Shown here: piece after piece, positions 1-64,000 of the stretch
Position numbering within the stretch: the first letter of the stretch is position 1
Layout: each line of letters opens with the position of its first letter
IMG/VR virus record: IMGVR_UViG_3300017917_003143
Coordinates: 62,001-126,000 of that record
DNA length: 64,000 nt
Reading direction: 5' to 3' (one strand)
Notes under the pieces: model-generated
Seen by the model: only the letters and a program-made list of their open reading frames with translations
Told to the model about the DNA's origin: nothing
The model's database searches: none
Program-made: the position numbers and the translations under genes

Positions 1-2
1 AA

Positions 3-1007
3 ATGACCCAATTTAAATTCAATGCCCCTTGGGACACTCTCAAACATACCTGGGTCGGTTGCACTTACGGTCCGGAGTTTTTCCAGCCCATACGCAATTC
101 CAAGATACGAGAGTCTTTGCAAAAAATCGTACAAGAAACAGAAGAAGATTATCAAACATTGATTTCTACCCTGACCACATTTGGCATCAAGGTATCACGT
201 CCTGTGATCGACTCCAATCTTACGATCATGGACTATATCAACGATCAAGGAAAATTAAATTTCCAAGATTCAAAAAGTTTTACTCTGATACCCAGACCTC
301 CCATGCAACCTCGAGACAGCATGTTGGTAATCGGTGATCAAGCGATATCCACTCTTGAAGAGTCTTCGTGGTTTTACCCTGACTTGGAAAAATCGCCCTT
401 GCCGTTTGATGCACCCTTGGTCACAGTGGTCGGAAAACATGTCATAGTTGATTGCAGGGATCATCCGTGGTTGGCAGAATATATACAGCAAAGGTTTCCA
501 GATCGCAAGGTGATTCCTGTTTATATCGGCGGGCATAACGATGCTGTGTTTTGTCCAGTCAAACCAGGAGTCATTATCAGTACCTATCATCACGACAACT
601 ACACTGACACTTTTCCTGGCTGGGAAGTCAAGTATATTGAAAACCAGAGTTGGAATGCCATACCTGGATGGAGAAAGTTTAAACATTCCAATGTTGACAA
701 ATGGTGGGTGCCTGACGCAGACAACAATCCTGAATTTGCGAATTTTGTAGACACCTGGTTGAGTCAATGGGTGGGCTATGTCAAAGAAACTGTGTTTGAT
801 GTCAATATGTTGCAAATCAACGAACACACTGTGCTGGTCAACAATTATAATCAGGAGATGTTTGATTTTTTTAAAACACATGGCATTGAAGCCATAGTGA
901 CGCCCTTCCGTCATAGATTTTTTTGGGATGGTGGGATACATTGTATCACTGGAGACATATACCGAGAAGGAGAAGCCGATGTGGCATTCATTAACGCCCA
1001 AGGGTAA
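3..1007 (+). CDS. Amidinotransferase-family protein (glycine/inosamine-phosphate amidinotransferase-like)
   Basis: Motifs PRDSMLVIGD, GHNDAVF and C-terminal DGGIHCIT (catalytic Cys context); the start sits at the window edge and may be incomplete. Confidence 0.75.
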   Translation: MTQFKFNAPWDTLKHTWVGCTYGPEFFQPIRNSKIRESLQKIVQETEEDYQTLISTLTTFGIKVSRPVIDSNLTIMDYINDQGKLNFQDSKSFTLIPRPPMQPRDSMLVIGDQAISTLEESSWFYPDLEKSPLPFDAPLVTVVGKHVIVDCRDHPWLAEYIQQRFPDRKVIPVYIGGHNDAVFCPVKPGVIISTYHHDNYTDTFPGWEVKYIENQSWNAIPGWRKFKHSNVDKWWVPDADNNPEFANFVDTWLSQWVGYVKETVFDVNMLQINEHTVLVNNYNQEMFDFFKTHGIEAIVTPFRHRFFWDGGIHCITGDIYREGEADVAFINAQG

Positions 1008-1503
1008 GATACCTTATGTGCCTAAATGGAATCTGTGGTGCAAAATATCCCCAGTGATCACAGTGGGTGATGATGTCCTTGATGCTGATCGATTGGGAGA
1101 GTTTGGATCAGACCTACACGGATTTGAAGAGTTCAAGATATCAATACTGTATGACAACCAGGTTCTGTATTCAGGAACGTTTGATCAACACCAGCCCATA
1201 GTTGTTGATGTAGATTTATTAGACGATAAAGAAAATACAGATCATGTACTGTGCATCGGACTTGAGGGCAAGACTGACGATCACAGTTGTTTTCATCAGG
1301 GCAAAAGCGTTTCATTGGCCGCGAAAATCAACCTAAGCATAGAACAGATGCCCTTGGATCTCCATGTCATGGCAACAGGTATAAAAACCATCGCAGGCGA
1401 AAACGGCGTACAGAATTTTTCTATTAGCACACCTATCTATCGTTGGCTACTGAAAAATCATGAGCATATAACGGCTGATTTATATTCGATATATAAAGAA
1501 TGA
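979..1503 (+). CDS. Hypothetical protein
   Basis: ORF overlapping neighbours in an operon-like arrangement; ATG at 979 preferred over 928. Confidence 0.5.
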   Translation: MWHSLTPKGKIPYVPKWNLWCKISPVITVGDDVLDADRLGEFGSDLHGFEEFKISILYDNQVLYSGTFDQHQPIVVDVDLLDDKENTDHVLCIGLEGKTDDHSCFHQGKSVSLAAKINLSIEQMPLDLHVMATGIKTIAGENGVQNFSISTPIYRWLLKNHEHITADLYSIYKE

Positions 1504-2210
1504 CCCTATTTTTATACATCCTGGTGATGACACATATCACCATAGCCTGTGTTACCCTTTATTTGCATCGTAGCCAAGCTCATCGTGGCGTCACGTTTGA
1601 CCCACGTGTGAGTCATTTCATGCGTTTTTGGCTGTGGTTGACCACAGGCATGGTTACCAAACAATGGGTAGCCACACATCGCAAACATCATAGATTCACC
1701 GACGCAGAAGGCGATCCGCACAGTCCTAGAAACGAAGGCATCTGGCAAATCTTGCTGGGCGGTGCCTTTTACTATGCCTGGGCCGCAAAAGATCGGGCCA
1801 TGGTCGAACAATACGGAGCAGGAACACCCGATGATTGGATGGAACGCAACATATACACTCCATTCAATTGGTTGGGTGTGACACTAATGTTCTTTATCAA
1901 CTGCATGATCTGGGGATGGGCTTGGGGGTGGTTGCCTTGGCTATGGCAGATGATCTGGATTCCGCTATGGGCCGCAGGAGTCATAAACGGGCTTGGACAC
2001 TGGTGGGGCTACCGCAACACACAGACCCGAGACTATTCAACCAATATAGTACCTTGGGCGTTTTTTATCGGCGGCGAAGAACTGCACAACAATCACCATG
2101 CTGATCCTGCCAGTCCCAAACTCAGCCAAAAGCGTTGGGAATGGGATCTGGGTTGGACCTATATCCGTATTTTAGAACGCTGTAAATTGGCTACATTACG
2201 GACAAACTAA
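1500..2210 (+). CDS. Delta-9 acyl-CoA/acyl-lipid fatty acid desaturase
   Basis: Three His boxes HRSQAH, HRKHH, HNNHH plus hydrophobic TM segments. Confidence 0.9.
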   Translation: MTLFLYILVMTHITIACVTLYLHRSQAHRGVTFDPRVSHFMRFWLWLTTGMVTKQWVATHRKHHRFTDAEGDPHSPRNEGIWQILLGGAFYYAWAAKDRAMVEQYGAGTPDDWMERNIYTPFNWLGVTLMFFINCMIWGWAWGWLPWLWQMIWIPLWAAGVINGLGHWWGYRNTQTRDYSTNIVPWAFFIGGEELHNNHHADPASPKLSQKRWEWDLGWTYIRILERCKLATLRTN

Positions 2211-2285
2211 TTTGCTCAAAATCGTCAAATAGACGTAGATTTTTGTTGCGTTGCAACATAAATATCATATATAATAATGCAACAC

Positions 2286-2337
2286 CAAGACGCTGGATGG
2301 TCCGGGTCTTGTACCGTAAACTCGCTTAACTAAGGAG
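2286..2337 (+). promoter_or_regulatory. Structured 5' leader with ROSE-like SD-sequestering hairpin
   Basis: CTCGCTT (2321-2327) pairs with AAGGAG (2332-2337) with one bulged G; an upstream caagac/gtcttg hairpin is also present. Confidence 0.55.
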
Positions 2338-2343
2338 AAAAAC

Positions 2344-2619
2344 ATGTTTACATTTGATTCAACAATCGACGCAGTACAAACAGGCAAGAAGCAGTTCGTA
2401 AAGACTTTCGTAACAGACGAAAAGATCGCTGATGCTTTAAACCAATTCATTGACAACCAAACTGAGTACACCAAAAAAGCTGTCAAAGCCACAGTGGACG
2501 CAGGTACCACAGTTGCTCAAGAGTCTATCAAGCACATCCAAGAAGCCGCTAAATTTGATTATACCAAATTTGGTGAAGGCATCATGAAGGCCTACACAGC
2601 GCAAACCAAAACCAAGTAA
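2344..2619 (+). CDS. Small helical protein, phasin-like
   Basis: 91 aa, amphipathic Ala/Lys/Thr-rich helices, strong SD; the phasin call is by resemblance only. Confidence 0.45.
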   Translation: MFTFDSTIDAVQTGKKQFVKTFVTDEKIADALNQFIDNQTEYTKKAVKATVDAGTTVAQESIKHIQEAAKFDYTKFGEGIMKAYTAQTKTK

Positions 2620-2655
2620 TTTGGGCAAAAAACGGTAAAGCTCGCGCTAGACCAG

Positions 2656-2698
2656 AAAATCCTACTTGTGTAATAATACACACATAGTAGGATTTTTT
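2656..2698 (+). terminator. Intrinsic terminator
   Basis: aaaatcctact/agtaggatttt stem with an inner tgtgt/acaca stem and a U-tract. Confidence 0.7.
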
Positions 2699-2722
2699 AT
2701 GACCAATCTTTTAGGAGAAGCT

Positions 2723-2845
2723 ATGAAGCACTTGGTTATCGCATTATTCGTGGCCTGTTTGACAGGTTGTGGTACGATTGGAGGCATGGTTTCCGGTGCC
2801 GGTTCCGATCTTTCTAAAGCCGGGGAATGGATCAAATCTAAATGA
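2723..2845 (+). CDS. 40-aa lipoprotein, entericidin EcnA/B-like (missed by the ORF track)
   Basis: MKHLVIALFVACLTGCGTIGGMVSGAGSDLSKAGEWIKSK; SD aggag; lipobox LTGC; ATGA overlap with the next gene. Confidence 0.7.
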   Translation: MKHLVIALFVACLTGCGTIGGMVSGAGSDLSKAGEWIKSK

Positions 2846-3522
2846 AAAAGACAGCACTTTATCTTGCCGTGATCACGACTCTTGGCCTCACTGCCTGTAG
2901 CTCAACCAAGGTCGCAGACGTAGGATCGGGCACCGCAGTCCCTCCTGGCACACAACAAGCCATCTCTGAACAACGTGCGGCTTCTGATTTCAAGCGCGAA
3001 GGTGTGCGTGTGATTTATAGTTTCACTGGCAATCTTGAAGCCGTAGAAGCCGTAGGCTATGCTCCAGTCTGGGGCAACAGCCAGAATGCTGTGCAACAGG
3101 CCTATGAAACTGCCTATGTATTGGCCAAGGATCGCATGAGTTCTTTCTTGCATCCAGAGACTATCACTTCTAAGCGTTTTGTAGATACCATCGCAAAGAA
3201 CTTGGAAAAGGCACGTGACAACAAGACCAACAAGTTTGCTACCAACAAGAACAATGACTTCTCTTTTGAAACCGCGGACACTGAAGCCGCTCGAGAGGGC
3301 GAAGTCAATCGCGAAGAAAACACTGCGGTACGCAACGATGCTGTCAATATCGCATCTAACATCCGTACCACAGTGAGCATCCAACGTTCAGGTATCCTGG
3401 GCGGTGTAGTGCTCAAAGAAGGTCGTGTTATCAACGACGGTAAGAATGTACAGGTGATTGTGCGTTGGGATCGCAAAGACAACAGTCAGCGTCGTGTGAT
3501 CCTTAAAGAAATGATGCAGTGA
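2842..3522 (+). CDS. Lipoprotein (LPP20-like)
   Basis: Signal peptide with lipobox LTAC. Confidence 0.7.
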   Translation: MKKTALYLAVITTLGLTACSSTKVADVGSGTAVPPGTQQAISEQRAASDFKREGVRVIYSFTGNLEAVEAVGYAPVWGNSQNAVQQAYETAYVLAKDRMSSFLHPETITSKRFVDTIAKNLEKARDNKTNKFATNKNNDFSFETADTEAAREGEVNREENTAVRNDAVNIASNIRTTVSIQRSGILGGVVLKEGRVINDGKNVQVIVRWDRKDNSQRRVILKEMMQ

Positions 3523-4619
3523 TGCGGCACCTAGCACTGGCACTGGCTGTGTTGCTTTCGGCCAGTGTGTCAGCGCAGACTGCTGACACTACTGCTATCT
3601 TAAAGCCGAACCCTGTGAGTGTGGTGATCACAGTGGTGCCTTGGTTGCTCAAGGACAGTGAACGCTACTACTTTGTCACTGCCAAGGGCTATGGCCGGAC
3701 CACTGAAGAAGCCAGGACCGAAGCCCTTAGGGCCGCTGTGGATCAGGCAGTGGGATCTGTGGTTAACTCAGAACGTGAAGTAGAAAATCAAAGACTCCGG
3801 CGCAGTGAAGTGGTACAGTATGCCGCGGGCTTTGTAGACCGTTATGAAGTCCGGCGCATCGAACAAGAAAATGGTTTCGTGGCCATGACGGTAGATGTGT
3901 ATGTCAAGCGTAGCCGCCTCACTGACCGGTTGTTGGGAGATCATCGTACTCCAGGCAAGATAGATGGTGAGCGGTTACAAGCGCAAACTGAAACTCTCAA
4001 TCATAGCAGACAACAAGGAGATCGGCTGTTGGGCATGGTCCTGGCTGATTTTCCCCGGCGAGCGTTTGACATCGAGCAAGGCCCCAGCAGAGTTTACTAC
4101 AATGATCAGCGCCAGCGACAGTTGGAACTCAGCTTTAAACTAAAGTGGCGCCATGCTTATTTGGAGAATCTACGCGAAGCCCTGGCCACAGTGAGCCAAA
4201 ATTCCAATGCTGGTGATTGTATTGGGTTATATGCCCGAGCATGCTCCTATCAAGGCTATGTCACGATCAAAGCTCGCCCAGGACAGCACGGGTGGAGCCG
4301 TACTGCGGCGTTTGATGATTCTGTCACCCTAAACATGATACATCAGCATTTGATACAAAGCCGGCCTGCTGTGCTGATCACTATAGATGATCGCCAAGGG
4401 CGCAGGATTTGGCAAGGGTGTCAACGCTGGAGCGAACTGGATAACGAAATGTCAGGGTGGGTACCAAACGAGCGATTGCTACAGCCTACCCGTGATGGGA
4501 TCCAAATAAATGGGTATCTTGCCCTGGATGCCCGGGTACCTTTTAATCTAACAGACTCTACACCGGTGTTAGACACCGTAAAAATGGAGGTTGTCCGCAA
4601 CGCCCAATGCCCGAATTAA
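3519..4619 (+). CDS. Secreted/periplasmic protein with LPP20/FlgT-N-like domain
   Basis: Signal peptide ending ASVSA-Q; motif VTAKGYG..EEAR.EALRAAV.QAVG. Confidence 0.55.
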   Translation: MMRHLALALAVLLSASVSAQTADTTAILKPNPVSVVITVVPWLLKDSERYYFVTAKGYGRTTEEARTEALRAAVDQAVGSVVNSEREVENQRLRRSEVVQYAAGFVDRYEVRRIEQENGFVAMTVDVYVKRSRLTDRLLGDHRTPGKIDGERLQAQTETLNHSRQQGDRLLGMVLADFPRRAFDIEQGPSRVYYNDQRQRQLELSFKLKWRHAYLENLREALATVSQNSNAGDCIGLYARACSYQGYVTIKARPGQHGWSRTAAFDDSVTLNMIHQHLIQSRPAVLITIDDRQGRRIWQGCQRWSELDNEMSGWVPNERLLQPTRDGIQINGYLALDARVPFNLTDSTPVLDTVKMEVVRNAQCPN

Positions 4620-4713
4620 CTGAGCCGATTTTGAATTTGCTCATAAGTAAGTGAGTTGTTCAAAATCTATGTTATAATATACATACTTTACAAACAGCAC
4701 TATTTTCTAGACT

Positions 4714-5295
4714 ATGACTGCGATGATCCAAGAAAAAGACGATCTTACATACTCTCCTGGTGACGATCTTAAAAAGAGTGGCATCTACACATTTATGGGT
4801 GATGTAGACAGTGACAGTATGTTGCCCATCATCGAATGGATCCTACATGAAAACTACATAGTCAAGAAAAAGAAAAAAGAACTCATCCTGATGATTTGCA
4901 GTCGCGGCGGGGATATGGAAGAAGCCTTTGCCTTGATTGACGTGATGAAGAGCAGTAATATACCCATCAAGACTGTGGGCTTGGGGCAGATTGCCAGCTG
5001 TGGATTGTTGATATTCCTAGCAGGTACTCTCGGTCGTAGAGTTCTTACACCCAACACATCTATTTTAAGTCATCAATATTCATGGGGCAGTGATGGCAAG
5101 CATCACGAGCTCTTTGCTATAACCAAAGAGTTTGGTCTAGCCCAACAAAGAATGTTGGATCACTATTGCGAGACCACTGGGCTTGATGAAGAAACAGTCA
5201 AAGCAAAACTATTGCCGGCCAATGATGTATGGCTCAGTGCGCTAGAAGCCAAAGAACTAGGCATCTGCGATCATATCGCACACATCGTGCGTTAA
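4714..5295 (+). CDS. Divergent ClpP-like protease
   Basis: ICSRGG, QIASCG (Ser), LSHQ (His) and NDVWLS (Asp) match the ClpP layout. Confidence 0.8.
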   Translation: MTAMIQEKDDLTYSPGDDLKKSGIYTFMGDVDSDSMLPIIEWILHENYIVKKKKKELILMICSRGGDMEEAFALIDVMKSSNIPIKTVGLGQIASCGLLIFLAGTLGRRVLTPNTSILSHQYSWGSDGKHHELFAITKEFGLAQQRMLDHYCETTGLDEETVKAKLLPANDVWLSALEAKELGICDHIAHIVR

Positions 5296-6854
5296 AAACT
5301 TTTACGGCGTTTACGTCCCAAAGCCTCAGCATCGCCTGGGGCTTTTGCTTTTGTGTCCGCGGCTTTGATAGAACTACGTTGTTGAGCGATCTTGTCTAGC
5401 TTGGCGTCAACAGGTTCTGTTTCTAAACTGTCCACAGGATCCACAGGATTGACGTCTGATGGTTTAGCACCATTCTTCAAAATAGTGAATGTATAGTTGC
5501 CTTTGCCGCCTGTGGAGAAGTAGACTTTGCTGGCATCTAACAGCACACCTGTAACCGCTTCTGATGGATACTTGGCTTCCAGGGCAGTGATAGTAATGGT
5601 ATCGCCGCTGACTCCGGTATAGGTGTACATCTGTACCAAGGCCGCATTGTTCAATATCGATGATGCGGCTTCACCAAAGTTGGTATTTTTGTTGACATAG
5701 TCAGCCACAGGATAAGCGATAGCGGCAATCATGTGTTCAATGGGGATGATCCTACTGGGGTCCTTGCTCTTGCGTCCCTCGTACATTTTTTCAAGTCGCG
5801 GACTCAATAAGCCAGAGCCGATGATCTTGTCATTGGGGCCCATGGACTTGAGTTTCATGACTTGATCAGCTTCTTCGGGCGTGATCATTTTATATTGTAC
5901 AGCCAAAGCCAAGGGAGCACCAAAGTGTCCTTGGCGTTCAATGGTGTTTAGTAATTCGATAGAATCTGCATACTTGTCCAAGAGTTTTTGTCCGGCAGGA
6001 ACTGCTTCTAATTCTTTGACAGATTTTTGCAAGTTGGTCACTGATGCTGAAGCACCGTCTTTGCCTTTGCTGGACAGCTTGATCTGTTTACCATCTGGAT
6101 TGACCAACAAGCTGTCGTAAAGACCGCCAATGGTATTGGTATTGAAACTGATAGTACAATCGCTGTACCCGCCGCCACCAAAGAAAATATCAGCGGCTTC
6201 GTTGGCATTACCTTTGACTTTTTTGCCTAACACCAATGCGATAGGTTGCAGAACTTCAGCAAAGTAATCGCGGAAGGCTTCGGGATTCATGTTACCTCGG
6301 GGTATTTGGCAAGGAATGTCTGACTCGATGAAAATCTGCAGTGCTCGAGTTTCGTCGCTGTCAGGACCAAACTTAGCGATACATTGTTGTAGAATCGTGT
6401 CTGGTGTGTTGTTTTGATACTGTGTGAGCCACTCGCTGGGTTTGAGTCCAGAGTTTTCTTTTTGTCCCACTTTGCTCTGATACTTGAACCCGCCGGGTAT
6501 GGCATCGTGTGGGAAATTGTTCTGTGTGCGATTGGGGCTGATTTCTTTGTAGTATCTCCCCAGATAGTAAGGTGTTTCGTCTTCACCAGTGAAAGTGGCA
6601 ATAGCAAAGGCTCCAGAACCAGCTGTGGGCTGGTTGGTCCAGTGTATGTTTATGCCATTTTTTGCGAGACTTGCAATGGCCGCACTCATTTCATCAGTTG
6701 ATGCATAACGGCCGTTTTCGGGATAGAAATCCAAGCCCTGGAAAGTGATGATGTCATCTACATTATTTTTGAATTTTTCCCCGGGTTTGCGATTGGCCAA
6801 ACCCACACCTTCGTCCAGGGCAGGATATTTGATGATATTTATTAAGTCTCTCAT
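5292..6854 (-). CDS. Probable virion (head) protein, unknown function
   Basis: 520 aa; N-terminus MRDLINII...LDEG resembles a cleavable propeptide; TAAGTA late-like motif upstream on the minus strand (6879-6884). Confidence 0.55.
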   Translation of the reverse strand: MRDLINIIKYPALDEGVGLANRKPGEKFKNNVDDIITFQGLDFYPENGRYASTDEMSAAIASLAKNGINIHWTNQPTAGSGAFAIATFTGEDETPYYLGRYYKEISPNRTQNNFPHDAIPGGFKYQSKVGQKENSGLKPSEWLTQYQNNTPDTILQQCIAKFGPDSDETRALQIFIESDIPCQIPRGNMNPEAFRDYFAEVLQPIALVLGKKVKGNANEAADIFFGGGGYSDCTISFNTNTIGGLYDSLLVNPDGKQIKLSSKGKDGASASVTNLQKSVKELEAVPAGQKLLDKYADSIELLNTIERQGHFGAPLALAVQYKMITPEEADQVMKLKSMGPNDKIIGSGLLSPRLEKMYEGRKSKDPSRIIPIEHMIAAIAYPVADYVNKNTNFGEAASSILNNAALVQMYTYTGVSGDTITITALEAKYPSEAVTGVLLDASKVYFSTGGKGNYTFTILKNGAKPSDVNPVDPVDSLETEPVDAKLDKIAQQRSSIKAADTKAKAPGDAEALGRKRRKSF

Positions 6855-6916
6855 TGCGATTCTTTTCTGTGTATGCTATACTTATCTAGGATACTTACAT
6901 TACAACAGGAGAATTC

Positions 6917-7513
6917 ATGCCCAATTTAGTGCCCATTGTGCTGGAACAAACCAGCCGCGGAGAACGCAGTTACGACATTTATAGCCGATTACTGAAAGAT
7001 CGCATCGTCATGCTAGACACAGATGTAAACAGCCATAGTGCTAGTTTGATAGTGGCGCAGATGCTGTTCTTAGAAGCTGAAGATCCAGACAAAGACATCT
7101 TGTTTTACATCAATTCGCCCGGCGGGTCGGTTACCGCAGGAATGAGCATTTACGACACAATGAATTACATCAAATGTGATGTCACTACCATCGTTATGGG
7201 GCAAGCCGCGAGCATGGGTTCTTGTCTAGCTCAGGCTGGCGCACCCGGTAAGCGTTACATCTTGCCCAACGCACGACACATGATCCACCAGCCCTTGGGC
7301 GGAGCAGAAGGTCAAGCCACAGACATTGAGATCCATGCTCGTGAGATCTTGCGCTGGAAAGATGTGTTGACCAACATTTATGTCAAGCATAATTCAGCAG
7401 GCAAAACTTTTGAAGATTTGCGCAATGATATGGAACGAGATAATTTCATGACCGCAGAACAAAGTGTCGCATACGGATTAGCAGACAAGGTTATCAACAA
7501 GAGAGATGCCTAA
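6917..7513 (+). CDS. clpP: ATP-dependent Clp protease proteolytic subunit
   Basis: [48 protein letters not shown]. Confidence 0.97.
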
Positions 7514-8816
7514 ACAAGAAGTTTTCTGCAACAGTCCGTGGTATGAACTGCATGTATACTGGGATGGGTCTTTAGCATTTTGTTGCCATGCCACTCCCAG
7601 AGTTCCTTATGATTCCAAAGAGAAATCAACGTATAACATAAAGAACATGACCATTCGAGAATGGTATGATTCTGAACCTATGCGAAAATCACGAATGTGG
7701 ATGCTGGGTGACCAACGTTGGAATCACTGTGATCGTTGTTGGCATGAGGAATCTGTTTCAGACACCAGTCGCCGTCATCGTAGTAATCAGAAATCAGTTA
7801 TCTTTCGACAAAACTTTAATGAAAGTCTACAGCAGAGTCCAGGGTGGTCAAAATTTAAGCACAGCCTAGATAATCAAGGGGCCTATAGTGGATTGCCTAT
7901 AGACTTACACATTGATCTTGGAAACTATTGCAACTTGGCCTGCAAGATGTGCAATCCTTATGCTTCCAGTCGCATCGCTAGCCAGCACAAACAATGGGGC
8001 ATATTGGATCGTAGTACACAAGATTGGACTCAAGACCAAACTGTATGGAACAGATTCCTCCAGGAACTATTAGATACTCCTCAGTTAAAAAATATACACT
8101 TCATGGGTGGAGAGACTCTGATACAACCAAGATTTCGAGAGCTCATTGAATTTCTACATTTACATGATCGCACGGATCTATGCGTGAGTTTTGTCACCAA
8201 TGGTACTGTGTATGATCAAGACCTTGTTGGTAAATTAAAATCTTTTGAGCGGGTAGGGATAGAAGTCAGTATCGAAGCATTAGATGAGGTCAATGCTTAT
8301 GTCCGTCAAGGAACAGACACTGATCTAGTGATCAAGAATATAGAAAAATATCTTGCAGAGTGCAATGGATCCTCGATCACTGTGACTCTGCGTCCTGCTC
8401 CAGGATTATTGACTGTAAAAAGCTATTGGCAAGTCATTGAGTATGCGTTACAAAATTCTCTGTTGATCAAAAGCAACCTGTGTACTGATCCTGCATTTTT
8501 ACACATCAATGTTCTGCCAGAAGAATTAAAACTCAAATACAAACAGTTTTATGTAGATCTCGTGCAACGATGGAATTTAAGAGATCAAAATCTTGATCCA
8601 GATTCCAATGAAAGCGACCCTAATAACTATCTATCAGTGGCAGTAAATCAGATATTGCAAATTATAAATCTATTAGAATCGCCGCCTCCCGCTGATCAAG
8701 AAGATTTGCTTAGGCAGTTAGTTGATCATCTGCAAAGATGGGATCCTGTCTACGGCCTTGATGCCAGACTGGTCTACCCAGAATTGATTCCTACGTTAGA
8801 TAGATATGGATACTAG
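7506..8816 (+). CDS. Radical SAM protein with N-terminal SPASM/twitch-like Cys cluster
   Basis: CNLACKMC (CxxxCxxC), FMGGET, N-terminal CC...CxxC. Confidence 0.9.
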
Positions 8817-9273
8817 ATATTTTGATACCAAGGTAGAGTTATCGATTACTCCAATATATCACGACGAGCCACCGTTGATCAAAGTCATTGGATTTGATCA
8901 ACCATGGAACAGTTATCTAGAGCAACCTCAAGTGTTTACTTTCAATCAGCGTTGCAGAGCAGGTTTGTACACTTTTGAAATACAACTGCTCAACAAAAAA
9001 GACAGTGATACTATTGCTGATCAAGGATTAGACAAAGCCGTGACCATAGACTGGATAGCAATCAACGGAATACGAGATCAGAAGTTCATCTGGAAAGGCC
9101 AATACAGTCCGGAATATCCTGAACCTTGGTATGGCCAGCAGGACCCCAAGCCGCCTAAGGTGATGTCAGGACATACTTACTTGGGATGGAATGGTCGGTG
9201 GACTTTAGACGTCACTGTGCCAGCATTTGTTTGGGTGCATCAAACGCTGGACTTGGGCTGGATATATGATTGA
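8806..9273 (+). CDS. Hypothetical protein
   Basis: ORF coupled to the radical SAM gene. Confidence 0.5.
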   Translation: MDTRYFDTKVELSITPIYHDEPPLIKVIGFDQPWNSYLEQPQVFTFNQRCRAGLYTFEIQLLNKKDSDTIADQGLDKAVTIDWIAINGIRDQKFIWKGQYSPEYPEPWYGQQDPKPPKVMSGHTYLGWNGRWTLDVTVPAFVWVHQTLDLGWIYD

Positions 9274-9803
9274 ATTCTTTTTAACCAATTCTGTCTAGCA
9301 GTCAACCAAAAATCCACCACGCGGTTGACCTGCTCGCGCTGCCAATCTTGACATTCGGGTTCGGGAACTGCAAAACGTGCTTCGGCCGGTTTTGACAGCA
9401 TCAAGGGCAACAGGTTGTGCTTTTTCAAGATCTTGGGTATGATGTTGTTGTCGGGCAAACAAAACATCATAAGATCTTGGATGCTGTGTGTCTTACACCA
9501 GGTCACAGCACGTTCAACCAAGGCATGTGCTATGCCTCGCTGACGATGATTGCGTGATACTGCCACGCTGAGTTCGGCATGATTTTCTCGATGGGCGACT
9601 TGGCACACGCCAATAATGTTACAGGCCAGCTCGACTACAAAGAATTGATGCTCTTGTATATGGAAACGATCCCATGTCTGTTCAATCACTAGATCTGAAG
9701 CATGAAAACCGAAGTACATGTATCGGCTTTCTTGATCCAGCGATTTAAAGAATCTTTGTATAGCCGGCCAATCACTGACCTCGGCGCTTCTTACAGGCCA
9801 CAT
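9240..9803 (-). CDS. GNAT-family acetyltransferase
   Basis: ELSVAVSRNHRQRGIAHAL (R/Q-x-x-G-x-A acetyl-CoA motif). Confidence 0.85.
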   Translation of the reverse strand: MWPVRSAEVSDWPAIQRFFKSLDQESRYMYFGFHASDLVIEQTWDRFHIQEHQFFVVELACNIIGVCQVAHRENHAELSVAVSRNHRQRGIAHALVERAVTWCKTHSIQDLMMFCLPDNNIIPKILKKHNLLPLMLSKPAEARFAVPEPECQDWQREQVNRVVDFWLTARQNWLKRIQSYIQPKSSV

Positions 9804-9920
9804 TTATTTGTAAAGATTTTGTGCGTCTTGCCATTTGCCGTTGCGGGCCAAGTCGGCGGCGTATTTGGCTTGGCCAAGGTCGCATAAAAATTCCCAGATG
9901 CTTGATAGTATTGATTTCAT
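9804..9920 (-). CDS. 38-aa hypothetical protein MKSILSSIWEFLCDLGQAKYAADLARNGKWQDAQNLYK
   Basis: SD aagga; perfect TATAAATA upstream; stop directly abuts the GNAT start. Confidence 0.6.
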   Translation of the reverse strand: MKSILSSIWEFLCDLGQAKYAADLARNGKWQDAQNLYK

Positions 9921-9950
9921 AATGGTTTTCCTTATTAGTGTTTCTACTGA

Positions 9951-9958
9951 TATTTATA
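9951..9958 (-). promoter_or_regulatory. T4-type late promoter TATAAATA
   Basis: Exact match to the gp55 consensus upstream of the small ORF/GNAT operon. Confidence 0.6.
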
Positions 9959-10002
9959 TGTTGCACCACCACAAAATATTAAAGTTTTATGACACCGCAA
10001 GG

Positions 10003-10031
10003 TTGACCAGAAATCGCCATTTTGCTACAAT
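10003..10031 (+). promoter_or_regulatory. Early sigma70-type promoter
   Basis: TTGACC-N17-TACAAT. Confidence 0.7.
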
Positions 10032-10056
10032 ATGGATTCAACAGTTGGAGCAGACT

Positions 10057-10260
10057 ATGGCCTACACCGTTTTCAAACACAATCAAAACTATGGTCCTCG
10101 TGCAGGACTAGAAGGTCCGTTCCACTATCCCAATGGGCAGGTCTTGTACTACGATCCCAAGCAGGGCGAGTACTATGACCCACGCACAGACTTCTATGTA
10201 GACCGAGAAGATGTGGCTCTTTTACAACAGAGCATTTTTGACCGGGTTAGTGGGCACTAA
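10057..10260 (+). CDS. Hypothetical phage protein
   Basis: SD ggag; YYDPKQGEYYDP repeat. Confidence 0.6.
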   Translation: MAYTVFKHNQNYGPRAGLEGPFHYPNGQVLYYDPKQGEYYDPRTDFYVDREDVALLQQSIFDRVSGH

Positions 10261-10300
10261 CCTGCGCTGGTTGACCAGAAATATCCATTTCGGTTATAAT
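10245..10300 (+). promoter_or_regulatory. Palindrome + early promoter cassette, copy 1
   Basis: GGTTAGT-gggc-ACTAACC then TTGACC-N18-TATAAT. Confidence 0.85.
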
Positions 10301-10330
10301 ATGGGTATAGTAAGAAATTAGGAGAGCTAG

Positions 10331-10663
10331 ATGAAGCTGATGATCACGACCCAAGTGCAAGAAAACTACGGTGCCCACGATTGGGACGGCACGGGCGATT
10401 GCCCCCAGTACTGGAAGTTCAAAGGTGGCAACGACTACTCGTATGCCCTGGGCAGTCATGTTCGCAATACCGAAGCTCTTGCAGAGTTGGTCCAAGCTCT
10501 CCGTGGCCAGATCGAGTGCGATGACATTGGTTATCGCGAATACATCATAGGTTGGTCTGTGGAGTCGGACGACTATCTCACAGATTTTGAGCAAAGCCAG
10601 CTCGAATACGAAGGTAAGATCACTTACCGTACTCAAGAACTCACTCTCCTGGAGGCCGCATAA
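10331..10663 (+). CDS. Hypothetical early protein
   Basis: Strong SD; ENYGAHDWDG...QYWKFKGG. Confidence 0.65.
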   Translation: MKLMITTQVQENYGAHDWDGTGDCPQYWKFKGGNDYSYALGSHVRNTEALAELVQALRGQIECDDIGYREYIIGWSVESDDYLTDFEQSQLEYEGKITYRTQELTLLEAA

Positions 10664-10938
10664 TGCCCACGATTTCCGAAATCAATCACGCCATCATGCA
10701 AGGCGATCTTACCAACGATCAACTGGACAGCATCATTGCCGCGATCAAGTTCCGTCGCACACAGATCGCTCGCGAAATCAAACGCGAAGTCCGTGTAGGA
10801 GTGGCTGTAAAGTTCTACCATCCCAAATTGGGCATGGACGTCCATGGTACTGTGAATCGGGTGAAGCAGAAGTTCATCCTGGTGGATACCTCCAAAGGTC
10901 GTTACAATGTTCCAGCCAACCTGCTTGAGGTAGCATGA
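10663..10938 (+). CDS. Hypothetical early protein (SH3/KOW-like C-terminus)
   Basis: Translational coupling; GTVNRVKQKFILV. Confidence 0.55.
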   Translation: MPTISEINHAIMQGDLTNDQLDSIIAAIKFRRTQIAREIKREVRVGVAVKFYHPKLGMDVHGTVNRVKQKFILVDTSKGRYNVPANLLEVA

Positions 10939-11168
10939 GGTTAGATCTCAACGAAACCTTGCAATGGATTGGTGCCTTGTTTATCATAGCAGGGCACAGT
11001 CTAAACGCCATTGGTCCAGCGGCCTATCCTTACAATATCGTTACATTTTTCATAGGAACAATAATGTTTCTAATTTGGACCATCCGTGTTGCAAATAAGC
11101 CACAGATGGTTGTAAACCTTGTGGCAGTAGGCATTGGGCTCACAGGACTGGTAAAAGCATTTGGTTGA
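10935..11168 (+). CDS. Small 3-TM membrane protein (PnuC/SemiSWEET-like half transporter?)
   Basis: Three hydrophobic segments; the family call is by resemblance. Confidence 0.45.
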   Translation: MRLDLNETLQWIGALFIIAGHSLNAIGPAAYPYNIVTFFIGTIMFLIWTIRVANKPQMVVNLVAVGIGLTGLVKAFG

Positions 11169-11194
11169 CCAAAAATACCCATTTCGGTTATAAT
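11165..11194 (+). promoter_or_regulatory. Early promoter
   Basis: TTGACC-N18-TATAAT; downstream ggtatagt motif shared with other copies. Confidence 0.8.
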
Positions 11195-11223
11195 ATAGGT
11201 ATAGTGTCAAAAAAGGAGCAGAC

Positions 11224-11487
11224 ATGTACACAGTTGAAGTTTACAAAAAAGACAAGCGCACCAAAACAGGCGAGCGCCTGGTTCGCAAAGTGGATCATAG
11301 TACCGCGGACCGCGGCGCCTTGGAGCATGTGTATAAACACACCTACTTCCCCAGCCATGGATACCGTTTTGAGATCCATGAGACCTATGTGACTCGTCGG
11401 AACTTGATGGGCGGTGCAGAGTACAAAGAACGCTATGACACTCCTTATTTCTGCTCACCCAGTTCCGAATCCTATTGGAGCATGTGA
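11224..11487 (+). CDS. Hypothetical early protein
   Basis: SD aaggag. Confidence 0.6.
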   Translation: MYTVEVYKKDKRTKTGERLVRKVDHSTADRGALEHVYKHTYFPSHGYRFEIHETYVTRRNLMGGAEYKERYDTPYFCSPSSESYWSM

Positions 11488-11882
11488 TGGCTTTGAAAAT
11501 CTATGAAGAGGTCACAGAATGGACGGGTATCGAATATCGAAAACCTAACCATGTGTACCTCATGGATGGTGACAAGGTCTATGGTTACAGTCCCTGGGGA
11601 ACCGAACCTCCACGGTACATGAAGACCTTCTTGCGTATCGACAAGCGCGGTCGCAAGTTCGTTGAGTCCAAACAGAACCAATGGAAATTTGATCTCTCTA
11701 TCCGTACCGAAGAACCCGTGAAAGAACCAGAACCACAAGGACAGGTTTGGACAGTAGCAGGATCAAAAGGTAATCAATATTTCGTCAACCTAAATGCCGG
11801 TCATTGGTCTTGCACTTGCCCTGGGCATGGGTTCCGAGGCCGTTGCCGCCACGTGGACGAGATCGCCAAAACTGTAGCATAA
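11487..11882 (+). CDS. SWIM zinc-finger protein
   Basis: WSCTCPGHGFRGRCRH (CxC...CxH). Confidence 0.8.
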   Translation: MALKIYEEVTEWTGIEYRKPNHVYLMDGDKVYGYSPWGTEPPRYMKTFLRIDKRGRKFVESKQNQWKFDLSIRTEEPVKEPEPQGQVWTVAGSKGNQYFVNLNAGHWSCTCPGHGFRGRCRHVDEIAKTVA

Positions 11883-11992
11883 GGCAAAGTAGATCGCCAA
11901 AAAAGTAGACCTTGCCCGCAAAGTTTGCTATACTAGTCCTACGCTGAAGCAATTATATTGATCGGCGATTTACTTTAAAGGAAAATCATAAA

Positions 11993-12265
11993 ATGATTAC
12001 TCGATTCAACGAAGAAACTAAGACTTACAAACTATTCAACGCTCTCCATTCTGGCGACGTTGTGACTCCTGCTCAGGCACAGAAGCGTTTTGGCATTAAG
12101 AATATTTCTGCCGAAGTTAGCCGCATCCGCCAAGCTGGTTTTGCTGTTTATGCAAACCGTCGTACAGCTGGCAACGGTGTTCAGGTAACTGAATACGTCA
12201 TGGGCAAACCAAGCCGCAAGATCGTGGCCGCTGGTTACAAAGCTCTTGCAATGGGCTTGGTCTAA
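11993..12265 (+). CDS. Winged-helix DNA-binding protein
   Basis: VTPAQAQKRFGIKNISAEVSRIRQAGF pattern; own promoter (TAGACC..TATACT) and terminator. Confidence 0.65.
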   Translation: MITRFNEETKTYKLFNALHSGDVVTPAQAQKRFGIKNISAEVSRIRQAGFAVYANRRTAGNGVQVTEYVMGKPSRKIVAAGYKALAMGLV

Positions 12266-12304
12266 TATAGAGTCCGCTGGTCGCATCAAAACGACCACCT
12301 CTGC

Positions 12305-12330
12305 AAAAAGGCTACTTCGGTAGCCTTTTT
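12305..12330 (+). terminator. Intrinsic terminator with UUCG loop
   Basis: aaaaaggctac-ttcg-gtagccttttt. Confidence 0.9.
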
Positions 12331-12462
12331 CTTTGCCAAAATCAGTTGACAAATTTGTTTTGTTATGTAATAATGTGATTGTGTTTAATACACCGCCCGA
12401 TATCTTTTGATAGTCAGGGTGTATCTAGATTTACGCATTCAAACCTTAAAGGAGAAACGAAT

Positions 12463-13386
12463 ATGCGAACAGTAACAAAAAAACCTTCTATTCCCGCTTC
12501 AGTGGAAAAATTTATTGGTATCGAATGGGGCACCTGGGCGCCCGGTGATAGAATCCCTGTTAATACTCCATTGAGTAAATGCCAACGAGATTACAAAAAA
12601 CAAAACGTCTACAAATATATTACCAAAATTGGCGGTCTTGACAAAAATCTATTTGGGTACGCTACTGCTGTTCGTCGCAAAAGTGATGGAAAACTAGCAC
12701 TAATCAATGGTCAGCATCGAATTCAATTAGTTAAAATTGTTAGTCCTACAACCCAAGAAGTTCCGGCACATATCATTGATGTCGAGGATGCTGACTTTGA
12801 AACATATGGTAGTAAACTATTCCACGAGTTTAATGGAACTGTAAGTAAAGGTTTGAGCAACGAAGAACAATTTTATGCTCAAGTCTTGAGTCAAGATCCT
12901 GAAGCACTTAAAATTAAAAAATTACTTGAGGACTGTGGATTAAGTTGCGGAAAAGTTAATAATGTAAACGGAACGTATCCGGTAGACTATGCTACATTTG
13001 TTAAATGTAGAAAACTTGGAGAATCGTTTACAATTCGTGCCGCCAAGTTACTTACTACCGGGTTTGATACTTGTAATACTGATGTTCTACACGGTCTTGT
13101 ATTTTTGTTTAGCAATCCACACTATTCTGAATTAGCCGACAACACCAAGGCCGTTGGGCAACAATTTGAACACTGGCTCACTGTATTCCTACCTACTTTC
13201 ATTGGGATCAATGATCTTAAATATAAAGACTATCGTCAAGGTGCCTGGCAGAAAGGTGTTGCTTACGGTATTGCCCAGAGCTTTGCTAAACGACAACGAA
13301 ACAATGGCCGGTACGCCCCATCAATTGCTGAAATCAAAGAAATTTGGAAAAAAGGATTTCAAAAGGAAGATAGCGGTATATTATAA
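12463..13386 (+). CDS. ParB/Srx-like DGQHR-type domain protein (NGQHR variant)
   Basis: CQRDY ... LINGQHR; SD aaggag before ATG 12463. Confidence 0.7.
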   Translation: MRTVTKKPSIPASVEKFIGIEWGTWAPGDRIPVNTPLSKCQRDYKKQNVYKYITKIGGLDKNLFGYATAVRRKSDGKLALINGQHRIQLVKIVSPTTQEVPAHIIDVEDADFETYGSKLFHEFNGTVSKGLSNEEQFYAQVLSQDPEALKIKKLLEDCGLSCGKVNNVNGTYPVDYATFVKCRKLGESFTIRAAKLLTTGFDTCNTDVLHGLVFLFSNPHYSELADNTKAVGQQFEHWLTVFLPTFIGINDLKYKDYRQGAWQKGVAYGIAQSFAKRQRNNGRYAPSIAEIKEIWKKGFQKEDSGIL

Positions 13387-13388
13387 AC

Positions 13389-13412
13389 AAAAGGACCCTA
13401 GGGTCCTTTTTT
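13389..13412 (+). terminator. Intrinsic terminator
   Basis: aaaaggaccc-ta-gggtcctttttt. Confidence 0.8.
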
Positions 13413-13436
13413 CTTTAGAATTAGCAAGGATAACTC

Positions 13437-13871
13437 ATGACACCAAATACACATTTGGTGGATCCAGCTGTAAGATCTTGGTTGATGAAATTCTCTGACA
13501 TTGACTACTATGAAGTTAACGAATTTTTAACCGAAGATACAGAACAGCCATTCCACCTACTACTGAACAAAGACATATACGATTATAGATCTCGGGCCAA
13601 GGTGCATCAGATTTTTGAAAAATTTCATGGATCTCCAGTTTACAATGAGCTAGAAACCAAAAAAGGTTTATATGAAGTATTTGTTTTCCCCAACTCTTCT
13701 TTGTGTTGGCAAGCAAGACTGACAATCGGGGACAAATGGACTTATCATGGAATTTACCAGCACACTGAAGACACCATACCAGTTTACAACCCGTCTACAC
13801 GGGAAATAAAACAAGTTCCGGCTAATAAAAGCAAGCTTCATCAGTTACTCAAAAATATCCGTAAGAAGTGA
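13437..13871 (+). CDS. Hypothetical protein
   Basis: SD aagga; ORF track. Confidence 0.55.
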   Translation: MTPNTHLVDPAVRSWLMKFSDIDYYEVNEFLTEDTEQPFHLLLNKDIYDYRSRAKVHQIFEKFHGSPVYNELETKKGLYEVFVFPNSSLCWQARLTIGDKWTYHGIYQHTEDTIPVYNPSTREIKQVPANKSKLHQLLKNIRKK

Positions 13872-13906
13872 TTGACCAGAAAAGACATTTCCTATATAAT
13901 ACTTGT

Positions 13907-14371
13907 ATGCTTAAAAAACTCTTTCAACGCATGGGCCGATATCGTGTTATCATGGATCGGCAAGACAACGAGCCTTATCTGGAGCGGTACTACCTGTTCC
14001 TCAAAGATAGGAAACGGTTCCCGTTCAATGTGTTTTTGCACAAATTCTTAAAAGGAGATCCCGACGATGTACATGATCACCCATGGCCGTATTGTACTTT
14101 CATACTTGCAGGAGGCTACTATGAGTGGGTTCCGCAGTTTGATGCTCAAGGCCGAAAGTCTTGCGAGGTTCGCCATTGGCGTGGGCCCGGACACTTTCGC
14201 ATCTGCGGTGCTAATAGTTATCATCGTATTGAGCTCAAGCCTGGCGTGACTGCCTGGACCTTGTTCATGCCTGGGCCACAGCGCCAAGATTGGGGATTCA
14301 TGTATAATAACAACTGGGTCCAACACGAAGAATATTTCAAACTCAAACGACTTCTCAACTCAAAGGAGTAA
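13907..14371 (+). CDS. Cupin-fold protein
   Basis: HKF...DVHDHPW...GGYYE and YHRIEL; directly after TTGACC..TATAAT-N6-ATG. Confidence 0.7.
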   Translation: MLKKLFQRMGRYRVIMDRQDNEPYLERYYLFLKDRKRFPFNVFLHKFLKGDPDDVHDHPWPYCTFILAGGYYEWVPQFDAQGRKSCEVRHWRGPGHFRICGANSYHRIELKPGVTAWTLFMPGPQRQDWGFMYNNNWVQHEEYFKLKRLLNSKE

Positions 14372-14373
14372 GC

Positions 14374-14919
14374 ATGCCTAATTGGTGTAGTAACACACTC
14401 ACACTCGCCCACGGAGATCCTGCTGAGATCGCTCGTGCCGCAGAAGCCTTCCGACGTGGAGAACTGCTCAACGAGTTTGTTCCTTTGCCCGAAGCTGAAA
14501 AAGACAACTGGTACGATTGGCATGTCTCTAACTGGGGTACCAAATGGGACGTGGGAGGAGACGACTACGGTGAGCCCACAGTGTCTGAAGATGGGCGTAG
14601 CATGAGCGTGAACTTTGATTCAGCCTGGGCACCACCTACTCAATGGTATGAGCGCATGGTGGAAATGGGGTTTGATGTTGATGCTATGTATTACGAATCG
14701 GGCATGGCCTTTGCTGGTAAGTATGTTGACGGCTATGATGATTACTACGAGTTCTCCAACATGACCAGCGCAGAAGTCCGCGACATGTTGCCAGAGGACC
14801 TGGATGAAATGTTTGGCATCACTGAAATGATGGCCGAGTACGAAGACGAAGAACCGCTCACCGAGTGGTATGTGGAAGGTGCCAAGGAAAAAGGATTGAT
14901 CAAAGATGGAAACGACTGA
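14374..14919 (+). CDS. YubB/Api92-like (ferredoxin-like fold) protein
   Basis: MPNWCSN start, WYDWHVSNWGTKWD, FDSAWAPP. Confidence 0.75.
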   Translation: MPNWCSNTLTLAHGDPAEIARAAEAFRRGELLNEFVPLPEAEKDNWYDWHVSNWGTKWDVGGDDYGEPTVSEDGRSMSVNFDSAWAPPTQWYERMVEMGFDVDAMYYESGMAFAGKYVDGYDDYYEFSNMTSAEVRDMLPEDLDEMFGITEMMAEYEDEEPLTEWYVEGAKEKGLIKDGND

Positions 14920-15271
14920 CATTTTATTGTATATTGCTCTGGGCATCTGCATTGGTGTCTGGTTGTTTTACTTCACGCTCAAATTGATCATACGCAGGCT
15001 CTTAGCAAGGATCGAAAATGATCTTGAAGAGGCCTTGGAAAAACACCAGGAAGAAAAGACGATCCCTTGCCGGGTGGAATTGCACAATGCGATGTTTTTC
15101 GTGTATAATAACGAAACCAACGAATTCATGGCACAGGGCAAGGATCTAAAAGAATTGCGTGAGCATATCAAATTTCGGTGGGCCGACAAAAAAGTCAGCG
15201 TGGTCGCTGGCGAAGAAAATGTATTAGACCAACTAAGGGCACAACTAAATGAAAGTAGCAGTAGCCAGTGA
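14906..15271 (+). CDS. Membrane-anchored hypothetical protein
   Basis: N-terminal TM helix. Confidence 0.55.
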   Translation: METTDILLYIALGICIGVWLFYFTLKLIIRRLLARIENDLEEALEKHQEEKTIPCRVELHNAMFFVYNNETNEFMAQGKDLKELREHIKFRWADKKVSVVAGEENVLDQLRAQLNESSSSQ

Positions 15272-16118
15272 CATACACTTGGAGTTTGGAGATCTTGATC
15301 TACCCAATACCGACAGTGCTGATGTCTTGATCCTAAGTGGAGATATCTGTGTGGCCCGTGATATCGGTCGCCCGGATCCCAACAACATCATAGAAGGCGC
15401 CCGTAGCCAACGAGTACGAGACTTCTTCCAGCGTGTGAGTTCTGCGTTCCCGCATGTGGTTTTTGTCATGGGCAATCATGAACATTATCATGGTGACTTT
15501 GCCAAGAGCTACAGCACGATCAAGAACATGCTGGCCGATCATCATCTCCATAATGTGTATCTCTTGGAAAAAGAAACCAAGGAGATTGACGGGTGGATGT
15601 TTATCGGTGGCACACTATGGACCGACTTCAATGGTGGTGATTTACAGACCATGCAACATGCGTCTTGGGGCATGAACGACTACAACGGCATCAAGAACAG
15701 CGACTCTGGTCACGCTCACGGTATCTGGAAATTGATCCCTGAAGCCACACTGAAAGATCACTACAAGATGAAAAGTTATATCCAAACAGTGTTGGCCAAT
15801 CGACGAGCACAAGGTCTGCGTGATCGCCGTGTGGTAGTGGTAGGACATCATGCGCCTAGCAGAGCCAGCACACATCCCAGATATCAACACGATATCCTGA
15901 TGAATGGTTGCTATAGCAGTGCTTTGGACAACATCATGTTGGACAATCCGGAAATCGTGTTATGGACACATGGCCACACTCACGAAGATTTTGACTACAT
16001 GATTGGATCCACTCGTGTGGTCTGTAACCCACGTGGCTATATTGGCTACGAAGACAAGGCAGATCGATGGCAGGCAAAATACATAGATTTGGACAGTATC
16101 TCCGCTATAGCGGAGTAA
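15249..16118 (+). CDS. Calcineurin-like metallophosphoesterase
   Basis: SDIH, SGD, GNHEH, HH, HGHTH motifs. Confidence 0.92.
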   Translation: MKVAVASDIHLEFGDLDLPNTDSADVLILSGDICVARDIGRPDPNNIIEGARSQRVRDFFQRVSSAFPHVVFVMGNHEHYHGDFAKSYSTIKNMLADHHLHNVYLLEKETKEIDGWMFIGGTLWTDFNGGDLQTMQHASWGMNDYNGIKNSDSGHAHGIWKLIPEATLKDHYKMKSYIQTVLANRRAQGLRDRRVVVVGHHAPSRASTHPRYQHDILMNGCYSSALDNIMLDNPEIVLWTHGHTHEDFDYMIGSTRVVCNPRGYIGYEDKADRWQAKYIDLDSISAIAE

Positions 16119-16307
16119 GCATCATCATCTCCTTGAATCCACTTTGGTGGAAAGTGTTGCCTTGGTTTCGAGAAGAAACCACAGCAGAATGGGGATCAGC
16201 TGAACGTACCTATGCCGCTGGATTCTTAGGACTGACTGTCCGGGTTTGGATCGACTCGGGAGATTGGTGATCGTTGACCAGAAATCAATAATAAAGTATA
16301 ATACATA

Positions 16308-16687
16308 ATGAATCAAAAAATCAAAGACCTAATGGCGCAGGCTGGAACAGATGTCAGCGGCAAATGGATGAGTGTTGACCATGCTGAGCGATTTGTTGAC
16401 TTGATGATCAAAGAGTGTTTTGAATATCTTGACGATGATACAGAGCAAAAGATTCGACAACATTTTGGAGTTTATTGATGAATGAACGTTTTAAACAACT
16501 GAGTTTGTTGGCTGGTGGTAGTCATTATCCTTCAATCAATCCTGACATGCAACAGAAATTTGGCGAGTTGATCGTCCAGGAATGTGCTAGGATCGCTGAT
16601 ACTGAACGAGACAATTCTGTAGGTTGCGGGTATATCACCAAGACCAAGGGCATGCTGATCAAAGAATATTTTGGAATCGATCAATGA
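16308..16687 (+). CDS. Two tandem paralogous small ORFs (16308-16478, 16475-16687)
   Basis: Both follow the pattern MN.rIK.L...F.eLi..EC...I..hFG.; promoter TTGACC..TATAAT directly upstream. Confidence 0.6.
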
Positions 16688-17409
16688 AAGTTTATATTTC
16701 TAACTATCGCAATCACTGGATCTCGCCTTACAAGATCCTGGAGTATGCTTTTTTCTGGACTGACTGGTCAAAGTGTGGTCGTTGGACCTTGACTCAGAGC
16801 CTGGAAGATGAAAAGAGAGAAAAGAGTCAATATGTAGATCATCCTGAGTGGGTTGATCGCTGGGCCGATAGGCTGATGCCAATATCCACTGCAATACAGT
16901 GGGTGCTGGATCGTGTGCATCCTCAGGCGAGATATGTGAAAATCGATCGCTGGGACACATGGAGCATGGATCATACACTGTCATACATCGTGTTGCCCAT
17001 GCTGAAACAACTCAAAGCGACCAAACACGGTGCTCCCAACGTCGACGATGAGGATGTACCCGAACATCTGCGTAGCACAGCCGCACCTGCCAAGGAAAAT
17101 GAGTGGGATACCGATGGCAATCACTTCCTGCGTTGGGATTGGGCACTGGACGAAATGATCTTTGCCTTTGAGAAAAAAGCACAGGATGATTGGGCTGAGG
17201 AATTCCACTCTGGCGAAATTGATTGGCTGTGGGTGCCCGTGGACCGAGACGGCAACGAAGTACCCAAGGGTGAACACAAATACTATGAGATGAAGCACGG
17301 TCCTAATCATACCCACGAACTTGACATGGATGGTATGAAGAAGGTGCAGGATCGTATTTCAAATGGTTTCCGACTTTTTGGCAAATACTACGAGGCGTTA
17401 TGGGACTAA
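16684..17409 (+). CDS. Hypothetical phage protein
   Basis: Long ORF; ATG at 16684 overlaps the previous stop. Confidence 0.6.
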   Translation: MKVYISNYRNHWISPYKILEYAFFWTDWSKCGRWTLTQSLEDEKREKSQYVDHPEWVDRWADRLMPISTAIQWVLDRVHPQARYVKIDRWDTWSMDHTLSYIVLPMLKQLKATKHGAPNVDDEDVPEHLRSTAAPAKENEWDTDGNHFLRWDWALDEMIFAFEKKAQDDWAEEFHSGEIDWLWVPVDRDGNEVPKGEHKYYEMKHGPNHTHELDMDGMKKVQDRISNGFRLFGKYYEALWD

Positions 17410-18107
17410 CAAACACAGCAACTATCAATCTCAAGGAACTGTTCGAAGATTGGGAAACAGACATCATACGCAAGAATAAAACTGCCCAAGAAGTGGCCTT
17501 TGCTGATGATCCCATCGCCCTGAGTTGGGCCAGCTACGGAGTTTGGATTCGTAGAGGAACTCGCTGGGTTGGTCTCAATGAAGTTGAAGCTCATGCACAT
17601 GATCGTGAGATCGCCGCAGAAACTCGCAGGTACTATCGCGACAAGCTCATGCTACAGACTTTGAAAGGTCGTCCACTCAGTGAATTCCAGACTGTGTTGT
17701 ATGGTATCGTGTCAGGCGAGGCTCCTATCATGAGTGACCAGATTGGCGTCATCATGAAACTGCCTTACTTCTACACAGAAGACAGGACCTTGGCTGAAGT
17801 GTTTGATCGGACACAGCCTCTGGACAAACACGAGTTCATGGCCGAAGCTCGTGAGGACACTATCACTCCTGTGAGCATGGTATTCTCCAGCAGGAAGAAC
17901 AACGAAACCTATCAGTATTGGTTCGCAGACAGTGTTGGCCGTGCCACGCTGTGGGCAGTCAACGCCCAGAATCCCTTGCGCAGTTTGGTAGACAGCTTGT
18001 TCAAACAGCAACGGCCGATGAAGATACGTGCCAACTGGCATTACAAAAAACATTTCCCTTCCGACAGGGTATCCTGGAATCTCGGAAATGTGGAGTTGGT
18101 ATCTTGA
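17400..18107 (+). CDS. Hypothetical phage protein
   Basis: ORF track, operon context. Confidence 0.55.
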   Translation: MGLTNTATINLKELFEDWETDIIRKNKTAQEVAFADDPIALSWASYGVWIRRGTRWVGLNEVEAHAHDREIAAETRRYYRDKLMLQTLKGRPLSEFQTVLYGIVSGEAPIMSDQIGVIMKLPYFYTEDRTLAEVFDRTQPLDKHEFMAEAREDTITPVSMVFSSRKNNETYQYWFADSVGRATLWAVNAQNPLRSLVDSLFKQQRPMKIRANWHYKKHFPSDRVSWNLGNVELVS

Positions 18108-18693
18108 GCATGAAACACCTGGTTGAAGAGCTCATGTTAGCCCAACACGGTAGGACAGCACAAGAAGAACTCACAGCAGAAAGTTATGAACGCTGGTGTA
18201 GGGGTTATATATTTGATGCCATCAAGGATCAAAGATTTGGTCAAGCATTCTGCAATCACTTTGGTGTCACAGACAATCTGTTGTTCTATGAGAGGAACAC
18301 AGAAAAGGCCCAGCAGTATGTAAAAAAGCATTATTTAAAATGAAATGGCTCGTGAGTTTTAGACAAGAACAACGCAACTGTTGTCCTCCGGGCAAATATT
18401 GGATAGCAAGGAAAGAAGTAGTAGAAGCACCATCGGCCGACCAGGCCAAACAACAAGTAGAAAACGGATGGCGTTATAACCATCGCATAGTGATCAAAGA
18501 CGTGACAAGGATAGATGATGAACAACAAGGAAAATGATATGATTTGTACAGGTAATGTCCCCCCGCAGTTGATTATGGGCATGGAACTGTATCAGCTTTA
18601 TATGCAAGGCATGATGAATTACTGGCAACTATGGGCTACAATGACCGGGGTCAATCAGTGGACGGCTTACATGAACAAACATCAGGACAGTGA

Positions 18694-19140
18694 ATGAAAC
18701 TGTACTTTGCCTACGGCGCAAATCTCAGCAGAGACAGCATGTCACACCGTTGTCCTCAAGCCAGACCCTTCCAGAGTTTCTATTTGCGGGGATGGGAACT
18801 GGGTTTTGCTACCCATGCCACTATCCGACCCAATCCAGGAAAAGTCGTTCCCGGGGCCTTGTGGCGCATCACTGACGACTGCGAGTGGAACCTTGACTCA
18901 TTCGAAGGCTATCCCAAATACTACGGTAAACGCATACTTGAACAAGACGGTTATGAGTTCATGGTCTATGTCATGAACAATCCTCAATATGGGACCACTT
19001 ACGAATCCTATGTTGACCTAATACATGCCGGGTATCAGGATTGGAACCTTGATTCGGCTCCTCTTTGGGACGCGGTTGACCAGATACAACTTCCTGTGTA
19101 TAATGATAAAGAATGGCAATACTCCACAGCAATCTCCTAG
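18694..19140 (+). CDS. Gamma-glutamylcyclotransferase (GGCT/AIG2-like)
   Basis: LYFAYGANL start, LDSFEGYP. Confidence 0.85.
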   Translation: MKLYFAYGANLSRDSMSHRCPQARPFQSFYLRGWELGFATHATIRPNPGKVVPGALWRITDDCEWNLDSFEGYPKYYGKRILEQDGYEFMVYVMNNPQYGTTYESYVDLIHAGYQDWNLDSAPLWDAVDQIQLPVYNDKEWQYSTAIS

Positions 19141-19376
19141 ACGAAGCTTTTAAAAAGCAGATAAACTGGAGAGACAAAGACAGTTTTGCTTATGCCTTGG
19201 AGATTCGCAAACCATTTGGTGCGTTGGACGAAGTACTGAAATGGTGCAAAGGCGAACTGCAAAATGATTGGCGGTGGCAGATGGTGGAGATGGCCAACGA
19301 TAGGAATCCTGGAAGGTACATTTTTTACTTTGATTCTGAACAGGATTATTTTGCGTGTTTTTTGAAATGGAGTTAA
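19113..19376 (+). CDS. Hypothetical protein
   Basis: Preceded by TTGACC(19076)-N17-TATAAT(19099). Confidence 0.55.
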   Translation: MAILHSNLLDEAFKKQINWRDKDSFAYALEIRKPFGALDEVLKWCKGELQNDWRWQMVEMANDRNPGRYIFYFDSEQDYFACFLKWS

Positions 19377-19378
19377 AG

Positions 19379-19645
19379 ATGAGCGTATCAAATATCAAAG
19401 GATTTTTGTCTTGGCAGTTCCAAGGAACTTTCAAGAATCCAAGTTTTTACGGCATGATGATCAGTGTCTTGGGTCTTGTGGCCGCCGCGGCAGGATGCCC
19501 GGCACCGTGGCCTATGATCATGAACATCGGTGGTGTGGTCATTGTCATGGCTGACTTGACTTACTCCTGGATCAAGTGGAGTTATCAACTGTATCGCATG
19601 GAACAAGATCGCATCGTGCGTGAACTGGCAAGAAAAGAACAATGA
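19379..19645 (+). CDS. 2-TM membrane protein
   Basis: Two hydrophobic helices. Confidence 0.55.
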   Translation: MSVSNIKGFLSWQFQGTFKNPSFYGMMISVLGLVAAAAGCPAPWPMIMNIGGVVIVMADLTYSWIKWSYQLYRMEQDRIVRELARKEQ

Positions 19646-19777
19646 AGTATCTACAGTACATCTTAGTGGCCACTATCACCCTCAACATATTCTTGTTCTG
19701 GGGAACTGATGCAGTGTATGGTTGGGTGGTAGCATTGGCAGGTTGGGTACCACACTTATTTGACAGGAAAGCGAATC

Positions 19778-20812
19778 ATGGCAACTAAAAAAGAAAAACA
19801 AGACCTCATCAACACATTGAAGTTTACACCACGTACCTATCGTGTTGAGTTGGGTGCTTATGGCGGAGAAGTTTATTGCGGTCGTGTGGATCGTAAAATT
19901 TATGACTACTTCAAAAGTCGTAGCATCGACTTGGATGAGTTCGCATCTGACTGGGACAACGAATTAGAAGTTCCTGACGACATGCAACCATTTCCACCAG
20001 GTAGTCCCTATGAATGCGATGGCTTGCTACATGCCAGTGGTGCTACCATGGACAGTGGTAACTATATCACTGTGTACGATGAAAATGGCGAAGAAGTTTG
20101 GCAACACAGTTTAGATCTTGATGCTCTTGATGACAGTGAAATCCCTGTCAACGAATGGGAAGTATTCACGCTGGATGAGCTTAAAGAAGGTGAAGTAGCT
20201 TACTGGGGAGCCCAAGGCGAGAAAGGTCTGTGCTACGGTGGCGAGTTTGAACTCAAAGAACCTTTTGATCCCAAGAAGTTTTGTCTAAACTTTAGTAATG
20301 CCGATGGCTGGTATATCTGCAATGGCGTGAGCTACGACGGCGAAGATATCGACAACAACGATTTAAGTACCACAGGCAAGTGGGGCGAGAATAAGTGGCT
20401 TATCGGCGGTGACGAAGAACCATATGATCCAGCAGATGCTGTGCCCGAGGGCGAGGAAAATGGCGGTGCCGGATGGCCTGCTAGTTACTACCCTGATGAA
20501 AGCGAAGAAGTAGAGTTCAAGTTCAAAAAACACAAGCCCGTGCATGTGGGTTGGTACACTGTGAACTGGGGATACGGCAGTACCTATGGCAAACTGTACT
20601 GGAACGGCACAGAGTTTGTGGACTTTGAGTACAACAAAGAACAGAGCATTGACCAAGAAGGTGTCGTGACCTGGAAGGGTCTCAACTGGGACACATCAGA
20701 TTGGGCCAACTGCCCACAGCCCAAAGAAGTAGAGGAAGACTGGGATCCAGCGGCCGAGCTGGAAAAGATCTCTGTGCCTGAATCAGACACTAAAAAATCC
20801 TGGCCCTTTTAA
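19778..20812 (+). CDS. Acidic hypothetical protein
   Basis: SD agga; very Asp/Glu-rich. Confidence 0.6.
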   Translation: MATKKEKQDLINTLKFTPRTYRVELGAYGGEVYCGRVDRKIYDYFKSRSIDLDEFASDWDNELEVPDDMQPFPPGSPYECDGLLHASGATMDSGNYITVYDENGEEVWQHSLDLDALDDSEIPVNEWEVFTLDELKEGEVAYWGAQGEKGLCYGGEFELKEPFDPKKFCLNFSNADGWYICNGVSYDGEDIDNNDLSTTGKWGENKWLIGGDEEPYDPADAVPEGEENGGAGWPASYYPDESEEVEFKFKKHKPVHVGWYTVNWGYGSTYGKLYWNGTEFVDFEYNKEQSIDQEGVVTWKGLNWDTSDWANCPQPKEVEEDWDPAAELEKISVPESDTKKSWPF

Positions 20813-20866
20813 GTTAGTACCCACTAACTTAGTGGGGTTGACAGAAAATCTTTTTTCTGTTATACT
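20811..20866 (+). promoter_or_regulatory. Palindrome + early promoter cassette, copy 2
   Basis: AAGTTAGT-accc-ACTAACTT then TTGACA-N17-TATACT. Confidence 0.85.
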
Positions 20867-20961
20867 GTAGGAACTTGATAAAATTCTAACTCGAGCATGG
20901 TGCTCATAGAGAGTTTTATCGGTAGATGCATGGTGCATCGTTACAACCCAAGGAGAATCAA

Positions 20962-22005
20962 ATGGCAAAACGCCTCACACGTAAACTCACGGATGTTGCT
21001 CGTGAAGTTGAATCCACACTCAAAACCCACTACGGGGTAACTCAAAAAGAACTCAATGCTTGGCGGCAGGCCGCACAGAGTTCCCCGCATTCGTTTCCTG
21101 CGAGCCACATGGTCACGATCGACGATCTATACATCGACTATGAGGTCCAGCGTGATGTCATCCATGATCACGTCAAAAACATCATGAAGAAATGGGATCC
21201 ACGTATTTGTAGTCCTGTTTCTGCTTGCCAGTTGGTTGGCAAATCTACTATTGATACCTATGATGGACAGCACCGTACCATCGCCGCTACCATTCTTGGG
21301 TACACAGAACTTCCCGGTGCAGTGGTAACGACCACAGATCCTCAATTTGCCAGCCTGGCATTTGAAATGCTCAATGATACTGGTGTCCGTCATTTGACAC
21401 CTGGTGATAAACATCGCAACGCATTGGTTCGCTACAAACTTGGCAGTCGTGATATCAAGAACGTTCGTGCCCGTACCATGCAAGATCAATTTGATGCACT
21501 AGAAATTGACTTGCAAGACAAAGGCTCTCGCAACAGTCCTACTCTGCGTGGTGACCATGACTACTTCTTTAGTCATTTTAAGTATGCACAAAAAGGCATC
21601 GACCTTGATCCCAAAGGACAGGTATTGTTTGACATCCTCAAAGCCATCAAAGAAACGTTTCCCATTCAAGAAGAAATTGATCAAGGTGTGTTTATTGGAC
21701 TGTATGAGTTACAACGCCTAGCAGGTGAATACAATGTCAAGCTACCGCAGGGCTGGATGAAAACATTGTTGGAAAGCATCAAACCTATTTTCAAAGGATC
21801 CAAGCTCATCCACGACAAAGCCAAGACACAGTGGGAACACAAGAATCCGGGTGCCACCTGGAGTGCGCCCAGTGCTATGAGCAATTTCATGCGTGAGTTG
21901 CATATCTTGTCTGGTGGCAGTCTACAGTTACCAACTCACGGTCCTGGTGCCAGCATGGGCATCACTGCTGGAAATGTAGTACCTGGCCTGTTTCCGGAGG
22001 CTTGA
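20962..22005 (+). CDS. DGQHR-domain (ParB/Srx superfamily; DndB/DUF262-like) protein
   Basis: YEVQRDV ... TYDGQHRT; SD aaggag. Confidence 0.8.
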   Translation: MAKRLTRKLTDVAREVESTLKTHYGVTQKELNAWRQAAQSSPHSFPASHMVTIDDLYIDYEVQRDVIHDHVKNIMKKWDPRICSPVSACQLVGKSTIDTYDGQHRTIAATILGYTELPGAVVTTTDPQFASLAFEMLNDTGVRHLTPGDKHRNALVRYKLGSRDIKNVRARTMQDQFDALEIDLQDKGSRNSPTLRGDHDYFFSHFKYAQKGIDLDPKGQVLFDILKAIKETFPIQEEIDQGVFIGLYELQRLAGEYNVKLPQGWMKTLLESIKPIFKGSKLIHDKAKTQWEHKNPGATWSAPSAMSNFMRELHILSGGSLQLPTHGPGASMGITAGNVVPGLFPEA

Positions 22006-22006
22006 T

Positions 22007-22564
22007 ATGTTGAAAGAAAGTTTAGAAAAATTCACACCTCCGGTGTATGGTCGGACCAAGCGAAACGCCAACACCTACAAGACAGTGGCAAATCGTTGCA
22101 CTCGCAATCTTAAACGATTGGTGGAGGAATACAATACCACACACAATGACGCTCAGGAGTTGCGTGAAATACGCAACGAAATTGATGACTTCTTGCGCCG
22201 GTATCATGAATACTGCATCAAGCAACGAGACAACATGGATGCTCACTATCACGAGCAAGGTTCAGAAGAAGACACTGACTTTGAACATTTGATTCCGGCC
22301 GCTCGTATCCGTGATCTATTGTTGGCTGGAGTGATCACGGTTGAGCAGGCACTGAATGCACCTACGGTGAAGCTGAGTCGTAGCAAACACATGGCACTCA
22401 AAGACGCCGGGTGGGCCAGCCACACACCTGACATGTGGTTGCCATTCCGTAGATATAGCCAAGTGTTTGATGCTGACTTTACCACGTTTGATGGTACTGT
22501 GATAGATCCTGAAACGTGGACTCTGGAACGGCATTTTGACTATTTTAAGCATCTTGTGCTGTAA
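22007..22564 (+). CDS. Putative HNH/His-Me finger nuclease (GmrD/DUF1524-like)
   Basis: DFEHLIP ... LNAPTVKLSRSKH. Confidence 0.6.
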   Translation: MLKESLEKFTPPVYGRTKRNANTYKTVANRCTRNLKRLVEEYNTTHNDAQELREIRNEIDDFLRRYHEYCIKQRDNMDAHYHEQGSEEDTDFEHLIPAARIRDLLLAGVITVEQALNAPTVKLSRSKHMALKDAGWASHTPDMWLPFRRYSQVFDADFTTFDGTVIDPETWTLERHFDYFKHLVL

Positions 22565-22627
22565 GTTAGTGGATACTAACCTAGTAAAATACTAGGGGTT
22601 GACCAGAAAACCCATTTTGGTTATAAT
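22564..22627 (+). promoter_or_regulatory. Palindrome + early promoter cassette, copy 3
   Basis: AGTTAGT-ggat-ACTAACC, a second dyad CCTAGT-aaaat-ACTAGG, then TTGACC-N17-TATAAT. Confidence 0.85.
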
Positions 22628-22660
22628 ACTTGTATTGAAACTGCAAAAAGGACTCGCAAC

Positions 22661-23116
22661 ATGGCTACTCGTTCTGTAATTGGTGTGATGCATGGTGATG
22701 TGTGCAAGGCTGTTTACTGCCACTGGGATGGTTACATTGATCACAATGGTACGATTCTTCAAGAGCACTACGATTCGGTCAAAGCCAATCATCTTGTTAG
22801 CCTAGGAGACATTTCCAGCCTAGGACCCGAAATTGGCGAGAAGCATGCCTTCAGCCAGTTTGATACTAAGATGTCCTCAGAGGAATACGACAAGCTCTAC
22901 GGCAACATGACCACATTCTACGGTCGTGATCGTGGCGAAGAAGGCACTGACTACAAGGTGTTTCATTCCTATGATGCTTTCGTGGACTTCTTCAACGGAT
23001 GTGGTGCAGAGTATGCTTACATCATGAATCAAGGCGTATGGTATGTCAAGCAATACAGCGGCGATCTTGAGATTCTTGCCGACGTGCTGGCAAAACAGCA
23101 GGTTAGTGCGGACTAA
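22661..23116 (+). CDS. Hypothetical early protein
   Basis: MATRS.IG...VYCHWDGY. Confidence 0.65.
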   Translation: MATRSVIGVMHGDVCKAVYCHWDGYIDHNGTILQEHYDSVKANHLVSLGDISSLGPEIGEKHAFSQFDTKMSSEEYDKLYGNMTTFYGRDRGEEGTDYKVFHSYDAFVDFFNGCGAEYAYIMNQGVWYVKQYSGDLEILADVLAKQQVSAD

Positions 23117-23165
23117 CTTAGTGCAAAATAAGAGGTTGACCGAAAACCCCATTTTCGGCTATAAT
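23101..23165 (+). promoter_or_regulatory. Palindrome + early promoter cassette, copy 4
   Basis: GGTTAGT-gcgg-ACTAACT, then TTGACC-N18-TATAAT. Confidence 0.85.
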
Positions 23166-23196
23166 ATTACAAATAGTTAAGAAAAAGGAGTTAGAA

Positions 23197-23463
23197 ATGG
23201 AAGTTCAAGTCAAAGACATCATTCGTGCGTATGATTTCAAACCAATGGTAGGTCGCGAAGACTGCTACCTTGAAGGTGAAGTTTTGGACCGCAATGACAA
23301 TACCATGGGCTTCCAGGCTTACCGGGTTCGCGTGACCAAAGACGTTTGGGGTGGCGAAAACCTCAAAGGCGGTCAAGGTGTGCGTGTGGGTCAGATCATG
23401 TTTGTTCCTTGGAGAACTAGTTTTGGTGATTTCCAAGGCCGTGTCATCAATCTTTCTAGATAA
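23197..23463 (+). CDS. Hypothetical early protein
   Basis: SD aaggag. Confidence 0.6.
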   Translation: MEVQVKDIIRAYDFKPMVGREDCYLEGEVLDRNDNTMGFQAYRVRVTKDVWGGENLKGGQGVRVGQIMFVPWRTSFGDFQGRVINLSR

Positions 23464-23473
23464 GGAGCAGAAG

Positions 23474-23818
23474 ATGGAATTCACTCAAGATCAAATCAAT
23501 GCTATCGTGGCCGAAGCCAAACAAGAAGCTCGCGAAGCCGCAGACAAATTTTTCCAAGAGAAACTTGGTGGGCAAGATCAGTTTGCCTGTGGCTTTGCCT
23601 GGGTTGACATCTACGGTGTCAAAGGCAATACCAAGTTGGGCAAAATGCTCAAGGCCGCTGGTGTTGATCGCAGTGACTACAAGAAGTGTTTCTCAATCTG
23701 GAATCCCAGCGAGCATGGTGCCCAGAACGTTGACACCAAAGAAGCTGGTGCTTACGCGGCCCAGAAGGTGTTTGAGAAATATGGTTTCCGTGCATACGCA
23801 GGTAGCCGACTCGATTAA
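23474..23818 (+). CDS. Hypothetical early protein
   Basis: SD aaggag; ACGFAWV motif. Confidence 0.65.
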   Translation: MEFTQDQINAIVAEAKQEAREAADKFFQEKLGGQDQFACGFAWVDIYGVKGNTKLGKMLKAAGVDRSDYKKCFSIWNPSEHGAQNVDTKEAGAYAAQKVFEKYGFRAYAGSRLD

Positions 23819-24135
23819 GGCTGTAATGGGCAGGTGCCTGCCTTGGGGAGCCTTGATACCCCAGAAACTTGCAGTCTATTTTTACTGGTTATAGACTCTA
23901 AAGAAAAACCAGTAATTTTTAACAAGGAGCAGGTATGAAATTAGATGACATCAAATCTGACATCGCTAAGAGCGAAACCTCTGTACTCAAACAGCGTTTT
24001 GAACTGTATCGCGATCTCCGTAGCATGGGTATCACTGACATCATTGTCCGAGACTTGCTGGAACTTGAACTAGCACGTCGTGGCGTGTTTGAAGATCTTG
24101 GCCCTTATAGCACCATTAACAGTTAAGGAATTTCC

Positions 24136-24567
24136 ATGCCTTGCAGACACTACGAAAGCGATGATTGGGGAGTCAGTAGCTCTGCTCCTAAAATCAAAGC
24201 AGAACTAGATAAGATGGCTCGCATCGCGTGTGCGGCCATGGAAGAACTCGTTGAACAAGGTCGAGCAGATTTTCTAGTTATTAAAAACGAAGAAGTTCGA
24301 GAATGGTGGGAAGCCCATGTGGCCGCTGATCGAGCAGAAAAAGCTCGTGTCGCTGAACAAGAACGCCGAGAGCGAATCAAAGCCGATGCACTTGCACGTC
24401 TAAGCGACGAAGAAAAAGAATTGCTCGGGTTGGCCAAACCCAAGGCCAAGAAGCATTCTAAAAAAATCGGCACTCCAGTTCCTGTAACGGTGGTGGTTAA
24501 CGAAGAAGTAGATGCTCTGGAAGAGTTATTCCACGAAGCAATTAAGTTTGGAAAACATCGTGAGTGA
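24136..24567 (+). CDS. Hypothetical coiled-coil protein
   Basis: SD aagga; MPCRHY start. Confidence 0.55.
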   Translation: MPCRHYESDDWGVSSSAPKIKAELDKMARIACAAMEELVEQGRADFLVIKNEEVREWWEAHVAADRAEKARVAEQERRERIKADALARLSDEEKELLGLAKPKAKKHSKKIGTPVPVTVVVNEEVDALEELFHEAIKFGKHRE

Positions 24568-24895
24568 TCATCAGTTTGTTGCTGTGTGGGATTGCTATGG
24601 GCTGGAGTATATTGGCGATGTTACCATGGCCGAGCAAGACCGTACCTGGGCGGCACTCCAAGGCAAGGCGCCCACATTGACTATTCCAAATCTCTTGCAT
24701 CTTGAGCTAAGAGCACGTTATAATAGTCAACGGCATTATGAGATATATATTTTTAATGCCCAGGAAGGCATCACTGCCGATGACATCCGAGAGATGTTCG
24801 AAGCAGATCCGCAGGTGGCCGCTGACACTATCCGGCGTATCGGACACAAGTTCTACAGCGACCGTAGAGAGGAACATTCGATAAAAATCAGATAA
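24560..24895 (+). CDS. Hypothetical protein
   Basis: GTG start overlapping the previous gene. Confidence 0.55.
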   Translation: MSDHQFVAVWDCYGLEYIGDVTMAEQDRTWAALQGKAPTLTIPNLLHLELRARYNSQRHYEIYIFNAQEGITADDIREMFEADPQVAADTIRRIGHKFYSDRREEHSIKIR

Positions 24896-25250
24896 GGAAG
24901 GAGAATTATGCAAGTCAAAGAAGGCACCCGTTGGTCCAGTAGTGATGGTAATGTATTTCATGTCATGAACGTGGTTGAAGTCGATGGCCACACTTGGGTA
25001 CACTACGAGCAGGACAATGTGCCCGAATCTCGGACCTTTTCTTGTTGGGTTGAAAGTTTTGTTGGCCGTTTTTCTCCTATCCTAAATGAAAGTCGTAAAT
25101 GAAACGCACTGATTTCCGACGTTGGTTGCACGAGCTCTGGCTCCGCAACTGTGATGAACGCACAGAGTATCACGAACTGCCTTATACCCAGCAGGAGTAT
25201 TTCCGGCAGTACAAATACTGGCTCAAACGTGAATTTCGCCACCAAAACAA

Positions 25251-25305
25251 GGTTAGTAAGCACTAACCCAAACGGTTGACCAGAAATACCCATTTCTGCT
25301 ATAAT
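25251..25305 (+). promoter_or_regulatory. Palindrome + early promoter cassette, copy 5
   Basis: GGTTAGT-aagc-ACTAACC then TTGACC-N18-TATAAT; near-identical to copy 1. Confidence 0.85.
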
Positions 25306-25337
25306 ATAGGTATAGTAAGAAATTAGGAGCCAGATTC

Positions 25338-26030
25338 ATGTACTATTATCGTCCGTATGTCCGCAAGACCAGCACCGTGAAAAACACCAAAACTGAAACC
25401 GTGTCTTACACCGCAGAAGTGGTCTGGGGCGCCGCGGCTCATGCACATCGTGTCAATGGTGGCTACTTCAAGACCGCCGCCTATGACGAGACTGGTACTA
25501 AAATCGTCAAGCCCATGAATCGCGACATAATGAAAGTGGCCTTGGCCGACAACACCATGATCACAGATGCTGATCGTGAGATGGGTACCCAAGCTCGTGA
25601 GTTCTTGGCCCAGCAACTTACCCTTAAGACCTTGAAAGGTCAAGTCAGCGAGTTTGAGAAGACCATGGGACGTGTGGTTGGGATAGACAATTTTACCAGT
25701 GCCGATCGTCTTGAGATCGCCATGGTAGCCAGTCAGATTGGTGCCTACGAACGTGCCCAAAAAGAGCTGGCTGTGGCCGAGCGCATTGATCGTAGTCTGG
25801 GTCATCTTGCAGATGTAGGTGCCAAGGTGCGAGCCACAGTAGAGGTTACTCGTGCAGTATGGAGCAACAACTACGGAGTCAACTTTATCAGCGGTATCAC
25901 TGATACCAATCAGGCAGTGTTCTTTTCCTATCGCGATCGTCTTGCAGTAGGCTCTAAGATCTCAATCCAGGGTACCGTGAAAGCACACCGCACGGATGCT
26001 ACCCAACTCAGCCGTGTGCGTGTCATCTAA
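25338..26030 (+). CDS. Hypothetical protein with OB-fold-like C-terminus
   Basis: SD aggag; KISIQGTVKAH...TQLSRV. Confidence 0.6.
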   Translation: MYYYRPYVRKTSTVKNTKTETVSYTAEVVWGAAAHAHRVNGGYFKTAAYDETGTKIVKPMNRDIMKVALADNTMITDADREMGTQAREFLAQQLTLKTLKGQVSEFEKTMGRVVGIDNFTSADRLEIAMVASQIGAYERAQKELAVAERIDRSLGHLADVGAKVRATVEVTRAVWSNNYGVNFISGITDTNQAVFFSYRDRLAVGSKISIQGTVKAHRTDATQLSRVRVI

Positions 26031-26581
26031 GGAGACGGTATGCAATTCATCATAGGCGTACTGGTCGGTATCGTGATCGCTTCAGCAGGATTTTCTGGTG
26101 TGGCCAAGATACTGGATCGTGGAGTTGAAGCAGTCAAAACCCAAACACAGGAATTATCTAAATGACCGAACGTATTTCAGACAAAGAACTCATTGATACC
26201 AATTTTGAATTGGAACAAGATATTCTGAAATGTTGGAACATGGTAGACGACGTCAAAGACGTGTTAAGTGATCTGCGTCATGGTGCCTTGAGTGCCGAAG
26301 ATGCAATCACAGCCCTAGAAGCCTATGCGGCTGTTTACCAAAATCGATTTGATCGTACTTGGCGTAGGTACGAACGGGTGTGTCAAGGCTTGCACGAGCT
26401 TCGTCATACTGTCAAGGACTTTGAACTTGCCCAAATTGCTGGCCCAAAATCCGGCAAAATGAGCAAATCAAAGAAGCAGAAACCGGTTGACCAATAATCC
26501 GGGATTTGCTATAATAATGGTATGCTGTTAAAAAGGCATGCAGTTGAAACTTCTCGTAAATCACTTTTGAAAGGCAATATT

Positions 26582-26914
26582 ATGGCTACTGATAAACTGT
26601 TTACCGTTGCTGGTACCGCTACACAAAATGGTGTTACCAAAGCTCGTTTCGCGAACGACATGGTTGCTCGCGTCAAGATCTTGACCAAGGCAGGTTGCAC
26701 CAACATCAATCTCATCGAACTTCCACGTCCGATGACCAAGCTCGAGGCTTTGCAGTATCTGCAAGAGCAAGGTCAAACTGGTGACGCAGGCTATGCTGTG
26801 GCATCCAAGTTGGCTGAAAAAGTCAAGGAAGCCAAGCGTGGCGAAGTCAAGGTGGCTACCAAGGCCCCCAAGGCTGTTGCCAAAAAAGCAGATCGCGTAG
26901 CCGACGAAGCATAA
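26582..26914 (+). CDS. Basic hypothetical protein with Lys/Ala-rich tail
   Basis: Early promoter TTGACC(26487)-N17-TATAAT; KVATKAPKAVAKK. Confidence 0.6.
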   Translation: MATDKLFTVAGTATQNGVTKARFANDMVARVKILTKAGCTNINLIELPRPMTKLEALQYLQEQGQTGDAGYAVASKLAEKVKEAKRGEVKVATKAPKAVAKKADRVADEA

Positions 26915-26932
26915 TCGTTGTCAACGATCTGT

Positions 26933-26962
26933 AAAAGCGGCTCCAAGCGGGCCGCTTTTTTT
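26933..26962 (+). terminator. Intrinsic terminator
   Basis: aaaagcggc...gccgctttttttt. Confidence 0.85.
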
Positions 26963-27435
26963 TGGCCATAAAAGGATTAAATAACTATTACAATGGAACA
27001 AGATTTCGTTATAGACATACTAAACGAAGAATCAGTAAAAGATTTAGTAGTCAATATCTGTTTGGTGCTCGCAGACTTTGGGATTACCGAAGTACATGTG
27101 GGGGGACTCATGCGTCTGGTTGGTATCGATGAAGAGTTGGCCGCAGAACATGACGACGAGCTCATGGTCATTACAGACATACAGCAACTACAAAAGACTT
27201 CTGGCGAGACATCAGAGATAATGGAAGTTATGCCCCCGGGCACCACTTTACACTAAACAATGCAACACAATTCAAACACGGGCCACGAGCCCTTATTCAT
27301 AGTGATCTTTCGAGACTCACAGGCCGGCAACTTGCTCCGAGACTGGGCAAAGAAAAACGGAATAGATCAGAAACATATCGACGACAATCGTCTCCGACTA
27401 TATAATCAACATGCCTGGGACAAATTTAGAACCAC

Positions 27436-27789
27436 GTGGTCCAAATCTTGGGACCGTGTGACAGTATGGGACTGTTGGAACCGGCGACATATCGATATAG
27501 GATAATTTTGCAAAAGATCAAAGATTTCTGGAGTGCCAGTTTCCATTCAGATCGTACTGCTTTTTGGTTTGACCTTGTCAGCTTTGTTTTTACCGTGGGT
27601 GCCAGTTTGACCTTAGCCTTCACTGCCCAAAATCCAAACATGGCCTGGATCTATCCAGGTTTTTTTATCGGAAGTCTTGCTGGTGTTTACGCATACTGGC
27701 GCCGAGAACTCATGTGGCCTTTGTTGCTCACAGGATACTTTGCTTGTGTCAATGTATTCGGATTTGGGCGAGCTATAGGCTGGTGGTAA
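27436..27789 (+). CDS. 3-TM membrane protein (true start probably downstream)
   Basis: Three hydrophobic helices; similar architecture to 10935..11168. Confidence 0.5.
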   Translation: MVQILGPCDSMGLLEPATYRYRIILQKIKDFWSASFHSDRTAFWFDLVSFVFTVGASLTLAFTAQNPNMAWIYPGFFIGSLAGVYAYWRRELMWPLLLTGYFACVNVFGFGRAIGWW

Positions 27790-28018
27790 AAACCTCTTGA
27801 CAAAGTACAAGCATTCATACATAATACGTTATCACGAGGAAATTGTATGGATCAAAACGAATTCAATACCCAGATGAAAATCTTGCTCGATGAATATCGT
27901 TCATTGAGCCGACAACTGGACACAGCACCTGATCGCAAAGCAGTGATGCAACAGATGCAGGACTGTGTACGTCGACAGAACGCCCTGCGCGAACAAATTA
28001 AACTTAAAGGAGAATAAA

Positions 28019-28207
28019 ATGTCAGCAAATCATGACGCAATCAAAACAGCATTCGAAACATACATCGCCGAGAACGAAAAGTTCACAGGCAAAGGTGTCA
28101 AGGCCGCGGCCGCTCGTGCTCGCAAAGCCCTACAAGAAATGAGCAAGGCCATCAAAGAGCGCCGTAAAGAAATCACAGCCGAGAAAGAAGCCTTGGCTGC
28201 CAAATAA
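28019..28207 (+). CDS. Histone H1-like Hc1-type small basic protein
   Basis: EKFTGKGVKAAAARARKALQEM; SD aaggag. Confidence 0.65.
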   Translation: MSANHDAIKTAFETYIAENEKFTGKGVKAAAARARKALQEMSKAIKERRKEITAEKEALAAK

Positions 28208-28218
28208 GGAGAACATCA

Positions 28219-28887
28219 ATGTCAACATTGTCAGCGGCATCCGCACTCAATACTGCCATAGCAGGTGTACTGGCTCGCATGGCCGGTGGTATCTTAGCCA
28301 CACTGGTCTTTGCTGGTCTTATCAACAGCCTGGGCCTTGTGCCTGTGTTGTTCTCAGGTATCCTGGGTTACATAATCATTTTCGCACCCTTGGTCATGAG
28401 TTTGTACTTGGCCTGGAAAGGTGACAGCATGTCCGAGAGTGCCATCAAAGCCTGGTATTTTGCCTTTGCGGCAGCCATGGGCTTGAGCCTCAGCGTGATC
28501 TTTGCTGTGTACACATCAGCATCAATTGCCCAGGCCTTGATTGGTACCACAGTATCATTTGGTGCCTTGGCCGGATGGGGATACTTTACCAAGCGTGATA
28601 TTTCTGGATGGGGCCCATTCCTGTTCGCGGGCGTGATTGGTCTCATCGTGGCCGGAATCGTCAACATGTTTGTTGCCAGCACAGCTCTACAAATGACTTT
28701 AAATGTGCTGACCATCCTGATCTTTCTAGGCCTCACTGCCTATGATATGAATCGTATCAGAGACATGTTCTGGTCAGCTTCAGAATCCGAAGTGGGTCGT
28801 ATGCAGTGGTTTGCCGCGCTGAGCCTGTATATCAACTTTATCAATATCTTTGTTTCATTGCTACAACTCATCGGAGATAGACGTTGA
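28219..28887 (+). CDS. Bax inhibitor-1/YccA family membrane protein
   Basis: About 7 TM; TAYDMNRI and ALSLYINFINIF motifs. Confidence 0.88.
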   Translation: MSTLSAASALNTAIAGVLARMAGGILATLVFAGLINSLGLVPVLFSGILGYIIIFAPLVMSLYLAWKGDSMSESAIKAWYFAFAAAMGLSLSVIFAVYTSASIAQALIGTTVSFGALAGWGYFTKRDISGWGPFLFAGVIGLIVAGIVNMFVASTALQMTLNVLTILIFLGLTAYDMNRIRDMFWSASESEVGRMQWFAALSLYINFINIFVSLLQLIGDRR

Positions 28888-29086
28888 TGTGGTTTACTCC
28901 TGAGGAGTGGAAAGCGATCAAAGAAAAGCTGACCAAAGCTTCGCCCAAGCTATTGCTGGTATTATCTTGCTTGGTCGCAGGATACAGTTTTGGCTGGCAC
29001 ATGAAAGGGCAGGATGTGGTATGGGACTGTAAGTATGCCAATGCTTTCCGTTTCCACACTGACAGTTTCACTTGCCAAAGAAAAAT

Positions 29087-29269
29087 ATGAGATACGACTT
29101 TGCTAGGATGATCGTGGAAGATCCTGATCATCCAGGTGAACTCTTATTGGATCTTGGCACTGAGTTATGTGAACATCTTGGATGGAAGCCTGGCGACGAG
29201 ATCGAATGGATAGACAACAAGGACGGAACATGGACTATACGCAAGAAGATCTCTTCGCAGTCGATTTAA
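29087..29269 (+). CDS. AbrB/SpoVT-like small DNA-binding protein
   Basis: LDLGTELCEHLGWKPGDEIEW pattern. Confidence 0.6.
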   Translation: MRYDFARMIVEDPDHPGELLLDLGTELCEHLGWKPGDEIEWIDNKDGTWTIRKKISSQSI

Positions 29270-29679
29270 GCCAAGCTAACGTAGACTTTGCCAATGTCAC
29301 CATTGGCAGTGGAATCAACACCACATACAGTCTCAGTAATCTTGACTTGACTACCAGCAGTATCACACTTTCACAACCTTGGTTAGTCTCTAATGGAGTT
29401 ACTGGAGCTACCTGGGCTAATCTTGCTGAACCACCATCGGGCAAGCTCACTCTGCAAGGCCCCAATGCTGACATCGAGGTCAACGGCGAAAGCCTAATGA
29501 GTGCGATACGCAAGATTGAAGAACGTCTTAACATACTGAAGCCCAATGAAAAGCTCGAAGCCGAATGGGATCAACTGCGAGAACTCGGTGAGCAATATCG
29601 AGCATTGGAAAAGAAACTACAAGAACAGAGCGATATGTGGACTGCACTCAAAAAAATGCCACCACCAGAAATCAAATGA
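29230..29679 (+). CDS. Hypothetical protein with C-terminal coiled coil
   Basis: ORF track. Confidence 0.55.
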   Translation: MDYTQEDLFAVDLSQANVDFANVTIGSGINTTYSLSNLDLTTSSITLSQPWLVSNGVTGATWANLAEPPSGKLTLQGPNADIEVNGESLMSAIRKIEERLNILKPNEKLEAEWDQLRELGEQYRALEKKLQEQSDMWTALKKMPPPEIK

Positions 29680-30476
29680 CACCAAAACAACGAATCAACT
29701 ACATTACAAAGTGGATTAAAAACTACGCCACCAAGAACAAAATCAAGACCTTGGTTGTAGGAGTATCGGGCGGTATCGATTCCGCAGTGGTATCTACCTT
29801 GTGTGCTCGCACTGGCATCTATACCATGGCAGTGAGCATGCCTATCCGTCAGAGCAAACACACTCACGAGCTCAGTGTGAAACACGCTTATTGGTTGACA
29901 ACGCAGTTTGACAACGCTGAAAATTATACCGTAGATTTGACACCTACTTTCAAGCAGTTTGAAAAAGCCATGGGTGATCTATGGGACAATGAGCTGGCTT
30001 TTGCCAACAGCCGCAGTCGCTTGCGCATGATGACCTTGTATCAGATTGCCCAGGCCACAGGTGGTATTGTTGTAGGCACAGGCAACAAGGTCGAAGACTT
30101 TGGCGTGGGCTTCTTTACCAAATATGGTGACGGTGGTGTGGACATCAGCCCCATTGGCGACTGCTTGAAAACTGAAGTGTGGGATATGGGTCGTGAGCTG
30201 GGTATCATGCAGGAAATCATTGATGCCGCGCCCACTGATGGACTCTGGGCAGATGGACGCACAGATGAAGATCAGATTGGCATGAGCTATCCTGAACTGG
30301 AACGCATGATGGCTTTGGATTTTCTCAAACGTGCCAAAGCAGTGGATTCAGACATGCCCGGTAGCGCCAAACTCTCGGCCGAAGATCGCATAAACCTAAA
30401 ACGTTATCAAGAACTAAGAACTCGTAATTTACATAAGATGCAGGCCATTCCGGTCTGTGTCATCCCCAAGGAATAA
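29676..30476 (+). CDS. nadE: NH3-dependent NAD+ synthetase
   Basis: [38 protein letters not shown]. Confidence 0.93.
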
Positions 30477-30477
30477 T

Positions 30478-30804
30478 ATGACTTATGTCGTTACCGAATC
30501 TTGCATCCGATGCAAGTACACAGATTGTGTTGATGTTTGCCCAGTGGACTGTTTCAAGGCTGGCCCTAATTTCCTTGTCATTGATCCTGATGAGTGCATC
30601 GACTGTGCAGTGTGTGTTCCTGAATGTCCAGTGAATGCGATCTACGCCGATCAGGATGTACCTGCGGATCAACAAGAGTTCATTGCTATCAATCGTGAAC
30701 TCAGTCAATCTTGGCCAAATCTAACCAAAAAAACAGATCCATTGCCTGATGCCGATTCCTGGGCCAAAATCCTGCCCAAAAAGCAGTTTTTGGATAGAGG
30801 TTGA
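30478..30804 (+). CDS. fdxA: 7Fe ferredoxin FdxA-type
   Basis: [26 protein letters not shown]...[12 protein letters not shown]. Confidence 0.93.
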
Positions 30805-30835
30805 CCACTTAACCGTTTCTTGCTATAATAGAAAC

Positions 30836-31027
30836 ATGTTTAAAAAAATGCGTGATGCACTCTTGGTAGCAGGTATCATACTTTTGGCCATTGCCATGTT
30901 TGCCTTTATTGTTTGGTCTAGTACCTTACAACCTCGCGAGCAACGTATTGACTGTACCTGGAGCGAGATCTCTCCTGATTTTTCACCCGCCATGCGTGAA
31001 GCATGCAGAAAGGCAAGAAGTAAATGA
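30836..31027 (+). CDS. Small membrane-anchored protein
   Basis: TM helix; TTGACC(30801)..TATAAT(30824)-N6-ATG. Confidence 0.55.
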   Translation: MFKKMRDALLVAGIILLAIAMFAFIVWSSTLQPREQRIDCTWSEISPDFSPAMREACRKARSK

Positions 31028-31410
31028 CCATGCATCTCGAAGGCCCTTGGCTGTCAACCACAGGTAAGAAAAAAGGTAAGAAAAAATGGGCATCAGCTGA
31101 AGCCAAGCGCAAGGCTGAACAACTAGACGAGTCCTGGAAAGAAATGCTCAAGCGCCACGGCATAGAGCAAGAAAAGAAGCGAAAGAATCGCGCCATGACT
31201 GCAGAAACATGGAAGCCTGCCCCTTCTGTTTTTCGCAGAGAAACACCGCGCATCAACAGTTTACCTTTCACTGGTGGTCCTTGTACCAAGCCTGCTGAAA
31301 AAGTCTATACCGGTACCAAGATCAAAGGCATCGGTACCATGCACAAATCCAATGCGGTGCCTATCTTCAGCGATGAAGAAGCAGTGGCCATCGCGACTAT
31401 GAGACGATGA
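31024..31410 (+). CDS. Basic hypothetical phage protein
   Basis: GIGTMHKSNAVPIF C-terminus. Confidence 0.6.
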   Translation: MTMHLEGPWLSTTGKKKGKKKWASAEAKRKAEQLDESWKEMLKRHGIEQEKKRKNRAMTAETWKPAPSVFRRETPRINSLPFTGGPCTKPAEKVYTGTKIKGIGTMHKSNAVPIFSDEEAVAIATMRR

Positions 31411-31917
31411 TATGGAACAAATTTGGCAAGCAACTCTAGACGATCGTTATGACTGCCGCGTCGAGCGCATCAACGAAGCACATGGAAACCTTACAGTCAC
31501 TGATACAACAGACAAAAAAATACTTCTTTCGCGAGAAGTCACACTCGCCTACGGAGCAAGATTCGGCCCCGATGTGGACGATGTGGCTGATTGGGAAGTA
31601 TGGTGCGTCCAAGCAGTCGACGGCATACCAGATACCCAATGATTACCATCCAGGAAATCTCAGGCGCCAATGGCAGGGTAGTAGAGTGACTGTAAAAAGC
31701 GAATATCGCGCAGATGTAGACTACACCTATCCAGTGCGCCTTGACTGGGAAAACAACCCTCACATGGAACACTGGAACGAAGTTTGTGCTTGGGCAGTAG
31801 AACATTTTGGACTACCGGGGCACAGATATCGCACAGAAATAACCAAAGACTACATGACGTGGTACTTTATTGAATCTGAAGATCAACTCATTATGACATT
31901 AGCATGGGGAAACGACA

Positions 31918-32286
31918 ATGGCATTGACATTTGAACAGCAATCAGTATGGAATCGTTTAAACGATCAACCAGGAAACTACTACGAACATAGCGCAGAGCC
32001 CGAGCGCGAAGAGTTTCGACGTTTCATGAAGGGCATCTTGCAAGACGGACCTGTTTTGGTAGAATTCACCAAGGCCGATGGATCCACACGGGTGATGAAT
32101 TGTACACTCAGTGAGGACCATGGTGCTAAGTACATCGTGAAAGAAAACAAAGAAGTGCCCGTAGAAAAAGCACACCTTCCTGCCAAAGTAAACAACGATG
32201 TCTGCAAGATCTGGGATATCGAGCAAGGCGCCTGGCGCAGTTTCCGTTGGGATCGGCTACAAAGGATCGAGTTTAAAATTGGCTAA
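31918..32286 (+). CDS. WYL_2/DUF2693-like SH3-fold protein
   Basis: [17 protein letters not shown]...[12 protein letters not shown]. Confidence 0.7.
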
Positions 32287-32497
32287 AGAAGAAGGTATCA
32301 AAATGGAAGGCACAGTCACGGATGTGCTTCCCAATGCTATGTTCCGTGTAAAAGTGGACAACATTGAAAAAGAAGTCATGGGTATTATTTCTGGTAAGAT
32401 GCGCATGAACAACATCAAAATTCTATTAGGTGATCGTGTAGAAATTGAATTTTCAGCATACGATCTAACCAAAGGACGTATCACACGACGCCGGTAA
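32279..32497 (+). CDS. infA: Translation initiation factor IF-1
   Basis: TTG start; [23 protein letters not shown]...[17 protein letters not shown]...YDLTKGRI. Confidence 0.95.
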
Positions 32498-32505
32498 ATA
32501 GTAGT

Positions 32506-33078
32506 ATGGATACCGCCGCATCAATAGCAGAATTTATCAATTTAGTAGAAGCAACTACTCGTCCAGCCAAGCTGGAAACCACTCCTTTGCCTTATGGCGT
32601 CAAGGACCTTGATCCTGTGATGAGTGAAAAAACGCTGGATTACCATTACGAACATCTGGCCCGAGGTTACGCCAAACGCTACAATGCAGGAGAAGGCAAT
32701 GCGGATTTTAATCGTGCTGGCAGTTTTTTACACAATATGTTCTTCCCTCAGCTTAGGGCTCCTAAAAGCCCAAACCGCCCACGGGGTTCCAGCCTACAAC
32801 TCATTGAAATGAAGTTCAAGGACTTTGATGCTTTCAAAGATGCTGTAAAAGAAACAGCGATGAAAATACAAGGATCGGGCTGGGTGTATCTTTCCACTAC
32901 CGGCGAAATCAAGACCATAAAGAATCATGCTGTGCGCACTGATATAGCCCTACTTATTGATTGGTGGGAACATGCCTGGGCCCTGGATTATCAAAGCGAC
33001 AAAGAATCCTACTTAAACAATATCTGGAAGATCATCAACTGGGACGTGGTCAACGAACGCATTGGTGTGATAGGATAA
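32506..33078 (+). CDS. sod: Fe/Mn superoxide dismutase with N-terminal extension
   Basis: LPY..DLDP, YHY, LHN, DWWEHAW: all four metal ligands present. Confidence 0.9.
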   Translation: MDTAASIAEFINLVEATTRPAKLETTPLPYGVKDLDPVMSEKTLDYHYEHLARGYAKRYNAGEGNADFNRAGSFLHNMFFPQLRAPKSPNRPRGSSLQLIEMKFKDFDAFKDAVKETAMKIQGSGWVYLSTTGEIKTIKNHAVRTDIALLIDWWEHAWALDYQSDKESYLNNIWKIINWDVVNERIGVIG

Positions 33079-33081
33079 AGT

Positions 33082-33405
33082 ATGCAGTTAACGGAATCGG
33101 CGCAGACCAAAATCAAAGACATTTTCGCAGAAGAAAACAACCCCAATCTCAAGCTCAGGGTGTTTGTACAAGGTGGTGGATGTTCGGGTTTCCAATACGG
33201 TTTTACCTTTGACGAAGAAAAAAACGACGACGATTTCAGCCAGGATTATGACGGTGTAGAAGTCCTGATCGATTCCATGAGCTGGCAATATCTACACGGT
33301 GCCACCGTGGACTACAAAGACGATGTCATGGGTAGCAGTTTTGTCATAGAAAATCCCAACGCACAAAGCACTTGCGGTTGCGGTAGCAGTTTCTCACCAT
33401 ATTGA
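33082..33405 (+). CDS. erpA: A-type Fe-S carrier (ErpA/IscA)
   Basis: [10 protein letters not shown] and TCGCGSSF. Confidence 0.92.
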
Positions 33406-33450
33406 TCCAATCAGCCTATTCCGGTAAATATACAAAAGGAATAGGCTACA

Positions 33451-36400
33451 ATGACCCAACAAATCATCAACATTGGTGCGACTCCGGATGATGGAGATGG
33501 CGATAATCTACGCACCGCATTTAACAAAGTAAACGAAAATTTTTCCAATGTTTGGGCACAAGGACCCGTTGATTCCAACATCCGTATACAAGGTAATATT
33601 ATTTCTACCTTGCAGGTCAACCAAGATCTTGCACTCAGCCCCAATGGTGTGGGCAATGTACGCTTAAACAACAACACTATTCCTGGCGCAAATAACACAT
33701 GGTTTTTAGGATCAACTACTAATCGCTGGCGCGGTCTTTTCGTAGGCAATGTCACAGCCGGTAATGTGACCATAAATGATGGACTGACAGTACCCGGTGA
33801 TGCCTACATTGGTGGCAATCTTACTGTGGTGGGCAACACCATACAGATTGGTAATATCACCACAGACACCAAAACTATACAGTTGGCCAACACAGCACTG
33901 ACAGACGGTGCTGCCAACGGTGCCGGCATCACAGTAGGTGCTAACGATGACATAGCCACGTTCCTTTACGAGTCTGGTAACAATGTTTGGACCACAAACA
34001 TTGGCCTACAAGTGGGCGGACCAATCACAGGTACCTCCATTGCAGTCAGCGATGCCACAATCTACGGTAATGTAGACGCTGTCAATGGCAACTTTACAGG
34101 CAATGTCACTGCCAACTATTTCATTGGTGATGGTAGCCAACTTACAGGTATTGAAACTGGTGTAACTATATCTAACACAGCACCTGCATTGGGCAATGGT
34201 GGTGTTTGGTGGAACTCAGTGGACGGTCGTGCCTATGTAAAATACAATAGCCAGTTCATTGATCTTAGCCCCAGTTTGATACCAGATCCCACAACTTATG
34301 TAGGCAACGTGGTATTTGACGACTTGACCATAGAGAACGTGGGCAACATCTTGCCTGCTACGACCAATGCTTATAGTTTGGGCAGTGCCGGTTTCCAGTG
34401 GAAAGACCTCTGGGTATCAAACTCCACCATCTACATGAATTCTGTACCTATTGGGTTGACATCGGCTAATGTTCTCACTGTTAATGGCGAACCCATACTG
34501 TCTAACAACAGCACCACTTCGATCACTACCACAGGCAACATCACAGCTGATTACTTGTTTGGCAACGGTAGCCAACTCACTGGACTCAATACCAACCGAA
34601 TACTCAATGGCACTAGCAATGTAGAGATAGCCACCGCCGATGGCAATGTCACGGTCACAGCCAACGGTTCTTCGACTTGGACTTTTGATACCACAGGTAA
34701 CCTGATCACCCCAGCCAATCTGGTGATTGGTCCTTCTCCTGCTGGCGGTTCGAGCATTCTTCAATATGATTCTGCTCTCCAAGTGGTTGGCGAAGGTGCT
34801 AATGCCATAATGGTCATGGGTTGGGCCGCAAATACCAATGCTCCAGACAGTATAGCGGTAGTTGGATTCAATACTCCATATACCAACGGTGCCAGCAATG
34901 TGCTGATCGCAGTGGGCAACAATGCAACCACTGTCAACTACTGGAACTTTGATGACACTGGCAACTTGTCATTGCCTGCCAATGGCATCATCAGTGATAC
35001 AGCCAACGGCATTGGATTAACTGTTGAAAATCCACCAACCACGATAGATATCATTGGTGCAGATTTTGTTGCAGTGAATTTAACTTACACCAGAGACTTA
35101 GGCGAAGCGACTCCAACCTGGATTCCGGCCGGTTATACTCCGGGTGTTGATCCTTACATAGAGTTCAGTGGCGGCGAATATGGAATCTTTGTTCCAGGAT
35201 TCGGCCAAGCACTCTATGTCAACACTGGAACTATCACGGCTCCGTTGGCACAGTGGAATATCAACCCTCCACTGGGCAGTGTTCCGCCCACAGGTGTGTA
35301 TACCTACAGCAATCCTGAGTGGACCTTTGATGCCACCGGTAATCTAACCATACCTGGAACTCTGATTGTTACCACGGGCATTGTTGGATCTGGGGCTAGC
35401 CCAGCACCCAGCATCAACGGTTTCCTAGATGCGTCATTCATTGGTAATGTTACCGCTGACTATTTCATTGGTGATGGATCACAACTCACGGGCCTGCCTG
35501 CAGGATACACCGACTCAGATGTTGCCAACTTGCTGGCTAACTTTGGCAGCAACTCTATCTCAACTACAGGCAACATTGACTCGGGTAATATCAGCACCAC
35601 ATATATCTATGGCGATACCACTGAAGCCAATGTGTTCCAAGGTGGATCAGCCAACATCGCAGGCAACATCATAGCCGGTAACTTCGTAGGGTCTGGAGCC
35701 AACGTAGACATCGTTGCTGGTAGCTATGACTGGACTTTCGTCAATGATGGCAACTTGGTACTGCCCGGCAACACTTTTGCTGTAAAATACGCCAATGGTG
35801 TAGCAGTGAGCTTGGGCGGCAACTACAGTGATTCAAATGTAGTGTCATTGTTGGGTGCTTTTGGTTCTAATACCATAACAACCACGGGTAATATTAGTGC
35901 AGGTTACTTTGTAGGTAACGGCAGTTTGCTCACCGGCGTGGCTAACTCAGCATTTACTACAGTATCAGCCAATGGTACATCATTGGTAGCAGACAGTGCC
36001 TCGGACACAGTGACATTCACTCCGGGCAACAACTTGGTCATAACAGGCACAGCTGGCACAGACACAGTGACTTTTGCTGTAAACGATGCTCCGACATTTA
36101 CCGGCAACGTCACAGCGCAGAACTTTATTGGTAATATCACTATCACAGGCAATGTCACAGGCACCAGTGCCAACGTTGATATTGTAGCTGGCTCTTATCA
36201 GTGGACATTTAATAATGCAGGTAATCTTGTGTTGCCAGGCAACACATTCACAGTAAACTATGCCAATGGTACAGCAGTATCGTTGGGTGGAGGTGGTGGC
36301 GGCACACCTGGTGGGTCTGATACACAAGTACAGTTCAATGACGGTGGCTCGTTTGGAGGAGATTCTGGATTTACATATAACAAGACTACCGATGCCTTGT

Positions 36401-37896
36401 CAGTGACTGGTAACATCACTGGTGCCAACTTGACCACTGCTGGTAATGTTGCATTTACAGCTAACAGTGGTGCTATAGCATTTAACACTGGTGCTTATAT
36501 CAGTGGCAATGGTGCCCCAATCTCTAGAGAAGGCAGTATTGTTCTATCACCTTACACAGGTGCAGGATCTACATTCCCAGGCGTTGTGATTGGCGGTGCT
36601 GGTAGATTGATTGCTCCAAACGGTGGCGTATTCCAGATATTCAATGCGGCAGATGTTACTTTCCAAGTAGCAACTAAAATAACAGCGGGAACGGCCGCAA
36701 CATCAACTACATCAGGTGCATTACAAGTCACAGGCGGCGCTGGTATAACTGGTAATATCTATGCAGGCGGTAACATCAGCGCAGTCGGCAATACCACAAC
36801 AGGTATTGGTGCTGTGGTAGCTGGTCCTACAAATACCTTGCTGGCCAATACTGTGGCAGGATTCACAGGCAACGTCAACAACTATACACAAGTCACGTTC
36901 CAGAATAAGAACACAGGTGCAGACGCCACTGCTGACTTTATCCTTACAGCAGACAACGGCAACGACTCAACCAACTACGGTGACTTTGGGATCATCAACT
37001 CGGGTTATGATCCCAACACACCTACCAACAGCTTGGGTAACATCGTCTACGCCGCAGATACTTACGTCTACGCACAGGGCAATATCTCTAACACCAGCCA
37101 GGCAGGTGGTAACCTTGTGATAGGTGTGACAACACCAACTAAGGCAGTGAAGATCTTTGCGGGCGGTGTTGATAATAACTATCTTGTGGCCAACATCAGC
37201 AACACTGGTGTTGCTGTCACAGGTGCTGTCAGTGCCACAGGCAACGTCACAGGCAACTATTTCTTAGGCAATATCAGCCAAGCCACAGGCGGTTATGGCA
37301 ATGCCAACGTAGTAGCCAACCTGGCTGCCTTGGGCACTAACCCAATCGTTAGCAACGCTAACATCAGTGGTGCTACCTTGTACTCAACCAATGCTTCAGG
37401 CGACGAAGGTGGTGAAATACAACTGACCAAACCGCCCAATGGTACACTTTCGGGCGGTATAACCATTGATGCTTATCAGAATCGATTCAGAGTATTCGAG
37501 CAGGGCGGAACTGCTAGAGGTATGTATATTGATCTTGCTAATAGCCCTGCTGGTGTAGGAGCAGCCATTGGTTACAGAGACATTCCACAGGTAAGTTTGG
37601 CAGCCAATACCACGATCACTACATCAGATGCTGGCAAACACTACTATTCAACATCAGCATCCGCACTCACACTGACCATAGCCAACAACGCCAGCCAAGG
37701 ATTCCAGATTGGTGCTACTCTTAACATCATCAACCAGGGCGCAGGCAACGTGTCAGTGTTGCGTGGCGTGGGCGTTACCATGTATCTTGCAGGTAACTCA
37801 ACATCATCAGATCGTACGCTGACATCATATGGTGTAGCATCCATCACAAAGGTCTCAACAGATACTTGGTTCATCAGCGGTGTGGGGTTGATCTAA
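33451..37896 (+). CDS. Large tail fibre/baseplate-associated protein
   Basis: T4 gp9/gp10-type N-terminus INIG..PDDGDGDNLR.AF.KVNENF; Gly/Asn/Thr-rich repeats. Confidence 0.8.
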   Translation: MTQQIINIGATPDDGDGDNLRTAFNKVNENFSNVWAQGPVDSNIRIQGNIISTLQVNQDLALSPNGVGNVRLNNNTIPGANNTWFLGSTTNRWRGLFVGNVTAGNVTINDGLTVPGDAYIGGNLTVVGNTIQIGNITTDTKTIQLANTALTDGAANGAGITVGANDDIATFLYESGNNVWTTNIGLQVGGPITGTSIAVSDATIYGNVDAVNGNFTGNVTANYFIGDGSQLTGIETGVTISNTAPALGNGGVWWNSVDGRAYVKYNSQFIDLSPSLIPDPTTYVGNVVFDDLTIENVGNILPATTNAYSLGSAGFQWKDLWVSNSTIYMNSVPIGLTSANVLTVNGEPILSNNSTTSITTTGNITADYLFGNGSQLTGLNTNRILNGTSNVEIATADGNVTVTANGSSTWTFDTTGNLITPANLVIGPSPAGGSSILQYDSALQVVGEGANAIMVMGWAANTNAPDSIAVVGFNTPYTNGASNVLIAVGNNATTVNYWNFDDTGNLSLPANGIISDTANGIGLTVENPPTTIDIIGADFVAVNLTYTRDLGEATPTWIPAGYTPGVDPYIEFSGGEYGIFVPGFGQALYVNTGTITAPLAQWNINPPLGSVPPTGVYTYSNPEWTFDATGNLTIPGTLIVTTGIVGSGASPAPSINGFLDASFIGNVTADYFIGDGSQLTGLPAGYTDSDVANLLANFGSNSISTTGNIDSGNISTTYIYGDTTEANVFQGGSANIAGNIIAGNFVGSGANVDIVAGSYDWTFVNDGNLVLPGNTFAVKYANGVAVSLGGNYSDSNVVSLLGAFGSNTITTTGNISAGYFVGNGSLLTGVANSAFTTVSANGTSLVADSASDTVTFTPGNNLVITGTAGTDTVTFAVNDAPTFTGNVTAQNFIGNITITGNVTGTSANVDIVAGSYQWTFNNAGNLVLPGNTFTVNYANGTAVSLGGGGGGTPGGSDTQVQFNDGGSFGGDSGFTYNKTTDALSVTGNITGANLTTAGNVAFTANSGAIAFNTGAYISGNGAPISREGSIVLSPYTGAGSTFPGVVIGGAGRLIAPNGGVFQIFNAADVTFQVATKITAGTAATSTTSGALQVTGGAGITGNIYAGGNISAVGNTTTGIGAVVAGPTNTLLANTVAGFTGNVNNYTQVTFQNKNTGADATADFILTADNGNDSTNYGDFGIINSGYDPNTPTNSLGNIVYAADTYVYAQGNISNTSQAGGNLVIGVTTPTKAVKIFAGGVDNNYLVANISNTGVAVTGAVSATGNVTGNYFLGNISQATGGYGNANVVANLAALGTNPIVSNANISGATLYSTNASGDEGGEIQLTKPPNGTLSGGITIDAYQNRFRVFEQGGTARGMYIDLANSPAGVGAAIGYRDIPQVSLAANTTITTSDAGKHYYSTSASALTLTIANNASQGFQIGATLNIINQGAGNVSVLRGVGVTMYLAGNSTSSDRTLTSYGVASITKVSTDTWFISGVGLI

Positions 37897-37897
37897 C

Positions 37898-38689
37898 ATG
37901 AGTGGTATCTTGATGCCTTACATGTCTGTGTCGGGACAGCAGAGTGTTGTCCTACCCAGCCAGATTCCATCTTTGAACCTATGGTATGACGCCAGTGAAA
38001 GCAACGCGGCTTTTATACAGACCACTGGTGGCGGAGCACCAGCCAACGGCAATCCTGTAAACTCTTGGATTGACAAGCAGGGTGCAGGCCGCAACGCCAA
38101 CCAAACTTCGGGCACACGGCAGCCTTCGTGGCAAGCCAACCAAAAGAACGGCCTGGGCACTATCTTGTTTGATGGTACCAGTGATGTTCTCACGCTGAAC
38201 CCCGTTGGTTCGTGGGCGTTGAGTCTGCCAGGACAGACCACATACATCGTGCTCAAGGCCAATGCTCTCACAGGTATACCTCGGGCCACAATGACCAACA
38301 CCAATGGTTATCAGTTCTTCTGGGATTCTACTTGGGGTATTGAAACAGCAGGTGGCCGTGCCAAAAGCACCTTTGCTGGTGATACTACAAACTACTATTA
38401 CATGGCTCAGATCTTGGACGGCACACAGACCAACGGTGATATCACCGCACAAAACAACGCTCGTCTCAAGATGCGCATCAATGGTGTGCAACAAAGTTTA
38501 ACATTTAGTTCTAACGTTGGCACAGCTACTTCGGGATCGGCCACAGGCTTGTTTGTAGGCGCAGATTCACAACCTGTTACAAATCCCTTCTCAGGGTATA
38601 TTGGTGAGTTATTGATCTGGACCAGGACCTTGAGTCTTTCAGAAATCTTGGCTGTAGAGACGTACCTGTCAGACAAGTGGGGTATATGA
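37898..38689 (+). CDS. Concanavalin/LamG-like tail-associated protein
   Basis: LWYDAS...FDG...GYIGELLIW...VETYLSDKWG. Confidence 0.7.
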   Translation: MSGILMPYMSVSGQQSVVLPSQIPSLNLWYDASESNAAFIQTTGGGAPANGNPVNSWIDKQGAGRNANQTSGTRQPSWQANQKNGLGTILFDGTSDVLTLNPVGSWALSLPGQTTYIVLKANALTGIPRATMTNTNGYQFFWDSTWGIETAGGRAKSTFAGDTTNYYYMAQILDGTQTNGDITAQNNARLKMRINGVQQSLTFSSNVGTATSGSATGLFVGADSQPVTNPFSGYIGELLIWTRTLSLSEILAVETYLSDKWGI

Positions 38690-39411
38690 TGAAGATCCAA
38701 GGTGTAACACTCAAAGGTGTAAAAGTAGTCGATGCTCAAGTTGTAACATCTGGCCTGTCTTACTATATTGACGCTGGAAAAACCACCAGCTATTCAGGAT
38801 CTGGCACGACAGTCAACAACATAGCAGGTACAGCACCTGGCGCCAGTTCCTTGATCAACAGTCCTACATTTACCAACGCTGGTAGCAGTAGTTATTTCAC
38901 TTTCAATGGCAGTAACCAATACGTGTACACTCCAGACTTAATCAGTCAAAGTTTGACTGGCAATGTCACCCTGGAATGTTGGGTCAATACTGCCAGCGAC
39001 AATGGTGTAGTGGTTGTTGAGCAAGGATCTGCTTCACCCAACACATTCTGGTACGACTCTAATATTGAAATAGTCTCAGGAAATCTTGAAGTAGCAATAT
39101 GGCCATATTCACTTGGTTCTGGATTAGTAGTAGGCCCTGTCACTCGCAACACCTGGCAACAATATACCTTGGTCTATTCTGCTGGAACTGCCAGAGGATA
39201 CATCAACGGTGCCACAACAAACTCATATTCAGTCACAAGAAGCTTTGGAGCCAGCGCACTCTATTATGGAATAATGTTGGGAACTCCCACTAGCCTAGGA
39301 GACGGCAGTTATTTGGCTGGTCGCTGGAGCATATTCCGTGTTTATAATCGTGCGCTATCAGCCGCAGAAGTGCTACAGAACTATCGGTCCGACAGTGGGA
39401 GATATCAATGA
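38686..39411 (+). CDS. LamG-like lectin domain protein
   Basis: YIDAG...SYSGSG, YING, YNRALSAAEVLQNY. Confidence 0.8.
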   Translation: MMKIQGVTLKGVKVVDAQVVTSGLSYYIDAGKTTSYSGSGTTVNNIAGTAPGASSLINSPTFTNAGSSSYFTFNGSNQYVYTPDLISQSLTGNVTLECWVNTASDNGVVVVEQGSASPNTFWYDSNIEIVSGNLEVAIWPYSLGSGLVVGPVTRNTWQQYTLVYSAGTARGYINGATTNSYSVTRSFGASALYYGIMLGTPTSLGDGSYLAGRWSIFRVYNRALSAAEVLQNYRSDSGRYQ

Positions 39412-40109
39412 TCATCTCGGGAACAAGATTAACGGGTGGAACTTATAAGACACTGGGCTTGGTCACCAACAGTCTCACAATGTGGCTGGACGCCAACAAT
39501 CCTGCCAGCTACTCTGGATCAGGCACAACCTGGGCAGACTTGTCAGGCAACGGTGCTGATCAGACCCTGTATGGTTCGCCAACCTACATATCAGGCGCAC
39601 CCAGCTTTTTCACCTTCAACGGATTATCCCAATACTCAGTGGGCTCCACACCTTTTGTGTTGCCACCCAACCAGTATACCAAGATGGTGTGGTTCCAGAT
39701 CAATGCGCCGGGAGACAACAACCTTGTGAGTAGCGACACAGGCGGGCACTACATGTATTTTGCCAGCACACCCACACTCTGGGCTGGCAATGCCAACGTT
39801 CCGCCTTATTCTGGCGGAGGTGCATTTGGATCATCTACCAGCTTCGACACAGGTACTTGGTATTGTGCCACAGTGGTGTTCACAGACCCGCAGATATATC
39901 TTTATGTCAATGGTGTGCAGGACGCATTTGATCCTACGTATTCTGTCTCAGGTCACTCAGGAGATGGCTCTGTAAACTTGGCTTGTTTTGGCCCGGGCGG
40001 GAACTTGCTCAACGGCAACATAGCTGAAGTCTATTGCTATGGCCGGGCGCTCACTGCCACAGAAGTGCTACAGAACTACAACGCCACTCGGGGCAGATAC
40101 GGGTTATAA
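39408..40109 (+). CDS. LamG-like lectin domain protein (paralog)
   Basis: LDAN..SYSGSG, LYVNG, YGRALTATEVLQNY. Confidence 0.8.
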   Translation: MIISGTRLTGGTYKTLGLVTNSLTMWLDANNPASYSGSGTTWADLSGNGADQTLYGSPTYISGAPSFFTFNGLSQYSVGSTPFVLPPNQYTKMVWFQINAPGDNNLVSSDTGGHYMYFASTPTLWAGNANVPPYSGGGAFGSSTSFDTGTWYCATVVFTDPQIYLYVNGVQDAFDPTYSVSGHSGDGSVNLACFGPGGNLLNGNIAEVYCYGRALTATEVLQNYNATRGRYGL

Positions 40110-40137
40110 CGGTAAATATGAAATAGGGACTAGAAAA

Positions 40138-40344
40138 ATGAGAATACTAGAAATGCCAGCAAACCCCACTGTAGGGCAGGTTTACATACCCACAAACGAT
40201 GTGATCTACACCTGGACCGGTGATCGCTGGAGTTCAAAAATAGCCATAGAAAACGGCACAGCACAGTATGTTGCCGACAATCAGTTCGCGGATTTTGAGT
40301 ATGATCCCGACTTTGACAACATATTAAACGGAGGCACAGCCTAA
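40138..40344 (+). CDS. Small tail-associated protein
   Basis: PANPTVGQVY...YTWTGDRW. Confidence 0.55.
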   Translation: MRILEMPANPTVGQVYIPTNDVIYTWTGDRWSSKIAIENGTAQYVADNQFADFEYDPDFDNILNGGTA

Positions 40345-43300
40345 ATGTCAACACTAATCAAACTAAGAAGAGATACATCAACTAATTGGACTGCCGCTAA
40401 TCCAGTGTTAGCCTTGGGCGAAGCCGGCATTGTAACCGACACACTGACCTGGAAAGTAGGCGACGGTGTCACTGCCTGGAACGACCTGCCATACATGACC
40501 GGCGGCGAAGGTGGAGGAAACGTATTTTCAGCAATAACAATGACTGCCACACCCAGTGGTGCTTCCGACCAGATCAACTACGGTCTAGGGAACTTGGTTG
40601 CTTATCTTGACGGTGGTTGGACTATTGGCGAATATGATGCAAGCACTGATACATACGGTGCTACAGGTATTCGCATCAATCCCGGCATCGAAGGTTCAGC
40701 TGACATTGTTTTGCCAGCAGATCCAGCCAATGTTCCAGTTCAGATCAACAACTATAGTGGCAATGTTCGAATTCAAACTGGTGAAGGTTTTAACTGGACT
40801 TTTGACAGCGATGGGCAAATCAACATTCCACCTGAATCTAACTCATTTAATGAAGGTCGTATTCAAAGTGCTAACGGTTATCCAACATTGTTAGCATATG
40901 GTTCAAGTGGTGAACACGGTGGTCCTGAATTAGATTGGATGGACAGTGATGATCCTGCTAATGCATTTGGCAATAGCAGTGTTCTACGCAACACAATGTA
41001 TATCAACGACAACGGTCTTTATGTTGGTATCAACGAAAACGGGGTGGCCAACGTGGCCGTGGCAAGTTGGAGACTTGCACCCGATGGTAACTTGGTATTA
41101 CCCGGTGGCGGTGTGATACAAAACCCAGAAAACAGTTCATTGGATCCTGTGTTGGCCAACGTCAGTACCATGGTGCTTACACCCGACGAGAACTACAGCT
41201 CACAGGCCTTGGTGCTAGATCCAACTTCGCCAGGGCATATTCATTTACGTGCTCCAGCCAGCGGCAACATTGACCTACCACTTGCAAATATATTCTTAGG
41301 TGGCGAACAATCAAGTTTTGAAGTGGGCGCCAGCTACGGTGATGTGCCCAATGTGTTTGTCCACAGCGGTGGCAACACCTGGACATTTGGCACCAATGGT
41401 AGCTTGACAGTGCCTGGTACTATCGATGCTAAAACAGTTGGATTCCCATTTACCAGCGCAATCACCAACATCACAACAGGCAATCCAACAGTAATAGTTG
41501 ATATCGCTGACAATCTCTTTGGTGCTCCAGTAACCGGACAAGTAACAATCGTTGGTGTCGTGGGCACCACTGAAGCCAATGATTTTTGGTACTATCAAGC
41601 CGTTGAATCAAATCAATTCCAATTGTTTGTGGATGCTGCCTGCACTGTAGCAGTTGATGGAACCTCATGGACTCCTTATGTCAGCGGCGGTAATGCGTAT
41701 GCTCCTGCATATGATACCCTGGCCTTAAACACTGGTGGTCTTCAAGTCATCGCTGGTCCAAGCTCTTGGTACTTTGGTGTTGATGGCAACATTTCATTGC
41801 CAAGCAACAGCGCCAGCATTAACTACGCCAATGGCGCTCCTTACGGTGGTGGAGGTGGTGGTAACACTGGACAATGGGCTTTCAATAACGACACGGCCTA
41901 TAACTCTACCAACAATGGATTGTATATTCAAGCAAGTCAGGGCACCGACGATGGCGGCGCTTATTTCCCTTATGAGAATGAAGGCTCGACCACAAGACTG
42001 TATAACCTCAGTGGTGCTGGCATTGAACTCAGTGCTGGTGCCAATACCTGGATTTTAAATCCAGATGCCAGCGTCCAGTTTCCACAGATCAACGTAGCAC
42101 GTGGCGATACTTCCAGCGGCAGCGTATACGGCTATACCTTGGTTATTGGCGATGGCGAAAACGAAGCTGTTATAACCACACCCAATGGTGATCCTACAGG
42201 ATTCAACAGCAGCCAACGCTTGGTGATCAATCCAGGTAAAGGTGCTGACGGTACCTCAGGAGAAGGCGGCGACATTTATCTATGGGCCGGTCGTGGCGGT
42301 GACACTGGCGGCTCCGGCGGCGACATCAAGATACGTGGTGGTCAAGGCATGGGCGAAGGCGGTGCTGGTGGTTACATCCGTATGGAAGCCGGCGATGGAG
42401 ATAATGCTGGCGGCGGTTACCCTGGATACATTGAAATCACTGGCGGTCAAGGTGGTAATAGTCAGCCAGGCGGATATGTACGTATTCAAGGTGGCACCGG
42501 CCAAACTGTTGGTGGCGATGCTAATATTACTGGTGGATATGGCAGCAACGGCTCTGGCGGTAACGTTAATATTCTTGGAGGTAGTTCAGGGCTTGGAGCA
42601 GGATCTTACGGCAACGTAAATATCTATACTGGCAACACTGGCAATACTTGGACTTTTGATCAAGCTGGTAACTTGACCGTGCCTGCAAACAGTTTTATTC
42701 AAACAGCACCTGGCAGCGGTGGTGATATTCACATACATCCCGATGATGGTGGGCGATTTGTTGTACGAGGGGCAACCGATACTTTGGTACTCATCACCAG
42801 CGATCTCCCTGATGTAGAAAATAGGATAGAGCTTGATACCTACGGCGCGAATCTTGGATCAGTTGGCGGAGGAGTTTTTGTTGGCCAGTACCTCAGGACA
42901 AATGGTGCGACCCAACTTGATGACCGCCTGGCAAGTTTTGCAGGCAAAGGTACCGAAAACGGGTCCACAGTATCAGGTAATGTGGCCGCAAAAATCACTA
43001 TTGATGCCGCCAACAACTGGGGCATAGGAAATACTCCTACTCATATCAGTTTCTGGACTACTCCAAATGGGACCGATGTGCCTGTGGAACAAGTAAGAAT
43101 TGGGCCTGTTGGCAACCTCATGGTCTACAATGGCAACATCGTGGCTTCCGCCGGCAGAGTTATTTCTCCACTGGCAACAACGGTCAGCAGATTGGTTTCT
43201 GCTTTGCCAGCGGCAGCCAACACAGATCCTGGCACCAGAGCTTTTGTATCTGATGCTGACACTAGAACCTTTGGTAATCTAGTGGTAGGCGGTGCTGGCA

Positions 43301-43347
43301 ATGCTATGCCTGTATGGTCAGACGGTGTAAACTGGTACATAGGCTAA
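40345..43347 (+). CDS. Tail fibre with Mtd_N-like N-terminus
   Basis: IKLRRDT..NW.AANPVLALGEAG...WKVGDG; WTF..DG.L..P repeats; Gly-rich IxIxxGxG block. Confidence 0.8.
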   Translation: MSTLIKLRRDTSTNWTAANPVLALGEAGIVTDTLTWKVGDGVTAWNDLPYMTGGEGGGNVFSAITMTATPSGASDQINYGLGNLVAYLDGGWTIGEYDASTDTYGATGIRINPGIEGSADIVLPADPANVPVQINNYSGNVRIQTGEGFNWTFDSDGQINIPPESNSFNEGRIQSANGYPTLLAYGSSGEHGGPELDWMDSDDPANAFGNSSVLRNTMYINDNGLYVGINENGVANVAVASWRLAPDGNLVLPGGGVIQNPENSSLDPVLANVSTMVLTPDENYSSQALVLDPTSPGHIHLRAPASGNIDLPLANIFLGGEQSSFEVGASYGDVPNVFVHSGGNTWTFGTNGSLTVPGTIDAKTVGFPFTSAITNITTGNPTVIVDIADNLFGAPVTGQVTIVGVVGTTEANDFWYYQAVESNQFQLFVDAACTVAVDGTSWTPYVSGGNAYAPAYDTLALNTGGLQVIAGPSSWYFGVDGNISLPSNSASINYANGAPYGGGGGGNTGQWAFNNDTAYNSTNNGLYIQASQGTDDGGAYFPYENEGSTTRLYNLSGAGIELSAGANTWILNPDASVQFPQINVARGDTSSGSVYGYTLVIGDGENEAVITTPNGDPTGFNSSQRLVINPGKGADGTSGEGGDIYLWAGRGGDTGGSGGDIKIRGGQGMGEGGAGGYIRMEAGDGDNAGGGYPGYIEITGGQGGNSQPGGYVRIQGGTGQTVGGDANITGGYGSNGSGGNVNILGGSSGLGAGSYGNVNIYTGNTGNTWTFDQAGNLTVPANSFIQTAPGSGGDIHIHPDDGGRFVVRGATDTLVLITSDLPDVENRIELDTYGANLGSVGGGVFVGQYLRTNGATQLDDRLASFAGKGTENGSTVSGNVAAKITIDAANNWGIGNTPTHISFWTTPNGTDVPVEQVRIGPVGNLMVYNGNIVASAGRVISPLATTVSRLVSALPAAANTDPGTRAFVSDADTRTFGNLVVGGAGNAMPVWSDGVNWYIG

Positions 43348-43361
43348 GTATTTTGTCCTAA

Positions 43362-43389
43362 TAAAACCCGTACAATGTGCGGGTTTTTT
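43362..43389 (+). terminator. Intrinsic terminator
   Basis: aaaacccgta...tgcgggtttttt. Confidence 0.8.
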
Positions 43390-43453
43390 TATGATCTTGG
43401 CCGAATCGTCATCACAGCAAAAGCCATAAATATCATAAAGCGAGGTATAAACA

Positions 43454-43717
43454 ATGGCGATAGAAGTAATCAACGTAGGCACAACACCCAACGATGGCAC
43501 AGGCGACGGGCTAAGGACTGCCTATATAAAGTGTAACAATAATTTTGCTTATTTGAACACTTTTATCAGCAACAATGCCCCTAGTTTTAGCACTGGATCT
43601 GTGGGCGATGCAGAAGGACAGTTGGCATACGATTCTGGCTATCTGTATGTGTGTTTTCAAAATTATGATGGGTCCTCAGTCATCTGGGGCAGAATCGCGC
43701 TTGATACAAGTTGGTAA
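43454..43717 (+). CDS. Small baseplate/tail protein
   Basis: gp9/gp10-type INVG..PNDGTGDGLR motif; late motif TAAATA upstream. Confidence 0.7.
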   Translation: MAIEVINVGTTPNDGTGDGLRTAYIKCNNNFAYLNTFISNNAPSFSTGSVGDAEGQLAYDSGYLYVCFQNYDGSSVIWGRIALDTSW

Positions 43718-43720
43718 AAC

Positions 43721-46582
43721 ATGGCACAACCAGTATGGATTTCTCCACCAGGTGACCTAGGCACGGTAGCCGAGGGTTTGTTTTTTTCTACACCTGTTGT
43801 AGCAGTAGATCCTGACGGAGGCATAGTCAAGTACAAGCTCATAGCCGGCAGTCTACCCGAAGGCATACAGGTCAAAACCAATGGCACTGTTGAGGGCGTC
43901 CCACAGGCATTTGCCAAAATACAGGGTGTTCCTACTGAAGTAGCAGAAAATGTCACCAGTAGATTTGCCATTAGAGCCTATGTTGAAATACCCGGCGGTA
44001 CCATCAGACTGGCAGATCGTACTTTTCAAATCACTGTCACCGGACAAGATTTACCACAGTTTGTCACACCAGCTGGCAGTATAGGACTGTTCTATGATGG
44101 GGATACTGTTGACTACCAGATCGAAATATCAGATGATGACCCGGGTGACAAAGTAGTGGTCACTCTTGAATCTGGTGAATTACCACCAGGTATTTCAGTG
44201 CTTCCAAACGGATTGCTCACAGGATACATCACACCAGTGGCTCCCTTGCCCGACACTGCTATCTCTGGATATGATCGGATCGGAACCAGCTATGATCAAT
44301 ATCCTTTTGATTTTAGTTCAAGATCGATCAGTAAAAATTATGAATTTACTTTGCAAATTTCCGACGGCAAAGATCGAGCACAGCGCACTTTCACTATGTT
44401 TGTGGTATCTCGCGACAGTCTCACAGCAGACACTACAGATTTTACCGCAGACAACAACCAGATAACAGCAGACGTTTTACCACAGCGTACTCCTTTTATT
44501 TCAAACTATCCTCCTAATGGATTCATTGGAACATTTAGACATTCAAACTTTTTTGCTTATCAGTTCCAAAGTTTAGATCTTGATGGAGATCCTGTAGAAT
44601 ATGAAATCGCTCTAGGAGATTCTACAGATCTTCCACCAGGGCTGTTGTTGAATCAAGACACAGGATGGTTGTATGGATATCTGCCCAATCAAGGTGCCAC
44701 AGAAACTACGTTTAATTTTTCGATCTACGTTTACAAAAAAGACAATCCTCAACTGATATCTCCGGCTTATCCTTATTCTATAACCACAGTGGGCGATATC
44801 GAAACAGCAGTGACATGGATCACTCCTGCCAATGTTGGAACTATAAACAACGGTGACATCAGTCTTTTCCAGATACAAGCAGTCAACGCCAGTAACCGTG
44901 TGCTGTTTTATAGACTATATCAGGTCGCTGGACCGTCCGACAACTATGTGCCCGGGGTGTACAATAAATTACCTCAAGGTCTACAACTATTACCATCAGG
45001 TAACATAGCCGGACGTGTGAGTTTCAATACCTTTGCCATAGATGGTGGAACTACAACATTTGATGTGGCTAGAGCGACAAGACTGGATGCTAATCCTACT
45101 ACATTTGACAGCACCTTTACATTCACTGTCAACGCTTACAGCCAGGATGAGGTGATATCTGTTACCAAGACATTCACGATAACCGTGAACAGGGCTTACA
45201 ATGAGCCTTACGAAAGTTTGTATATACAGGCCATGCCTGGTCAAGAGGACAGAGATTTAGTCGACAGCTTGTTACAAAATCAAGATATCATCCAGCCTAG
45301 CTTTATCTACAGATCTGATGATCCATATTTTGGGGTAGCTCGTAACATAATTTATACTCATGCGTATGGACTGACTAGTTCTACCTTGGAAGACTATGTG
45401 AGCGCATTGGACCTCAATCACTTCCGCAAGCAATTGGTATTGGGCGAGTTTAAAGTAGCTCAAGCAAGATTTGGCAATACCGGAAATGTGGCCTATGAAG
45501 TAGTTTACAGCGAAGTACAAGACTCTGGCGTGAACGAAAAAGGTGAAAGTCCACCTCAGACTGTGCCCACAGCATTTCCTATACCTAATCCCGACGGGCC
45601 AGGAACCATTGATAAAGTGTATCCAAACAGTCTCATTGAGATGAGAAATCAAGTTATAGATACTGTGGGTCAGTATGCCAATGTGTTGCCACTGTGGATG
45701 ACATCCAAGCAAGCCAATGGTCGTGTGTTAGGATTCACTCGCGCAGTGGTCATCGCCTATTGCCAGCCTGGCAAAGGTGAACAGCTCGCATACAACATAC
45801 GCACCCAATGGGGCGAGCGTCTCAATCAAGTTGACTTCATTGCTGATCGTTATATATTGGATCGACAGTACAGCAAGAACTGGGATCCAGTGACTGATTC
45901 TTGGATACCTTCTCCTGCTCAGTCAACCACATTTGATCGAGTGCAAAGACCTTCAAATCTGGTGTACAAAGGAACAGTGGATTATGCCACTCAACACGCA
46001 TTCAAAGATGTCAACAATCAAACCTTACAGCGCATCGCGGCCCTGGGCGGTATCGATGGAGCCAATGGTCGTGACCTTGATGGCAGGACTGTGATATTCC
46101 AAAAGCAAGAAGATTTTCCTGGTTTGACCAACAACGAAGCTTTTTCAGACTATCCAGCTACGTATTCACAACAGCCCTATGATGAGGCCACATTTGACAC
46201 CTCGCCCACTGTATTGACTACTCCACAGAGATTGGGCAAATATCGCATGGATTTGATAGATGACAATTACATCACATTCGTGCTGATAGAAGAATTTGAT
46301 ACCTATGATTACTTGCTGGTCACTCGCGGAGATCAGTTTAAAAATACCGAGCTGTATCTACCCTTGACTCCCACAGTGGGCTTGAGTCGTGTCACCTGGA
46401 GCTTGATCCCTGAACCGGCTGGACAGGAAACTATATTTGACGGCGGCGGTACAGTGTTCATTGTTCCTGAGGACAATTATGGACTCACAGACCAGTACAA
46501 CAAGTATCTGCTGTATCCAAAATACGATATATTAGAAGGTCCGCCTGTGCCACCCCCTCCGCCCCCGATTACGCTGGTGTAG
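43721..46582 (+). CDS. Baseplate wedge-like protein with putative Ig repeats
   Basis: Repeated G.LP.GL.L...G.L.G Ig-like motifs. Confidence 0.7.
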   Translation: MAQPVWISPPGDLGTVAEGLFFSTPVVAVDPDGGIVKYKLIAGSLPEGIQVKTNGTVEGVPQAFAKIQGVPTEVAENVTSRFAIRAYVEIPGGTIRLADRTFQITVTGQDLPQFVTPAGSIGLFYDGDTVDYQIEISDDDPGDKVVVTLESGELPPGISVLPNGLLTGYITPVAPLPDTAISGYDRIGTSYDQYPFDFSSRSISKNYEFTLQISDGKDRAQRTFTMFVVSRDSLTADTTDFTADNNQITADVLPQRTPFISNYPPNGFIGTFRHSNFFAYQFQSLDLDGDPVEYEIALGDSTDLPPGLLLNQDTGWLYGYLPNQGATETTFNFSIYVYKKDNPQLISPAYPYSITTVGDIETAVTWITPANVGTINNGDISLFQIQAVNASNRVLFYRLYQVAGPSDNYVPGVYNKLPQGLQLLPSGNIAGRVSFNTFAIDGGTTTFDVARATRLDANPTTFDSTFTFTVNAYSQDEVISVTKTFTITVNRAYNEPYESLYIQAMPGQEDRDLVDSLLQNQDIIQPSFIYRSDDPYFGVARNIIYTHAYGLTSSTLEDYVSALDLNHFRKQLVLGEFKVAQARFGNTGNVAYEVVYSEVQDSGVNEKGESPPQTVPTAFPIPNPDGPGTIDKVYPNSLIEMRNQVIDTVGQYANVLPLWMTSKQANGRVLGFTRAVVIAYCQPGKGEQLAYNIRTQWGERLNQVDFIADRYILDRQYSKNWDPVTDSWIPSPAQSTTFDRVQRPSNLVYKGTVDYATQHAFKDVNNQTLQRIAALGGIDGANGRDLDGRTVIFQKQEDFPGLTNNEAFSDYPATYSQQPYDEATFDTSPTVLTTPQRLGKYRMDLIDDNYITFVLIEEFDTYDYLLVTRGDQFKNTELYLPLTPTVGLSRVTWSLIPEPAGQETIFDGGGTVFIVPEDNYGLTDQYNKYLLYPKYDILEGPPVPPPPPPITLV

Positions 46583-46641
46583 ATATCGTAGTATATAAAT
46601 ATCAAACACCATAAATATATTGAACTTAACAGGACTTGACA

Positions 46642-47553
46642 ATGTCATCAAATATTAACCCAAACAACATAGATACCGCTTATCCAGTAGCGGGCCAGGA
46701 TAACGATTCCCAAGGATTTCGTGATAATTTCACGAATATCAAAACCAACTTTGAATTCGCTGCCGAAGAAATCGATGATTTGCAATCCAAAGTATTGCTG
46801 AAAGCCGCGCTGACAGGAACCACCCTGGACAACGACATGGGCGGTGCAGTGATTGAAAATGCTAAATTGCAGGGTACACGTTATACTCGTATCGCTCCTA
46901 CTGCTACATCAGGATCTATCAACATAGATTTTGCCGCTGGTAGCTATTATAAAATCAGCCAGCTCACAGGAAACGTAAGTCTTGCGTTTGTCAACATACC
47001 CAGCGCCGGAAACTATGCTGAGTGGACAGTACAATTGACACAACCATCGTCGCCCTATACTGTGACATTGCCAGCATCAGTCAGCGTTGGCAATACAACT
47101 TTACAAGGGTGTGATGCTAATAATGTGGTAAGTTACAGTAGTTCAGGAACCTACAGCCTTAAGTTTTCGACCAGCGATGGCGGTACTACCGTAGCTGTGC
47201 AAGATCTCAGCAGAAATACCACTGGATTATCATTCCAGAGTACAGTAGACACTCTTGTAGCCAATGCTAATTTAAGTTTGGCAACCTCTACATCAGTTAT
47301 CGACAAAAATGGTTCTTGGGCCGGAAACTTAAACGCCGGATCAACAGGACAAACTAAAATAGTAGTATGTGGTAATGCCAGCCCTGGAACCCAAGTTCTA
47401 ACAGTTCCATCAGCTGGTTGGAAAAATTCTGCCGCTGGCAACGTGACTTTTACAGCACAAGGCCAGTCAGTGACCTTGATATATGTTGGTGGAAGTTGGT
47501 GGTGTACCGCCAAAGGTACTGACGTAGGCGATACTTTCCCTCCGTTAGCTTAA
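46642..47553 (+). CDS. Virion structural protein
   Basis: YPVAGQDNDSQGFRDNF N-terminus; TAAATA motifs upstream. Confidence 0.6.
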   Translation: MSSNINPNNIDTAYPVAGQDNDSQGFRDNFTNIKTNFEFAAEEIDDLQSKVLLKAALTGTTLDNDMGGAVIENAKLQGTRYTRIAPTATSGSINIDFAAGSYYKISQLTGNVSLAFVNIPSAGNYAEWTVQLTQPSSPYTVTLPASVSVGNTTLQGCDANNVVSYSSSGTYSLKFSTSDGGTTVAVQDLSRNTTGLSFQSTVDTLVANANLSLATSTSVIDKNGSWAGNLNAGSTGQTKIVVCGNASPGTQVLTVPSAGWKNSAAGNVTFTAQGQSVTLIYVGGSWWCTAKGTDVGDTFPPLA

Positions 47554-47612
47554 CCAAAAGAATTGACATCAAGGCTCCTCTATGCTAATATAGTGTAGAG
47601 GAGTTTTCATTT

Positions 47613-48053
47613 ATGCAAATCGATTTAACACGATATACCGAATTCGTAGAAAAGGTCACAAGTCAGCCCAGCAACGACCTTACCACTTTCATGGATACCT
47701 TGGACCGTTTAGATGCCAACTATGAATTGTTTGATGGGGAGATGAAGCACGGTCCAGACGTTAATGTTCCACTGTTGCTCACCGGTGCCTTGGGCATGGC
47801 AGCTGAAACAGGCGAGTTCTGTGAGATACCAAAAAAGATTTTCTTCCAAGGCAAAGCACTCAACGAAGAAGCTGTGTTCCACATGAAACGTGAACTGGGC
47901 GATATCATGTGGTACTGGATCAACGCTTGTCGTGCGCTGAATCTTGACCCCAATGACGTCATAGCTGAGAATGTGCGTAAACTTGAAAGCCGTTACCCAG
48001 GCGGAAGTTTTGATCCCTATTATTCAGAAAATAGGAAACAAGGAGATCTATAA
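47613..48053 (+). CDS. MazG-like nucleotide pyrophosphohydrolase
   Basis: AETGEFCE..KK...ELGDIMWY. Confidence 0.85.
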   Translation: MQIDLTRYTEFVEKVTSQPSNDLTTFMDTLDRLDANYELFDGEMKHGPDVNVPLLLTGALGMAAETGEFCEIPKKIFFQGKALNEEAVFHMKRELGDIMWYWINACRALNLDPNDVIAENVRKLESRYPGGSFDPYYSENRKQGDL

Positions 48054-48279
48054 TGGAACATCCTCTGATTGGCAACATTGATGATCTTACCTCTGAGCAA
48101 TTGGTTGAAAAGATCAACGAATTGAACAGCAAGCTCAACATAGCATATCGCACAGGCAACGGACATCTTTGCAATCAGATACGCATGGCCATCGAAAGTT
48201 TCAGCAACAAGTTGAGAGAAAAGCAACAAAAGCAATACGATGAAGCCGCCCAAAATTTCAATGACAAGATCAAAATATC

Positions 48280-48873
48280 ATGAATGTAAAAATAGAATAC
48301 CCAGCAGAATTCTTGTCAGCGGTTTATTGGAATGAACAAGTCATGTTCAATCGATACACTGCCAGATGTGAGATGATCACTGGTACCAAAGACAACATAG
48401 AACAGAATATCGCCCTGGAGCGTCTCAAGTACATACTGTTCGTGCAAATGCAGAACTCTGTGTTTGTGGATTCAAAAGAAAAAGCCGCTATCAAAAGATT
48501 AGAAGCCGCAGGACTCCGTACAGTGGTACTACCAGAACAGCCGGTTGACCAAATCATTGGTATGATGTTATACTCAAAGTTAGATGCTGTGATGGAAGGA
48601 CGCATCGTAATGAGTCAACTCAGACTGAGTTCCGACCTGGGAGAAAACATCGTTTACAGTCACAATGAAATAGAGACCATTGGGCCTTTCCAGCAAAAGG
48701 GTTGGTGGAATTCACCTGAGCCTGCTTGTTTTGATTCTAAATCGCCCGGAGGAAAAGTGGTCAGTATCTCGACCAAGACCGTGAGCTGGCAGAGTCTTGA
48801 TTTGCATTGGAGCCAAGACCAAGAACAAACAGAAAACACCGTGGTAGTATTCCGCAAAGATGATAAAGAATAA
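48280..48873 (+). CDS. Hypothetical protein
   Basis: ORF track, operon context. Confidence 0.55.
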   Translation: MNVKIEYPAEFLSAVYWNEQVMFNRYTARCEMITGTKDNIEQNIALERLKYILFVQMQNSVFVDSKEKAAIKRLEAAGLRTVVLPEQPVDQIIGMMLYSKLDAVMEGRIVMSQLRLSSDLGENIVYSHNEIETIGPFQQKGWWNSPEPACFDSKSPGGKVVSISTKTVSWQSLDLHWSQDQEQTENTVVVFRKDDKE

Positions 48874-49378
48874 ATTCGGAGAGCAGATTTACAACGATGA
48901 GGATGTGTGCGATCTTTTGATGCAAGGTCGCGACTTTTCAGTGTTCAACGGCATGCTCGTGGATCGTATCAATGTAGAAGAAATGGCACATATATTAGAA
49001 AATGTGCCCGAGTTCGTTGAGTATGATAAAGTGTGCCAAGAAGATCTCACGCAAGAACAGTATGATCATCGCTGTCAAAACACATGGTTCATGCCTGAGC
49101 AATACAAAAACTTAGATATCGCGGCGCATGTTTTAAATCTCTGCAAGACCGATGCTGAGCTACAAAGGGTAGGAGAAGAGTTGTTGCTGTACCAAGAGCG
49201 TGATCTTTTTAATCTACTACGGTATTTGAAATATCTGGTAGATGTCATGACTGAAAATCATGTGATCTGGGGAGTTGGGCGAGGATCCAGCGTGGCCAGT
49301 TATGTGCTGTATCTCTTGGGGGTTCACCGGATTGACAGCATGTACTATGATTTAGATCCTCGCGAATTCTTGCGTTAA
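48860..49378 (+). CDS. Stand-alone fragment of DNA polymerase III alpha (DnaE-like)
   Basis: VIWGVGRGSSVASYVLYLLGVHRID..YDL...EFLR. Confidence 0.85.
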   Translation: MIKNKFGEQIYNDEDVCDLLMQGRDFSVFNGMLVDRINVEEMAHILENVPEFVEYDKVCQEDLTQEQYDHRCQNTWFMPEQYKNLDIAAHVLNLCKTDAELQRVGEELLLYQERDLFNLLRYLKYLVDVMTENHVIWGVGRGSSVASYVLYLLGVHRIDSMYYDLDPREFLR

Positions 49379-49402
49379 ATACACAAAACAAGGAGTTATC
49401 AA

Positions 49403-49861
49403 ATGACCAGAAAACAATACCGTACAGCACAAGGTAAGATCGTAGACTTGGGTGCTATACAGTTACAAAACGAGCATGTACGTGCTGTGGGCAACATGAA
49501 CGTCAATGCTCGAGGAGATACTATTGACAGCAAAGGAAATAGTATCGATTCTAGAAACAAGCAACTGTCAAGACAATACAACAGACAAGTGGCAGCCCCT
49601 GTGTCTGACGCACCGTTGCCATCCAGCCGACGCCGCCAGCGAGCTGAAGCAGATCCGGTAGAAAATGAGCAGGTGCAATCAGTGGCTGAACCTGAACTCG
49701 AACTTGAACCCGAGTCAGCACCACAGGAAGCATCTCCAGCATCCAGCGATACTGGTGGCGGGTTGGCGGCAGCCATAGCCAAAGCTCGTGCTATCAAGCA
49801 AGAACCTCTGAAATCTGCCAGACAGCAAGCACAAGAAACTCCTGGAGTAAGGAAGATCTAA
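49403..49861 (+). CDS. Hypothetical late protein
   Basis: TAAATA motif and SD aaggag. Confidence 0.6.
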   Translation: MTRKQYRTAQGKIVDLGAIQLQNEHVRAVGNMNVNARGDTIDSKGNSIDSRNKQLSRQYNRQVAAPVSDAPLPSSRRRQRAEADPVENEQVQSVAEPELELEPESAPQEASPASSDTGGGLAAAIAKARAIKQEPLKSARQQAQETPGVRKI

Positions 49862-50235
49862 TGGACATCAAAGCCGCATTCGCACCACATCGTGTATCAA
49901 AACTCAAAGTTTTACGAGATAACGTTCTCGTTTCTGACATGGAGTTCAAAGGGCGACAGCTGAGTTCGGGCATCATACTTCCGTCTGACAACGGAAAATC
50001 TGCTGGCATACGACCACGTTGGGGCCAGGTGTATGAAGTTGGACCCGAACAGCGAGACGTACGACCAGGCCAATGGATCTGTGTGGCACACGGTCGTTGG
50101 ACACGTGGGCTGGAGATCGAAGATGAAACTGGCCCAAAGACCATACGCAAAGTTGATCCAAAAGATATCCTATTGGTCAGCGATGAACATCCTGGATCCG
50201 ATGATACCATTTCCGAAGCCGTGAGTGGTTCATGA
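49861..50235 (+). CDS. GroES/Cpn10-like co-chaperonin
   Basis: LRDNVLV...SSGIILP...GQVYEVGP. Confidence 0.8.
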   Translation: MDIKAAFAPHRVSKLKVLRDNVLVSDMEFKGRQLSSGIILPSDNGKSAGIRPRWGQVYEVGPEQRDVRPGQWICVAHGRWTRGLEIEDETGPKTIRKVDPKDILLVSDEHPGSDDTISEAVSGS

Positions 50236-50561
50236 ACGATCGTTGTCAGCACTGCGGGCAACATTATACTCCTGATTGCGACTGGATGCAAGGTCGTTGT
50301 CCACATCATCCATCTTATCTTGACATTTACCAAGCAAGATACTATAATCTACTACAAGCCATCAAAAACTTTTTTCGTTCGAAATGAAATCGAAAAAAAT
50401 CAATGTGGAAGCACTTGAGATCGAACAACGCTGGGCCAATGTGATTGGTTCAGACAATCGAGAAACGTTACGCAATCTCAAGCGCATCCAGCGCGAAGAG
50501 GGCGAGCGTCAAGCTCGTGCTTGGCTCAAGAATGAATACTATGACTTAGAGGATGATGAAG

Positions 50562-50762
50562 ATGCAGATTAGAGCAGAACAGATCAAAGAAGGTGGCGCG
50601 GCCTGCGGATGTGGGCGTAGTCCCAATGGTAAATGTTGTGGTTGGCATGCCTTGACAGAAGAGGCATATCGTGCTAAACTCAACGAATGGGAACTGGAAC
50701 AATACAAGAAGCAAGCACAAGAGCTGTGGAGCGACAGTTGCACCACCGGACGGTCTGAATGA
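50562..50762 (+). CDS. CDGSH-like Fe-S protein (variant motif)
   Basis: CGCGRSPNGKCCGWH. Confidence 0.6.
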   Translation: MQIRAEQIKEGGAACGCGRSPNGKCCGWHALTEEAYRAKLNEWELEQYKKQAQELWSDSCTTGRSE

Positions 50763-50874
50763 ATCGACTAAGGATCGCTCTGGCGAGATGGATATTAGGG
50801 CGCCACTGTGCTTGTTATAAGATGGGCTACCATAAAATGTGTGATTATAGAAAACATCGTATCGGGAATAAAAG

Positions 50875-51795
50875 ATGAAAGAACTCTGGACAGAAAAATA
50901 TCGCCCACGTGATCTTGACGGTTATGTGTTTCGAGACAATGAGCAACGACAACAAGTAGAAGGATGGATCAAGTCAGGCGCTATTCCTCACTTGTTGTTT
51001 TCAGGAGCACCTGGGGTTGGTAAAACTACCTTGGCCAAGATCTTGATCGCCCAATTGGGCATCGACGAGTATGATGTGTTGGAGATCAACGCCAGTCGCG
51101 AAAACTCTGTTGATACCATCAGAGACAAGATCACAGGTTTTGTGCAGACCATGCCGTTTGGCCAATTCAAAGTAGTGTTATTGGACGAGGCTGACTATAT
51201 CTCACCCAATGGTCAGGCCGCTCTTCGTGGGGTGATGGAGACCTATCATGCTTCGGCTCGTTTTATACTTACCTGCAACTATCCTAATCGCGTTATCCCT
51301 GCTCTTCATTCACGTTGTCAAGGTTTTCATATTGAGCGTGTTGATGTTACTGAGTTTACCGCTCGTATGGCAACAGTACTGGTCACGGAAGCAGTAGAGT
51401 TTGATCTTGACACACTAGACACTTATGTCAAGGCCACGTATCCAGACATGCGCAAGTGTTTGAACATGTGCCAGATGAACAGCCAAGAAGGTCGGTTGGT
51501 CGCACCACATGGTGACGAGGGCGGAGTGCGTGATTGGAAAATTGATGCTGTAAACTTGTTCAAAGCTGGCAAGATATTGGAAGCCAGGAAGTTGATCTGT
51601 AGTACCGTGCGTCCAGAAGAAATGGAAGATGTGTTCCGCTGGATGTATGATAATCTGGATCTTTGGACCAAAGACATACACAAACAAGACCAGGCCATCG
51701 TAATCATCCGCAATGGCTATGTCAACATACCCATGGTAGCTGATCAAGAAATTAACTTATCGGCCACACTGGTAGAACTGGCAGGACTACAATGA
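50875..51795 (+). CDS. Clamp loader AAA+ subunit (RFC small/gp44-like)
   Basis: WTEKYRP, GAPGVGKT, LDEAD, SRC. Confidence 0.93.
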   Translation: MKELWTEKYRPRDLDGYVFRDNEQRQQVEGWIKSGAIPHLLFSGAPGVGKTTLAKILIAQLGIDEYDVLEINASRENSVDTIRDKITGFVQTMPFGQFKVVLLDEADYISPNGQAALRGVMETYHASARFILTCNYPNRVIPALHSRCQGFHIERVDVTEFTARMATVLVTEAVEFDLDTLDTYVKATYPDMRKCLNMCQMNSQEGRLVAPHGDEGGVRDWKIDAVNLFKAGKILEARKLICSTVRPEEMEDVFRWMYDNLDLWTKDIHKQDQAIVIIRNGYVNIPMVADQEINLSATLVELAGLQ

Positions 51796-52038
51796 GATAT
51801 TTCATAGTTACATATTATACCAAACCTAATGGCAAAGTGGATGAAGCTACCACACTGGCCAACCGAGTAAGGCCGCGTGACCTACAGACGGCATCCGTTA
51901 TACTTGACTTCAAAGATTGTTCTGTGTTAAAATCAAGCATGGGCGGTGTTGTGGTTCCCAAAGACTTCCAGAAAATCGTGAGTTTTTATCATCAACATTA
52001 CCCAAACGTCATCGAACGATTATTTAAAGAAAACGGGT

Positions 52039-52656
52039 ATGAAATCAAAGTGGAAGAATCTAAACCGTCTGATCCTAGTTGATTGCGACGGTGTGCTACT
52101 CGATTGGGAGTGGGCATTCAACGTCTGGATGCAAGAACATGGATTCCAAGAAGTTCCTGGATCCAAGCTCAACTATGACATGGCCATACGCTATGACATA
52201 CCCAAAGAACAAGTACGCAAACTAATCAAACTGTTCAATGAGTCAGCGGCCATCGGCTTCTTGCCAGCTTTGCGAGACAGTGTGTATTACGTCAAACGAT
52301 TGCACGAGGAATTTGGATACAGGTTCCACTGTATCACCAGTCTCAGCATGGATCCCAATGCCCAGAAGCTGAGAGAGATGAACCTGCACAAGATCTATGG
52401 CGCTACTGCGTTCGAGCGCATAGTCTGTCTTGACACCGGGGCCCACAAAGACGAAGCCCTGGAAGAATATGAAGGCACAGGGTGCTGGTGGATCGAAGAT
52501 AAATCCGAAAATGCCCTGGCTGGCTACAAGGCTGGCCTGCGTCCGATCTTGTTAGAACATGGTCATAACATGAATTATGACCATGATCATATCATCATAT
52601 GTAAAAACTGGGCAGAAATATTCCGCCAGATTACTGGTTCCTCCTATTCTGCATAA
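52039..52656 (+). CDS. HAD-family 5'-nucleotidase-like phosphatase
   Basis: LVDCDGVLLDW, WIEDK. Confidence 0.8.
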   Translation: MKSKWKNLNRLILVDCDGVLLDWEWAFNVWMQEHGFQEVPGSKLNYDMAIRYDIPKEQVRKLIKLFNESAAIGFLPALRDSVYYVKRLHEEFGYRFHCITSLSMDPNAQKLREMNLHKIYGATAFERIVCLDTGAHKDEALEEYEGTGCWWIEDKSENALAGYKAGLRPILLEHGHNMNYDHDHIIICKNWAEIFRQITGSSYSA

Positions 52657-53375
52657 AGTCCTAACACAGTATCAATGATTGGGTGACGTTGGATATCCCG
52701 TTTTCCAAGTGTGTTGACACATAGGCCATTTGCGTTTTGCGCTTTCAGTCTCTCACAGAGATCTAGTAGGCCGTTCTCTTTCGCGGTGCGATCGGTTTGT
52801 TCAACGTCTCCCGTAACTACGATTTTTGAGCCGCTTCCAATACGACTCAAAAGCATTTTCATCTGTCCCGGAGTAGCATTTTGCATCTCGTCGGCAATGA
52901 TCCAAGCAGATTTGAAAGTACGTCCCCTCATGTAGGCCAAGGGGGAGATTTCTATGATCTGATCATCCATCATTTTGACGATGTCTCGAGGGTTGTAGTA
53001 TTCGCGTAACACATCCAACAGTGGTCTGGTCCAAGGCTCCATCTTTGAGATAAGATCTCCGGGCAGGAATCCATGACGTTCATCTTCTACACCCACCGCA
53101 GGACGGGTAAGAACTATCCTTTCACAATGACCTGTCTTGAGAGCCTTGATGGCCGCTTGCATGGCCAAATAGGTCTTGCCCGTTCCAGCAGGACCCACAG
53201 CCACCACTATGTGTTGGTTGGGATCTAACAGGTTTAATATGAGATGTTCTTGATTGCGGGTTTTTGGTACGAGCTCTATCTGTCTGAGCTGTGTTTTTAG
53301 TGCTTGATTGAAGTTGATGGTGTTTTCTTGTGTGTGAATGCGTTTTTGGGCTTTGGCCCCTCTTGCTCTACTCAA
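52644..53375 (-). CDS. phoH: PhoH-family ATPase
   Basis: GPAGTGKT, LTRP, RGRT, DEMQN, GDVEQ; TTG start after SD aaggag. Confidence 0.93.
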   Translation of the reverse strand: MSRARGAKAQKRIHTQENTINFNQALKTQLRQIELVPKTRNQEHLILNLLDPNQHIVVAVGPAGTGKTYLAMQAAIKALKTGHCERIVLTRPAVGVEDERHGFLPGDLISKMEPWTRPLLDVLREYYNPRDIVKMMDDQIIEISPLAYMRGRTFKSAWIIADEMQNATPGQMKMLLSRIGSGSKIVVTGDVEQTDRTAKENGLLDLCERLKAQNANGLCVNTLGKRDIQRHPIIDTVLGLYAE

Positions 53376-53543
53376 TGTCAATTCTCCTTTGAACATATTG
53401 TGCGCTACCTCACATAGATATTTAGGTCTCGCAATTTCATTATAACAGACGACAGAATAGTGAAATCTACGTGCTAAGTATTAGGCTCCACTGATCACAA
53501 AACATCAAAAAAACACAAACAGTCAACACGGCTAAATACTGCT

Positions 53544-54149
53544 ATGGAACTCAAAGACGAAAAACTCTTCAAGAACGACCAGGATTATTGGATGGTCGCA
53601 GACAACATCAAAGACCTGTACTTGTCCGATGGTAGTTTGACCACGCTGTTGGATTTTGAGCGTGTGCTTGATGAAATGGATATCTACGCATTTAAAAATT
53701 GGGATCTGGGCGAGCTTGTAGCAGGTCCAGACATTGGCAAGTACAAAGTGGGCTGTATATTCATGTGGCCTGCAGAACTTATGCCCGATCCACGTGGTGC
53801 CCGCAGATTGCTACCTTTTGATTGCGATGTGCGATTTAAAAAGACCAAAATCAAAGTTCCTGTAAAATTACGCACACCTGACGATTTCCGTCCAGGTACA
53901 CACAAAGCCAAGCTCACAGAAAAACCTGTGTGGTTGGTTGAAATCATCATGCCCAAGCACTTGATGAATGACATCAAGACTGGTAGCATAGAACTCGAAG
54001 ATCAGACCATAGATCTCGAAGAGCTGGATCAAGCCTATCAGGAAGATCTGGATCAAGAACAATATCAGGACGCCGGTAACGCCCAAAGCGCACAAGCTCA
54101 GTTGCAGGCACCTTCTCCAGGAGGACTGCCCGGTGCGCCAGCTATCTGA
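53544..54149 (+). CDS. Hypothetical late protein
   Basis: TAAATA-N5-ATG. Confidence 0.6.
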   Translation: MELKDEKLFKNDQDYWMVADNIKDLYLSDGSLTTLLDFERVLDEMDIYAFKNWDLGELVAGPDIGKYKVGCIFMWPAELMPDPRGARRLLPFDCDVRFKKTKIKVPVKLRTPDDFRPGTHKAKLTEKPVWLVEIIMPKHLMNDIKTGSIELEDQTIDLEELDQAYQEDLDQEQYQDAGNAQSAQAQLQAPSPGGLPGAPAI

Positions 54150-54669
54150 AGGACTTAATTACAAAGATCTCGTGGGCATGATGAAGCCCACTATCCACAT
54201 CGACGAATTTTCGTCAAAAATGGGTGACGACGACGAAATCGTTGTTGCTTCTTTCTTTGTGCGCGATCGACAGGCAGCCAAGGATCTTGTCAATTGGTTT
54301 GAAAAGGGCTATGACTTTGTGATAGATTCAGACATGAGTCCTGGTGAAATCAAGCCCAATCGCTATCTTGTGTATGTAGAAATGAAACGCAGATCTACCA
54401 CCGGCGAGCGCCTGAACGAGATCATTGAAGATTTCAGCACTCTCACGGAGTACGAAGGATCAAACTGGGTCATGCACTATCGTGGTAAAGACATTCCTTG
54501 GTCAGTAGAAGCGTTCAACAGCCAAGTGCCAACCAGCCCCAACGAATATCGTAAAAAAGTCGAAAGCGAACTCAATGAAATGCGTCATGCGTCAGGCATT
54601 CCTGTCAAGCAGATCTATGAGCGCGAATCAGACATCAAAAGTTTACAGAGCGCCGCTGGACTGCTGTAA
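54133..54669 (+). CDS. Hypothetical late protein
   Basis: ORF track; LSEG near the N-terminus. Confidence 0.6.
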   Translation: MRQLSEGLNYKDLVGMMKPTIHIDEFSSKMGDDDEIVVASFFVRDRQAAKDLVNWFEKGYDFVIDSDMSPGEIKPNRYLVYVEMKRRSTTGERLNEIIEDFSTLTEYEGSNWVMHYRGKDIPWSVEAFNSQVPTSPNEYRKKVESELNEMRHASGIPVKQIYERESDIKSLQSAAGLL

Positions 54670-54676
54670 ATAGTAG

Positions 54677-55801
54677 GTGACTGACACCTACTGCCCACTA
54701 CCATTCCGACATGTTTTTATCGAGCCCAGGGGAATCAAACCCTGTTGCTCCTACACCAAAATGTTCAACGGCTCAGTTGAACAATGGTTGTCCAGTGCTG
54801 AACTCGCAGAATTACAATCAAACATAAACAGTGGTCAAGTAGACCCAGGCTGCCGTTATTGCATCAATGGTGAAAAACAGGATGGATCCAGCACACGCCT
54901 GGGTGCTATCAGTGACTATGGCGATATTGAAAAGGTCACCGAGATCGATTATGTCGACTATCGATCCATCAATATTTGTAATTTCCGTTGTCGTTCATGC
55001 GATCCTTTTTACAGCAATGGCATAGCTCAGGAAGCTAGGCGCTATCCTGAGCTACAGAAATTCTATCCCATTCCTGAGTACAAAACAGCATCCACACAAA
55101 CACAAGACAAGCAATGGGTGCTGGCCAACATCAACAAGATAAAAAAATTGATGTTTACCGGTGGTGAACCCACACGCATACCAGAAGTCCGAGAAATAAT
55201 CGAACATGTCAGGAACACTGGAAACAGAGATATCTCTATAATGATAACCAGTAATGCCAGCTTTACTGATCCTTACTGGTTTGAAATCACCGAGAGCATG
55301 CCCAACATACATTGGACACTGAGTGTTGATTCTGTGGGCACTGCCGCAGAAATAATAAGAGATGGTACAGACTGGTCAGTGGTCAGCTACAACGTAGAAC
55401 GTATGTTTGACATCTCCCCCAGCGTGAACGTGGGCACTGTGGTCACTAATTTAAACTTGACACAGTTAGATCTATTGTTTGCTTGGGTCAATGATCTCAA
55501 AGAAAAATACGATCACCGAGCCAACGGCCGGACACAGCTGATTGAAATATGCAATTGGCCCCAGTTCCTTAGTCCCTACAACTGGCCCGAAGATCGCAGA
55601 TCAAGCATCGTCACGTTTTTAGAAACTCTTTGCGAGCAAGAGAATCTCCAGGAAAAACAAAAACACATCGCTGAAACACTGCTGTCAAATATAAAAAATT
55701 CCATCCCTGATCCCAAGCTATGGGCCGAGTTTGAATCCTACAATAAAACCCTGGATAATGTAAGAAATCAAGATCACACCCTGCTACTGGAAACACACTG
55801 A
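54677..55801 (+). CDS. Radical SAM protein with twitch-like domain
   Basis: CNFRCRSC, FTGGEP; GTG start. Confidence 0.88.
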   Translation: MTDTYCPLPFRHVFIEPRGIKPCCSYTKMFNGSVEQWLSSAELAELQSNINSGQVDPGCRYCINGEKQDGSSTRLGAISDYGDIEKVTEIDYVDYRSINICNFRCRSCDPFYSNGIAQEARRYPELQKFYPIPEYKTASTQTQDKQWVLANINKIKKLMFTGGEPTRIPEVREIIEHVRNTGNRDISIMITSNASFTDPYWFEITESMPNIHWTLSVDSVGTAAEIIRDGTDWSVVSYNVERMFDISPSVNVGTVVTNLNLTQLDLLFAWVNDLKEKYDHRANGRTQLIEICNWPQFLSPYNWPEDRRSSIVTFLETLCEQENLQEKQKHIAETLLSNIKNSIPDPKLWAEFESYNKTLDNVRNQDHTLLLETH

Positions 55802-55835
55802 TTTTTAACTAAATAACGGGCAAGGAGCAAAAATA

Positions 55836-56453
55836 ATGTCCGTTATCACTAGAGAACAATTAGCACAGTTAATTCCAGGAAATCCCTACATAGATCATTG
55901 GTGCGAAGCACTGAACGAAATATTGCCCGACTATGGCATCGACACACCACAACGTGTGGCTGCTTTCATAGCACAATGCGCACACGAGAGCGGTGGATTT
56001 AAGTTCTTAAAAGAAAACTTAAACTATCGTGCCGTGAGTCTACGCAAGACATTTCCCAAGTATTTCCCCGACGATGCCATCGCGGCAGCCTATGCCAACA
56101 AGCCTCAGATGATCGCTAACAGAGTCTATGCTAACCGCATGGGCAATGGTGACGAAGCATCAGGTGACGGATTCCGTTACTGCGGTCGTGGGTTGATACA
56201 GCTCACAGGACGTGACAACTATGCTTTCTTTGCTGGCAGTCTTGATATCCCCATCGAAGAAGCCGCCGAATACTTGGAAACCTTTGAAGGTGCTGTACAA
56301 AGTGCCTGCTGGTTCTGGGAAACAAACAACCTAAATCAGTGGGCAGACAAAGATGACATCCTTACCTTGACCAAGCGTATCAATGGTGGCACCATTGGTC
56401 TTGAGGATCGCAAAAAACACTACGAGCATGCCAAGCATGTGCTAGGCGTATAA
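55836..56453 (+). CDS. GH19-family endolysin
   Basis: AQCAHESGGF, YCGRGLIQLTGRDNY, INGGTIGL. Confidence 0.92.
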   Translation: MSVITREQLAQLIPGNPYIDHWCEALNEILPDYGIDTPQRVAAFIAQCAHESGGFKFLKENLNYRAVSLRKTFPKYFPDDAIAAAYANKPQMIANRVYANRMGNGDEASGDGFRYCGRGLIQLTGRDNYAFFAGSLDIPIEEAAEYLETFEGAVQSACWFWETNNLNQWADKDDILTLTKRINGGTIGLEDRKKHYEHAKHVLGV

Positions 56454-56457
56454 TACC

Positions 56458-57069
56458 ATGTGGCAACTACAATGGATGTTGCAGATGATACCAGACAGCA
56501 TATTTGTCTGGATCACTTATCTGTTGTTCGCTACTGGCCTTGTGCTGTATGTGGCCAGCAAGTTGGTGTCCTGGATACCACTCATGGGCCGTTATCGACT
56601 ACCAGCAGAGTTGGCAGGTGTGGCAGCTCTTGTCGTCGCCGCGTATTTTTATGGTGGTATAGGCTACAGAGAAATGATAGCCGAAATGAAAGAAAAGGTT
56701 CGAATCGCCGAAGAGAAATCACAGCAAGTGAACACCGTGATCGAAACTAAAATAGTTGAAAAGATAAAGGTGGTCAAAGAAAATGTTTACATCAACAGAG
56801 AAATCGTCAAAGAAGTGGCGGGCAAGCAACTGGATGCTCAGTGCTCTCTGCCTAAGTCTACTATCAGCTTGCACGACAGTGCCAGTCGCAATGAAGTTCC
56901 CGAGCGTTCCGCCGCAACTGATGGAACCCCCTCGGGATTTGAAGCCAGTAGGCTCCTCGACCGAGTCATTGAAAACTACGGAGCCTGTCACGAGAACGCA
57001 GAAAAACTAAAAGCCTGGCAAGAGTGGTACCGGGCACAAAAGAAGATCCACGAAGAGATCTCAAAATGA
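56458..57069 (+). CDS. i-spanin (Rz-like)
   Basis: N-terminal TM segments followed by a coiled periplasmic domain; position in the lysis cassette. Confidence 0.7.
   Translation: MWQLQWMLQMIPDSIFVWITYLLFATGLVLYVASKLVSWIPLMGRYRLPAELAGVAALVVAAYFYGGIGYREMIAEMKEKVRIAEEKSQQVNTVIETKIVEKIKVVKENVYINREIVKEVAGKQLDAQCSLPKSTISLHDSASRNEVPERSAATDGTPSGFEASRLLDRVIENYGACHENAEKLKAWQEWYRAQKKIHEEISK
56783..57010 (+). CDS. o-spanin (Rz1-like) lipoprotein embedded in the +1 frame
   Basis: Lipobox LSAC followed by Pro-rich TTVPVAMKFPSVPPQLMEPP; fully inside the i-spanin gene. Confidence 0.75.
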   Translation: MFTSTEKSSKKWRASNWMLSALCLSLLSACTTVPVAMKFPSVPPQLMEPPRDLKPVGSSTESLKTTEPVTRTQKN

Positions 57070-57088
57070 TTATTAAAGGAGCAAGGCA

Positions 57089-57595
57089 ATGCCAACAGCA
57101 GAAGAATACGCTAAGATGAGTGATAGCGAAAAGAAAAAAGAAGATTGGATGAATTCAAAATGGCGTCCAATGATGGGCTGGATGTACATGGTAGTGTGTA
57201 CAGCAGACTTTGTAGTGTTTCCAGTGCTCTGGGGATTGCTACAGACTATCGGTGGCGGTCGTGTAGAAACACAGTGGATGCCTATAACACTACAAGGCGC
57301 TGGATTATTCCACATCGCCATGGGTGCTATACTGGGTATCGCCGCATACGGTCGTACACAAGAAAAACTTGGCGGTGCCAACAATGGTGGGTTAAACTTG
57401 CCTGCACCAGCCCCAAGTACCCCAGCGCCAAGTTTTGGAGCACCGGCTGTCAGCGCACCAGCCCCCAGCTTTGGAGCTCCAGCAGGAGCACCAGCACCTG
57501 CATTTAAACCAGCACCTAGCTTTGGTGCTGCCGCTCCAGCGATGAGTAGCACAGGCAAACCCATGCCAATGCAACCGGATCATCCAGAAATTTAA
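57089..57595 (+). CDS. Holin (3TM/GTA-holin-like)
   Basis: WMNSKWRPMMGW, TM segments, YGRTQEK; Pro/Ala-rich tail. Confidence 0.75.
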   Translation: MPTAEEYAKMSDSEKKKEDWMNSKWRPMMGWMYMVVCTADFVVFPVLWGLLQTIGGGRVETQWMPITLQGAGLFHIAMGAILGIAAYGRTQEKLGGANNGGLNLPAPAPSTPAPSFGAPAVSAPAPSFGAPAGAPAPAFKPAPSFGAAAPAMSSTGKPMPMQPDHPEI

Positions 57596-57608
57596 AAAGG
57601 AAAACATC

Positions 57609-57827
57609 ATGAAACATATCATATTCGCGGCAGGTTTGGCATTGGCAGTAGCATATCCTGCCCAGGCAGCCGAAGAAAAGAAACCAGAAACCAAAAAAGT
57701 CTGTGTTGACGTCAAAGACAAAGAAGGTAAGCCTGTGAAAAACAAAGACGGTTCACCCAAACAGAACTGTAAAGAAGTAAAACAACACAAAAAACACGAA
57801 GGCACCAAGGTTCCTGACAAAAAGTAA
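57609..57827 (+). CDS. Small secreted Lys-rich protein
   Basis: Signal peptide; C..C pair. Confidence 0.6.
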   Translation: MKHIIFAAGLALAVAYPAQAAEEKKPETKKVCVDVKDKEGKPVKNKDGSPKQNCKEVKQHKKHEGTKVPDKK

Positions 57828-57843
57828 TCTTGCTTTTACCCAG

Positions 57844-57879
57844 AAAAGGCAGTATAATTAAAAGTATACTGCCTTTTTC
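57844..57879 (+). terminator. Terminator with nested promoter -10
   Basis: 13-bp perfect stem aaaaggcagtata/tatactgcctttt. Confidence 0.8.
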
Positions 57880-57885
57880 TTTGAC

Positions 57886-58680
57886 ATGACAGATTATTAC
57901 CAAACGCTGGGAGTACAGCGCAACGCCACTGATGATGAAATAAAACGAGCATACCGTAAAGCGGCTATGAAGCATCATCCTGACCGTGGTGGTGATCAAG
58001 TCAAGTTCCAGGAGATACAGGAAGCCTATGCTACCTTGGGCGATCCACAAAAACGCCAGCAGTATGACAATCCTCACCCACATGTCCGTATCAATGTCAA
58101 TGGTAATCCATTCCATGGTGGTGCTCCATTTGATTTTGACAGTATATTTGAAATGTTTGGTGCTCGCATGCATCCAAGGCAACAGCAACAGCGCAATCAG
58201 CGCATCAGCATATGGATAACATTGGAAGCGGCGGTGTCAGGTGGTCCTAGGATGATCAGCATCGGGACTCCGCAAGGCAATTCGACCATGGAGATAAACA
58301 TTCCACCGGGCATCAGTGACAACGAAAATGTGCGCTATCCTGGCTTGGCACCAGGAGGACATGATCTCATAATCAACTATCGTGTGCATCCACATCCTGA
58401 ATGGCAACGCAATGGTCTGGATCTTTACTGCGAGCGTACACTGGATTTCTGGCAATTGATCCTGGGCACCACGTTAAAGTTGACCGACTTGCAGGGAAGA
58501 GAATTAGCTCTCACCATTCCACCTCGCTGTCGCCCAGGTACCATCATGCGAGCCCGAGGGCGTGGTGTGGTCAGAGAAGGACACAATCCAGGGGATTTGT
58601 TGATAAAAATACAGGCGTCCATGCCCGAAGATATATCTCAAGAAGTCATTGATATCTTGCAAAAACAGGTCAATAAATAA
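57886..58680 (+). CDS. DnaJ/CbpA-type co-chaperone
   Basis: J domain with HPD; C-terminal domain; no Zn finger. Confidence 0.92.
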   Translation: MTDYYQTLGVQRNATDDEIKRAYRKAAMKHHPDRGGDQVKFQEIQEAYATLGDPQKRQQYDNPHPHVRINVNGNPFHGGAPFDFDSIFEMFGARMHPRQQQQRNQRISIWITLEAAVSGGPRMISIGTPQGNSTMEINIPPGISDNENVRYPGLAPGGHDLIINYRVHPHPEWQRNGLDLYCERTLDFWQLILGTTLKLTDLQGRELALTIPPRCRPGTIMRARGRGVVREGHNPGDLLIKIQASMPEDISQEVIDILQKQVNK

Positions 58681-58684
58681 TTTT

Positions 58685-59134
58685 ATGAAACTCACCAACA
58701 AAGTGCTATACCGGCCAGCCAAACCGTTTACAGAGTTTGATCGCCCCACACAAAACCTATTCCTGGCTGACCAAATGTTTTCGTTTATGAGAAAGAACGA
58801 TGGTATTGGCCTGGCCGCACCACAGGTAGGAATGAGTAAAAGACTGTTTGTCATGGAGATCGCCGCGGTAAAAAGGATCTGTTTCAATCCTGAAGTCATT
58901 GGACACAGCGACGATTTAACCGAATACCCCGAAGGATGCTTGAGTTTTCCTGGAGAAGAGTGTAAAATAAAGAGACCCAGTGCCGTGACTGTGCGTTATC
59001 AAACCGTCGACGGTACATGGGTAGAAGAAAAACTTGATGGTCTGGCAGCTCGTTGTTTCCAACACGAATTAGATCATCTAGATGGAATAATCATGCACGA
59101 TAGAGCAAAGGAACAGAATGCAACAAAATCCTGA
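58685..59134 (+). CDS. def: Peptide deformylase
   Basis: GIGLAAPQVG, EGCLS, QHELDHLDG. Confidence 0.95.
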   Translation: MKLTNKVLYRPAKPFTEFDRPTQNLFLADQMFSFMRKNDGIGLAAPQVGMSKRLFVMEIAAVKRICFNPEVIGHSDDLTEYPEGCLSFPGEECKIKRPSAVTVRYQTVDGTWVEEKLDGLAARCFQHELDHLDGIIMHDRAKEQNATKS

Positions 59135-61388
59135 AATTGAACAGATCCTGGCGCAGGCGCAGAAATTAGCTCGTGCCAAACGACACGAATATGTCACGCT
59201 GGAGCATCTTGCATTGGCCCTGGTACGCCACGCACCTTTTAATACTGTGCTGAAAAAATTTGGCATCATGACCGATGCCCTGGACAATGATTTTGAGATG
59301 TACATCGATAGCCAGATACATCTCAAGTTAGAAGAAGATGCCGATCCCAAGAAAACCAATGCTCTCGAGCGTGTGTTTAATCGTGCCTTGACACAGGTGC
59401 TGTTCACGGGGCGCAGGCAAGTGACCACTATCGATCTGTGGTTGGCCATCATGAACGAAAGCAACAGCCATGCTCATTACTATTTCCTGAAGTATGGCTT
59501 GGACAAGAAAACATTCATTGATTTCTGGCAACAAAACTACTCTACCAAGGGTGGGGTGATCACCGACGAGCAAGCAGACGAGATCCTGGAAGAACACTGT
59601 GTCAACCTCAGCCAGAAGGCCAAAGAAAACAAGCTGGAGCCCTTGATTGGACGAAGCACAGAGCTCAACGAAATCATCACTGTGCTGGCCAAGAAGTTTA
59701 AATCCAACGTGCTCATGGTAGGCGACCCTGGCGTGGGTAAAACTGCCATCGCTGAAGGCCTGGCCACCATGATCCAGCAGGGTAATGTGCCTGAGTTCTT
59801 GAAAGACCACGAAGTATGGTCGTTGGAGATTGGCAGTTTGTTGGCAGGAAGCAAGTATCGCGGAGAGTTTGAAGAAAAGCTCAAAGAAGTGATCATGGCC
59901 CTGGAACAAAAGAAAAACGTTGTGCTGTTTATTGACGAAGCACACACCATGCGTGGTGCCGGAAGTTCCAGCAGTTCCACCCTGGACTTTGCCAACATGA
60001 TCAAACCTGCTATCACCAAAGGTATACTCAAAGTCATTGCATCGACTACATGGGAAGAGTACTACGAGAGCTTTGAAAAGGATCGTGCGCTGATGCGTCG
60101 TTTCTATAGAGTAAGCATCGATGAGCCAGATGCCGCAACCACTGTGCGCATCCTGACAGGACTGCAACCTCGCTTGGAAGAGTTCCACAATGTCACTATT
60201 GATTCCAAGGCCATTGATCGTGCAGTTGAGCTGGCTACTCGCTATCTACATGACAAAAAGAATCCTGACAAATCCATTGATTTAGTTGACGCGGCCTGTG
60301 CCCGTGAACGTGTAAAGGACCTTGGCAAGATCTCGATCACAGCAGAAATGATACAAGACCAAGTGGGTCGAGTAGCCAACATTCCAGCAGATCGTGTCAA
60401 GAACGATGTCAACGCTAAAATCGTAGAGTTGGATTCAAACATCAAACAACGACTGTATGGACAGGACCAAGTGGTCGACAGTGTGCTGGAACGTATCTAT
60501 GTCAACTACGCAGGTATTGGCAGCCAGAAACGTCCGGTAGGCTGTTTCTTGTTCCTGGGCCCAACAGGTACAGGTAAGACAGAGCTGGCCAAGTTACTGG
60601 CAGAGAATCTCGACATGCACATGCTACGCTATGACATGAGCGAGTATCAGGATCGCCACACAGTGAGTTCGTTGTTGGGTGCGCCTCCGGGATTCGTGGG
60701 CTATGATGACAGCCAACTGGGCGGCGGCAAGCTGATCAATGACTTGAGCAAGCATCCATTCTCAGTGATGCTGTTTGACGAAATTGAAAAAGCACATCCT
60801 GATGTGGCCAACATCTTCCTGCAGATGATGGACGAAGGTACCATCACAGGTAGCAATGGCAAAAAGGTTGATGTCAAGAACTGTATCATCATCATGACAT
60901 CTAACTTGGGCGCACGAGACAACGAAAACAACAACATCGGTTTTGGCCAGAGCTTGGAAAAGTCAGGTGAGGAAGACCGTGCCATGAAAGAATATTTCAA
61001 GCCCGAACTACGAAATCGTCTAGACTTGATTTGCAAGTTCAACAAGCTGGATACCCTGTCAATCAAGAAAGTAGTGGTCAAGTTTGTAGACGAACTCAAG
61101 CGCAGTCTAGCAGATCGCCAGATCACCCTGGTGCTCACAGAATCCATGATCGATCATTTGGTCAGTGTGGGTTATGATCCCAAGATGGGTGCCCGTCCAT
61201 TGGGCCGCAAGATCGACGAACTGATCAAAGTTCCGCTGAGTAAGAAGATCTTGTTTGAACGCTTGAAAGATTGTGCAGTCACAGTTGACTGGAACAATGA
61301 CGCTGTGGTGTTTTCACACTCCACAGACAATGCCACACCAGTGGTAGACAAAGATGGAATCATAGTCCTTGAACAACCGAAATCTTGA
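59118..61388 (+). CDS. clpA: ATP-dependent Clp protease ATPase subunit
   Basis: Clp N domain, two Walker A motifs (GDPGVGKT, GPTGTGKT), IGF loop (NIGFG). Confidence 0.93.
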   Translation: MQQNPEIEQILAQAQKLARAKRHEYVTLEHLALALVRHAPFNTVLKKFGIMTDALDNDFEMYIDSQIHLKLEEDADPKKTNALERVFNRALTQVLFTGRRQVTTIDLWLAIMNESNSHAHYYFLKYGLDKKTFIDFWQQNYSTKGGVITDEQADEILEEHCVNLSQKAKENKLEPLIGRSTELNEIITVLAKKFKSNVLMVGDPGVGKTAIAEGLATMIQQGNVPEFLKDHEVWSLEIGSLLAGSKYRGEFEEKLKEVIMALEQKKNVVLFIDEAHTMRGAGSSSSSTLDFANMIKPAITKGILKVIASTTWEEYYESFEKDRALMRRFYRVSIDEPDAATTVRILTGLQPRLEEFHNVTIDSKAIDRAVELATRYLHDKKNPDKSIDLVDAACARERVKDLGKISITAEMIQDQVGRVANIPADRVKNDVNAKIVELDSNIKQRLYGQDQVVDSVLERIYVNYAGIGSQKRPVGCFLFLGPTGTGKTELAKLLAENLDMHMLRYDMSEYQDRHTVSSLLGAPPGFVGYDDSQLGGGKLINDLSKHPFSVMLFDEIEKAHPDVANIFLQMMDEGTITGSNGKKVDVKNCIIIMTSNLGARDNENNNIGFGQSLEKSGEEDRAMKEYFKPELRNRLDLICKFNKLDTLSIKKVVVKFVDELKRSLADRQITLVLTESMIDHLVSVGYDPKMGARPLGRKIDELIKVPLSKKILFERLKDCAVTVDWNNDAVVFSHSTDNATPVVDKDGIIVLEQPKS

Positions 61389-62052
61389 TATAAAAACAGT
61401 CAGCAAAGACCGTTTTTTCTTTGACCAGTACGAATACTGTTTCAATTTTAAATTGGAAGAGTTGAGTGCTCTCCGCGAACTCGATCATGATCACATAGAT
61501 CGAGAGCTGGAGCATAGATCTGTATGGCGACAAAGAAATCCCAATTTCGGTGGGTCTTGGCGCGGACGCCGTGGCGAAATCACAGATCAAAATCGAGTCA
61601 ATTGCCACGCACTGTGTGACTACCTACTGGCACAACAAAACTACAAGTTAGTGATCTACGGGGACTGGGGCTATGTGTACAGCAGTGATCTGTCTATGTT
61701 GAGAAACATGGAACGATTGAGCTATCTGCGTCCTGTGAGCATGAAACGTGTGGTGATAGATCTGCCCAGAGACAGCATACTGATCAGATCCAGCGAGCAT
61801 GAATGGCGCAGTTATTTTCGTGCTGGGCGCATCACTGATCAGCAGAAAGAATCATTGCGTAATTTCCTACACAGCCAGGAAGACATACGCATCGGACCGG
61901 GGCTAAAGAGATTTTTTACCAATTCCAGCAATCATCATTATATCAATGATAATATGTTTATTGATCATAATGGACGGGGCATCGTCATGATGCTGGGCCT
62001 TATTTTTCCCAAGGCCATAAGAAAAACCCTAAAACTCGTACGCGATAAATAA
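61369..62052 (+). CDS. Hypothetical protein
   Basis: ORF track. Confidence 0.5.
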   Translation: MNNRNLDIKTVSKDRFFFDQYEYCFNFKLEELSALRELDHDHIDRELEHRSVWRQRNPNFGGSWRGRRGEITDQNRVNCHALCDYLLAQQNYKLVIYGDWGYVYSSDLSMLRNMERLSYLRPVSMKRVVIDLPRDSILIRSSEHEWRSYFRAGRITDQQKESLRNFLHSQEDIRIGPGLKRFFTNSSNHHYINDNMFIDHNGRGIVMMLGLIFPKAIRKTLKLVRDK

Positions 62053-62219
62053 TTGACTATGGCAAAATTACACGAAGAAATCATTGTAGTCAAAGTCAGC
62101 AAATTGCTCAAGGACAGTGAACAAGCCGCACCCATCATGAGTCCAGAAACAGTGGCCAGTTTAGAAGCAGTAATTCAAGAACTAGCTGGGCAAGCGGTGC
62201 TGGTTGAGATTGCGACAGA

Positions 62220-62582
62220 ATGAAAACCACAGATTTAACTCTGTTACCCTTGACCGTTTATGGAACACCTTCGGGCAACTATGACGGCAGTTCCGACACG
62301 GATTTCGCAGGCGAACGTCAAAAAGCAGTGGACTACTATCGTAGACGCACAGGATTGCAGTCTGTGAGATTTATCACAGCTGGATTCGAAGGCACTATCA
62401 CCATACAAGCCACATTAGACGCTGATCCACAGGATGACGCAGATTGGTTTGATGTTTATGAATTATCAGGGCCTGTTACCACGGATGTTAGTTATCCTAT
62501 CAAGGGCAACTTTACTTGGATACGAGCGTCAGTATCAGGATTCGTCGGCGGCGAAATCACTTCAGTCACTGTCACATATTAA
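62220..62582 (+). CDS. Hypothetical late (probably virion) protein
   Basis: Beta-rich; follows a small late ORF at 62059-62223. Confidence 0.55.
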   Translation: MKTTDLTLLPLTVYGTPSGNYDGSSDTDFAGERQKAVDYYRRRTGLQSVRFITAGFEGTITIQATLDADPQDDADWFDVYELSGPVTTDVSYPIKGNFTWIRASVSGFVGGEITSVTVTY

Positions 62583-62585
62583 CAC

Positions 62586-63020
62586 ATGGAAAAAGTAAAA
62601 TTAAGTCTGGATGTCATCAATTCCTCAGAATTCCATAATATAGGTATAGAATTGTGGCTGGACAAAACAAAATTTTTTGATAATACTGTGAGTCCAGGCA
62701 CACATCATATCATACACGAATTTGAAAGCGACAACAGCGATCATTATCTTAAAATAACACTCAAAAATAAAACCGACCAGCACACTAAAATCAACGAATC
62801 AGGAGAAATCATTTCTGATGCGCTGATCAATATTTCCAACTTAAACTTAGATGAAATAAACATCGATCAGCTCCTGTACGACAAAGGCGAATATATCCAC
62901 AATGGTAACGGTAGTAAAACCATCGCCATACATCCATTTTATGGGGACATGGGGTGCAACGGTCATGTACAACTGAAATTTTCTACTCCAGTGTATCTCT
63001 GGTTGTTAGAGAATATGTAA
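62586..63020 (+). CDS. Hypothetical protein, similar to 979..1503 and 8806..9273
   Basis: Similar layout: ...L.I.L.NKT..hT...G....D.A..I..I... Confidence 0.45.
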   Translation: MEKVKLSLDVINSSEFHNIGIELWLDKTKFFDNTVSPGTHHIIHEFESDNSDHYLKITLKNKTDQHTKINESGEIISDALINISNLNLDEINIDQLLYDKGEYIHNGNGSKTIAIHPFYGDMGCNGHVQLKFSTPVYLWLLENM

Positions 63021-63036
63021 ATCCATAAATACTGGT

Positions 63037-64000
63037 ATGAAAAAATTAGTGATCATCCCTGGTGGATTCCACCCCTATCATGCAGGGCACAAAGCACTGT
63101 ATGATGCCGCACGTGAAGCATTTCCGTCTGCTGATGTCTATGTGGCAGCCACAGATGATACCACAGGACGTCCGTTCCCATTTCGAACAAAGAAATTCTT
63201 GGCCCAGCAGGCAGGCATTCCGGGCAATAGATTTATCCAGGTAAAATCACCTTTCAGTGCTGAAGAAATCACACAGCATTTTGACCCTACGGAAACACAG
63301 TTGATTTTTGTGCGTTCAGAAAAAGATCGCGACCAGAATCCACAGCCTGGACAACCAGGACAGATCGTCACCCGTGGACCACGCAAGGGCATGGCTCCTT
63401 ATTTGCAGCCATACAAGCGCAACGGACTACAACCCATGAAAGATCATGCTTACATGACTTACTTGCCCACTGTGCAGTTTGGTCCTGGCATGACATCGGC
63501 CACAGAAATACGTGCCAAATGGCCTACCATGGATGCCAAACAAAAGGCCGCACTAGCTGGAGTTTTGTATCCTTTGGCTGCCGACAACGAAGCCAAGATA
63601 GCCAAGATAGTAGAAATACTGGACACAGTCATGGGCGGAACTCCAGAAAAAACAGTAGACGAAGCTGTGTTGGTAAATGATCCTGACGCAGGACACCAAA
63701 TCATACCTGATGGTGGCATGGGTACCTGGGACGAAGCTTCCATGGTTTCTAATCTTTCTCGCAAGTTCGCCGACATGGTCAACATGGTCAAGAACAAAAA
63801 CTACACCGGACTACAGTATGTACTGTACAAGGGCGGTGTGGTCAAGAGCTTGGTAGATGCCCTAGCTGAATACGAAGTGTTCATGCAAAAACAAGGCCGC
63901 AGACCCATAGCACGTGGTCGTGAAATAGACATGGGCAAAACTGGAGTGGCCGAGCGTGTGCGTATGCGCATGCCCGTGGACGAAGCTCCGGACTATATCG
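63037..64000 (+). CDS. HxGH nucleotidyl/cytidylyltransferase-like protein, 3' truncated (not in the ORF track)
   Basis: MKKLVIIPGGFHPYHAGH; SATEIR; no stop seen in my translation of the 5' part. Confidence 0.8.
   Translation, partial: MKKLVIIPGGFHPYHAGHKALYDAAREAFPSADVYVAATDDTTGRPFPFRTKKFLAQQAGIPGNRFIQVKSPFSAEEITQHFDPTETQLIFVRSEKDRDQNPQPGQPGQIVTRGPRKGMAPYLQPYKRNGLQPMKDHAYMTYLPTVQFGPGMTSATEIRAKWPTMDAKQKAALAGVLYPLAADNEAKIAKIVEILDTVMGGTPEKTVDEAVLVNDPDAGHQIIPDGGMGTWDEASMVSNLSRKFADMVNMVKNKNYTGLQYVLYKGGVVKSLVDALAEYEVFMQKQGRRPIARGREIDMGKTGVAERVRMRMPVDEAPDYI

What the first reader, a model, noticed from the sequence alone, without database searches (positions are those of the whole stretch)
32495..63039. 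Late genes appear systematically leaderless: TAAATA-N5-ATG without a Shine-Dalgarno
Seen: TAAATA followed by exactly 5 nt and then ATG at SOD (32495/32506), 53533/53544, PDF (58674/58685) and the nucleotidyltransferase (63026/63037); N4 at 54667/54677 and N7 at 62046/62059; no SD in between. Established: the T4 late promoter TATAAATA spans about -13 to -6, which places +1 on the A of ATG. Early promoters show the analogous TATAAT-N6-ATG (13907, 30836; N5 at 16308). Inference: the phage makes wide use of leaderless mRNAs, which may relate to carrying its own IF-1 and PDF.
Basis: partly seen in the sequence, partly recalled or inferred. Interest (0 to 1): 0.6.

Follow-up and report, generated by a model that had tools for sequence, protein, structure and literature searches.

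The report
Promoter-fused, probably leaderless phage genes
In this uncultured 344-kb freshwater phage and its close relatives, about one gene in ten starts directly behind a promoter box with no room for a ribosome-binding leader, so these genes are most likely translated from leaderless mRNAs; phage T4 and phage PA5oct do not do this.

Summary
TAAATA is the most enriched hexamer upstream of genes in the 343,632-bp genome (79 observed, 4.9 expected). Its distance to the start codon is bimodal. In 32 genes it lies 4-9 nt away (peak at 5), and only 1 of these has a Shine-Dalgarno (SD) sequence. There is a trough at 10-15 nt. In 42 genes it lies 16-40 nt away, and 34 of these have an SD.

The genome encodes a gp55-family late sigma factor, and TAAATA precedes tail sheath, tail tube, baseplate, portal and other virion genes. 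It is therefore best read as a T4-type late promoter core. With the T4 geometry (box at -13 to -6), a 5-nt spacer puts +1 on the A of ATG. The base before that ATG is a pyrimidine in 46 of 48 such sites.

Host-type early promoters (TTGACC-N17-TATAAT) show the matching peak at N6. Three related genomes repeat the pattern, and each gene's class is conserved among orthologues. T4 and PA5oct, run through the same pipeline, lack the short class.

"Systematically leaderless" overstates it: roughly 40% of late-promoter-proximal genes are affected, and the abundant virion proteins keep SD leaders. No RNA data exist, so the transcription start sites are inferred.

The parts
32495..32508 (+). TAAATA-N5-ATG module of the Fe/Mn superoxide dismutase gene (32506-33078). 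The TAA of the box is the stop codon of the IF-1 gene.
   Evidence: sequence. (Pfam SOD); there is no other in-frame start before the conserved SOD N-terminus; a TAAATA-N5-ATG site directly follows the IF-1 gene in G002 and G004.
53533..53546 (+). TAAATA-N5-ATG module of a virion structural protein gene (53544-54149). The upstream neighbour is a divergent PhoH-like gene 147 nt away.
   Evidence: all 24 distinct orthologous loci keep TAAATA 4-8 nt before the ATG; the JGI gene call uses the same start.
58674..58687 (+). TAAATA-N5-ATG module of the peptide deformylase gene (58685-59134).
   Evidence: phrog_2890 aligns from residue 4, so the start is correct.
63026..63039 (+). TAAATA-N5-ATG module of a 403-aa protein of unknown family. 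The gene runs past the window end (genome 125037-126248).
   Evidence: No Pfam or PHROG hit.
54667..54679 (+). TAAATA-N4-GTG in front of a radical SAM gene (54677-55801). This is the weakest member: GTG start, and the box TAA is the stop of the upstream ORF.
62046..62061 (+). TAAATA-N7-ATG in front of a 54-codon ORF (62059-62223).
   Evidence: orthologues in G001 and G003 keep N7.
26978..26995 (+). TAAATA-N9-ATG in front of an 87-codon ORF (26993-27256), just downstream of a terminator-like hairpin.
13872..13909 (+). Early sigma70-type promoter TTGACC-N17-TATAAT-N6-ATG with no SD.
16274..16310 (+). Early promoter TTGACC-N17-TATAAT-N5-ATG with no SD.
26487..26524 (+). Early promoter TTGACC-N17-TATAAT-N6-ATG with no SD.
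30801..30838 (+). Early promoter TTGACC-N17-TATAAT-N6-ATG with no SD.
33425..33453 (+). Comparison case, leadered late promoter: TAAATA-N20-ATG with an AAGGA SD, in front of a 1481-aa protein gene (33451-37896).
55810..55838 (+). Comparison case, leadered late promoter: TAAATA-N20-ATG with an AAGGAG SD (gene 55836-56453).
53394..53424 (-). Comparison case, leadered late promoter on the minus strand: TAAATA-N22-ATG with a GAGG SD, in front of the PhoH-like gene (52644-53396).
32281..32497 (+). Phage-encoded translation initiation factor IF-1. The probable start is TTG at 32281, preceded by an AAGGA SD.
   Evidence: PF01176, 74 bits.

Best explanation
TAAATA is the core of this phage's late promoter. 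It is read by host RNA polymerase carrying the phage's gp55-family sigma factor, and transcription starts about 6 nt after the box, as at T4 late promoters.

In about 40% of the genes directly behind such a box (32 of about 76 in this genome; 23-32 per genome in three relatives), the start codon sits 4-9 nt after the box, most often exactly 5 nt. The mRNA then begins at the A of AUG, or within about 3 nt of it, and cannot carry an SD. These mRNAs would be translated by the leaderless route, in which a 70S ribosome with fMet-tRNA binds a 5'-terminal AUG.

About 10 early genes use the same architecture behind host sigma70-type promoters (TATAAT-N6-ATG).

The remaining late promoters carry minimal leaders: the box lies a median of 24 nt before the ATG, with an SD in between. 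This leadered class holds the high-copy virion proteins. Leader or no leader is therefore probably a fixed, gene-specific setting of translation yield.

Shown:
- the motif, its spacing, the absence of SD and the conservation of each gene's class
- the presence of the sigma gene and the association of the box with virion genes.

Inferred:
- that the box is a promoter
- the position of +1
- the leaderless mode of translation.
For: 1. Motif. TAAATA is the top upstream hexamer (79 observed, 4.9 expected). 86 of its 147 copies fall in the 7% of the genome that is non-coding.

2. Bimodal spacing. Counts at N4-N9 are 5, 15, 3, 5, 2, 2. Only 2 sites fall at N10-15, then a broad class runs from N16. 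An SD is present in 1 of 32 short-class genes against 34 of 42 long-class genes (Fisher P 2.7e-12). The start codon is ATG in 31 of 32 short-class genes.

3. Start-site signature.
- The base before the ATG is a pyrimidine in 46 of 48 pooled N5 sites.
- It is a pyrimidine in 98 of 116 short-class genes, against 47% of other genes (P 1.8e-16). This is the -1 pyrimidine / +1 purine preference of bacterial RNA polymerase.
- In the leadered class, A peaks at the 6th position after the box (86 of 162), and the pyrimidine-purine pair peaks at positions 5/6.

4. Sigma factor. A gp55-family sigma is encoded (T4 gp55 E 2e-6; phrog_12791 E 1.6e-77 and phrog_234 E 7.5e-23). It sits next to a gp47-like SbcD gene, behind a sigma70-type promoter and an SD leader.

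5. Late genes follow the box.
- Short class: portal, gp25-like baseplate wedge and virion structural proteins.
- Long class: tail sheath, tail tube, gp6-like baseplate wedge, head-tail adaptor and tail fibres.

6. T4 geometry. The first T of the 8-bp box is at -13 (PMC2988020).

7. Independent promoter class. TATAAT with a TTGACC -35 box peaks at N6, one base more than the late box, as expected because a sigma70 -10 hexamer ends at -7.

8. Context. 9 of 32 short-class genes face a divergent gene only 23-147 nt away, and 3-4 lie just after terminator hairpins. Their mRNAs must therefore start within that short space.

9. Start codons are right. Family profiles align to the N-termini of PDF, portal, radical SAM and SOD. 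Only 5 of 34 genes have any downstream in-frame start with an SD, which is not above background. The JGI gene call agrees for 53544.

10. Conservation.
- All 24 distinct orthologous loci of the 53544 gene keep the box at N5 (14), N7 (8), N4 (1) or N8 (1), while the flanks and the N-terminal length vary.
- Three related genomes reproduce the bimodality.
- Orthologue class is conserved: short stays short in 41 of 57 pairs and becomes long in 1; long stays long in 59 of 73 pairs and becomes short in 2 (Fisher P 7e-42).

11. Negative controls. The same pipeline finds TAAATA as the top hexamer in T4 and PA5oct, but only 2 and 7 short-class genes against 31 and 54 long-class genes.

12. Accepted criterion. 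A -10 box located 6-8 nt from gene starts is the computational signature of leaderless transcription used by GeneMarkS-2 for its group C genomes (PMC6028130).
Against: - No transcription start site, RNA or protein data exist. The only public run that holds this DNA is a pond metagenome.
- In about 13 of 32 short-class genes a same-strand ORF ends within 20 nt upstream, sometimes using the TAA of the box. Re-initiation from polycistronic read-through transcripts could then also feed these start codons.
- For N7-N9 spacers the mRNA would carry 1-4 leader bases, or polymerase would have to start further downstream. Most N7 spacers have an A at the 5th spacer position, which hints at a 3-nt leader rather than none.
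- Neither T4 gp45 nor the Pfam clamp families found a gp45-type sliding clamp, and gp33 was not sought. The full T4 late transcription apparatus is therefore not demonstrated.
- Gene calls and SD scoring come from my own simple model. About half of all genes lack a recognisable SD at the longest-ORF start, partly because of start errors.
- If the host is proteobacterial, leaderless mRNAs are usually translated poorly there.
Confidence: 0.7

Rival explanations
1. The short-class genes are translated mainly as internal cistrons of longer late transcripts. Ribosomes terminating at the upstream stop re-initiate at the nearby ATG without an SD (70S scanning). The adjacent TAAATA is then a weak internal promoter, or merely supplies the stop-codon context.
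For: - About 13 of 32 short-class genes have a same-strand ORF ending within 20 nt upstream.
- At 32495 and 54667 the TAA of the box is that stop codon.
- IF1 is described as strongly stimulating 70S scanning (PMC9031893), and the phage encodes IF-1.
Against: - 19 of 32 have no such neighbour. 9 face divergent genes and 3-4 follow terminators.
- Coupling does not need a fixed hexamer at a fixed 5-nt distance, nor a pyrimidine at -1.
- The same hexamer sits at variable distance in front of SD-led virion genes.
- The early TTGACC-N17-TATAAT-N6-ATG sites show the same logic with an unrelated box.
Confidence: 0.13
2. TAAATA acts at the RNA level in both classes, either as an A/U-rich ribosome-recruiting enhancer or as an endonuclease processing site. 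It would not be a promoter.
For: - The motif is A/U-rich, like S1-binding or RNase E-type sites.
- No transcript ends have been measured.
Against: - In the leadered class the motif lies 16-40 nt upstream, at variable distance and outside the SD, which is not how an enhancer behaves.
- Short-class genes that face a divergent gene only 23-24 nt away need a promoter in that space.
- The motif equals the core of the T4 late box, the genome encodes the matching sigma family, and in T4 the same pipeline picks out the same hexamer.
- If it were a processing site, cleavage would still yield leaderless mRNAs.
Confidence: 0.07
3. The pattern is an artefact: chance co-occurrence in A/T-rich intergenic DNA, or wrongly chosen start codons with the true SD-led starts lying downstream.
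For: - Gene starts come from a home-made ORF model.
- A/T-rich hexamers are generally enriched between genes.
Against: - Shuffle and Poisson tests reject chance.
- Ten other hexamers built from A and T (nine of them A4T2 like TAAATA) show no peak.
- Profile alignments and N-terminal conservation fix the starts.
- Downstream starts with an SD are no more frequent than background.
- The pattern repeats in four genomes and is conserved among orthologues, but is absent from T4 and PA5oct under the same pipeline.
Confidence: 0.03

Closest known systems
T4 late promoters (TATAAATA) read by gp55, with gp33 and the gp45 clamp
   Same: - An A/T-rich box at the -10 position with no -35 element.
- A gp55-family sigma is encoded, next to a gp47-like gene as in T4.
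- The box precedes virion genes on either strand.
- TAAATA is also the top upstream hexamer in T4 under my pipeline.
   Different: - Only the 6-nt core TAAATA is conserved; the 5' TA is not.
- The sigma is about 298 aa against 185 aa in T4.
- No gp45-type clamp was detected.
- T4 has essentially no box-to-ATG fusions: 2 short-class against 31 leadered genes.
Thermus thermophilus phage phiYS40, whose middle and late mRNAs are mostly leaderless
   Same: A large myovirus that makes most of its middle and late transcripts without leaders and is reported to tilt host initiation factors (IF2 up, IF3 down) in their favour (PMC3594737).
   Different: - Its host phylum, Deinococcus-Thermus, itself uses leaderless mRNAs widely (PMC6028130).
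- phiYS40 has no gp55-type late system that I know of (from memory, not tested).
- Here the host is probably a betaproteobacterium, only about 40% of late units are affected, and the phage carries its own IF-1.
Leaderless transcription in bacteria (GeneMarkS-2 'group C': Actinobacteria, Deinococcus-Thermus) and the classic lambda cI mRNA from PRM
   Same: - A -10 box lies 6-8 nt from the start codon.
- There is no SD and AUG is strongly preferred.
- SD-led genes coexist with leaderless ones in the same genome (PMC6028130; PMC9031893).
   Different: - Here two different promoter classes are involved: a phage late sigma and a host-type sigma70.
- It is a feature of a virus genome, not of the cell.
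- Group C genomes are rare among Proteobacteria (5.6%).
PA5oct, Rak2-like phages, Atu_ph07 and XaC1: the jumbo phages sharing this long gp55-like sigma
   Same: - The sigma is 37-43% identical.
- The sigma and SbcD genes are neighbours.
- TAAATA is also the top upstream hexamer in PA5oct.
- PA5oct also carries an initiator-like tRNA.
   Different: - There is no enrichment of TAAATA-N5-ATG over the reversed-pattern control in PA5oct, Vibrio phage 2.275.O, fHe-Yen9-04 or XaC1.
- PA5oct has 7 short-class against 54 leadered genes.
- None of the four checked here (PA5oct, Vibrio phage 2.275.O, fHe-Yen9-04, XaC1) encodes IF-1.
- The PA5oct transcriptome paper reports only TTGAC/TATAATA promoters (PMC7318152).

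Membership tests
T4-type (gp55-dependent) late promoter system | The phage encodes a gp55-family sigma factor | tested here: met
   T4 gp55 matches G000:273442-273717 at E 2e-6. The ORF hits phrog_12791 at E 1.6e-77 and phrog_234 at E 7.5e-23.
T4-type (gp55-dependent) late promoter system | An 8-bp TATAAATA box at -13 to -6 and no -35 element | tested here: inconclusive
   The 6-nt core TAAATA is invariant by construction and highly enriched. The two 5' positions are not conserved and no upstream element is seen. This is a shortened variant of the box.
T4-type (gp55-dependent) late promoter system | The box precedes virion (late) genes | tested here: met
   Tail sheath, tail tube, gp6-like and gp25-like baseplate proteins, portal, head-tail adaptor, tail fibres and virion structural proteins all follow it.
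T4-type (gp55-dependent) late promoter system | Sliding clamp (gp45) and co-activator gp33 | tested here: inconclusive
   T4 gp45, PF09116 and PF02916 found nothing in the genome; a divergent clamp could be missed. gp33 was not searched.
T4-type (gp55-dependent) late promoter system | Transcription starts about 6 nt after the box | not testable with these tools
   No RNA run holds this sequence. Indirect support comes from the pyrimidine at -1 and A at +1 in 46 of 48 N5 sites, and from the A peak at the 6th position in leadered sites.
Leaderless mRNA | [quoted passage not shown] | not testable with these tools
   Inferred only, from the box-to-ATG spacing and the T4 geometry.
Leaderless mRNA | No Shine-Dalgarno sequence upstream of the start | tested here: met
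   1 of 32 short-class genes has an SD against 34 of 42 long-class genes. In the three relatives, 0-1 short-class genes per genome have one.
Leaderless mRNA | Strong preference for AUG as start codon | tested here: met
   31 of 32 in this genome and 107 of 116 pooled over four genomes.
Leaderless mRNA | A -10-type promoter box located 5-8 nt from the start codon (GeneMarkS-2 group C criterion) | tested here: met
   The late box peaks at N5 and the sigma70-type box at N6. The criterion is described in PMC6028130.
phiYS40-like reprogramming of initiation factors | The phage shifts initiation-factor balance in favour of leaderless mRNAs | not testable with these tools
   Only gene content could be checked. 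IF-1 is present in 5 of 6 clade genomes and 0 of 5 outgroups. An initiator-like tRNA is present, but PA5oct has one too.

The most novel reading that the evidence does not exclude
This freshwater jumbo-phage clade has made leaderless initiation a regular expression channel in a proteobacterial host that rarely uses it. The phage would support that channel with its own translation kit: IF-1, placed directly in front of a leaderless gene, an initiator-like tRNA that lacks the usual three G:C pairs in its anticodon stem, and perhaps the tmRNA. Phage mRNAs would then be privileged over host mRNAs, or kept insulated from them, late in infection.
Probability: 0.2. Interest if true: 0.8.

Novelty: new variant of a known kind. 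Interest (0 to 1): 0.6.

Why it matters
Leaderless mRNAs in phages are known from single genes such as lambda cI, and from phages whose hosts already favour them (Thermus, actinobacteria).

Here a T4-type late transcription system is fused to the start codons of about 30 genes per genome, and a further 10 or so early genes are fused to host-type promoters. This is conserved gene by gene across a clade of 300-350-kb freshwater phages and is absent from T4 and PA5oct.

If transcription starts are confirmed, three things follow:
- The clade would be a natural system for studying how leaderless translation is made efficient, including a possible role for a virus-encoded IF-1.
- There would be a rule for correct start-codon calling in these metagenomic genomes.
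- There would be compact promoter-plus-start modules whose translation yield appears to be set by whether a leader is present.

Tried and rejected
- **Close relatives in the phage collection:** megablast of a 4.4-kb gene found none. tblastn of a tail-fibre-like protein gave only short N-terminal matches.
- **RNA evidence:** I therefore did not use read laying, because DNA contigs cannot show transcript ends.
- **Exact-protein look-up:** The look-up of encoding contigs returned only the source contig.
- **Non-coding RNA in the window:** Rfam found no family and there are no tRNAs.
- **Sliding clamp:** T4 gp45 and the Pfam clamp families found nothing.
- **Host or origin of the SOD gene:** the ESM Atlas look-up returned only viral clusters.
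- **Literature:** the primary phiYS40 transcription paper (PMC1885378) is not held, so a review is cited instead. The PA5oct paper does not mention leaderless transcripts.
- **A-richness and weak folding after the ATG:** the short class does not differ from the leadered late class (P 0.30 and 0.61), so I make no claim from these.
- **Initiator-like tRNA as a clade-specific correlate:** rejected, because PA5oct has one too.


Full report
**What the window is.** The window is bases 62001-126000 of a single 343,632-bp contig. It is an IMG/VR virus record assembled from a pond metagenome and estimated 99% complete. GC content is 45%. My ORF and dicodon model genes, 355 of them on the + strand, covering 93% of the sequence. 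The genome has a T4-type major capsid protein (PF07068, E 3e-100), tail sheath, tail tube, baseplate and portal genes, and 32 tRNAs plus a tmRNA. It is therefore a jumbo myovirus with T4-like modules.

**The observation.**
- In the window, TAAATA-N5-ATG occurs 4 times against 0.6 expected; 0 of 100 shuffles reached 4.
- The early form, TTGAC-N(17-19)-TATAAT-N(5-7)-ATG, occurs 4 times against 0.01 expected.
- Genome-wide, TAAATA-N5-ATG occurs 18 times against 2.8 expected (P 1.5e-9) and N7 occurs 9 times. Other spacings are at background.
- Ten control hexamers built from A and T (nine with the same A4T2 composition) show no such peak.

**What TAAATA is.**
- It is the most enriched hexamer in the 60 nt upstream of gene starts (79 observed, 4.9 expected). 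It ranks ahead of the SD words and of TATAAT.
- 86 of its 147 copies touch the 7% of the genome that is non-coding.
- The genome encodes a gp55-family late sigma at genome 272941-273837 (T4 gp55 E 2e-6; phrog_12791 E 1.6e-77 and phrog_234 E 7.5e-23). The sigma gene lies next to a gp47-like SbcD gene, behind a TTGACG-N16-TATAAT promoter and an AGGAG leader.
- The genes that follow TAAATA include tail sheath, tail tube, the gp6-like and gp25-like baseplate proteins, portal, head-tail adaptor, tail fibres and several virion structural proteins.
- As a control, the same pipeline applied to T4 returns TAAATA as the top hexamer (39 observed, 9.8 expected). That is the core of the known T4 late box.

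I therefore read TAAATA as the late-promoter core of this phage. This is an inference, but a strong one. The two 5' bases of the T4 octamer are not conserved here, and G is avoided just after the box.

**The spacing.** The distance from the end of the box to the start codon is bimodal.
- N4 to N9 have 5, 15, 3, 5, 2 and 2 genes.
- N10-15 together have 2 genes.
- A broad class begins at N16.
- A recognisable SD is present in 1 of 32 short-class genes and 34 of 42 long-class genes (Fisher P 2.7e-12). The start codon is ATG in 31 of 32 short-class genes.
- The trough has a simple explanation. A leader that begins about 6 nt after the box needs roughly 10 more bases to hold an SD and its spacer.
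- In T4 the first T of the 8-bp box is at -13 (PMC2988020).

**Features that point to transcription initiation rather than translation.**
- Pooled over four genomes, the base before the ATG in N5 sites is a pyrimidine in 46 of 48 cases.
- Over the whole short class it is a pyrimidine in 98 of 116 cases, against 47% in other genes (P 1.8e-16). This is the -1 pyrimidine / +1 purine preference of bacterial RNA polymerase.
- In the leadered class, A peaks at the 6th position after the box (86 of 162), and the pyrimidine-purine pair peaks at positions 5/6.
- The host-type early promoters carry a conserved extended -35 element (GGTTGACCAGAAA), then N17 and TATAAT. They show their own short class, peaking at N6 with no SD, and a leadered class from N17. 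The one-base shift between N5 and N6 is what the different ends of the two boxes (-6 and -7) predict.

**Context.**
- 9 of the 32 short-class genes face a divergent gene only 23-147 nt away, and 3-4 lie directly after terminator-like hairpins. Their transcripts must begin in that short space.
- About 13 have a same-strand ORF ending within 20 nt. At 32495 and 54667 that ORF uses the TAA of the box as its stop. For these, re-initiation from read-through transcripts is a possible second route.

**Are the start codons right?**
- Family profiles align from residue 4 of PDF and of the radical SAM protein, and from residue 41 of the portal against profile position 43.
- The SOD has no other in-frame start before its conserved N-terminal motif.
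- Only 5 of 34 short-class genes have any in-frame start with even a 4-nt SD in codons 2-40. The figure for leadered genes is 9 of 41.
- The JGI gene call for the 53544 gene uses the same ATG.

**Comparative evidence.**
- The 53544 gene has relatives on 35 IMG/VR contigs (63-88% identity).
- In all 24 distinct upstream sequences, TAAATA sits at N5 (14), N7 (8), N4 (1) or N8 (1) before the ATG. The flanking sequence, the spacer sequence and even the length of the protein N-terminus differ.
- I fetched three related genomes of 300-353 kb. Each shows TAAATA as the top hexamer, 23-32 short-class genes with 0-1 SD, a trough, and an SD-rich long class.
- Among reciprocal-best-hit orthologues, short stays short in 41 of 57 pairs and becomes long in 1. 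Long stays long in 59 of 73 pairs and becomes short in 2. Genes without a box become short in 9 of 532 pairs (Fisher P 7e-42).
- The architecture is therefore a conserved, gene-specific property.

**Scope.**
- T4 has 2 short-class and 31 leadered genes. PA5oct has 7 and 54.
- PA5oct, Vibrio phage 2.275.O, fHe-Yen9-04 and XaC1 share the long sigma at 37-43% identity. None of them shows an excess of TAAATA-N5-ATG over the reversed-pattern control.
- The fused class is therefore special to this freshwater clade.

**Which genes are in the short class?** It mixes low-copy virion parts (portal, gp25-like wedge, minor structural proteins) with enzymes (SOD, PDF, two radical SAM proteins, a metallophosphoesterase, an HNH endonuclease, a cytidylyltransferase-like protein) and many unknowns. 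Sheath, tube and the gp6-like protein have SD leaders, and the major capsid protein has a very strong SD. I infer that a missing leader sets a lower translation yield. This is not shown.

**Translation factors.**
- IF-1 is encoded directly upstream of the SOD gene (PF01176, 74 bits).
- It is present in 5 of 6 clade genomes and in none of 5 outgroup phages. In G002 and G004 a TAAATA-N5-ATG site again follows it directly.
- A review states that IF1 and IF2 stimulate leaderless translation in vitro, that extra fMet-tRNA strongly enhances it, and that IF1 strongly stimulates 70S scanning (PMC9031893).
- The phage also has a tRNA with the initiator-type C1xA72 mismatch, but so does PA5oct.
- G005 has the sharpest N5 peak but no detected IF-1; it is 86% complete.
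- The link between IF-1 and the trait is therefore suggestive only. Nothing ties PDF to it.

**Host.** The phage tmRNA is a permuted, two-piece form that matches Rfam beta_tmRNA over its full length (124 bits against a threshold of 84). The SD and the early promoters look like those of ordinary Gram-negative bacteria. A betaproteobacterial host is likely but unproven. Genomes with frequent leaderless transcription are rare among Proteobacteria (5.6%, PMC6028130), which makes the phage's habit more notable.

**Known precedent.** Thermus phage phiYS40 makes most of its middle and late mRNAs leaderless and shifts IF2 and IF3 levels (PMC3594737). Lambda cI is the classic single case. A -10 box 6-8 nt from the start is the accepted computational mark of leaderless transcription. 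I found no report of this for gp55-type late promoters or for this phage group.

**Verdict.** Transcription start sites are still unmeasured.
- Confidence that TAAATA is the late-promoter core: about 0.85.
- Confidence that the short class yields leaderless or near-leaderless mRNAs: about 0.7.

**Limits.** Gene calls, SD scoring and orthology come from my own scripts. The relatives are metagenomic contigs.

Noticed in passing
genome G000:C1:203303-203716 (outside the window; L156:14770-15183): The phage encodes a permuted two-piece tmRNA with tag ANDEVYALAA. It matches Rfam beta_tmRNA over its full length (124 bits). Similar genes with tags ANDELYALAA and ANDEQFALAA are in G001 and G003. This points to a betaproteobacterial host.
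   Followed up: partly
genome G000:C1:188959-189033 (outside the window): A tRNA with anticodon CUA, which would read the amber stop codon TAG; ARAGORN labels it 'Pyl'. TAG is the rarest stop codon (29 of 418 genes, against 219 TAA and 170 TGA). The standard code gives 93% coding density, so I saw no sign of recoding and applied no other genetic code.
   Followed up: partly
genome G000:C1:204409-204483 (outside the window): One of three tRNA-CAT genes has the bacterial initiator hallmark, a C1xA72 mismatch, with CGCGGAG at its 5' end and CTCCGCAACCA at its 3' end. It lacks the three consecutive G:C pairs in the anticodon stem. Equivalent genes are in G001, G003 and PA5oct.
   Followed up: partly
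window 10270-10331, 11160-11224, 22600-22661, 23140-23197, 25280-25338 and other early promoters: The early promoters form a repeated cassette. It has an extended -35 element (GGTTGACCAGAAA), then TATAAT, and in the leadered copies a conserved stretch close to ATAGGTATAGTAA before the SD. That conserved leader could be a regulatory or RNA-level element.
   Followed up: no
window 32281-32497: The IF-1 gene probably starts at a TTG (32281) preceded by an AAGGA SD, not at the upstream ATG (32198). This gives an N-terminus with the [12 protein letters not shown] pattern, which from memory resembles cellular IF-1. My gene model missed this gene.
   Followed up: partly
G001:C1:128574-128684: There is a second, partial IF-1-like stretch (profile positions 29-64) interrupted by a TAA, about 1.6 kb downstream of the intact IF-1 gene in relative G001. 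It may be a decayed duplicate.
   Followed up: no
N7 sites, for example window 62046-62061, genome 282348 (portal) and orthologues in L007, L010, L013, L014: The N7 subclass is conserved as N7, not N6. It usually has an A at the 5th spacer position and a pyrimidine just before the ATG. This suggests either a fixed 3-nt leader or a second allowed start distance.
   Followed up: partly
window 59118-61388; 54677-55801 and genome 12446-13528; 52644-53396: Host-like auxiliary genes lie around the sites. They include a 756-aa ATP-dependent protease with AAA+ ATPase matches (phrog_4871, E 7e-233), two radical SAM proteins (both in the short class) and a PhoH-like ATPase.
   Followed up: no
genome 287030-287079 (outside the window): The major capsid gene has an unusually long purine-rich SD (AGGAAGGAAGAAGGAG) and no adjacent TAAATA, so it seems to be an internal cistron. 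A 46-codon ORF just downstream (288349) follows a terminator hairpin and a TAAATA-N5-ATG.
   Followed up: no
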